Below are positions 1 through 20,588 of a stretch of DNA of 20,588 nucleotides, piece after piece. The notes beneath the pieces are model-generated. The model did no database searches. It worked only from the letters and a program-made list of their open reading frames with translations, and was not told the DNA's origin. The position numbers were made by a program, and so were the translations under genes. Within the stretch, counting starts at the first letter, position 1; each line of letters opens with the position of its first letter. Location of the stretch: positions 1 through 20,588 of the forward strand of contig CAYWJO010000054.1 in the NCBI GenBank assembly GCA_964458565.1. Reading direction: 5' to 3'. Origin of the DNA: an uncultured archaeon (GTDB lineage Archaea > Asgardarchaeota > Thorarchaeia > Thorarchaeales > Thorarchaeaceae).

Positions 1-180
1 ATGATGCGCAAAAGGGGCAAGTCCCTGTTACGCCATCCCGTCATCCGTCACCTTCGGCTCTGTCCGAGGACAGAAGCTGACTTCTACCTCTAAGAAGTAG
101 AATATCTTAGGAGGTGATTAATGGCTGATGACTCACTATCATCAACTTCCATCCGAGCTTTCACTACGGATACCTTGTTA
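1..180 (-). repeat. Array repeat copy 1 (long form: 16S 3' fragment + trailer; core cut by window edge)
   Basis: Positions 1-117 are near-identical to copy 4 (about 6072-6187). It extends furthest into 16S-like sequence: plus-strand GGATACCTTGTTA at 168-180. Confidence 0.95.
109..180 (-). rRNA. 16S rRNA 3'-terminal fragment (not a full gene) with 30-nt BHB intron at 118-147
   Basis: Minus strand reads TAACAAGGT-ATCCGTAGT-GAAA-GCT-CGGATGGA-[intron]-TCACCTCCT, matching the conserved h44/h45 junction, helix 45 and anti-SD. Confidence 0.85.
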
Positions 181-233
181 AAGAAAAAAATTGTAAGCAG
201 GTACAAGCTCACTTTATTTCAGAAGGTCAATAA

Positions 234-824
234 ATGAATAGAATGAATCCTAGGGTTGATGCATATTTAAGCAAAGCCACAGAGTGGCAGGAAGAATTTG
301 AGAGATTGAGAAGGATCATTCTTGACTGTGGGCTGACCGAAGAATGGAAGTGGGGTAAACCTTGCTACACGTTCAAGAAAAGCAACATAGTTTTGATACA
401 TGGATTCAAAGAATACTGTGCGCTTCTGTTTTTCAAAGGTGCCTTGTTAAATGATACCAAGGGTATTCTAGTAACACAGACGGAAAATGTGCAGGCGGCG
501 CGCCAGATTCGATTCACCAATGCTCGAGAAATAGTTGAGATGGAACCCAGCTTGAAGGCCTATATTTTTGAAGCCATTGAAGTGGAAAAAGCCGGTTTGA
601 AAGTAGATTTCAAAAAGACTACAGAATTCATAATTCCTGAAGAATTTCAAACTAAATTAGATGAAATCCCTGCCTTGAAAACTGCTTTTAATGCATTGAC
701 ACCAGGACGGCAAAGAGCATACATTCTTTATTTTTCTCAACCCAAGCAATCCAAAACCCGGGAGTCAAGGGTTGAAAAATGCATGCAGCAAATTCTCAAT
801 GGAAAGGGATTAAATGATCGGTAA
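234..824 (+). CDS. ydeI: YdeI family protein (DUF1801 + YdeI/OmpD-associated domain)
   Basis: Motifs KWGKPCY, LIHGFKEYCALLFFKGALL, QTENVQAARQIRFT and AFNALTPGRQRAY closely resemble Bacillus YdeI. Confidence 0.9.
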   Translation: MNRMNPRVDAYLSKATEWQEEFERLRRIILDCGLTEEWKWGKPCYTFKKSNIVLIHGFKEYCALLFFKGALLNDTKGILVTQTENVQAARQIRFTNAREIVEMEPSLKAYIFEAIEVEKAGLKVDFKKTTEFIIPEEFQTKLDEIPALKTAFNALTPGRQRAYILYFSQPKQSKTRESRVEKCMQQILNGKGLNDR

Positions 825-1170
825 ATTCGATGAGAAAATAAATTAATCAAACTTTAAGATATTACCTCACTTTGCATTCATTCGAACTCCTTTTTGGAAT
901 CGCAGGTAACACTCAATCAAATAATCTAGAAACGGAAAAAATGCAACTGCAAAAACTGCAACTTCCGTTCATCATTAATACACATCAGGCCCATATGAAA
1001 GGGAAATCTATCAAAAAGCTCTGCAGCCCTTTTCAAGTCCTTTCCCTCAGCATGAAGAACCAATTGATAAGGAATCACTAGGAGAGGCATTAAACATGCA
1101 CAAGTTTATTTTCAGGGTTAATAGGATTGATATCTCGGGAAAATTGGCATGAGCATACCGTCTAGGTGAG

Positions 1171-1818
1171 TTGTTGATGTTACCTGAATTATGGACTGCA
1201 ATACTCCTTTCGTTACCCTTGCTCACAATGATGATTCCTTCTATACCTTATTGGAGAGAATTTCGTAGAGATAGGAAAAAAGGAACAGAATCTAGAAAGG
1301 CTAAATACAACAAACCAGCATTCCTAATCTTTGTAAGTGGAATCTTGGTTATGTGGTTCTTTTGGATAGCCGGTATTTTCTTCTTATTTTTGAATTCGTA
1401 CTATGTAGTCTTTGGCATCATAACATTCACATTTGAATTTGACATCTTTGTCCAAATGGTTGGCTTCATATTTTTCTACATTGGTGGAGCTATCTACAAT
1501 TGGGTCCTCATTGTTGCTGGAAAATATGTACGACCAGCCCCATCAGGAGCATTAGAAAATCACCTATTAATCACAACGGGACCATATGGAGTAGTTCGAC
1601 ACCCGCTCTACTTCTCGTATGTTTGCATCCTTTTTGGGTTAGCACTTGTTTTGTCAAACTATTGGCTCATGATTCCATTGTTATGTATAATAATCGGGAT
1701 TTATCCAATGGCCAAGGCTGAAGAGAAGGTATTGACTGACCAATTTGGGAAAGACTATGTAGAATATCAAAAAGAAGTGGGTATGCTTTTTCCAAGAGGT
1801 GCTCGTAGAGAGACTTAA
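1171..1818 (+). CDS. Isoprenylcysteine carboxyl methyltransferase (ICMT/PEMT) family membrane protein
   Basis: Several TM segments, LITTGPYGVVRHPLY and C-terminal EEKVLTDQFGKDYVEYQKEV motifs. Start may be at 1177. Confidence 0.85.
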   Translation: MLMLPELWTAILLSLPLLTMMIPSIPYWREFRRDRKKGTESRKAKYNKPAFLIFVSGILVMWFFWIAGIFFLFLNSYYVVFGIITFTFEFDIFVQMVGFIFFYIGGAIYNWVLIVAGKYVRPAPSGALENHLLITTGPYGVVRHPLYFSYVCILFGLALVLSNYWLMIPLLCIIIGIYPMAKAEEKVLTDQFGKDYVEYQKEVGMLFPRGARRET

Positions 1819-1890
1819 ACTATTCTCTCAATATTTCTTGGTCGTTATTAGGATTGGGAGTAGTCAAAGATAGTAGAAATACATCTGACA

Positions 1891-1975
1891 GACTATGTAA
1901 AAGAGAGAGGTGCTCAACATCAAGTGCTAGGGGTAAGTCCCTGTGACTCCAACCCGTCATCCACCCACTTCACTC
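1891..1975 (-). repeat. Array repeat copy 2 (short form)
   Basis: Plus strand GACTATGTAAAAG..AGGTGCTCAACAT..GGGTAAGTCCCTG..AACCCGTCATCCACCCACTTCAC. Confidence 0.9.
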
Positions 1976-1994
1976 GCCATGAATGAATTTGCCT

Positions 1995-2273
1995 TCACAA
2001 CCATTTGTATCCTTTACTTCTGTGGATAATCTCAGTGACTCTGATTTCTTTTTCAATCACAAAGTAGATTGCTCTATAATCACCTATACGTAATCTATAG
2101 AGAGGCGGCTCTGCAGATACTTTCAATTTCCGAATATCTGCACCTGATCTGGATTCAAAAGGATTCGATTTTAAACTATGCAGAGCATTCTTTATTCTCA
2201 ACGTCAGTTTATCATCAAGCAATGATAGCTGTGACACTGCAGTTGCAGAGAGGAGGACTCTATATCTCGTCAA
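1995..2273 (-). CDS. relE: RelE/ParE family type II toxin
   Basis: 92 aa basic protein with YRV N-terminus, IRKLK and LYRLRIGDYRAIY. Overlaps the upstream small gene. Confidence 0.9.
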   Translation of the reverse strand: MTRYRVLLSATAVSQLSLLDDKLTLRIKNALHSLKSNPFESRSGADIRKLKVSAEPPLYRLRIGDYRAIYFVIEKEIRVTEIIHRSKGYKWL

Positions 2274-2457
2274 GGGGAGTGAACTCCTCTTCAGCTAAGA
2301 TCCGTTTCTGTCGGTCAGCAAACTGAACCTGCTCTGCCATCTCTAGGAGACGCTGGATGAGCTCATCGTAGGTCTCACCTTTGCGACCGTACTGCTTCAG
2401 TAGGTCTCGAGTCTTCTTGCTCAGAGGAATAGTTGTTGTATCACTCAATTCTATCAT
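2260..2457 (-). CDS. Cognate antitoxin (RHH-like N-terminus, acidic C-terminus)
   Basis: TTTIPLSKKTRDLLKQYGRKGETYDELIQRLL is a typical archaeal antitoxin fold, directly upstream of and overlapping relE. Confidence 0.8.
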   Translation of the reverse strand: MIELSDTTTIPLSKKTRDLLKQYGRKGETYDELIQRLLEMAEQVQFADRQKRILAEEEFTPLDEI

Positions 2458-2527
2458 ATCTTATAACGTTGATAATCACTTATAACTTCATTGAAAGAAT
2501 AGGTGCAATCGTAAAAAGAACATGATA

Positions 2528-2584
2528 TGAACCTAGTTCACACTCACCCATGTAGATTATGAAAAAATGAAAGGGTGCTCAACA
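2528..2584 (-). repeat. Array repeat copy 3 (minimal: flank + core only)
   Basis: TGAACC..TTCACACTCA..TAGATTATGAAAAAATGAAAGGGTGCTCAACA. Similarity stops right after the core. Confidence 0.8.
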
Positions 2585-3101
2585 GTGAGAGGAATCTGAT
2601 GAGGTATTAGAGCCACCTGCAAACCGCGTACCTCTCTCTGCTAGGAAGACATTGTCAATGTTGATTGGGTGAGTATAGAGTTGTAAGTCTTGATGATCGT
2701 TGTTTGAAATTAGACGTGCAGCAAGCCATCTTACACTATGAGATGCTAAAGAGGTTGTGAGTTGAGAGGATAAGATACATCGTCCATTGGCCGGAGCCCT
2801 AATCTCACGAGATTTCGTAAAATTAATATGACTTAACACACATATATAGGCGAACAGAACTATCAGAAAATCCTCAAGATGCACATCGTTATGTAAATGC
2901 AATCAGTGAGAATCAAACCTATTGCGTAGGTGTCTTGTTCCCCTTGGTTTCTCAGGGACTGTGTGACCGTTCACGGAATGTGTTCATCTAGCTATGGTCA
3001 CACTTGAGAGCCAAGTCTTTGTGATAGACATTGGCACTATTCAGATTGTGTATTGCGGAAGCGCCACTTATGTCAAGTGACGCACAAGAAAGTGATACGG
3101 T

Positions 3102-3956
3102 ATGCCTGCGATATCCGCAAAAGCAGAAGTAAACGAAGCTATTGTACTAGCTGCAGGCCTCGGATCTCGAATGCAACCTAGTTTCGCGGATGGGCCAAAA
3201 CCATTGATTCCAGTACTTGGCACACCCCTCCTGGAGTACGTTCTGAGAGGCCTCGATGAGATAGGCATTAAAAGAACCATTGTCGTCACAGGGAGAGAAG
3301 GAGCGTCGATTCACCGTTGGCTCTTTAAAACAGACTTCCTGATGGAGGTAGACCCCGTCCATAATGTTGACTATATACTGGGAAACGGAATATCTGCCCA
3401 AGTTGGTTTGGAATACGTAGCCAGTGACAACGTTCTACTGGTGATGGCAGATCATCTGGCACTGCCAGACCTATATGAGAGAGTACTCGATAGAAGAAAC
3501 ACTGGGATCGACCTTGGACTTGTTGTGGACTACAATCCCTCTGTTTTACTCCAATTGGATGATGCTACTAAGGTCTTGGTCAACAAGAGGCGTGAGATAC
3601 TTGAGATTGGCAAGGATATCAAGAAGTGGAATTGTGTTGATACGGGAGTCTTTTTGGTCTCAAGAGAATTCTCTTCAGCGGTCAATTCAGTGGTTCGAGG
3701 AAGTGGCGATTGTACATTGACTGAAGCGGTTCGATACATGATTGCTGCAGGCATGGACGTGCAGACATGGGACACGAATGGAGCATTCTGGCTTGACATC
3801 GACACACCGTTGGATTTAGAAAATGCTGAACGAGTCATCCTCGGCAATCCAAGGATTCGTACTATGTTAGAAGTCTTAGTTGAAGAAGAATCTGTAACCA
3901 CAAAGGAAATCCAGGACACGGATGTGTGGCCATCTGACATTGAGGGAGAGTATTGA
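3102..3956 (+). CDS. Nucleotidyltransferase, inositol-1-phosphate cytidylyltransferase (IPCT)-like
   Basis: AIVLAAGLGSRM..PKPL, MADH, VDTGVF and WLDIDTPLDL motifs, adjacent to a DIPPS-like gene. Confidence 0.85.
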   Translation: MPAISAKAEVNEAIVLAAGLGSRMQPSFADGPKPLIPVLGTPLLEYVLRGLDEIGIKRTIVVTGREGASIHRWLFKTDFLMEVDPVHNVDYILGNGISAQVGLEYVASDNVLLVMADHLALPDLYERVLDRRNTGIDLGLVVDYNPSVLLQLDDATKVLVNKRREILEIGKDIKKWNCVDTGVFLVSREFSSAVNSVVRGSGDCTLTEAVRYMIAAGMDVQTWDTNGAFWLDIDTPLDLENAERVILGNPRIRTMLEVLVEEESVTTKEIQDTDVWPSDIEGEY

Positions 3957-4708
3957 ACAGCGACATCCAAGCCAATGCTGAAAAGCATCTCGTGGAGGGA
4001 CCCATTTCTAGGCATCTAAACAGGAGAATATCTCGACCGATTGCCAGACGCATTAAGGATGTCACTTGGCTCACTCCGAACCGTGTGTCAGTCATCGCAC
4101 TGCTCTTTGCTATGCTGGCTGCTTCTTCATATTCATTTGGTAGCCTCTTGATACCAGGAGTGTGGCATGTCTTTGGTTTATTCATCATATCCCCCACTCT
4201 AGTCATTGGCGGAATGCTAGTACAACTAAGTAGCATTATCGATGGGGTGGATGGGGACCTTGCTCGGATAAGGGGAGTGTCCTCTGATGAGGGAGCCATT
4301 TTCGATGCTGTGCTGGATAGATATGCAGACATTGTGATTCTCGCAGGCATTGCATATCCCTTATTGAAAGGCGTAGCAGACATCGAGGTGCTACCTGGGT
4401 TTCCCCTGAACTTGATGGTGAGTCAGGATATGGTCTTCATCACTTTGGTGGCAGCTGTCATTGGATCCCTTATGGTGAGCTATTCTAGAGCTCGGCTTGA
4501 GGTAGCTGAGCTGTTCAGTATCCATGGACTGGTCAGGTTTGGAGCAACACGTGATGTTAGGTTGTTCCTCATCTTTGTGTGTTCACTACTGAGCTATACA
4601 TTCATTGCTCTACTGATGATAGCCATAATGGGGAATCTAACTGTCTTGCTCAGGCTTTTGTCAATTCTGCGGACAGAAAAATCGAAGGAGGACATTCAGC
4701 TTGCTTAG
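3953..4708 (+). CDS. CDP-alcohol phosphotransferase, DIPP synthase-like
   Basis: Signature DGVDGDLAR..GAIFDAVLDRYAD, TPNRVS and N-terminal GPISRHLNRRISRPI. 4-nt overlap with the upstream gene. Confidence 0.88.
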   Translation: MNSDIQANAEKHLVEGPISRHLNRRISRPIARRIKDVTWLTPNRVSVIALLFAMLAASSYSFGSLLIPGVWHVFGLFIISPTLVIGGMLVQLSSIIDGVDGDLARIRGVSSDEGAIFDAVLDRYADIVILAGIAYPLLKGVADIEVLPGFPLNLMVSQDMVFITLVAAVIGSLMVSYSRARLEVAELFSIHGLVRFGATRDVRLFLIFVCSLLSYTFIALLMIAIMGNLTVLLRLLSILRTEKSKEDIQLA

Positions 4709-5522
4709 ACTGGGCGCTACTTATTTCCCGGGTCGTTCGGGTTCAATCCAGACGTTTTTCGAACTGTGCCATGAGTTAGGTCTTCAATATGTGGAGATAC
4801 AGGTAGAGCATCCATACTCTCCAGCAGACTTGCACAAGGAAGGAGTCATGGAACTCAGAGAGATGTTCTCTGGATATGGACTCATTCCGCTAATCCACGG
4901 TCCGGTCTACGACATCAACTTAGCTAGTACAAAGGAGCGGATACGACAGGCATCAGTTGAAATCACGAAGGACTTCATCAAACTTGCACGTAGAGTAGAC
5001 TCTCAGCAGGTGGTTATTCATGCTGGAAAATGTCCGCAGGATCAAGTGCCGCTTTTACTCGCCAGAGCGCGGGAATGCGCATTCCTTAGCGTTTCCAAAC
5101 TTGCGCTATTCGCAAATGACCTCGGTGTGAAACTCGGCATCGAGAATAAACAGAGAAGCGCGGATAGAGAGATAGTCCTAACAGTTGATGACCATCTTCA
5201 AATGACTTCGGAGTTTCAGCACCTAGGGGTGTTCGCAGTCTTGGACATAGGACATGCCTTCACAACTGGAGAACGCATCACAGACTATATACATGCACTC
5301 GGAAACAGCTTGCGAGAGATTCACTTTCACGACAACAATGGTGAAACTGATGACCACTTAGCCTTAGGACATGGTAATGTTCCCTTGAAAGAAGTAGTCG
5401 AAGCGCTACGCGCCATCGATTTCAGCGGAGTGTCGATAATCGAGGTAAAGCGGAAGGAAGATCTCAGAGCTAGTGTCAAGTATCTGAGAAAGTTGGATCG
5501 CCAACCAGCTAGGACTGGATAA
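4701..5522 (+). CDS. Sugar phosphate isomerase/epimerase (xylose-isomerase-like TIM barrel, AP_endonuc_2)
   Basis: LGIEN, LDIGHA, IHFHDNNGETDDHLALGHG and IIEV metal-binding motifs. Confidence 0.88.
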   Translation: MLRLGATYFPGRSGSIQTFFELCHELGLQYVEIQVEHPYSPADLHKEGVMELREMFSGYGLIPLIHGPVYDINLASTKERIRQASVEITKDFIKLARRVDSQQVVIHAGKCPQDQVPLLLARARECAFLSVSKLALFANDLGVKLGIENKQRSADREIVLTVDDHLQMTSEFQHLGVFAVLDIGHAFTTGERITDYIHALGNSLREIHFHDNNGETDDHLALGHGNVPLKEVVEALRAIDFSGVSIIEVKRKEDLRASVKYLRKLDRQPARTG

Positions 5523-5790
5523 TATTGTAATTCACAGTATCTTCAATTCCACTTATTCAGGAGCCCGAGCTATCTTTGCCAGCCTAAGAGAGATTAAACG
5601 AATAGTGAGAGCTCTTTGCTTGAAACCAGCACACGCAGAGGCGTTCCTCGAACCAGAAGTAGAGAAGCCATGTTGTCCTCACTGGGGAGATTGTCGACAT
5701 TCGGAAAGACAACTGTTCGTGGATAATGGAAGAGAATTATTTCAGGTCCTCCTATTTTTCCGGAAGGCAAGTTGTAGCTCAAAGGTGTAA

Positions 5791-5991
5791 AAAAAACGTA
5801 CTGGAAAAAGAAGTTGGTTACACCTTGACCTCTATGCAAATAACAGAGATGAAGAGGTTGAACGACTAGTCAAGCTTGGTGCAACTCGTTATCCATGGAG
5901 ATATGAGCCAGATCATGATTACATTGTACTGGAAGATCCCGATGGAAACCTCTTCTGTGTGGTTCAAGACGACAGCGAACCTGATAGCTAG
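5791..5991 (+). pseudogene. 5'-truncated VOC/glyoxalase-like gene fragment
   Basis: Startless frame reads KRSWLHLDLYANNRDEEVERLVKLGATRYPW..YIVLEDPDGNLFCVVQ and is preceded by an in-frame TAA at 5788-5790. Confidence 0.8.
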
Positions 5992-6047
5992 ACAGATGAG
6001 AGATGGAATCAAACGATGCATCTGATATTGACTCGGAGAAGGAGTCA

Positions 6048-6244
6048 TGCAAAATGGAGAGGGCACTCAACACGATGCGCAAAGGGGCAAGTCCCTGTTA
6101 CTCCATCCCGTCATCCGTCACCTTCAGCTCTGTCCGAGGACAGAAGCTGACTTCTACCTCTAAGAAGTAGAATATCTTAGGAGGTGATTGATGGAAAGTG
6201 AGAATCACTCTCACAATCTTCCATCCGCAGCTTCCGCTACGGAT
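6048..6244 (-). repeat. Array repeat copy 4 (long form)
   Basis: Core variant GGGCACTCAACA at 6061-6072, then trailer hairpins, AGGAGGTGA at 6179-6187 and the helix-45 complement to 6244. Confidence 0.95.
6179..6244 (-). rRNA. 16S rRNA 3'-terminal fragment with 32-nt BHB intron at 6188-6219
   Basis: Minus strand ATCCGTAGC-GGAA-GCTGCGGATGGA-[32 nt]-TCACCTCCT. Confidence 0.85.
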
Positions 6245-6401
6245 GCTGCAACTTCTATGGCGACCTGTAGCGCGAAGTCCTGAAATTCATACTTGGAGTG
6301 TATCAATGGTTGTCAGAGGAGAGAAACAGTTCTGTACTTGCATCTTTTTGAACTGACGATTAATGGGAAGGCTATTGCTAACAGGGATTAGTGAGAATCT
6401 C

Positions 6402-6758
6402 CTACTGTGGACGAACTTTCTTCTCGTAGAAGTAGTTCATGGCTGAATATACTGTGAATAGACCTTTCTTACGTCCTATAATCAGACCAGCCTTCTCTAA
6501 TATCGCAAGATGATGCGAAATTGTGCTTTTCGACTTATTCATAATATGTGCTAGAATAGTCAGACAATACTCTCCCTCTTGCAGCAGGCGGTACATCTTA
6601 TATCTCAGGTCATGCCCCAATGCACTGTGGTATAATATCTCCTGCTGAGATTGAGTGCTCTGATCAATCTCTTTCAAGACTTTCCTCTGTTTCGCCAAAA
6701 ATGCCTTCGAGCCGATAGTTATACCCATTGCATCCAAACACAATTCCAGTTTCTGCAT
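6402..6758 (-). CDS. ArsR/SmtB family transcriptional regulator
   Basis: ALGHDLRYKMYRLL..SKSTISHHLAILEKAGLI..RKKGLFTVYS winged HTH, divergent from the FmdE/TauE genes. Confidence 0.88.
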   Translation of the reverse strand: MQKLELCLDAMGITIGSKAFLAKQRKVLKEIDQSTQSQQEILYHSALGHDLRYKMYRLLQEGEYCLTILAHIMNKSKSTISHHLAILEKAGLIIGRKKGLFTVYSAMNYFYEKKVRPQ

Positions 6759-6864
6759 TTTCTAACCACTTCATGTCCAAGAAGTCCAAAAGTATCTGGA
6801 ATGGTATTATATTTTTCGGTCTTGTTCGACATTATTGCTGTCAAAATGAAAATAGTTAAATAGA

Positions 6865-6880
6865 TTCGATATTTATCGAA
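6865..6880. promoter_or_regulatory. Palindromic operator, likely for the ArsR regulator
   Basis: TTCGATA-TT-TATCGAA perfect 7-2-7 inverted repeat between the divergent genes. Confidence 0.6.
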
Positions 6881-6896
6881 CTACTAGTGAAAAGGT

Positions 6897-7514
6897 GTGA
6901 ACACACAGCATATACCACCAGAATGGGCCTTTGAGTTCCATGGACATCTTTGCCCGTTTATGCCAATTGGATATCGGATGGGTAGACTGGCAATGAAGTA
7001 TCTCAAAGTAGACCATGAAAAGGATCATGGCTTCTTTGCGTTTCCTGAGATTGGTGAGGGACACCCACAGACCTGCATGGTCGATGGTATTCAGGTGGCA
7101 ACCGGAGCAACTTATGGCAAGGTCTTGATTGCAAAGACCTTCTATGGCAAGCTTGCTACCACATTCTTCAATCCGAAGAAAGGTGCTGTACGCTATTCTC
7201 TTAAACCTGAGTTTATTGATACCATGGGAAAGTTTGAGTTCTTTGCGTATCGGAAAAAGGGAATTGAGCCATCCCTGATTCCAAAGGAAGTGTCAGGAGA
7301 AGTTACCAAATGGACATACGAACAGACGGACGACTTCATGTTCAAGGTAGAACCAAAGCCCGATTTTAAATTCAATCCTGCAAAAGGCTCATTCAACAAG
7401 AGCAAATGTAGCATCTGCGGCGAATATGTGTTTGAGAGGTACTTACGCACCAAGGACGGAGAGTCTGTGTGCATTCCATGCTCAGGCTATATGAAATCAA
7501 GTCCTGAAGCCTAA
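6897..7514 (+). CDS. FmdE family protein with C-terminal zinc finger
   Basis: FHGHLCPFMPIGYRMG, CMVDGIQVATGATYGK and CSICGE..CIPC. Confidence 0.88.
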   Translation: MNTQHIPPEWAFEFHGHLCPFMPIGYRMGRLAMKYLKVDHEKDHGFFAFPEIGEGHPQTCMVDGIQVATGATYGKVLIAKTFYGKLATTFFNPKKGAVRYSLKPEFIDTMGKFEFFAYRKKGIEPSLIPKEVSGEVTKWTYEQTDDFMFKVEPKPDFKFNPAKGSFNKSKCSICGEYVFERYLRTKDGESVCIPCSGYMKSSPEA

Positions 7515-7529
7515 GATGCAAAGCAGTGG

Positions 7530-8306
7530 GTGGGCATCAGTATGGATATTGTACTTCTATACGCCATCATCCTTACCTTTCTAATAGCTTTTGTGTTCTC
7601 GATGTTTGGTCAGGGGGGAGGGTCAGTATACTCCCCAATACTGATTCTGCTTGGTTACGCAGTATTGCTTTCTACTTCCACATCACTAGTGTTGAACCTA
7701 ATAACATCGCTTTCTGCGGGCTATATCTTTTACCGCAACAAGATGATAGATTTGAGAACATCACTCCTATTCGTGCCTGGTATCGGTCTTGGAGCCTTCA
7801 TGGGCGGAGCACTAGCCGTATTTGCTGATACTGTCCTCATGTTATGGCTGTTCGTGTTTTTTCTCATCATTATGGGAGCGAGGATGATCTATACTTACTG
7901 GGAAAGGGGAATGACTGAAGGAAGCTCTCCAAAAGGGCTGTCCACAGCCGTGTATGTACTGATTGTCTTTTTCAGTTTCGCTGTGGGATTCATCTCTGGT
8001 CTGCTCGGGGTTGGTGGTGGAGTGTTAATCGTTCCATTCATGGTCTATGTGTGTAAGTATCCTGCGAAGTTTGCAGCAGGTTCATCGCACTTGATTATAT
8101 CATTCTCAGCGTTTTTCGGCATATTAGGTCATGCGGCAACTCACGAATTAGACATCCTATTGATCATAACGACTGCCATTGCCGTTCTCATCGCTGGAAA
8201 CCTTGGGGCCAGAACTAGTATGAGGCTAAAACCTCAGAAAATTAAGGCAGGGCTAGGCATCATAATGTGGGTGCTTGCTGTCATGCTTATTGTGAGCCTC
8301 ATTTGA
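7530..8306 (+). CDS. TauE/SafE (TSUP) sulfite-exporter family permease
   Basis: About 8 TM segments with duplicated glycine motifs FSMFGQGGGSVYSP and SGLLGVGGGVLIVP. Confidence 0.88.
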   Translation: MGISMDIVLLYAIILTFLIAFVFSMFGQGGGSVYSPILILLGYAVLLSTSTSLVLNLITSLSAGYIFYRNKMIDLRTSLLFVPGIGLGAFMGGALAVFADTVLMLWLFVFFLIIMGARMIYTYWERGMTEGSSPKGLSTAVYVLIVFFSFAVGFISGLLGVGGGVLIVPFMVYVCKYPAKFAAGSSHLIISFSAFFGILGHAATHELDILLIITTAIAVLIAGNLGARTSMRLKPQKIKAGLGIIMWVLAVMLIVSLI

Positions 8307-8324
8307 AAAACCTGCGTATGCATG

Positions 8325-8666
8325 TTATTCACAGAGAGTACATTCACTGTTCCTGAGGCTTTTGAAGTCCTTCATATGAACATCGCAGAGAGATTCTTCC
8401 GACCTCATTAGTGAGCATACTCTACACAGTCTGTTGATTGCAGCGACCATTGAGAGGTCAGCATTCGCAAGGTCCTCTGACAACTTCGAGATCATGAACA
8501 TCACATCTTCATCTTGAGATATCTCTTCCTCTAGAACGGCCACACGGACGCCATTCAGGTAATGGGTCACTGCTCCTTGGAATAAGGCCATTCTTGACGT
8601 GGCATCAATCTTACGAAGACCCTGTGTGTCAAGGGATTCATCGAAGAAACTGAGGAGCTCGTTCAT
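8325..8666 (-). CDS. Hypothetical protein (C-terminal part of the 204-aa ORF)
   Basis: Protein-like from MNELLSFF onwards. The ORF-track N-terminus runs through repeat copy 5 and is probably spurious. Confidence 0.35.
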   Translation of the reverse strand: MNELLSFFDESLDTQGLRKIDATSRMALFQGAVTHYLNGVRVAVLEEEISQDEDVMFMISKLSEDLANADLSMVAAINRLCRVCSLMRSEESLCDVHMKDFKSLRNSECTLCE

Positions 8667-8684
8667 TCGTATCTTGGAGAGGCT

Positions 8685-8885
8685 ATGATCTTTGAGCCCA
8701 CTCCTGATGAGAGATGGGACCTTGATGCCGCCCTCGAACTGGTCAGGGAGAGACTTGAGACAATTGTAGCTGAGTATTTTGGTGAGGATGACGAGGTCAA
8801 GGTTGCGAAGAGAGTTGCTGACTATGATGACGTGATGCGAAGTGTAAGAAACTCGCTCAGAGAGCTTCGTCGGAAACGACGATAG
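8685..8885 (+). CDS. Small hypothetical protein or 3' gene fragment
   Basis: Charged helical composition, ends about 15 nt before repeat copy 5. Confidence 0.4.
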   Translation: MIFEPTPDERWDLDAALELVRERLETIVAEYFGEDDEVKVAKRVADYDDVMRSVRNSLRELRRKRR

Positions 8886-8899
8886 TTTCCACTCGGCTT

Positions 8900-8943
8900 G
8901 ATAGACTATGAAAAATATAGGGTGCTCAACATGATGCACAAAG
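8900..8943 (-). repeat. Array repeat copy 5 (very short form)
   Basis: GATAGACTATGAAAAATATAGGGTGCTCAACATGATGCACAAAG. Confidence 0.88.
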
Positions 8944-8965
8944 TATCATATGGAATCCCGTAGAA

Positions 8966-10141
8966 ATGATATTGATGAGGATGAGAGTTTGGTATCAAAG
9001 AGTGGAACAATATCTGTTATTGACGATACTTTTACTCCTTTCAGTCATCATCCCACCATTGACCGATTCTAAATTGTATGATGAAAATCAGAGTTTGAAT
9101 AATGGTGATACTATCTGGGAAGAAATTGAGCATGATTATATTCGAGACAATACGGAAGCAATGGATATTGTCTTTAGAAACGCTACACACGGATGGGTAT
9201 TGAGTCAGAATAAGACAAGTTTCGGAGATGGTATTATCTTGCACACTACTGATAGTGCTCTATCATGGAAGCTTCAATACCACAATAAGACAAATTTTCT
9301 GAATAAGATACTCCTTTTCACTAACAATATTTGGGTGACGGGAAGAGGAGGTCTGCTTCATTCTATTGATGATGGTAAATCATGGGAGTATGTCTCCATC
9401 GATGACGAGGTGGGATATTTCTATGGTATCTTCTTCTTGAATGAAACTCTAGGTTGGGCTGGTTCTGAACGCGGCCTTTACAAGACTGTAGATGGAGGAG
9501 CCACGTGGAACAAGACGTTATTATATCCATATGAGGGCAGAGCACGAGACATCTACTTCACAACCCCGATGAATGGATGGATTATCCACTCATATGGAAT
9601 CTATCATACCACTGATGGAGGTGACTCTTGGGAACTACAACATGACCGAGGTGGTTGGTCTTTCTCCTTTGTTAGTGATACTGAGGCATGGGCCGTTGGT
9701 GATAACATGCTTGCTCACATGACTGATGGAGAAGTCTGGGCTGAACAACCACTCCCTCCAAGTCGTTATGGCAATCCTCCGTACATGAATGATATATTCT
9801 TCATGAACAAGACCCATGGATGGATAGGAGCCCTCACTCCTCAGATTGCACATACCAAGAATGGAGGAATTGATTGGTATTCACAGTCAGTTTCAGGCGA
9901 TAAATCAATAATCACATTGTACCTATTCAATGAATCTCTTGGATGGGCTGCAGGTTGGGATGGGCGAATTTACAGGACGACTAGAGCAAACGAACCAGAA
10001 ACCTATTCTTGGGGTAGCACAAATACCACTCTACTAACCAGCGTCAGCATCTTAATCATAGCAATTGTGATTATCTCAATTGTGCTTGTACGATTCAGGA
10101 AGAGACCCTCCGTTACACCTTCAGCTCCCGCCATTGAATAA
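8966..10141 (+). CDS. YCF48/BNR-repeat beta-propeller surface protein
   Basis: Repeated Asp-box units (SIDDGKSW, TVDGGATW, TTDGGDSW, TKNGGIDW) with F.N...GW motifs, an N-terminal signal/TM and a C-terminal TM with basic tail. Confidence 0.85.
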   Translation: MILMRMRVWYQRVEQYLLLTILLLLSVIIPPLTDSKLYDENQSLNNGDTIWEEIEHDYIRDNTEAMDIVFRNATHGWVLSQNKTSFGDGIILHTTDSALSWKLQYHNKTNFLNKILLFTNNIWVTGRGGLLHSIDDGKSWEYVSIDDEVGYFYGIFFLNETLGWAGSERGLYKTVDGGATWNKTLLYPYEGRARDIYFTTPMNGWIIHSYGIYHTTDGGDSWELQHDRGGWSFSFVSDTEAWAVGDNMLAHMTDGEVWAEQPLPPSRYGNPPYMNDIFFMNKTHGWIGALTPQIAHTKNGGIDWYSQSVSGDKSIITLYLFNESLGWAAGWDGRIYRTTRANEPETYSWGSTNTTLLTSVSILIIAIVIISIVLVRFRKRPSVTPSAPAIE

Positions 10142-10200
10142 TATCACATTGGTTCCACAGTATTCACTTGCGAATATGTTCGTCACCGATAGGAATTGAC

Positions 10201-10346
10201 ATTGCAAAAGAAATAGGGTGCTCAACATGATGTGCAAGGGCAAGTCCCTGTTACTCCATCCCGTCATCCGTCACCTTCGGCTCTGTCCGAGGACAGAAGC
10301 TGACTTCTACCTCTAAGAAGTAGAAAAATCTTAGGAGGTGATTGAT
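10201..10346 (-). repeat. Array repeat copy 6 (trailer + anti-SD, truncated inside the intron)
   Basis: Core at 10216-10227 and AGGAGGTGA at 10333-10341. Similarity ends 5 nt into the intron. Confidence 0.95.
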
Positions 10347-10488
10347 TTGTGATATTCTGAATTGAAATCCGTTACAATGTACAACTTATTCGATATGATG
10401 AAAATCTCAGAATAATAAAATAACAATGACTTTATATATTCAGGTTTATACCATACTATCAGAATATTACAGCTTATTCAGGTGAACG

Positions 10489-10746
10489 ATGATGGGTCTG
10501 ACTACTGAAAGTCAAATCGGAAAAAAACATGCGATATATCTTCCAAAGATAATAGTTGAAGAAATAGATTTGCGAGAAGGAATGAAGATATTGATCACTG
10601 TGGATGGAAACAAGCTCATCATCGAACCATTGCCAGATCCTATAACATTAGCAAAGAAAGGAAAAAAGTTCGCTACAATGACGATTGATGAAATGGAGGC
10701 TGTCAGCATTGAAGAGCAAACAAAACGCTCAGAGAATTCTTCTTGA
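10489..10746 (+). CDS. AbrB/MazE/SpoVT family antitoxin
   Basis: IGKKHAIYLPKIIVEEIDLREGMKILITVDGNKLIIEP swapped-hairpin motif, overlapping the PIN gene. Confidence 0.88.
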   Translation: MMGLTTESQIGKKHAIYLPKIIVEEIDLREGMKILITVDGNKLIIEPLPDPITLAKKGKKFATMTIDEMEAVSIEEQTKRSENSS

Positions 10747-11161
10747 TACATCCTTTCTCATGCCCACTATAGGAATTGAGGTTGAAAAACAAGTACTGGA
10801 TACAGTTTCAAAAATCCAACCCGGAAAATATGAAATCCTCTATTCCAACCTCAGTCTACTCGAATGCACGTGGATGGCAATAAAACAGATGAAAGCATCA
10901 AAATATAGAGAAGAAATATTCAGAAAAGGTGTGTTGAGTATCGCAAAGACTGGGTATTATAATCTCATCCATGAAGATGCTGAAGACTATTTGTATGCAC
11001 TTCAACTCTATCAGATGGGTCATATAGATATGATCGATAACCTGTTGTATGCAATTGCATTGAGGAATGAATGTTCTTTTCTCACAATTGATAGGGAGCT
11101 TCAAGAATTCATCGATAAGAATGATGTGAGAGATGTCATTTTAACTCCTGAAGAGTTTTGA
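10709..11161 (+). CDS. vapC: PIN-domain (VapC-like) toxin
   Basis: ILLDTSFL, SLLE, DMIDNLLYAIA and FLTIDREL. TTG start at 10709 chosen because GGAGG precedes it. Confidence 0.85.
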   Translation: MKSKQNAQRILLDTSFLMPTIGIEVEKQVLDTVSKIQPGKYEILYSNLSLLECTWMAIKQMKASKYREEIFRKGVLSIAKTGYYNLIHEDAEDYLYALQLYQMGHIDMIDNLLYAIALRNECSFLTIDRELQEFIDKNDVRDVILTPEEF

Positions 11162-11196
11162 AAAACTTCGAATGCAAAATAATGGGGAGTGTCAAT

Positions 11197-11276
11197 ACAA
11201 AAGAGATAGGGTGCTCATCGGGATCTACAGTGGGCAAGTCCTTGGTACCCCAACCCGTCATCCACCAACTTCATTC
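11197..11276 (-). repeat. Array repeat copy 7 (short, degenerate)
   Basis: CAAAAGAGATAGGGTGCTCA..GGGCAAGTCC..AACCCGTCATCCACCAACTTCA. Confidence 0.85.
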
Positions 11277-11336
11277 TATTCAAAGTCAAATGATTTAAGG
11301 AATATTATATTGACAAAGAAGTATAACAAAATGGAT

Positions 11337-11759
11337 TCATCTTAGGAATGTTAGTACATCAGGTAGTAATCCACGTTCCAAAGAAGTATCAATTTCCTTT
11401 TCTTTATGAACAAAAAGAGCCATTCCTCCTAGAAGAACTGCACCTGCTATAGTGTAACAATCTGGTAGAGAAATTGGCGCTTTGCATTTAATCTTTGCAG
11501 CTTCTTTCCATACTATTTCTGTGGGGATTACCCTGATAGCGCCTGAATTGAGAAGATTTTCACTCTTCTTTTTAGCAACCTTCCAACTAGATTTTCTACA
11601 GACTATATAGACGAGTTCACTCATAGCAATTTCTGTACAGAAATAGAGTGTTTCTCCTGATATGATTCTTTGTGAAAGTTTTTTCGCGGATGCTTCTTCA
11701 GTGACTAAGGCGATTAAGACTCCGCCATCAAGAATAACTGAAGAACTATCTGTTTCCAT
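11337..11759 (-). CDS. vapC: PIN-domain (VapC-like) toxin
   Basis: VILDGGVLIAL, AMSELVYI and ISLPDCYTIAGA motifs. Confidence 0.85.
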   Translation of the reverse strand: METDSSSVILDGGVLIALVTEEASAKKLSQRIISGETLYFCTEIAMSELVYIVCRKSSWKVAKKKSENLLNSGAIRVIPTEIVWKEAAKIKCKAPISLPDCYTIAGAVLLGGMALFVHKEKEIDTSLERGLLPDVLTFLR

Positions 11760-11994
11760 TGTCTAATCGCCTCTCAGATAGGAGCTCAGTATACATTTCT
11801 TCAAATGATGTATTTGGAATAGGTTGGGTGAAGGTTCGCCAAGCATCTAAATCGAATTTCTGTCTTGAATACAATGCAATCAAGTACTGAATTACTGTAT
11901 CAAAATCAACTCGTTCCTGTCGTATCTTCTGGAGATCTGCAGCAATTTGAAGAAGCTCTTTCCTTGTCTTTTCCTTGATTGAGATAGTAGCCAT
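11746..11994 (-). CDS. VapB-type antitoxin
   Basis: MATISIKEKTRKELLQIAADLQ..VDFDTVIQYLI, overlapping the toxin start. Start trimmed from the ORF-track 12123. Confidence 0.8.
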   Translation of the reverse strand: MATISIKEKTRKELLQIAADLQKIRQERVDFDTVIQYLIALYSRQKFDLDAWRTFTQPIPNTSFEEMYTELLSERRLDNGNR

Positions 11995-12007
11995 AACAAC
12001 CATTGTA

Positions 12008-12028
12008 TAATACACATCTATTGTATTA
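12008..12028. promoter_or_regulatory. Inverted repeat, putative TA autoregulatory operator
   Basis: TAATACA-N7-TGTATTA immediately upstream of the antitoxin start. Confidence 0.45.
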
Positions 12029-12103
12029 AACACAACGATTCTAGTCTTAGTGATAAATCCCCAACAGATAGAAATTGTCGCATAGATTTCACATACTCTT
12101 TCG

Positions 12104-12203
12104 TGAACCCACTTCACACTCAATTGGATAGACTATGAATAAAATAGGGTCCTCAACATGATGTGCTAAGGGAAAGTCCCTTTACAATCCAACCCGTCAT
12201 CCA
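12104..12203 (-). repeat. Array repeat copy 8 (short form with extended flank)
   Basis: TGAACCCACTTCACACTCAATTGGATAGACTATGAATAAAATAGGGTCCTCAACATGATG..AACCCGTCATCC. Confidence 0.92.
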
Positions 12204-12224
12204 ATCCGATGATTGCATCCACAT

Positions 12225-12725
12225 TCATTCCAATTCTGAGAGGACTCTGGAATATAAGGCTGTAGACATATGAAAGGTGGTTTCTTCAACAAGAAAACGA
12301 ATCTTGGCGCGGGATTCCTTTTTCAGTAGTAGTCCTTTCTTCGTTGCGGACAGAATGATCCCGACAGTTCCAATCAACTCAAGACCCAAAGTCCTAGCAA
12401 CATCTCTTGCAGCCAAGTCATCTATGACAATAACAGAGTCTGCTTCTTTCTTGGTATGAAACGCGAGTACAAGAGCGTCTATCTCGCCCTTATGGAGTCC
12501 CATATCACTCAGCTTACTTGTGAGCGAACTTTCTGGGACCTCAGATACAATCAACCAGTCAGAAAATGCGCTTTTCAAGATTGCATACTCTGATTCAGAG
12601 GTGTCAAGGACTTCATCCTTAACAGTAGCAACAGTGATTACTTTGTCGAATAACTGCTGCAATAGATCAAGTATGCCAAGCTTTCCCAGGTAAATAAGGG
12701 GCGATGCATTGACGATTGCAATCAA
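12225..12725 (-). CDS. DUF3368 family PIN-like toxin
   Basis: IVNASPLIYL, LHKGEIDALVLA and IDDLAARDVARTLGLELIGTVGIL. Confidence 0.88.
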   Translation of the reverse strand: MIAIVNASPLIYLGKLGILDLLQQLFDKVITVATVKDEVLDTSESEYAILKSAFSDWLIVSEVPESSLTSKLSDMGLHKGEIDALVLAFHTKKEADSVIVIDDLAARDVARTLGLELIGTVGIILSATKKGLLLKKESRAKIRFLVEETTFHMSTALYSRVLSELE

Positions 12726-12726
12726 T

Positions 12727-13038
12727 TCAAATGCCCTCTGCGAATATCAAGTCCTCTGCAAGTGATTGTTCCTCATACATTGCTATTTTGCGTTCTGCCA
12801 GTTCTTTCATCATTGCTCTTAGTGGAATCTCAGCAATAGCTGCAGCTTTCCAAATACTGAGACGTCTAGCTGCGACCTCCTCAGACAGATAATCGAGAAG
12901 ATCAGCTGAAAGAGACCTATCTATGAGCTGACGTACGTATGATGATTTGTCAACAATCTTCCTTTTCTCCATCAGAAAAGTTAGTCGTTTCTCCAATTCT
13001 GCATCCATTCTCACTGAGAGTACATCACCCATCTTCAA
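12727..13038 (-). CDS. UPF0175 family antitoxin with N-terminal RHH
   Basis: VLSVRMD..DKSSYVRQLI and LSIWKAAAIAEIPLRAMMKEL. Usual partner of DUF3368. Confidence 0.82.
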   Translation of the reverse strand: MKMGDVLSVRMDAELEKRLTFLMEKRKIVDKSSYVRQLIDRSLSADLLDYLSEEVAARRLSIWKAAAIAEIPLRAMMKELAERKIAMYEEQSLAEDLIFAEGI

Positions 13039-13096
13039 TCATGTATACTATGTATGACAGAGTATATGAATGTATTTGTTGAATCTGGAGGGTGAC

Positions 13097-13285
13097 TCAC
13101 TCTTTGGTTCTTTCAAGAGGGAGAAACGCCTCTTCTTCCAGGATTTGTTTCTGGTGTCTTACGAACCCGATTTGATCATATCTCCTGATTAAGCGTAGTA
13201 GTGTATCATTGAAATCCTCACCCGGTAACCTCGCTTCTTCCAAGAGATTGTAAGCTTCTTCAGTTATCCGGATTTTCTTAGTCAA
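13097..13285 (-). CDS. Orphan antitoxin (DUF217/VapB-like)
   Basis: TKKIRITEEAYNLLEEARLPGEDFNDTLLRLI. C-terminus resembles the antitoxin at 2260-2457. Confidence 0.75.
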   Translation of the reverse strand: MTKKIRITEEAYNLLEEARLPGEDFNDTLLRLIRRYDQIGFVRHQKQILEEEAFLPLERTKE

Positions 13286-13356
13286 AATTTGTTCCTCAGA
13301 TTTTCATATGGCAGTTCAGATATAAAACCACAACCATTGGTTCTGTAAGATTGTTT

Positions 13357-13429
13357 GACTATGAATAAAATAGGGTCCTCAACATGGTGTGCTAAGGGAA
13401 AGTCCCTTTACAATCCAACCCGTCATCCG
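13357..13429 (-). repeat. Array repeat copy 9 (short form)
   Basis: Nearly identical to copy 8 over GACTATGAATAAAATAGGGTCCTCAACATG..CCCGTCATCC. Confidence 0.92.
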
Positions 13430-13472
13430 CTGGATTCTGTATAATTTGGTCTGATTCTAATGCATGAGGAAA

Positions 13473-14531
13473 TTACAATGCTTTCAATGCTTGTTCTAGA
13501 GTTGATTTGAATCTACTTATTCTATCTTTCTTTATACCTTCACTAATTTCCTTGTCATTTGCAAGTTGAATCTCTATCTCTCTCTTACGTAAAGGTTTGA
13601 TGAGTTCTGGTTCTTCTACGTTGATTCCCACGGGACGGTTCTTAGGAAGGGGTTCAGGTAATGAAAGTACACGAAAGTCCTTTTTAAGATTCAAAGTAAA
13701 AATCCCCTTTTTCTCTTTCACTTTATCAATCTGATCAAGCCAAATATAGTCAACACTACCAAAGTATGCATGATTGTCTGAATCTGGATAATAGAATTTA
13801 GCATACTTAGGCTTGTTAGCAATGGCTACACTTGACATAACTCCAGGATAGATCATTATACTAGCTTGGCTATATGGTGATGGATTTTTATCGTCTGGTA
13901 AATCGTTTCCAACAAAAATCAGTCTCTTGTTTGTAAGAAATAATCCGGGCATCTTGTACTTATCAATTACTTGGCTCATGCACGTAATTCCATAGTCTAT
14001 ATGCATTAATTCTTCTTCATCCTGAAACACTTGTTGAGCAATACTTAGTAAAAGATCTAAAGCTATCAAACGTGAATAAGATAGATATTCATCCAGTTTA
14101 AGAATATCAGACTGTAGATTATATGTATCATCTTTAGCATAAAGATTAGCAATAATCTCAAAAGTTGGAAAAACTCCCTCAGTATCAACAGATGGATATC
14201 CCTTCAGTAGCAAGTCAATAGCAAGATTGTCATGGGTTTTCAGAATACTCTCGAAGTACTCTATAATCTCATCTCTTTTCTGGATGATTTTTTCAATTAA
14301 TTCCCAATAATCGTGGGTAATATTATCCAAACTAGGAATTATTTGACGACCTTCCCACTCAAAAAGACGTTGAGCATTAGTGGATACAATTAAAGGTGGA
14401 TCTCCATCATTGGCGTCATCTGGAGATTGACCATCAAACAACAATGGATAGCTATACAATTCCTTCGAAAATTCATCTAATCTGGTAAGAATATCATCAA
14501 TCATACTCAATAAATCCCCATGATTAAACAT
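13473..14531 (-). CDS. Hypothetical protein, possible PH/GRAM-like domain
   Basis: Long AT-rich ORF. GLFLTNKRLIFV and IWLDQIDKVK resemble PH-fold motifs. Confidence 0.7.
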   Translation of the reverse strand: MFNHGDLLSMIDDILTRLDEFSKELYSYPLLFDGQSPDDANDGDPPLIVSTNAQRLFEWEGRQIIPSLDNITHDYWELIEKIIQKRDEIIEYFESILKTHDNLAIDLLLKGYPSVDTEGVFPTFEIIANLYAKDDTYNLQSDILKLDEYLSYSRLIALDLLLSIAQQVFQDEEELMHIDYGITCMSQVIDKYKMPGLFLTNKRLIFVGNDLPDDKNPSPYSQASIMIYPGVMSSVAIANKPKYAKFYYPDSDNHAYFGSVDYIWLDQIDKVKEKKGIFTLNLKKDFRVLSLPEPLPKNRPVGINVEEPELIKPLRKREIEIQLANDKEISEGIKKDRISRFKSTLEQALKAL

Positions 14532-14605
14532 TAAAGAAATCTCATATTTATCAATTCTGTAAGATTTTTTTATCTAGCATCTTCTCTGAATATTAAACTG
14601 CTGTA

Positions 14606-14683
14606 TTGTAAAAGAGAGGGTGCTCAACATGGTGTACAAGGGCAAGTCCCTGTTACTCCAACCCGTCATCCACCCACTTCACT
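14606..14683 (-). repeat. Array repeat copy 10 (short form)
   Basis: TTGTAAAAGAGAGGGTGCTCAACATGGTG..GGGCAAGTCCCTGTTACTCCAACCCGTCATCCACCCACTTCAC. Confidence 0.92.
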
Positions 14684-14711
14684 TCTCACGCTGAGCGTTA
14701 TAATTAGTTGA

Positions 14712-16940
14712 TTATTCCTGATTTAATTCGTCCACTGCCTTTCTTGCTTCATCTTCAAGTTCTCGTTCTTTCTTCACCTTTTCTCGTTTTTCAAGGTAGG
14801 GACGAGAGAGGTAGATACCGACTCCTGCCAGAGCTGCACCTAGAACGAAGATTCCGAGGATTATAGGCAGGTTGTAAAGAAGGAATTCATTGAGAGGGAT
14901 TAGAGGATTGAGTGGATCAAATCCATTAATCACCTCCCAACCATCGGGAATTGAGTCCATATCGCTATCAGGGTCATTAGGATCAGTATGGTGCAGGAAT
15001 TCCTGAGCATTGGATAGAGCGTCATTGTCCAAGTCTTCTGAAGCATCTTGAGGATCTAGAGGATTCAGACCGTGTGCCAACTCCCATGAGTCAGACATGC
15101 TGTCTGAATCGGTGTCACTATTGACAGGCGAGGTACCATAGATGAACAGCTCACTGTAGTCATCAAGTGAGTCATGATCAGTGTCATTGCTAAATCGATT
15201 GGTATCGAATACCGTTTCGTTGAAGTCAGGAATCAAGTCGCCATCACTGTCACTCATATCACCTAGTTTGAAGATGAAGCTATCAGAAGTGCCATTTAGA
15301 GTATCATCATAGCCATTGTAGTGTGGAAAGTCATCAGACCCAGTCAAACCAGTGACATATGCAAAACCTAAGTCATCAATATAGATGGATGAGGTTGAAT
15401 CGTAATGTGATCCTCCAACGAAGGTCGAATAGAGGAGAAGCCCATTGACTACATCAATCTTTGTCACAAACACATCTCGATTCCCATTATGTGATGAATC
15501 ATAGGCATTGAGAGTCGGAAAATCCAGTGAGTATGTCATGCCAGCTACATATGCACCATCATGATCATCTGCAATCAATGCAAAAGCGATATCATCACTA
15601 TTGCCTCCGAGATATGTAGAGAAGGAGATGGAACTCGCCTCCGAATCTATCGCCAACAAGAATGAGTCCACACCTCCATGAATGTTGCTAGCAAACGCAT
15701 GAGAGGTTGTGAAGTCATCTGATGTTGTTTCACCACAGACAATGATGGCACCACTAGAGCTCATGTCAATTGAATGAGCAGAGTCACTTGCGTTCCCTCC
15801 GAAAAAGGTTGAGAAGAGAAGTGAATCACCAGTTGGAGCCAGTTTTGCGATGAAGCAATCTTGGCTACCATTGAGTGTGTCATCAAGGGGATTCATCAGA
15901 GGGAAGTCCGGAGATTCAGTGTATCCAGAGATGATGACATTTCCCATTCTATCAAGGGTGATTGATGTGCTTACATCGTCAAGGATTCCTCCAAGATAAG
16001 TCGAAAATACGAGACCATTTCCAGTGGCGTTCAGCTGGCAGATGAAACAATCCCAATGCTCTACATACACATCACCATTATAGGTTTCATCATATCCATG
16101 TGTCGTGGGAAATGTAGGCGAGTTCGTATATCCTGTGACATAGGCATTTCCTACCTCATCGACTGTAATTGAGGTTGCCAAATCACGGCTTCCTGAGTAA
16201 GGAAAAATAAAACCACCACCTATTAGTGAGGAGTATATCAAACCATTACCAGTGGCATTTAGCTTTATAATAAAGGCATCATGACCATCAGCATCAGGAC
16301 TTACATATCCATTTACACATGGAAAATCGTTTGAATCAGTCCATCCAGAGACGTATACATTTCCCATTGAATCTACATAGATAGATGTACCAACATCATT
16401 AGATCTCCCACCGATGATTGTTGAATATATCAATCCGTTACCAGTGGAATTGAACTTGGCTACAAAGCAGTTAATTGAACTATTATAATCAGTTGTGAGA
16501 TTGACAGTCATTGGAAAGTCTGATGCACCAGTATAACCAGTCACGTATATATTACAATCCGGGTCTACAGCAATGTCTGTCATTTCCACATGATCAACCA
16601 ACTCACTACCACCAAAATAGGTTGAAAAAATGAGAGGTGAGGGAATGGCATTGGGATTGATATCACTTTTATCAAATTCTAATTCAATCTCATGCAAGCA
16701 AGAGATAGTCGGATCTCTCTTCGTGGCGACACTGTTTATGATTGGTATAAATGGATTTACACTGATGGTTTCAAAAAGGGAGTGGTTAACTTGTCTGATG
16801 TTGCATGAGATCAAGAGAGCAACTGTAAGGAGAAGGATAATGTGAATCTTCTTCAATCTCGTGATAGAGGGTATTCTCATCAGAGAACTCAGAACCCGAT
16901 ATGTCTTCACATTACCCGATTTTTTCACCGTTCCAAACAA
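14712..16940 (-). CDS. SBBP beta-propeller repeat surface protein with Ca-binding TSP3-like repeats and C-terminal TM anchor
   Basis: Repeated STY.GG..D....I.VD..GN.YV.G.T.S.DFP units and DSDGDLIPD/DTDSDSMSDSWE repeats. Start may be at 16880. Confidence 0.88.
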   Translation of the reverse strand: MFGTVKKSGNVKTYRVLSSLMRIPSITRLKKIHIILLLTVALLISCNIRQVNHSLFETISVNPFIPIINSVATKRDPTISCLHEIELEFDKSDINPNAIPSPLIFSTYFGGSELVDHVEMTDIAVDPDCNIYVTGYTGASDFPMTVNLTTDYNSSINCFVAKFNSTGNGLIYSTIIGGRSNDVGTSIYVDSMGNVYVSGWTDSNDFPCVNGYVSPDADGHDAFIIKLNATGNGLIYSSLIGGGFIFPYSGSRDLATSITVDEVGNAYVTGYTNSPTFPTTHGYDETYNGDVYVEHWDCFICQLNATGNGLVFSTYLGGILDDVSTSITLDRMGNVIISGYTESPDFPLMNPLDDTLNGSQDCFIAKLAPTGDSLLFSTFFGGNASDSAHSIDMSSSGAIIVCGETTSDDFTTSHAFASNIHGGVDSFLLAIDSEASSISFSTYLGGNSDDIAFALIADDHDGAYVAGMTYSLDFPTLNAYDSSHNGNRDVFVTKIDVVNGLLLYSTFVGGSHYDSTSSIYIDDLGFAYVTGLTGSDDFPHYNGYDDTLNGTSDSFIFKLGDMSDSDGDLIPDFNETVFDTNRFSNDTDHDSLDDYSELFIYGTSPVNSDTDSDSMSDSWELAHGLNPLDPQDASEDLDNDALSNAQEFLHHTDPNDPDSDMDSIPDGWEVINGFDPLNPLIPLNEFLLYNLPIILGIFVLGAALAGVGIYLSRPYLEKREKVKKERELEDEARKAVDELNQE

Positions 16941-16997
16941 CCCACCTGACTGTATCGTTATCTATATAGTAACAATTGAATTCTAATTATAAATGAT

Positions 16998-17285
16998 TTA
17001 GGGATATATGATTGGACCAGCAGACTCCAAGATTACTGAGGGTATGTTTGTACTAACAAAACAGTAACCCAATTCGTCGTCAACAAAGACAGAAGGTGGA
17101 TGGAATACTCGTGAAGAGGCTAGACTGTTATCATTGTTGAATCCAGCTAGAATCGCGACAGGCTCTTGTATTCCCTCGCTTCGATTGTTCCATGACCAAG
17201 CATTAGGCAAGTCAGGGAACATCCTTAGTCCAGTTAGAATTAAAAGTCCTAATAGTACGAAATATTTCTTCTTTGATTTATTCAT
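16998..17285 (-). CDS. Small secreted protein or N-terminal fragment of one
   Basis: MNKSKKKYFVLLGLLILTGL looks like a signal peptide. The longer ORF call crosses repeat copy 11. Confidence 0.4.
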   Translation of the reverse strand: MNKSKKKYFVLLGLLILTGLRMFPDLPNAWSWNNRSEGIQEPVAILAGFNNDNSLASSRVFHPPSVFVDDELGYCFVSTNIPSVILESAGPIIYP

Positions 17286-17377
17286 CTCATCACATCCCAC
17301 CCAACCACAGGGCACTAATGAGTATGGCACATTTGCTATTAAATCCATCGGATTAAAAGAATAATTATACAATTTTC

Positions 17378-17603
17378 GAACTATGGTCCACACTAACCTG
17401 GATAATATGAAAAAGATAGGGTGCTCAATATGATGTGCTAAGGGAAAAGCCCTTTTACAATCCAACCCGTCATCCGTCACCTTCGGCTCTGTCCGAGGAC
17501 AGAAGCTGACTTCTACTTCTAAGAAGTAGAAAATCTTAGGAGGTGATTGATGGAATGTGAGAATCACTCTCACCATCTCCCATCCGCAGCTTCCGATATG
17601 GAT
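17378..17603 (-). repeat. Array repeat copy 11 (long form, mosaic)
   Basis: Core GGGTGCTCAATA at 17419, first hairpin of the copy 8/9 type, remainder like copies 4/6. Confidence 0.95.
17538..17603 (-). rRNA. Degenerate 16S rRNA 3'-terminal fragment with 32-nt BHB intron at 17547-17578
   Basis: Minus strand ATCCATATC-GGAA-GCTGCGGATGGG-[32 nt]-TCACCTCCT, with substitutions that break helix 45 pairs. Confidence 0.8.
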
Positions 17604-17696
17604 TGATTTGTTTAACTACATAAAATGATAGACACAATTTGAACATTCCAGTGTTCACGCAATTCTTGTTACTCAATCAATATCTGTGCCTCATTA

Positions 17697-18113
17697 CTAT
17701 GCGATGTGGCATAAACCCGCAAAGTCAGAATCAAATGTGGCTATGTAGCCAACATCATTGGTATCGATGAATGATAGAATACAGCAATCGGTGAAACTAA
17801 GGGGTTTTTCAGGCCATTTGGCATAGCGTTCCCATTTCTCCCACGCAAGTCTCAAAACATCAGGTGTTACATATTCAAACTTGATGAACTCAGGTGTACT
17901 TCGAACGAGGGTGTAAGCCTTTTTCACTACACCCTTTTGATGGGTATGCATCCAAAGAGTTGTGAGTACTTCATCTAACACATAATCAATCGTGAGCCGC
18001 ATACCGTAGTCTGGATTCTTAAGCTTGGTAAGAAGCTCTCTTGCGTTTCGATGGTTCCGGTCTCGCGTGTTCAGCAATGCAATGAAGACATTACTATCTA
18101 TGAGGACTGTCAC
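17697..18113 (-). CDS. vapC: PIN-domain (VapC-like) toxin
   Basis: VLIDSNVFIAL, YVLDEVLT, LSFTDCCI and IATFDSDF. Confidence 0.9.
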   Translation of the reverse strand: MTVLIDSNVFIALLNTRDRNHRNARELLTKLKNPDYGMRLTIDYVLDEVLTTLWMHTHQKGVVKKAYTLVRSTPEFIKFEYVTPDVLRLAWEKWERYAKWPEKPLSFTDCCILSFIDTNDVGYIATFDSDFAGLCHIA

Positions 18114-18394
18114 GTGGAGTCACCGCCATAGACAACATCATCTACACTCGATGAGAGATCTTCACTGCCAGGCCCAAAATCTTCAGCTAGGGACAGGACC
18201 TTTTCAATAATATCATCATCCAAAGGATAGTCCATCAATCGCACCTCATTGACAATCAGTTCATAATTCTCAAGACCAATCCTGAACACAATCTCCAGTA
18301 TGTCCTTCTTTGTCAGACGCTTTCGTGTATCAAGATATAGACGAGCCTGCAGTTCTTCCAAGTCATCCTTGAGGTCAAACTTCACTGTGGACAC
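18110..18394 (-). CDS. Putative cognate antitoxin
   Basis: Small acidic protein ending EDLSSSVDDVVYG, overlapping the toxin start by 4 nt. Confidence 0.78.
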   Translation of the reverse strand: MSTVKFDLKDDLEELQARLYLDTRKRLTKKDILEIVFRIGLENYELIVNEVRLMDYPLDDDIIEKVLSLAEDFGPGSEDLSSSVDDVVYGGDST

Positions 18395-18696
18395 CTGTTA
18401 CACCCAGTAACTAAGTAACCATTTTAGCATATAAACTTGTGGAGTTCTACGTTTCATGCCTATCAACTCACCCGCTCGGATACTAAATACTCCAAAGCGG
18501 TCAGATGTTTAGGATTGACATTCAAAAGCTTGGAAGCATCACCAGGAGTAATTGTTCCTTCATGCAATGCGTCGAATATGATAGAAGGTATTTAGGTAGA
18601 GTAAGGGGATTGTAAGGTATCTAGGAAAAAGATCAGTAGAACCTGGTTCATCTCTCTTTCTGGATGGGGAGCAATTGGTACTTCAACTCATGAGAA

Positions 18697-19005
18697 ATGC
18701 TACGGCTCAAACGGACAGATATTGAGAATGCGGGTATTACTATTGACAAAATAATCACACTAGGAACTCCACATTTTGGTACCATCGCCGCAGAGTATCC
18801 TTTCGATGAACTTACAACTTTTGTTATGGCTCTGAAATTTGGTCAATTTTGGGAAAGCCCAGTCTTCCTCTCACTTGCTCCAACTAGTGGATTGATATTA
18901 ACACAATTATCAGAGATTGACAATTACTATCAGGGTATAGAGTGGTATACAATCAGCATGAGTAATGCAGTGAGTTCAGAATCTTTGATTCTCGAAGGAT
19001 TTTGA
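18697..19005 (+). pseudogene. Alpha/beta-hydrolase (lipase/PGAP1-like) internal fragment
   Basis: IDKIITLGTPHFGT motif is present, but the upstream GxSxG nucleophile motif is not in the ORF. Confidence 0.55.
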
Positions 19006-19099
19006 CGAGTTTATAGATGATATGAAACGAATAATGAAAGATATCTTAAAAATAAGACGATAGTAGATTCAATGATGGTTTCGACTCATTCAATAGAAT

Positions 19100-19177
19100 A
19101 TTGCAAAATAGAAAGGGAGGCTCAACAAAGAACATGTACTGGGAAAGTTCCCTGGTTACCTGACCCCGTCATAAGCC
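19100..19177 (-). repeat. Array repeat copy 12 (short, divergent lineage)
   Basis: TTGCAAAATAGAAAGGGAGGCTCAACAA..GTACTGGGAAAGTTCCC..GACCCCGTC, shared with copy 13. Confidence 0.85.
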
Positions 19178-19324
19178 TTTTTCCTTTTTACCTCCAAGAC
19201 TCGTTCCCTGATATAGCTAATTGTTTATGATGGAATGAAAGCACTCTGCTCTATTTTTCTTTTTCAGTAATTCACCTTCCAGAATGATGAATGATCTGTA
19301 ATCGCTTGATGTTTCTTGATCTGT

Positions 19325-20092
19325 TCAATGGTGTACCTGCAGACGCATCACAGTATCACGTTCTCGATCAAGAACTGGTTTGAATCCACGTTTTGCATAC
19401 ATGCTTTGAGGCCCCCGAAAATGTGCAGCATCATTTTTTTCTGGTTCATTGCGAGGGTATCCTTCAATCCATAATGCTCCACGGGTAGCTGCCTCTTCAA
19501 TCACATGGTCAAGCAGAGCTGATGCAACTCCATGTCTTCGATAGGGCGGAGCAATCACAAAACACGAAATACCAATTACTGATGCAGGTTCAGGACCATC
19601 AGGATCAACTTGTTGAAACATCTTATAGTCACTACGAAGAGATGCGTTTACCCATCCCACCGGCTTATTATCAACATATGCTAAGTATCCGTAAGTTTCT
19701 CCCTTTGACAGGCGATCAATCATGATTGATCGTTTTTCTCGCCATGGACGTCCATGGTTCTCATCTGTTGGAGGTATATGTGGTTCAAGACAGTAGCAAG
19801 AAGCCCAAGCAGGATTATCTGTGAAACCATCATGATCGAAAAAATGTAGCCAATCATCTATGGAGTCCTTTGTGACTGGATGTATAGTGATTTCGCCAAT
19901 TTCTTCTTTTCTTACTGTATCACCTGTGAGTCGCTTTACTGCTTCTATATAATTGCGGACATAGTTTCTTACTTCTCTTTCGGGATACTCCCAAGAATGG
20001 TTCTTGTGACCATGTGCTACAAAAAGATCCACAAGTGCTTCTAGGGTTTCGGCCTCAATCACTTCATCACAATCAAAGCATCTGACTTTCAT
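19325..20092 (-). CDS. GNAT family acetyltransferase with small N-terminal Cys/His (DUF1059-like) domain
   Basis: ISCFVIAPPYRRHGVASALL acetyl-CoA motif, IEGYP and MYAKRGF. N-terminal CFDC..H...H. Confidence 0.88.
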   Translation of the reverse strand: MKVRCFDCDEVIEAETLEALVDLFVAHGHKNHSWEYPEREVRNYVRNYIEAVKRLTGDTVRKEEIGEITIHPVTKDSIDDWLHFFDHDGFTDNPAWASCYCLEPHIPPTDENHGRPWREKRSIMIDRLSKGETYGYLAYVDNKPVGWVNASLRSDYKMFQQVDPDGPEPASVIGISCFVIAPPYRRHGVASALLDHVIEEAATRGALWIEGYPRNEPEKNDAAHFRGPQSMYAKRGFKPVLDRERDTVMRLQVHH

Positions 20093-20183
20093 TGATCATT
20101 CCAACCTGATTAAATCACATGTTTATCTTGAAAGCGAACAAGAAAGAAGATAAATCTGACTTCTGCTTATCCAAGATTGACGT

Positions 20184-20390
20184 TTGTAAAATGAGAGGGT
20201 GGCTCAACAATATACAGGTACTGGGAAAGTTCCCCGAATACCCGACCCCGTCGAAGGCCCGTACTTCTCTCGCTGTTCCGAAGAACCGCAAGACAAGCTG
20301 CTCTACCTCTATGGTAGAAACATAGGAGGTGATTGATGGAAAGTGAGAGTGACTCTCACCATCTTCCATCCGCAGCTTCCGCTACGGATA
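20184..20390 (-). repeat. Array repeat copy 13 (long form, divergent trailer)
   Basis: Core GGGTGGCTCAACA at 20197, diverged but structurally equivalent hairpins, AGGAGGTGA at 20324-20332. Confidence 0.92.
20324..20390 (-). rRNA. 16S rRNA 3'-terminal fragment with 32-nt BHB intron at 20333-20364
   Basis: Minus strand TATCCGTAGC-GGAA-GCTGCGGATGGA-[32 nt]-TCACCTCCT. Confidence 0.85.
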
Positions 20391-20588
20391 TTTTGAGTAA
20401 CATATTAGGTTAGAATTTTTGAGAGAGTTCTGATATTTTATTCACGAAGTTAGCAGCATTCTAAGAAATTCTAAGAATAATATGACAGAAAGAATCACGT
20501 ATAATACAATCAGTATTCTTGGAATCCATCTTTCCCTTCGAAAGAACGAACTCAAGAATATATGGAAAACAACTGCGAGGCACGGAAA

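Follow-up and report, generated by a model that had tools for sequence, protein, structure and literature searches.

Integrative elements and cargo-only satellites accrete in tandem at the 3′ ends of tRNA and tmRNA genes, the tycheposon islands of Prochlorococcus and the CIMEs beside ICESt1 and ICESt3 being examples. The array described here, in a Thorarchaeota genome, follows a similar plan: the conserved 3′ end of an RNA gene serves as landing site, the live gene remains intact, and partial direct repeats of the gene end border the units, many of which lack a recombinase. It departs from these precedents in that the 16S rRNA tail with its processing stem takes the place of a tRNA as target, no integrase-bearing "master" element was found in any array examined, and the units are integron-sized (0.6-3.5 kb) with variable repeat boundaries.

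Ghaly et al. (2022, PMC9668308) report integrons and CALINs from Asgard archaea, where they are said to be enriched. CALINs and chromosomal integrons of the sedentary kind share with the present locus the long co-oriented arrays and the small, mostly promoter-bearing modules, rich in toxin-antitoxin (TA) pairs; in both, relatives share and reorder cassettes, with some evidence of insertion beside the anchor. Unlike them, the Thorarchaeota array has neither IntI nor attI, carries genes on both strands, and is punctuated by a repeat that is not an imperfect palindrome, lacks the R''/L''/L'/R' organisation and is derived from, and continuous with, an rRNA gene; the crossover, too, is apparently not fixed. 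The site resembles an integron, yet without integrase or integron-type sites.

Some mobile endonuclease ORFs bring along a substitute for the 3′ end of the gene that they target, so that the resident end is displaced; examples are the ORF of atp6 in Allomyces mitochondria and homing endonucleases that are free-standing and act with co-conversion. The shape of the product (gene body, foreign 3′ end, inserted ORF, displaced resident 3′ end) recurs here, and a LAGLIDADG module in genome G030 has exactly this look. Unlike such ORFs, most modules here contain no nuclease, the arrays reach at least 14 units, and most displaced copies begin in the trailer, not at a single cleavage site. Finally, the archaeal pre-rRNA leader/trailer helix is cut by the splicing endonuclease, and a genome normally has one 3′ strand of this processing stem per rRNA gene. 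The core of the present repeat is such a strand, pairing with the leader in relatives, yet it occurs as at least 14 orphan copies that have no leader partner and bound protein-coding modules. No published description of such a 16S-tail array was found in the literature searched.

Spare copies of the 16S rRNA tail separate small gene modules

The window analysed is one whole contig (C54; 20,588 nt) of a short-read, 3.7-Mb Thorarchaeota (Asgard) MAG. A first-pass annotation, made from the sequence alone, had claimed 13 co-oriented copies of a 16S rRNA 3′-end/trailer element here, and both the copies and their identity held. A profile built from 12 repeat cores and run against the whole assembly gave 14 matches, all on one strand: 13 in the window, where that annotation had placed them (E 3.5e-23 to 9e-09), including the copy truncated at base 1 (E 1.5e-08), and a 14th at the 3′ end of contig C26. 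The C26 end and the window start share 55 identical bases; the truncated copy is therefore completed on C26. The next best matches elsewhere in the genome have E ≥ 0.025, so that the repeat, confined to C54 and the C26 end, is clustered and not scattered in MITE or REP fashion. In this genome at least 13 small accessory-gene modules, over at least 20.6 kb, are separated by spare 16S-tail copies, 14 in number (Table 1).

Read on the minus strand, the repeat is authentic 3′-terminal 16S sequence together with its trailer. Four full long copies (c0, c6061, c17419 and c20197) reach helix 45, their 16S portion comprising helix 45, the 31-nt hairpin and the anti-SD; a fifth 16S-bearing copy (c10216) is truncated immediately upstream of the anti-SD, and the remaining copies consist of distal trailer alone, without 16S sequence. 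When the copy at 6031-6260 is compared with the 16S 3′ ends of relatives, helix 45 matches at 25/25 nt in many genomes, and in G001, G002 and G016 about 95 nt situated at the annotated 16S end, or immediately beyond it, show 82-87% identity. The distal trailer, which ends in (C/A)TGTTGAGCACCC, supplies the pre-16S processing stem with its 3′ strand; in G045 and G003 its pairing with the 16S leader forms a long helix. Together with a T-rich putative terminator, it is present in 14/14 copies. The terminal CTGTTGAGCACCC motif is the best-preserved part in every one of the 14, and likewise in copies of every genus examined. Clear similarity extends over only about 35 nt in the shortest copies, both repeat boundaries vary among copies, and copies inside the window are mosaics of subtypes. 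That the T-run is a transcription terminator, like the T-runs ending archaeal terminators, is plausible; termination is inferred, in the absence of termination data. Rfam gave no match in the window, as expected since the 16S fragments are very short.

The window may represent the distal portion of an accretion array behind a single, unlinked 16S rRNA gene; this belongs to the overall explanation favoured below and could as easily prove wrong as right. The first-pass annotation predicted an intact 16S gene past position 20588; the 16S gene of this MAG is unassembled, none being present in its contigs, and no other contig was found to overlap the right end of the window. Upstream of helix 45, copy c20197 no longer follows the 16S sequence and is therefore not the live 16S end.

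Cargo genes lie on both strands. Of the cargo recognised in the first pass, TA pairs, GNAT, YdeI and methyltransferase were borne out by Pfam; no VOC domain was found. A 192-aa ORF at 16998-17576 overlaps copy c17419 and is doubtful.

Table 1. Repeat copies (c) and cassettes of the window. Protein families are from Pfam; G numbers denote genomes.
Feature	Position (nt)	Strand	Content and homologues
c0, long form	1..174	-	Remainder at C26:47771-47853; 16S from h44/h45 junction (AACAAGGTATCCG...), 31-nt hairpin, anti-SD, full trailer, T-run; most distal copy, adjoins acs-like gene on C26
Cassette 1	234..1818	+	YdeI/DUF1801 (234-824; 74% aa homologue in G037 array), 69-aa ORF (872-1081), PEMT/ICMT-type methyltransferase (1171-1818)
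c1908, short form	1884..1975	-	"GTGAAGTGGG" subtype
Cassette 2	1995..2457	-	ParE toxin (1995-2273; 68-70% aa identity with G002 array genes), DUF7557 antitoxin-like ORF (2260-2457)
c2573	2546..2640	-	Divergent body; CTGTTGAGCACCC motif and T-run intact
Cassette 3	2579..5839	mixed	107-aa ORF (-); three-gene operon (+, 3102-5522: NTP-transferase, CDP-alcohol phosphatidyltransferase, xylose-isomerase-like TIM barrel); 81-aa ORF (-)
c6061, long form	6042..6244	-	Starts exactly at helix 45 (ATCCGTAGCGG)
Cassette 4	6402..8939	mixed	ArsR-type HTH (-), FmdE/zinc-finger (+), TauE/SafE exporter (+), 204-aa ORF (-)
c8920	8890..8974	-	Clearly keeps terminal motif and T-run only
Cassette 5	8966..10141	+	BNR/Asp-box beta-propeller protein
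c10216, intermediate form	10193..10346	-	Starts just upstream of anti-SD
Cassette 6	10489..11161	+	MazE-type antitoxin, PIN toxin; homologues in G002, G008, G038
c11209, short form	11183..11277	-	
Cassette 7	11337..12123	-	PIN toxin, 125-aa partner; homologues in G002, G008, G034
c12147	12118..12202	-	72-nt stretch 99% identical to c13373
Cassette 8	12225..13285	-	PIN/DUF3368, UPF0175, VapB-like ORF; bounded by the 72-nt direct repeats of c12147/c13373; DNA homologous to G002 and G009 cassettes, where trailer boundaries differ
c13373	13345..13428	-	
Cassette 9	13473..14531	-	352-aa ORF, no Pfam family
c14618	14595..14685	-	Mosaic: c1908-type flank, c10216-type body
Cassette 10	14712..16940	-	742-aa SBBP beta-propeller/TSP3 repeat protein; 35% aa homologue in G009 array
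c17419, long form	17392..17603	-	c12147-type body
Cassette 11	17697..19005	mixed	PIN toxin and 94-aa antitoxin-like ORF (-; 71-85% aa identity with G002 array pairs, present in G003 array too), 102-aa ORF (+)
c19115	19089..19187	-	Genus g6 type (GAGCCTCCC)
Cassette 12	19325..20092	-	GNAT acetyltransferase; close homologues restricted to genus g6 arrays
c20197, long form	20170..20389	-	Genus g6 type
Start of further unit	20390..20588		Contig stops here

Arrays in related genomes start at the live 16S gene

In G002, G045, G069 and G003 a complete 16S gene is followed directly by its own trailer, then by cassettes and further trailer copies. The order in G002 is 16S, trailer, an ArsR-MerA-MerB module, trailer, another module, trailer, a large module (1717-aa protein, TnpB-like, protease) and trailer; in G003 the 16S and trailer are followed by that same large module, then by more copies. 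G045 has 2.3 kb of cargo between its trailer and a near-identical copy beginning in the helix 45 loop, and seven additional trailer ends plus two long displaced copies lie behind the 16S gene of G069. The architecture was found in 16/16 genera of the family. These data support, in relatives, the first-pass inference that cargo accumulates in tandem behind 16S in units bounded by the rRNA 3′ end and terminator, the terminator part being no more than plausible.

Different genera hold common cassettes in differing orders. TA cassettes of the window recur in G002, G003, G009, G008 and G038 at 50-85% aa identity, with different orders and trailer boundaries, and upstream copy boundaries differ between genomes for the same cargo. 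The GNAT module, with copies of a foreign type on either side, looks in its entirety like those of another genus; it and its two flanking copies (c19115 and c20197) are of genus g6 type. A 1403-nt Logan contig (run X6, from another salt-marsh sample), belonging to a relative about 93% identical, joins 13550-14638 to 1928-2240 via one repeat, a junction that links cassette 9 to cassette 2. Copy T534 of G086 is a hybrid, its left part as in copy T6192 of G069 and its right part as in T8211, with the partner switch inside the repeat body, upstream of GTTGAGC; the argument rests on this single example, in genomes about 6% apart.

An assembly artefact, or static local duplications without mobility, can be all but excluded. 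In its favour, the window is a short-read MAG contig whose left end breaks at the repeat, and the 16S gene is unassembled. Against it, the copies are 60-94% alike among themselves, too diverged for collapsed or chimeric repeats; independent Logan contigs from four samples (the same and other salt-marsh samples) cover the junctions; and the architecture spans the family, with cassettes shared in differing orders. None of the outcomes that the annotation had named as refuting it (genome-wide scatter, fixed cassette order among relatives, unspanned junctions) occurred.

Possible routes of module exchange

The nearby recombinase that the first pass had considered possible was not found. The integron integrase profile TIGR02249 had no match. 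PF00589 and PF00239 occur in 19/51 and 18/51 genomes, respectively, and are absent from the known array contigs of G002, G003, G008, G009, G034, G042, G043 and G045; neither is present in G001, G016, G037, G038, G044 and G047, all of which carry an array or trailer copies past the live 16S end. No recombinase domain was detected in window ORFs above 60 aa scanned against Pfam. These searches relied on Pfam and NCBIfam profiles and incomplete MAGs, and a novel enzyme family would escape them. As to attC, GTTGAGC matches the integron core GTTRRRY, and 12/12 copies lack a RYYYAAC partner at 150 nt or less from this motif. Lacking both an R'' inverted partner and an attC-like fold, the copies were rejected as attC sites, in agreement with the first pass.

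That the locus is a genuine integron remnant (CALIN), with attC sites that only look like a 16S trailer, is a very unlikely alternative. The reported enrichment of integrons and CALINs in Asgard archaea, the integron-like cargo and the GTTRRRY-like motif speak for it; against it stand the continuation of the repeat into real 16S sequence in long copies and in relatives, the lack of an R''/R' inverted repeat and of IntI, and the presence of genes on both strands.

The absence of attC sites and of any tyrosine or serine recombinase linked to the arrays whose contigs were compared, the mosaic copies, the variable boundaries and the hybrid formed within a repeat body lead us to prefer homologous recombination of the RadA type, or the repair of double-strand breaks, acting from one copy of the trailer to another. 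Taken alone this explanation is about as likely right as wrong, and we place it well ahead of an unknown site-specific enzyme; a dedicated tyrosine or serine recombinase would, by inference, not be needed. In this view, each 16S-tail copy would provide a portable arm of homology. Where the live tail or any copy suffers a break or is invaded by a strand, the homologous-recombination machinery of the host (RadA) would carry out repair from DNA bearing a copy-cargo-copy segment; a second route would be a circle that loops out from between two copies and re-enters by a single crossover. Either route would gain, lose or reorder modules and leave a displaced tail fragment with a variable upstream boundary, and the live 16S would stay intact because a complete tail is restored at every event. 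The abundant TA modules may counter loss through repeat-mediated deletion. A role of TA modules in countering cassette loss has also been proposed for chromosomal integrons.

Several points count against homologous recombination or limit it. The first creation of a new cassette is left unaccounted for; the roughly 35 nt of similarity in the shortest copies is little for RadA-type exchange; the terminal GTTGAGCACCC and T-run, which displaced copies preserve better than their remaining sequence, and the GTTRRRY fit would suit a site-specific enzyme; and no recombination intermediates, circles or excision junctions were seen, contigs only and no raw reads being available.

It remains possible that an undescribed, integron-like site-specific recombinase recognises the trailer end (CTGTTGAGCACCC plus T-run) and moves cassettes as circles, with crossover at or near the bond between the first G and T of GTTGAGC. 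This would agree with the preservation of the terminal motif in all copies and genera examined, its fit to GTTRRRY, the integron-like cargo profile and the G002/G003 comparison, which is compatible with insertion beside 16S. Homology among GNAT cassettes from four genomes also begins right at TGTTGAGCC, the upstream trailer bodies differing; both this model and homologous recombination predict such a start. Against the enzyme are the want of an integron integrase, of an array-linked or universal tyrosine or serine recombinase, and of an inverted R'' partner or attC-like fold. The G086/G069 hybrid switches within the body and not at the G-T bond; c12147 and c13373 are identical across body and end, which is unexpected from a crossover at that bond between unrelated cassettes; and both repeat boundaries vary.

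Homologous recombination could also shuffle modules after a different initiating event, namely a replacement of the 16S 3′ end set off by a homing endonuclease. Here a nuclease would cut the live 16S near helix 45, donor repair would bring in a replacement tail with adjacent genes, and the resident tail, from the cut onward, would be displaced downstream; the mobile ORF of Allomyces mitochondrial atp6 reportedly works by such tail replacement (Paquin et al. 1994). We consider this unlikely. For it, G030, a closed genome from a different Asgard family, has a single module separating its live trailer from a diverged second copy that starts in helix 45, and this module encodes a LAGLIDADG protein; in the window, G045 and G069 every long copy starts no more than about 10 nt from the 5′ strand of helix 45; and some Thorarchaeota 16S genes (G009, G043) contain LAGLIDADG genes. 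Against it, a Pfam scan of the window ORFs revealed no nuclease gene, most copies are short and start far from helix 45, and the LAGLIDADG module is a single case from outside this family. An HNH gene abuts a displaced helix 45 in G069 and G070, the position taken in G030 by the LAGLIDADG gene. Close homologues of this HNH family number more than 1200 and come from archaea and bacteria that are unrelated, and 0/4 contexts examined lay next to 16S; the HNH gene is therefore classed as cargo.

A repeated 16S rRNA end confined to one locus

The repeat was located by repeat finding and by a profile made from twelve cores and run over the source genome (G000; 3.7 Mb in 93 contigs, the window being the complete contig C54). 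The profile gave 13 matches in the window, all in a single orientation (E 3.5e-23 to 9e-09), one of which is truncated at base 1 (E 1.5e-08). An additional match lies at the 3′ end of contig C26, which shares the first 55 bases of the window exactly; the two contigs therefore join, and the terminus of the array adjoins an acetyl-CoA-synthetase-like gene. Spacing between the 14 co-oriented copies ranges from 0.66 to 3.5 kb. The profile search of the whole G000 assembly returned no other match better than E = 0.025. The repeat is real, far beyond chance, and restricted to one locus. A dispersed repeat of the MITE or REP type is ruled out, all significant matches being in C54 and at the end of C26. 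The first-pass annotation had listed the copies, in one orientation, where they were found here, and had predicted their clustering at one locus; both claims held. Its overall reading, tandem accumulation of cargo behind the 16S gene, is supported, with the mechanism unresolved.

On the minus strand, a long copy comprises helix 45 of 16S rRNA (ATCCGTAGCGGAAGCTGCGGATGG, with a GGAA loop), a 31-nt hairpin, the anti-Shine-Dalgarno end (ATCACCTCCT) and about 150 nt of trailer ending in (C/A)TGTTGAGCACCC and a T-run. Copies that do not reach helix 45 or the anti-Shine-Dalgarno end (see table) begin within the trailer. Over the helix 45 stretch, the repeat agrees 100% with the 16S of numerous genomes in the family. 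Rfam gave no match in the window at gathering or at E<=1 thresholds, and no 16S is present in the G000 assembly. In three related genomes (G001, G002 and G016) the repeat match falls at or just past the annotated 16S gene end, and the 16S stands alone, with no linked rRNA genes, followed by the trailer. The distal trailer (CACTGTTGAGCA) is complementary to the leader (...ATGCTCAACAGTG...), and cofolding produced a long leader-trailer helix in two further relatives, G045 and G003. Since the 16S ends of relatives match the repeat and the distal trailer pairs with the leader, the core common to 14/14 copies is the 3′ strand of the archaeal pre-16S processing stem followed by a T-rich, terminator-like run.

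A further conserved block, partly palindromic (consensus approximately TGAGTGTGAACTAGGTTC on the rRNA-sense strand), was observed 25-30 nt beyond the T-run in about half of the G000 copies and in nearly all copies of the relative G009 (stretch L039). It might belong either to the repeat unit or to the flank that lay downstream ancestrally.

No contig in the assembly overlaps the right end of the window. Contig C69 of G000 carries homologues of the genes that neighbour the 16S on its upstream side in G002 and G003, with neither leader nor 16S after them, and no synteny with relatives was seen for the distal flank (the acs-like gene on C26). Trailer arrays explain the poor assembly of 16S genes and their flanks in these MAGs. 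A weak, solitary match to the trailer profile outside the array (E 0.025) is oriented like a 16S leader; no 16S comes after it.

Coordinates of repeat copies, insertions and modules. Unprefixed positions are in the window; C-numbers denote contigs, L-numbers stretches of related genomes.
Feature	Location	Strand	Genome
Copies reaching helix 45	1-174, 6042-6244, 17392-17603, 20170-20389	minus	G000
Copy reaching the anti-Shine-Dalgarno end	10193-10346	minus	G000
31-nt hairpin	75-115, 6145-6185, 17505-17545, 20300-20335		G000
31-nt hairpin, relatives	L013, L009, L012, L040, L053		
TGAGTGTGAACTAGGTTC-like block	2528-2567, 8877-8916, 12104-12143, 17360-17400		G000
Weak solitary trailer-profile match	C7:48703-48779		G000
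Recurring PIN pair	17697-18394		G000
Mercury resistance module	L036:4858-7654		G002
~1700-aa protein/TnpB-like module	L036:9388-17724		G002
~1700-aa protein/TnpB-like module	L044:3749-12202		G003
~1700-aa protein/TnpB-like module	L042:7417-14475		G001
~1700-aa protein/TnpB-like module	C79:80-4151		G000
HNH gene	L053:9952-10500		G069
HNH gene	L054:3585-4193		G070
HNH gene (array pseudogene)	L037:11770-12318		G002
LAGLIDADG gene	L051:11343-12120 (C1, ~451.3-452.1 kb)		G030

Arrays and their cargo in related genomes

The 16S part or core of the repeat was matched in 27/61 genomes of the family and, with a second query, in 50/76. The repeat is present in 16/16 genera of the family, and the window's copy matched no genome outside it. 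Intact 16S genes head the arrays of G002, G003, G045 and G069. In G002 the 16S and its trailer precede an ArsR-MerA-MerB module, a trailer, a small module, another trailer, a large module (a 1717-aa protein, a TnpB-like protein and an SDH-type protease) and a final trailer. The same large module directly follows the 16S and trailer in G003, where three more copies with toxin-antitoxin cassettes come after it. The G045 array consists of 16S, trailer, 2.3 kb of cargo and a second copy, which starts in the helix 45 loop and is identical to the first over ~110 nt; in G069, the 16S is followed by a further seven trailer ends and by two displaced copies of the long form. These units are bounded by direct repeats of the target-gene 3′ end and start at the intact gene, as in tandem accretion (tycheposon/CIME). 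Comparison of G002 with G003 fits entry of new modules next to the 16S.

Pfam scans of window ORFs assigned the cargo to YdeI/DUF1801; a PEMT-type methyltransferase; ParE with DUF7557; an operon of nucleotidyltransferase, CDP-alcohol phosphatidyltransferase and TIM barrel; ArsR, FmdE and TauE; a BNR propeller; MazE with PIN, and two more PIN pairs; PIN/DUF3368 with UPF0175 and a VapB-like ORF; a 742-aa SBBP propeller; and GNAT. Several ORFs have no Pfam family. About 60% of the genes are in the rRNA sense and about 40% opposite. The scans detected no recombinase, transposase or nuclease domain among window genes.

Two modules of relatives deserve mention. The first cassette behind the G002 16S encodes mercury resistance (an ArsR-like ORF, MerA with an HMA domain, and MerB), its ArsR-like ORF being related to the ArsR of the window. 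The other, conserved just behind the 16S in three genera, encodes a ~1700-aa protein without Pfam family and a 588-aa TnpB/Cas12f-like protein, joined in G002 and G003 by an SDH/ClpP-type protease. TnpB-like genes number five in G000, and one lies beside the 16S in three genera. A guide role for these genes was considered and rejected: no 12-mer of their 3′ flanks matches the conserved trailer part so as to suggest a guide.

Several window cassettes recur elsewhere, in different orders: PIN/DUF3368-UPF0175 in G002 and G009, a second PIN pair (see table) in G002 and G003, ParE in G002, MazE-PIN in G008 and G038, and YdeI in G037. DNA alignments show the shared cassettes to be homologous from promoter to stop codon. 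The trailer behind the shared cargo differs between genomes in where it starts, and its type is that of the respective host. The GNAT gene is flanked by copies c19115 and c20197 (named, as below, by core position), which differ from the other window copies and match copies of another genus of the family, g6, over their full length (85-86%); close homologues of the protein (78-83%) are confined to g6 arrays. Because flanking copies and protein are both of g6 type, the GNAT module seems to have come with its flanks. The exact protein was found in public assemblies only on a 1.3-kb contig.

The public runs containing the sequence are metagenomes from salt marsh, the source habitat; no RNA run is among them. 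A salt-marsh contig of 1403 nt from a ~93% identical relative joins positions 13550-14638 to 1928-2240 via one repeat and represents a different cassette adjacency in the source habitat. Several small joints within the repeat, with a shorter side of 21-41 nt, were treated as other repeat copies, not as rearrangements, and an apparent joint from 19170 to 6178 proved an artefact of cutting the stretch at 20000. In one public run (X6) the window lacks cover at 2669-6003, 6671-8671 and 14675-17342; these gaps were not used as evidence.

Integrase search and the route of exchange

The array resembles an integron in its co-oriented repeats, its small cassettes and its cargo, which includes toxin-antitoxin pairs, GNAT and YdeI, although about 40% of the genes lie on the opposite strand. 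The integron integrase model TIGR02249 had no match in G000, G002, G009, G037 or G042. Tyrosine recombinases (PF00589) occur in 19/51 genomes and serine recombinases (PF00239) in 18/51; the sole PF00589 match of G000 is on another contig, C53. Neither family was matched on any array contig in the eight genomes with known array contigs, and in six genomes (G001, G016, G037, G038, G044 and G047) extra trailer copies or arrays are present without a match to either family. Classical integrases are an unlikely engine. As a separate observation, many family genomes (G001, G009, G016, G037, G038, G042 and others, some >95% complete) have zero Pfam Phage_integrase matches; a XerA-type recombinase was therefore not detected in them.

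The GTTGAGC motif of the copies fits GTTRRRY. Its RYYYAAC (R″) partner is absent within 150 nt upstream in 12/12 copies, and the complement of GTTGAGC, at <=1 mismatch, is absent in 11/12, c14618 having GCTCAGC at -68. Single-strand folds of the copies are weak (-3 to -11 kcal/mol) and leave the motif unpaired, save for weak local pairing in c2573 and c8920. Lacking the inverted R″/R′ pair and the imperfect hairpin, the copies are very likely not attC sites. The initial claim that the spacer is not attC thus held, on partner search and folding of 12 copies; the recombinase suggested as possibly nearby was not found on array contigs.

The copies are mosaics: c14618 combines a flank of c1908 type with a body of c10216 type, and c17419 a long flank with a body of c12147 type. 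Both repeat boundaries vary, the right one lying either just behind CATAGTC or past an additional GAGTGTGAAC-like block that G009 shares, and one window cassette lies between 72-nt repeats with 99% identity over body and end. A copy in the genome G086 (T534) resembles two G069 copies, T6192 in its left part and T8211 in its right, and changes from one to the other inside the body, upstream of GTTGAGC. These features point towards homology-driven exchange. Host homologous recombination or double-strand-break repair between trailer copies may be what exchanges modules, a proposal we are as ready to doubt as to accept.

An unknown dedicated recombinase acting on the trailer copies is a possible but less likely alternative. 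BLAST alignments between g6 arrays have their limits -84 to +34 nt around the terminal motif; all copies being alike there, these limits cannot separate a fixed from a homology-driven crossover. Crossovers made by homology between copies that have diverged would likewise be expected to resolve at CTGTTGAGCACCC, since this is the longest block identical among copy types, and resolution there explains why GNAT homology starts at this block without invoking a site-specific enzyme. A bolder reading, to which we lend slightly less credence than doubt, is that of a recombinase-free "integron" in Thorarchaeota, in which the 3′ strand of the pre-16S processing stem has been co-opted as a portable landing and recombination sequence; any module flanked by it could then pass between genera by host homologous recombination, with the cell's most conserved DNA as anchor. 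In the other version of this reading, a wholly new recombinase family is at work.

Among known systems, tandem accretion at tRNA or tmRNA 3′ ends (tycheposon/CIME) is alike in architecture, but on the array contigs compared no unit matched a tyrosine or serine integrase family. Chromosomal integrons and CALINs are likewise similar in architecture, yet the array fails the defining enzyme and site features of both kinds. The third nearest known kind is that of endonuclease ORFs carrying a replacement gene end. No description of such arrays was found in the literature searched. If the reading is true, archaeal relatives of eukaryotes have a gene-capture platform that uses the rRNA processing stem, not attC or tRNA sites, apparently integrase-free. 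By this route, accessory genes would pass from genus to genus within Asgard archaea; mercury resistance, toxin-antitoxin pairs and acetyltransferases are seen among them. Integrons and CALINs are reported to be enriched in Asgard archaea (PMC9668308), and trailer arrays may account for part of this enrichment.

Nucleases and insertions near the 16S 3′ end

Among the arrays, those of G069, G070 and G066 contain a 182-aa HNH gene, which in the G002 array is a pseudogene; in G036, too, a trailer end precedes a copy of it. A displaced helix 45 supplies, with its TAG, the stop codon of the gene in G069 and G070, which gave the gene the look of a homing element. However, more than 1200 close homologues of the family, at 60-95% identity, come from Thermoplasmata, Methanoperedens, Rokubacteria and other lineages. 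No 16S fragment adjoins the gene in four non-Thorarchaeota contexts, and the family was not found in G000. With a family so widespread, not 16S-linked in these contexts and absent from G000, the HNH gene was rejected as array engine and is classed as cargo. Its conservation across domains points to a very mobile selfish gene.

A nuclease ORF lies between replacement and displaced 3′ ends in G030 (LAGLIDADG) and, formally, in G069 and G070 (HNH); the window has none. In G030, a closed genome of another Asgard family, the LAGLIDADG protein is encoded by the only module that separates the live trailer from a second, diverged copy, whose start is in helix 45. Its relative G058 and the genome G019 have single copies. 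Nuclease-triggered replacement of the 3′ end might seed such structures; alone, it cannot explain the window. We also observed that the G030 LAGLIDADG gene is apparently split into two ORFs, and that the second copy is a partial 16S 3′ end, with compensatory changes in the trailer hairpin.

The stretch from helix 45 to the anti-Shine-Dalgarno sequence is normally invariant in 16S. The 31-nt hairpin sits within it, in the live 16S of G001, G002, G016 and G045 and not in that of G003, G014, G009 or G069. A 16S end with the hairpin is thus the live one in some genera but exists as a displaced copy in others; G069 has the hairpin only in displaced array copies. As the hairpin is live in some genera and displaced-only in G069, array copies bearing it appear able to become the live 16S end. 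Such replacement remains tentative; it would have a bearing on rRNA evolution.

A second insertion, of ~28 nt, was noted at the h44/h45 junction, between GTCGTAAC and ACAAGGT, ~40 nt upstream of helix 45. Absent in G045, G003, G014 and G069, it forms in G002 (L013), G001 (L009) and G016 (L012) a hairpin with compensatory changes between genomes.

Follow-up and report, generated by a model that had tools for sequence, protein, structure and literature searches.

Probable relaxed bulge-helix-bulge mini-introns at the 3′ end of Thorarchaeota 16S rRNA, copied into a gene-cassette array

The DNA analysed here (the window) is a stretch of 20,588 nt that makes up the entire contig C54 of a 93-contig Thorarchaeota MAG. 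It holds four inserts of 30–32 nt which are probably copies of a protein-free, ~30-nt 16S rRNA mini-intron of the relaxed bulge-helix-bulge (BHB) form, denoted HBh′, situated here in the 16S-tail copies of a cassette array. In Thorarchaeota 16S genes the intron would separate helix 45 from the anti-Shine-Dalgarno tail, immediately after E. coli A1531. In pre-rRNA from a native gene, GAUG, the final four paired bases on the 3′ side of helix 45, would pair with CAUC of the intron, the three-nucleotide bulge GAA, cut after its GA, would lead straight into an intron stem of 8–10 bp, and the intron would end in CAUC-AA, the second cut falling before the U of the triplet AAU. A two-subunit splicing endonuclease is predicted to cut each triplet behind its second nucleotide, whereupon the ligase RtcB would join the exons to give GGAUGGA+UCACCUCCU. 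That the insert is a BHB-type 16S mini-intron had been proposed from a sequence-only reading of the window, and this proposal is now supported by native genes of related archaea, by covariation and by the cut rule. A small BHB rRNA intron is a known kind of element, and it is the site and the lineage that are new.

All four complete inserts were found on the plus strand where the sequence-only reading had placed them (Table 1), one of 30 nt and three of 32 nt, together with an additional, cut-off copy that is third in order along the contig. Each complete copy, read on the plus strand, runs from AGGAGGTGA through the 30–32 nt of the insert and into the reverse complement of helix 45. On the minus strand, accordingly, the 3′ strand of helix 45, ending GGAUGGA, is followed by the insert and then by UCACCUCCU, and these flanks are identical, in every letter, to the 16S end of same-family genomes. 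The motif AGGAGGTGA itself occurs five times in the window against 0.12 expected from shuffles, with none of 100 shuffles reaching five. Upstream of the insert, each copy keeps only 25–60 nt of 16S sequence, copy 1 being the one that reaches furthest into the 16S (to AACAAGG). Helix 45 is intact in copies 2 and 5 and altered in copy 1, which has a GAAA loop and a 1-nt deletion in the 3′ strand. Searches of the window with Rfam give no rRNA, with no full-length SSU rRNA around any insert copy, and ARAGORN gives no tRNA. The window copies are partial 16S tails and not parts of a working rRNA gene; most likely they are dispensable for ribosome function. The genome's own 16S rRNA gene is absent from the MAG assembly, and presumably carries the intron.

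Table 1. Positions of the 16S-tail copies, mini-introns and repeats of the window, and of related inserts in other genomes (locus handles given where positions lie outside the window)
Feature	Position	Strand	Remarks
16S trailer copy, copy 1	1–108	−	ends in conserved core GUUGAGCACCC and T-run; core starts on the C26 end
16S 3′ tail UCACCUCCU (anti-Shine-Dalgarno), copy 1	109–117	−	perfect Shine-Dalgarno when read on the + strand
Mini-intron copy 1, 30 nt	118–147	−	own stem GUUGAUGA/UCAUCAGC; exon-intron helix GAUG/CAUU
Helix 45 and upstream linker, copy 1	148–180	−	extends to AACAAGG; no 1500-site insert
Trailer and core, copy 2	6047–6178	−	
Mini-intron copy 2, 32 nt	6188–6219	−	
Helix 45, copy 2	6220–6244	−	same as native 16S of relatives
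Truncated copy, third in order (remnant)	10342–10346	−	last 5 nt of the intron beside the anti-Shine-Dalgarno; similarity stops at cassette junction
Mini-intron copy 4, 32 nt	17547–17578	−	exon base mutated (GGAUGGG); helix 45 5′ strand damaged
Mini-intron copy 5, 32 nt	20333–20364	−	
Further anti-Shine-Dalgarno tails UCACCUCCU	6179–6187, 10333–10341, 17538–17546, 20324–20332	−	
Helix 45 equivalents	17579–17603 (mutated), 20365–20389	−	
Other long-form trailers	10198–10332, 17404–17537, 20182–20323	−	
Short repeat, trailer core only	1893–1971	−	without 16S part
Other short repeats	2555–2586, 8902–8943, 11193–11272, 12132–12207, 13357–13437, 14606–14680, 19104–19183	−	
1500-site intron carriers	L007:2992–3021; also L009, L022, L028–L030, L034, L061, L065		
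1500-site intron carriers, continued	L077, L078, L086, L089, L095–L101		
31-nt insert at 1527/1528	L006:1463–1514	−	native 16S from another family of the same phylum

Inspection of full 16S genes of related archaea finds the insert at exactly this position. By pattern search, an insert between GGAUGGA and UCACCUCC is present in 23 of the 86 family genomes, a figure that includes the present genome by way of two of its array copies; the other 22 family genomes have the same insert at the same site, as do MAGs from numerous independent studies. At least 14 distinct native 16S genes, judged native by the presence of the 1400-region upstream, contain an insert of 30–33 nt at precisely the junction that follows A1531, and about 25 native genes of the family are without it. 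The 16S genes of relatives score 1200–1500 bits against the archaeal SSU model. A total of 44 distinct native 16S ends were gathered, a few of them from outgroups, and 41 could be scored both at this site (1531) and at a second intron site at E. coli position 1500 (see below). All four combinations of the two introns are seen (17, 10, 8 and 6 ends), the 1531 intron being patchy among genera. Outside Asgard archaea, a scan of all species genomes gave matches in Dehalococcoidia, Actinomycetota, Myxococcales and Woesearchaeota, which were rejected as duplicated tails or chance. The earlier proposal that attachment of the anti-Shine-Dalgarno depends on splicing would apply to the native genes of relatives, presumably also to the unassembled 16S of this genome, and not to the coordinates in the window from which it was drawn, where the copies are partial.

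The secondary structure proposed for the insert is present in the window as described: GAUG pairs with CAUC (CAUU in copy 1), the triplets GAA and AAU are left unpaired, and the intron has a stem. Copy 1 conforms to the same model of helix, three-nucleotide bulge and stem in spite of its different stem sequence, as had been noted from the window itself, and the wider alignment gives strong covariation. In an alignment of 41 distinct copies (A2), the model comprising GAUG/CAUC, the three-nucleotide bulge and a 10-bp stem pairs in 92.6% of cells, has changes on both sides in 11 of its 14 pairs, and reaches a covariation score of 0.257 against 0.118 when shuffled, a score that none of 500 shuffles attains. 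Restricting the alignment to the 14 native genes (A3) gives 94.4% of cells paired, both-side changes again in 11 of 14 pairs and a score of 0.468 against 0.157 (0/500 shuffles). Slid registers of the bulged model pair in only 30–56% of cells.

The exon-intron helix GAUG/CAUC pairs in every cell (100%), and it too covaries. The exon reads GCUG in L060 and in L043, the latter from a member of the Heimdallarchaeota, and the unrelated introns found there end in CAGC and CAGU. A further unrelated intron, in L010, occupies the same site with the stem GCCCACAAGG/CCUUGCGGGC. The 5′ bulge is GAA (GAU in L060 and L043) and is followed directly by the stem of 8–10 bp, all 10 pairs of which change on both sides. 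In every lineage, the four nucleotides that lie 2 nt upstream of the 5′ junction are able to pair with the four at the equivalent place before the 3′ junction; the rule also holds at the 1500 and 1527 sites. Such geometry is that of tRNA BHB introns. Cuts after nucleotide 2 of each bulge give GGAUGGAUCACCUCC, which is the sequence of the roughly 25 intron-less native genes of the family, bearing out the claim that this cut rule yields the canonical 16S end.

A convincing outer exon-exon helix closing the 3′ bulge, as in the strict hBHBh′ motif, is not found, the exon bases GCG and CAC being unpaired; the only possible closure of this bulge comes from an invariant AGGU/ACCU pairing or from stacking on the inner part of helix 45. 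With its 3′ triplet thus lacking a closing exon-exon helix, the motif appears to belong to the relaxed HBh′ class.

Two further sites show the same behaviour in relatives. Between helices 44 and 45, at E. coli position 1500, a 30-nt mini-intron splits GUCGUA from ACAAGG in many native Thorarchaeota 16S genes and is known in 19 sequence variants; its helix (GUCG/CGAY) and stem covary strongly, and its occurrence does not depend on that of the 1531 intron. At 1527/1528, five bases upstream of the 1531 site, a 31-nt insert with the helix UGCG/CGCA, the triplets GAA and AGU, and a stem of 6–10 bp occurs in a native 16S from a different family of the phylum. One and the same cut rule restores the canonical sequence at the 1500, 1527 and 1531 sites, even where the inserts are unrelated.

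A different interpretation is that the insert is an expansion hairpin which is kept in the mature 16S between helix 45 and the anti-Shine-Dalgarno and is never spliced. A continuous 9-bp helix with an inner stem, in which GAUGGAAGA pairs with UCUUCCAUC by way of GGAAGA/UCUUCC, can indeed be drawn for the majority of the family; in A2 it has 92% of cells paired, with both-side changes in 7 of 13 pairs and a score of 0.120 against 0.058 shuffled (0/500 shuffles). Patchy presence would fit an optional expansion as well. This fold was nevertheless rejected, in that it has half the covariation of the bulged model and fails in divergent introns: the pairs that it adds are almost without double changes, and they break in L010, L060, L043 and copy 1 of the window. 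Moreover, a retained hairpin has no need of a 4-bp exon match lying exactly 2 nt from each junction, yet unrelated inserts keep one. The sister intron at position 1500 is also difficult to reconcile with retention, since it lies in a universally conserved linker, adjoining the decoding site, where 30 additional nucleotides are hard to square with function. Retention is, on these grounds, unlikely.

Calculated folding energies bear on the same question. Minimum-free-energy folds of the isolated region prefer, in five of six sequences, the full helix 45 beside a separate intron hairpin, which is the arrangement expected of a retained hairpin; the GAUG/CAUC helix is absent from all six, and the invariant AGGU/ACCU pairing closes a three-way junction beside the full helix 45. 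As the exon-intron helix does not appear in these folds, energy alone neither backs nor excludes the motif. The sequence-only reading had held the BHB helix and helix 45 to be mutually exclusive, and a clash does exist; it is confined, however, to the outer 4 bp of helix 45, and it is the full helix 45 that prevails in the folds. Whether such a clash could act as a maturation checkpoint is a matter of speculation.

Splicing of a relaxed motif requires a suitable endonuclease. The genome encodes two EndA paralogues, one of them divergent, and the ligase RtcB. The reading frames of the two endonuclease subunits are L072:1474–2037 (minus strand) and L073:1177–1815 (plus strand). One paralogue matches, over its full length and with an E value of 1e-45, chains of the tRNA-splicing endonuclease structures 3p1z and 3ajv, which we take to be the catalytic subunit of the Aeropyrum pernix heterotetramer. 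Asgard archaea have an (αβ)2 endonuclease with a loop that gives broad specificity, and relaxed HBh′ motifs are cut only by the (αβ)2 and ε2 types (PMC5829648). The host, as judged from its gene content, thus appears equipped both with an endonuclease for relaxed motifs, its broad specificity being that described in PMC5829648, and with a ligase.

Public RNA data were searched with the native 16S of a relative (L007). Among the 23 RNA runs listed, metatranscriptomes of salt-lake and wetland studies share up to 0.47 of the words of this 16S. Contigs from four runs over L007:2300–3300 are short; none spans 3054–3086 or 2992–3021, and coverage does not pass 3081. That spliced RNA is not seen in these contigs, which do not span the site, would fit a retained hairpin but speaks neither for splicing nor against it; a co-occurring relative without the intron would in any event mimic spliced RNA.

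It is also conceivable that the motif is cut and the exons are not rejoined, such that the mature 16S ends at GGAUGGA without an anti-Shine-Dalgarno. Bacterial intervening sequences behave in this manner, being cut out with the pieces left unjoined. The 3′ exon contributes only about 11–12 nt of mature rRNA, and ligation is putative. On the other hand RtcB is encoded, archaeal endonuclease cleavage is well established as leading normally to ligation, and the tail UCACCUCCU is invariant in 41 of 41 aligned copies and in 14 of 14 native genes, which argues that the tail is used. Cutting without joining is accordingly a little less probable again than retention of the hairpin.

The proposed spliced intron has several counterparts among known elements. 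BHB introns of less than 50 nt that form hairpins occur in the 16S of Thermoproteales, Desulfurococcales and Aigarchaeota (Jay & Inskeep 2015, PMC4496867), and the introns described here are like them in being protein-free, hairpin-forming, shorter than 50 nt, patchy in distribution and placed at conserved 16S positions where they disrupt universal primer sites. The sites listed in PMC4496867 end at 1391, whereas here the site is 1531/1532, with 1500 and 1527 in relatives; the Thorarchaeota sites fall within the last 45 nt of the 16S gene, and the lineage is Asgard, unlike the hosts in that study. The window copies differ further in sitting outside any rRNA gene. In the literature, no description was found of an intron that parts helix 45 from the anti-Shine-Dalgarno, nor of one in Thorarchaeota rRNA.

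The relaxed HBh′ introns of tRNA (PMC5829648) are alike in their 4-bp helix, one good three-nucleotide bulge, intron helix and poorly closed second site, and alike in requiring a broad-specificity endonuclease, which Asgard archaea have. They are unlike in that the host RNA here is 16S and the central helix makes use of the 3′ strand of helix 45, such that it competes with 4 bp of a mature rRNA helix. The BHB motifs in the processing stems of archaeal pre-16S and pre-23S rRNA share the enzyme and the precursor, and their cut ends are likewise ligated; these motifs flank and release a whole rRNA, whereas the Thorarchaeota intron is internal and its excision would remove ~30 nt.

The setting of the copies in the window requires separate consideration. 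Direct repeats, 13–14 in number and all in a single orientation, occupy C54 and the final 80 nt of contig C26, the end of which (L001:19770–19854) overlaps the start of the window. On the plus strand every repeat shares the core GGGTGCTCAAC ... CCCGTCATCC; five repeats run on to AGGAGGTGA, and four of these five continue through the insert into helix 45. Short and long repeats together bound gene cassettes. The modules between them are small, unrelated and on either strand, and include genes for DUF1801, a methyltransferase, a nucleotidyl/phosphatidyl-transferase set, FmdE, TauE, BNR and beta-propeller proteins, a GNAT protein, an ArsR regulator and several PIN-type toxin–antitoxin pairs. On C26 the array is flanked, at its far end, by a gene for acetyl-CoA synthetase; in the other direction it runs past the right end of the window. 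A search with nhmmer using the repeat core gave no significant match outside C54 and the C26 end, with weak sub-threshold matches elsewhere.

The origin of the repeats is indicated by their minus strand, which matches the native 16S ends and trailers of same-family genomes, the homology to native 16S being recognisable through the ~190-nt trailer as far as GUUGAGCACCC and its T-run. Moreover, in G002, in G037 and in a Zodletone MAG (L065), trailer copies and truncated 16S ends are found 1–6 kb downstream of the native 16S and on the same strand, arrays beginning immediately behind the native gene in all three (on contig C2 of G002 and contig C18 of G037). This homology and the arrays behind native 16S genes in relatives together indicate that the window is part of a gene-cassette array whose repeats derive from the 16S tail. 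A mobile element inserted directly after the 16S gene has been described in Heimdallarchaeum (PMC8813620).

In form, the array is similar to the tandem accretion of integrative elements at the 3′ ends of tRNA and tmRNA genes and to integron arrays, in which directly repeated, partial copies of the 3′ end of an RNA gene part the modules, and in which the modules are unrelated accessory genes with many toxin–antitoxin pairs. It is unlike them in that the anchor is a 16S tail and an integron integrase is lacking. Indeed, the profile TIGR02249 finds no integron integrase in the genome, no recombinase lies next to the array, and the tyrosine recombinases that were found sit on other contigs. An integron reading of the repeats was rejected on the integrase result and because the repeats, being homologous to the 16S trailer, are not attC hairpins.

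The tails within the array are not uniform. The trailer of copy 5 is nearest to one native lineage (86% to L022), and those of copy 2, copy 4 and the truncated third copy stand at ~76%, ~77% and ~79% to their nearest natives. This differing likeness, together with the separate intron stem of copy 1, suggests that the array holds tails from several sources, comprising at least two to three intron and trailer lineages, captured or displaced. As a side observation, many of the tail copies in other loci (L011, L015, L020, L038 and L039) start no more than 2 nt from the 5′ base of helix 45, with a half-conserved motif, ~AGGACTGTGCAA, ahead of them. The 16S-side boundary of tail copies may therefore be non-random.

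Such an arrangement raises the prospect, tentative and on balance doubtful, that the mini-intron passes as DNA from one Thorarchaeota 16S gene to another, carried by 16S-tail cassettes. Each cassette would bring with it the 3′ end of a donor 16S, with or without an intron, and recombination or gene conversion between the cassette tail and the resident gene would then install the intron or erase it. Two genomes have the corresponding combination of a native 16S without the 1531 intron and an intron-bearing tail copy 3–6 kb downstream: G042 (C81, positions 68412 and 74221) and G054 (C205, positions 137706 and 134895). The trailer of the G042 tail copy is 90% like the native trailer of another genome, its own native not being among the two closest. 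The window, for its part, contains at least two intron lineages and at least two trailer lineages. The intron-less natives beside intron-bearing tails and the foreign-like trailer in G042 suggest that cassettes may move intron-bearing tails between genomes. If so, this would be a route of mobility for BHB introns that does without a homing endonuclease, and the particular value of the window is that, with intron-bearing 16S tails seemingly travelling on mobile cassettes, it makes such a route testable.

The element in the window might instead act on the plus strand, AGGAGGTGA serving as a Shine-Dalgarno and the ATG within the insert as a translation start or the start of a leader peptide for the cassette genes, with the likeness to 16S being secondary. 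In all four complete copies the Shine-Dalgarno is followed by an ATG at a distance of 3 nt, and in copy 1 the end of a frame of 38 codons (121–237) overlaps, through ATGA, the start of the DUF1801 gene at 234. The ATG is, however, an automatic outcome of the intron CAUC, and the same sequence occurs in the rRNA sense within native 16S genes; the small frames are of unequal length and lie in different reading frames, since an indel shifts copy 1, and copies 2, 4 and 5 have no coupled gene downstream on the plus strand. A leader peptide was rejected, the frames not being conserved, and the plus-strand reading as a whole is very improbable. Irrespective of it, the ATG at 121 and the ATGA overlap (window positions 109–237) could mean translational coupling at copy 1, with nothing similar at the other copies. 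That the likeness is due to chance or to misassembly, for which nothing speaks beyond the source being a MAG, can be given practically no credence in view of the recurrence of the insert at the same site in 22 other family genomes and in MAGs of numerous independent studies, and of motif counts far above those of shuffles.

For the ribosome, splicing of the mini-intron would mean that Thorarchaeota need a tRNA-type splicing reaction to attach the last 11–12 nt of their 16S, including the anti-Shine-Dalgarno on which mRNA docks. Many species would need a second such step beside the linker of the decoding site, which amounts to an extra step in the maturation of Asgard ribosomes. In practical terms, the inserts interrupt the sites of primers 1492R and 1525R, and surveys and 16S callers can therefore miss or truncate these genes. 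Larger insertions occur in the family as well: a same-family 16S gene (L008, G009:C2:589938–592348) spans 2411 nt against the 1478 positions of the model, and must therefore have ~900 nt extra, in the form of one or more large introns.

Follow-up and report, generated by a model that had tools for sequence, protein, structure and literature searches.

Displaced copies of the 16S rRNA gene 3′ end probably bound swappable accessory-gene modules in a Thorarchaeota genome

Tandem islands at the 3′ ends of tRNA and tmRNA genes arise by integrase-mediated accretion; archaeal integrated elements and tycheposon-type islands are examples, and they measure 5–100 kb. In eukaryotes, R1 and R2 retrotransposons, which carry the gene for their enzyme, enter the interior of the 28S gene by target-primed reverse transcription. 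Integrons are a third point of comparison, with rows of small co-oriented modules bounded by repeats, rich in toxin-antitoxin and acetyltransferase genes and ordered differently in related genomes. Within the Asgard archaea, HeimM2 and HeimV2 of Candidatus Heimdallarchaeum are 8-kb and 44-kb elements located behind the only 16S gene, one of them with a homing-endonuclease homologue (Wu et al. 2022, PMC8813620). The literature yielded no description of rRNA-tail cassette arrays in Asgard archaea, and the study of Wu et al. is the nearest to it.

The DNA analysed here (the window) is the whole of contig C54, 20,588 nt, of an archaeal metagenome-assembled genome (MAG; 3.73 Mb, 93 contigs, 93% complete). 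The public runs containing this DNA are salt-marsh metagenomes, and no RNA run is listed among them. The window holds 13 copies of the 16S rRNA gene 3′ end and trailer (tails), full or truncated from the 16S side, all co-oriented on the minus strand and 0.7–3.5 kb apart. We consider it likely that these displaced 16S tails bound swappable accessory-gene modules and that the array was built by recombination between tails.

The layout works like tRNA/tmRNA accretion and looks like an integron, and it lacks what defines each, namely an integrase for the former and IntI, apparently also attC, for the latter. As in tRNA and tmRNA islands, a displaced 3′ fragment of a stable RNA gene forms a direct repeat on the far side of the insertion; the incoming DNA would supply the working gene end, growth would proceed outward from the gene, and older fragments would decay. 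The original prediction had drawn this parallel to the tRNA 3′ fragments of tandem islands, and it holds, as the arrays of at least seven relatives start directly downstream of a native 16S gene. The locus differs from such islands in that the target is the 16S end with its processing trailer, the units are only 0.7–3.5 kb, the crossovers vary, and no integrase is found in or near the arrays, nor anywhere in several of the genomes. The likeness to integrons covers all the features named above, whereas IntI and attI are absent here, no attC fold is apparent, the repeat is an rRNA tail, genes lie on both strands and some modules are operons. With R1 and R2 the arrays share an rRNA gene as a safe and conserved landing site; here, however, the DNA sits behind an intact rRNA gene and encodes no enzyme. 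HeimM2 and HeimV2 resemble the present case in having an Asgard host, foreign DNA exactly behind the only 16S gene and two elements at one site, but they are single elements, and neither duplicated 16S tails nor a multi-module array was reported for them (PMC8813620).

The minus strand of 6044–6244 is, with near certainty on sequence grounds, a displaced copy of a Thorarchaeota 16S rRNA gene 3′ end followed by its trailer. When a 211-nt query was compared with the native 16S ends of relatives, the identities were 82–87% over about 100 nt (E 5e-20 to 7e-26), and the 21-nt core of the repeat has six matches within the window where none is expected. The resemblance of the repeat to the 16S end, as judged from these matches, is not due to chance. 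The derivation from a 16S 3′ end that the original prediction had proposed is thus borne out, with helix 45 (25 of 25 positions), the adjoining hairpin and the trailer all matched in the native 16S genes of relatives; these relatives show the same helix 45 and hairpin and a homologous trailer, and not the differing helix and unshared trailer that would have spoken against it. It was also right in taking the helix 45 differences for compensatory pairs around the GGAA loop, for the four differences from the E. coli-type helix at 6220–6244 are two double compensatory changes, in the first and the last pair of the stem. The 25-nt helix 45 variant is not in itself diagnostic of Thorarchaeota, being shared by 16S genes of Saccharibacteria, other Patescibacteria and some Chloroflexota (L044–L123).

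Two details call for correction. An 'insert' to be removed from the repeat had been assumed between helix 45 and the anti-Shine-Dalgarno (anti-SD) sequence; it is instead a native, lineage-specific 16S hairpin. The hairpin-bearing native 16S genes of G001, G002, G016 and others run unbroken from the conserved region at about position 1400, and no splicing needs to be invoked since these genes have the same hairpin in place. Differences between copies in the stem of this 32-nt hairpin are compensatory. The plus-strand complement of the anti-SD at 6179–6188, AGGAGGTGAT, reads as a perfect SD, and together with the ATG beyond it could be mistaken for a translation signal; it is simply the complement of the anti-SD. 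A match to the Rfam SSU_rRNA_archaea model did not appear, there being only chance matches and none to SSU for 5900–6400 at an E value of 10. This carries little weight and is unsurprising because the fragment covers only about 45 interrupted model positions. The Rfam scan of the whole window at gathering thresholds gave chance matches only. A bulge-helix-bulge intron was considered for the 32-nt hairpin and rejected: such an intron has two 3-nt bulges on opposite strands around a 4-bp helix, whereas here an unbroken helix of 7 bp contains or borders both junctions, and the internal loop is 4 × 1 nt.

The tail copies form a nested set (Table 1). Their distal end is common to them, with the processing-stem strand, the T-run and sometimes a module of about 40 nt, and their start on the 16S side varies. 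Four copies enter helix 45 (1–180, 6044–6244, 17401–17603 and 20180–20389) and one, at 10197–10346, ends just past the anti-SD complement, as originally predicted; of the others, six consist of distal trailer only and two are remnants. Upstream of helix 45 every copy in the window passes into unrelated sequence, with copy 1 retaining the most of the 16S gene, up to TAACAAGGTAT. Lacking continuity with the body of a 16S gene, the repeats are displaced copies and not a functional gene end. Most likely the displaced tails are relics without RNA function.

Table 1. Tail copies, parts of the 6044–6244 copy, and gene modules in the window (positions count from the first base of the window).
Feature	Position	Strand	Evidence and remarks
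Tail copy 1, longest 16S fragment, starting at TAACAAGGTAT; helix 45 degenerate (1-nt deletion, GAAA loop)	1–180	−	Continued from the end of C26
Module A: DUF1801/OmdA protein	234–824	+	Pfam; same module at 81–83% identity in G035 and G061 arrays
Tail copy, processing-stem strand of trailer only	1891–1985	−	nhmmer E 1e-19; leader duplex z −6.0
Module B: ParE toxin and DUF7557 antitoxin	1995–2457	−	Pfam; homologues in arrays of six relatives' loci
Remnant: trailer end and post-trailer module	2527–2590	−	Repeat families D11, D12
Module C: nucleotidyltransferase, CDP-alcohol phosphatidyltransferase, xylose-isomerase-like TIM barrel (lipid-head-group-type operon)	3102–5522	+	Pfam; G042:C103 84% over 2.2 kb
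16S 3′ trailer: two hairpins, 3′ strand of pre-16S processing stem, T-run (about 135 nt)	6044–6178	−	Aligns with native trailers of relatives
Anti-SD 3′ end of 16S	6179–6188	−	Aligns with 3′ terminus of relatives' 16S genes
32-nt hairpin between helix 45 and anti-SD, lineage-specific expansion	6189–6220	−	Same place in complete native 16S of G001, G002, G016 and others
Helix 45 (stem and GGAA loop) and first bases of 3′ linker, displaced	6220–6244	−	25/25 identical to native 16S genes of the same family
ArsR regulator (−), FmdE-like protein (+), TauE exporter (+) module	6402–8306	both	Pfam
Remnant: trailer end and post-trailer module	8877–8942	−	Repeat comparison, nhmmer
BNR/Ycf48-like beta-propeller module	8966–10141	+	Pfam; also in relatives
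Tail copy starting just 5′ of anti-SD, without helix 45	10197–10346	−	Repeat alignment, nhmmer
Module D: MazE-type antitoxin and PIN toxin	10489–11161	+	Pfam; in three relatives' arrays
Tail copy, distal trailer only	11190–11290	−	nhmmer
PIN toxin and small partner	11337–12123	−	Pfam
Tail copy, distal trailer and post-trailer module	12104–12203	−	Repeat comparison, nhmmer
Module E: DUF3368/PIN-like protein and UPF0175 antitoxin	12225–13038	−	Pfam; in G002 and G009 arrays
Tail copy, distal trailer only	13356–13432	−	nhmmer
Two single-gene modules: 352-aa protein without family, 742-aa SBBP beta-propeller repeat protein	13473–16940	−	Pfam
Tail copy, entire processing-stem strand	14605–14697	−	Best own-leader duplex
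Full tail copy, 5′ strand of helix 45 eroded	17401–17603	−	Mosaic relative to L038, L039, L169
Module F: PIN toxin and antitoxin	17697–18394	−	Pfam; G055 and G071 arrays 80–82%; L169 95.8%
Tail copy, foreign 'type 2', distal trailer only	19101–19183	−	Repeat family D10
Module G: GNAT acetyltransferase between two type-2 tails	19325–20092	−	Pfam; with its tail 78% identical in G049
Full tail copy, foreign 'type 2', helix 45 intact	20180–20389	−	88% over 154 nt to G002 native tail

The trailer shares with those of relatives a first hairpin with compensatory variation, a conserved second hairpin, a variable segment, a conserved block and the T-run, and an nhmmer profile of the trailer matches the native trailers of relatives. 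In relatives, the conserved block is complementary to part of the 16S 5′ leader, which identifies it as the 3′ strand of the pre-16S processing stem. With the type-1 tails, the genome's own 16S leader (contig C69) pairs over about 65 bp, at energies between −57 and −76 kcal/mol and z scores between −4.3 and −8.5 relative to shuffled sequences. Such pairing is what the two strands of a pre-16S processing stem would show, and it stands in, with a positive outcome, for the originally proposed comparison with the genome's own 16S flank. The duplex of the leader with the 6044–6178 trailer has −67.4 kcal/mol (z −5.3), and its best partner is the copy at 14605–14697 (−75.6 kcal/mol, z −8.5). The pairing is much weaker with the type-2 copies at 19101–19183 (z −3.9) and 20180–20389 (z −2.8). 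Just past the T-run, a module of about 40 nt is present at 2528–2567, 8877–8916 and 12104–12143; it was also observed on the metagenome contigs L169 and L170, and in a looser version at the C26 flank. This module may be the native sequence behind the trailer or a part of the recombining unit.

The tails divide the contig, with the end of C26, into about 12 modules of accessory genes carried on both strands. Five toxin-antitoxin pairs (ParE, MazE-PIN, two PIN pairs and DUF3368/UPF0175), a GNAT acetyltransferase, an ArsR group, small operons, a DUF1801 protein, two beta-propeller proteins and proteins without a known family make up the content, and a Pfam search of the window ORFs detected no recombinase. 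The 742-aa SBBP protein (14712–16940) has a TSP3-like repeat, and its gene contains internal DNA repeats with a period of 192 nt (families D7 and D8). Contigs from four other salt-marsh runs diverge from the window at 825–835, 2531, 13303 and 19169–19171, which are alternative neighbours at strain level. The strain-level junctions fall partly at tail edges and partly outside the tails, for example just after the stop codon at 824 (after 831) or near 18680. As some of them are outside the tails, other processes also act on this DNA.

Arrays of the same kind occur in related genomes. Of 85 further genomes in the family, 53 have the feature by a search with the 211-nt query, and at least 22 carry two or more copies. 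In G061, G002, G049, G091, G035 (a single-contig genome), G003 and G009, the array stands directly behind the native 16S gene, in the orientation of the gene and with kilobase spacing. In G001 the native tail is the only one within 15 kb. Among 97 ORFs from the arrays of relatives, PIN proteins account for 18 and HNH proteins for 3, besides ParE, VapB, HicA, Fic, ArsR, DUF1801 and many families found once; no integrase or recombinase is present among the families listed. Seven modules of the window are found again in these arrays, differently ordered and beside different neighbours. Modules B and F are adjacent in G055, the order is B-F-D in G002 and D-B-F in G071, and B adjoins G in G049. The conserved core of module B, at 70% identity, is too diverged for its unit borders to be placed.

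Several tails point beyond local duplication. Over 154 nt, the copy at 20180–20389 matches the native tail of G002, a member of another genus, at 88% identity; its identity to the neighbouring type-1 copies is only 63%. In G091 and G061 the hairpin is present in displaced tails and absent from the native 16S gene, so that those displaced tails cannot be local duplicates. By these comparisons, tails are imported from other lineages. When pairs of native and displaced tails were compared block by block, the identities were 0.97/1.0/0.65/0.96, 0.87/0.86/0.53/0.93 and 0.48/0.54/0.65/0.94, a pattern by which the tails appear as mosaics from exchanges with different borders. In the tail of module F, the part shared with G055 and G071 is the 16S-proximal one only; the distal part differs. 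The metagenome contig L169 is 95.8% identical to 17409–18680 of the window; inside the tail, after GACGGGTTGGA, it switches to a distal part resembling the copy at 14605–14697 and then continues into a different module. At their 5′ limits the displaced tails vary by about 25 nt, between TAACAAGGTAT and the inside of the helix 45 loop. The clustering of these limits may be a sign of a specific site instead of homology alone.

These observations make a capture array the likely reading of the layout. Incoming DNA would bring its own copy of a 16S tail, and recombination of this tail with the resident one would insert the cargo with one tail on each side. The 16S gene would thereby retain a working end, and the older tail would be displaced outward. 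Repeated insertions would produce an array, in which recombination between tails could reshuffle, export or delete modules. We infer the insertion step, an incoming tail recombining with the resident tail, from this arrangement. Capture with a replacement tail would explain both the four hairpin combinations that occur within one genus (see below) and the displaced tails bearing a hairpin that the resident gene lacks. Taken furthest, the arrays would be an integrase-free platform for gene capture on the tails of single-copy rRNA genes of Asgard archaea, each capture rewriting the 16S 3′ terminus; in this general form the proposal is doubtful.

As to the agent, homologous recombination by the host machinery is our favoured guess, held tentatively at somewhat below even chances, because the known site-specific enzymes are missing and the breakpoints are scattered. 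Next comes a dedicated or trans-acting enzyme that has escaped recognition, a possibility we rate a little lower; it is kept open by the narrow 5′ limit of the tails and by the homing-endonuclease idea of Wu et al. 2022. A recombinase carried by an unbinned virus or plasmid is quite possible. Tyrosine recombinases (PF00589) gave no match in G035, G061, G009 and G091, and the sole match in the genome studied here lies on C53 with no tail nearby. Serine recombinases (PF00239) and HUH enzymes (PF01797) gave none in the present genome (G000), G035, G061, G002 and G091, and Cas1 is absent from the array-bearing G035, G061 and G002. For recombinase families, absence at MAG level is no proof. Logan contigs from four salt-marsh runs contain short joints between repeat copies (sides of 25–59 nt) and loose ends near the repeat edges, which may stem from different copies or strains and are no evidence of excision. 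These contig-level data showed no excised circle, empty site or split read.

The same locus could have arisen by accretion and decay of larger elements with an integrase or homing endonuclease, such as viruses or plasmids of the HeimV2/HeimM2 type, at the 16S tail. The elements of Wu et al. 2022 (PMC8813620) do have their insertion point precisely between the sole 16S gene and a tRNA gene, HNH endonuclease genes are present among the array ORFs of relatives (3/97), and the 5′ limit of the displaced tails is fairly narrow. Nevertheless, no integrase lies in or adjoins any array examined, and the four array-bearing relatives named above are without a tyrosine recombinase. The modules are complete units of 0.7–3.5 kb that recur in several genera, unlike the products of random decay of 10–40 kb elements, and the breakpoints within the tails vary. 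We regard this origin as unlikely.

It is very improbable that the tails are what is left of 16S gene or rRNA operon duplications after loss of all but the ends, with no link to mobility. Helix 45 is indeed eroded in several copies in the manner of a pseudogene, but none of the 13 copies keeps more than about 57 nt of 16S, some tails are of foreign type, and the tails stand at the borders of modules that recur elsewhere in other orders.

A classical integron or attC array (CALIN) worked by IntI would account for co-oriented repeats every 0.7–3.5 kb, for modules of toxin-antitoxin and GNAT genes and for their shuffled order among relatives. The whole repeat, however, is homologous to the 16S end and trailer rather than to an attC palindrome, its folds being rRNA and trailer hairpins; PF00589 has a single match in the genome, on a different contig, and no match in several relatives; the genes are in both orientations; and Rfam gave no match. 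The chance that an integron is responsible is therefore minimal. An equally minimal chance attaches to a regulatory leader on the plus strand, a promoter or 5′ UTR with an SD and a leader peptide driving the downstream modules: four copies do have AGGAGGTGAT followed two bases on by an ATG and a short ORF, but the SD merely mirrors the anti-SD on the opposite strand, the ATG falls opposite a hairpin also present in native 16S genes, the ORF ends differ, the copy differences are mostly non-synonymous with the pairing of the hairpin kept, the neighbouring genes are on either strand, and no peptide conserved across relatives is visible.

Recombination between tails, the reading preferred here, places the array of this genome on the 3′ end of its single 16S gene, as we infer by analogy with relatives. 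A search of the whole assembly confined the repeat to C54 and the end of C26. The C26 end and the start of the window overlap by 55 identical bases, and C26 supplies the missing part of tail copy 1; from this exact match, C26 extends the window leftward. The outermost 16S tail copy is at C26 47777–47853, and positions 1–416 of C26 are the 23S 5′ end (minus strand, running off the contig), which puts the far end of the 16S array about 47 kb from the 23S gene. The C26 genes adjoining the array are acetyl-CoA synthetase and others, with no IntI, and the flank genes show no synteny among the relatives' loci compared. At the right end of the window there is no overlapping contig in the assembly, the last 33 nt were unmatched in the scan of metagenome contigs, and 20390–20588, past the last tail, is not 16S. 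BLAST located only the leader and first 490 nt or so of the genome's 16S gene, at the end of C69 (about 11540–12356), and the 23S gene with its 5′ end at the start of C26 and its 3′ end at the end of C1. Covariance-model searches for SSU and LSU over the 93 contigs gave no match, the C69 16S fragment included; universal 23S motifs sought by regular expression gave one false match within a coding region and no other. With the 16S 3′ end absent from the assembly and the right end of the window not 16S, the attachment of array to gene is drawn from the relatives.

A second array of tails is present in the same genome. With the 23S gene of a relative as BLAST query, the 23S 3′ end and trailer were located at C1 255152–255011, followed by further co-oriented 23S tail copies at C1 249581–249497 and C1 246037–245970; others are at C1 13350–13277 and C64 4718–4777. 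The 23S tails argue for a process that acts on rRNA tails generally and not on one sequence.

If this reading is true, accessory and toxin-antitoxin genes gather at the end of an rRNA gene in the archaeal group nearest to eukaryotes. This gene end would fill the role of an integron without any known integron component and would give Asgard archaea a new route for acquiring genes horizontally. The 16S 3′ end beside the anti-SD may then be exchanged between lineages. Assemblies break at this point of 16S genes, so that 16S is lost from MAGs, and spare 16S ends can mislead counts of primer sites or of rRNA copies. The arrays also make it possible to test how genes are captured, whether through homologous recombination alone or through an enzyme yet to be recognised.

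Two separate hairpin insertions of 30–32 nt were observed in the 3′ minor domain of 16S genes of relatives (L018, L023, L033, L035, L020 and L031), one between GTCGTAA and CAAGGTAT and the other between helix 45 and the anti-SD. All four combinations exist in genus g6, with both hairpins in G062, the second only in G073, the first only in G049 and neither in G061. These insertions may be expansion segments, small introns or traces of tail exchange. In the 16S gene of L008, from another family of the same phylum, helix 45 and the anti-SD are likewise separated by about 33 nt of unrelated inserted sequence, at almost the same position.
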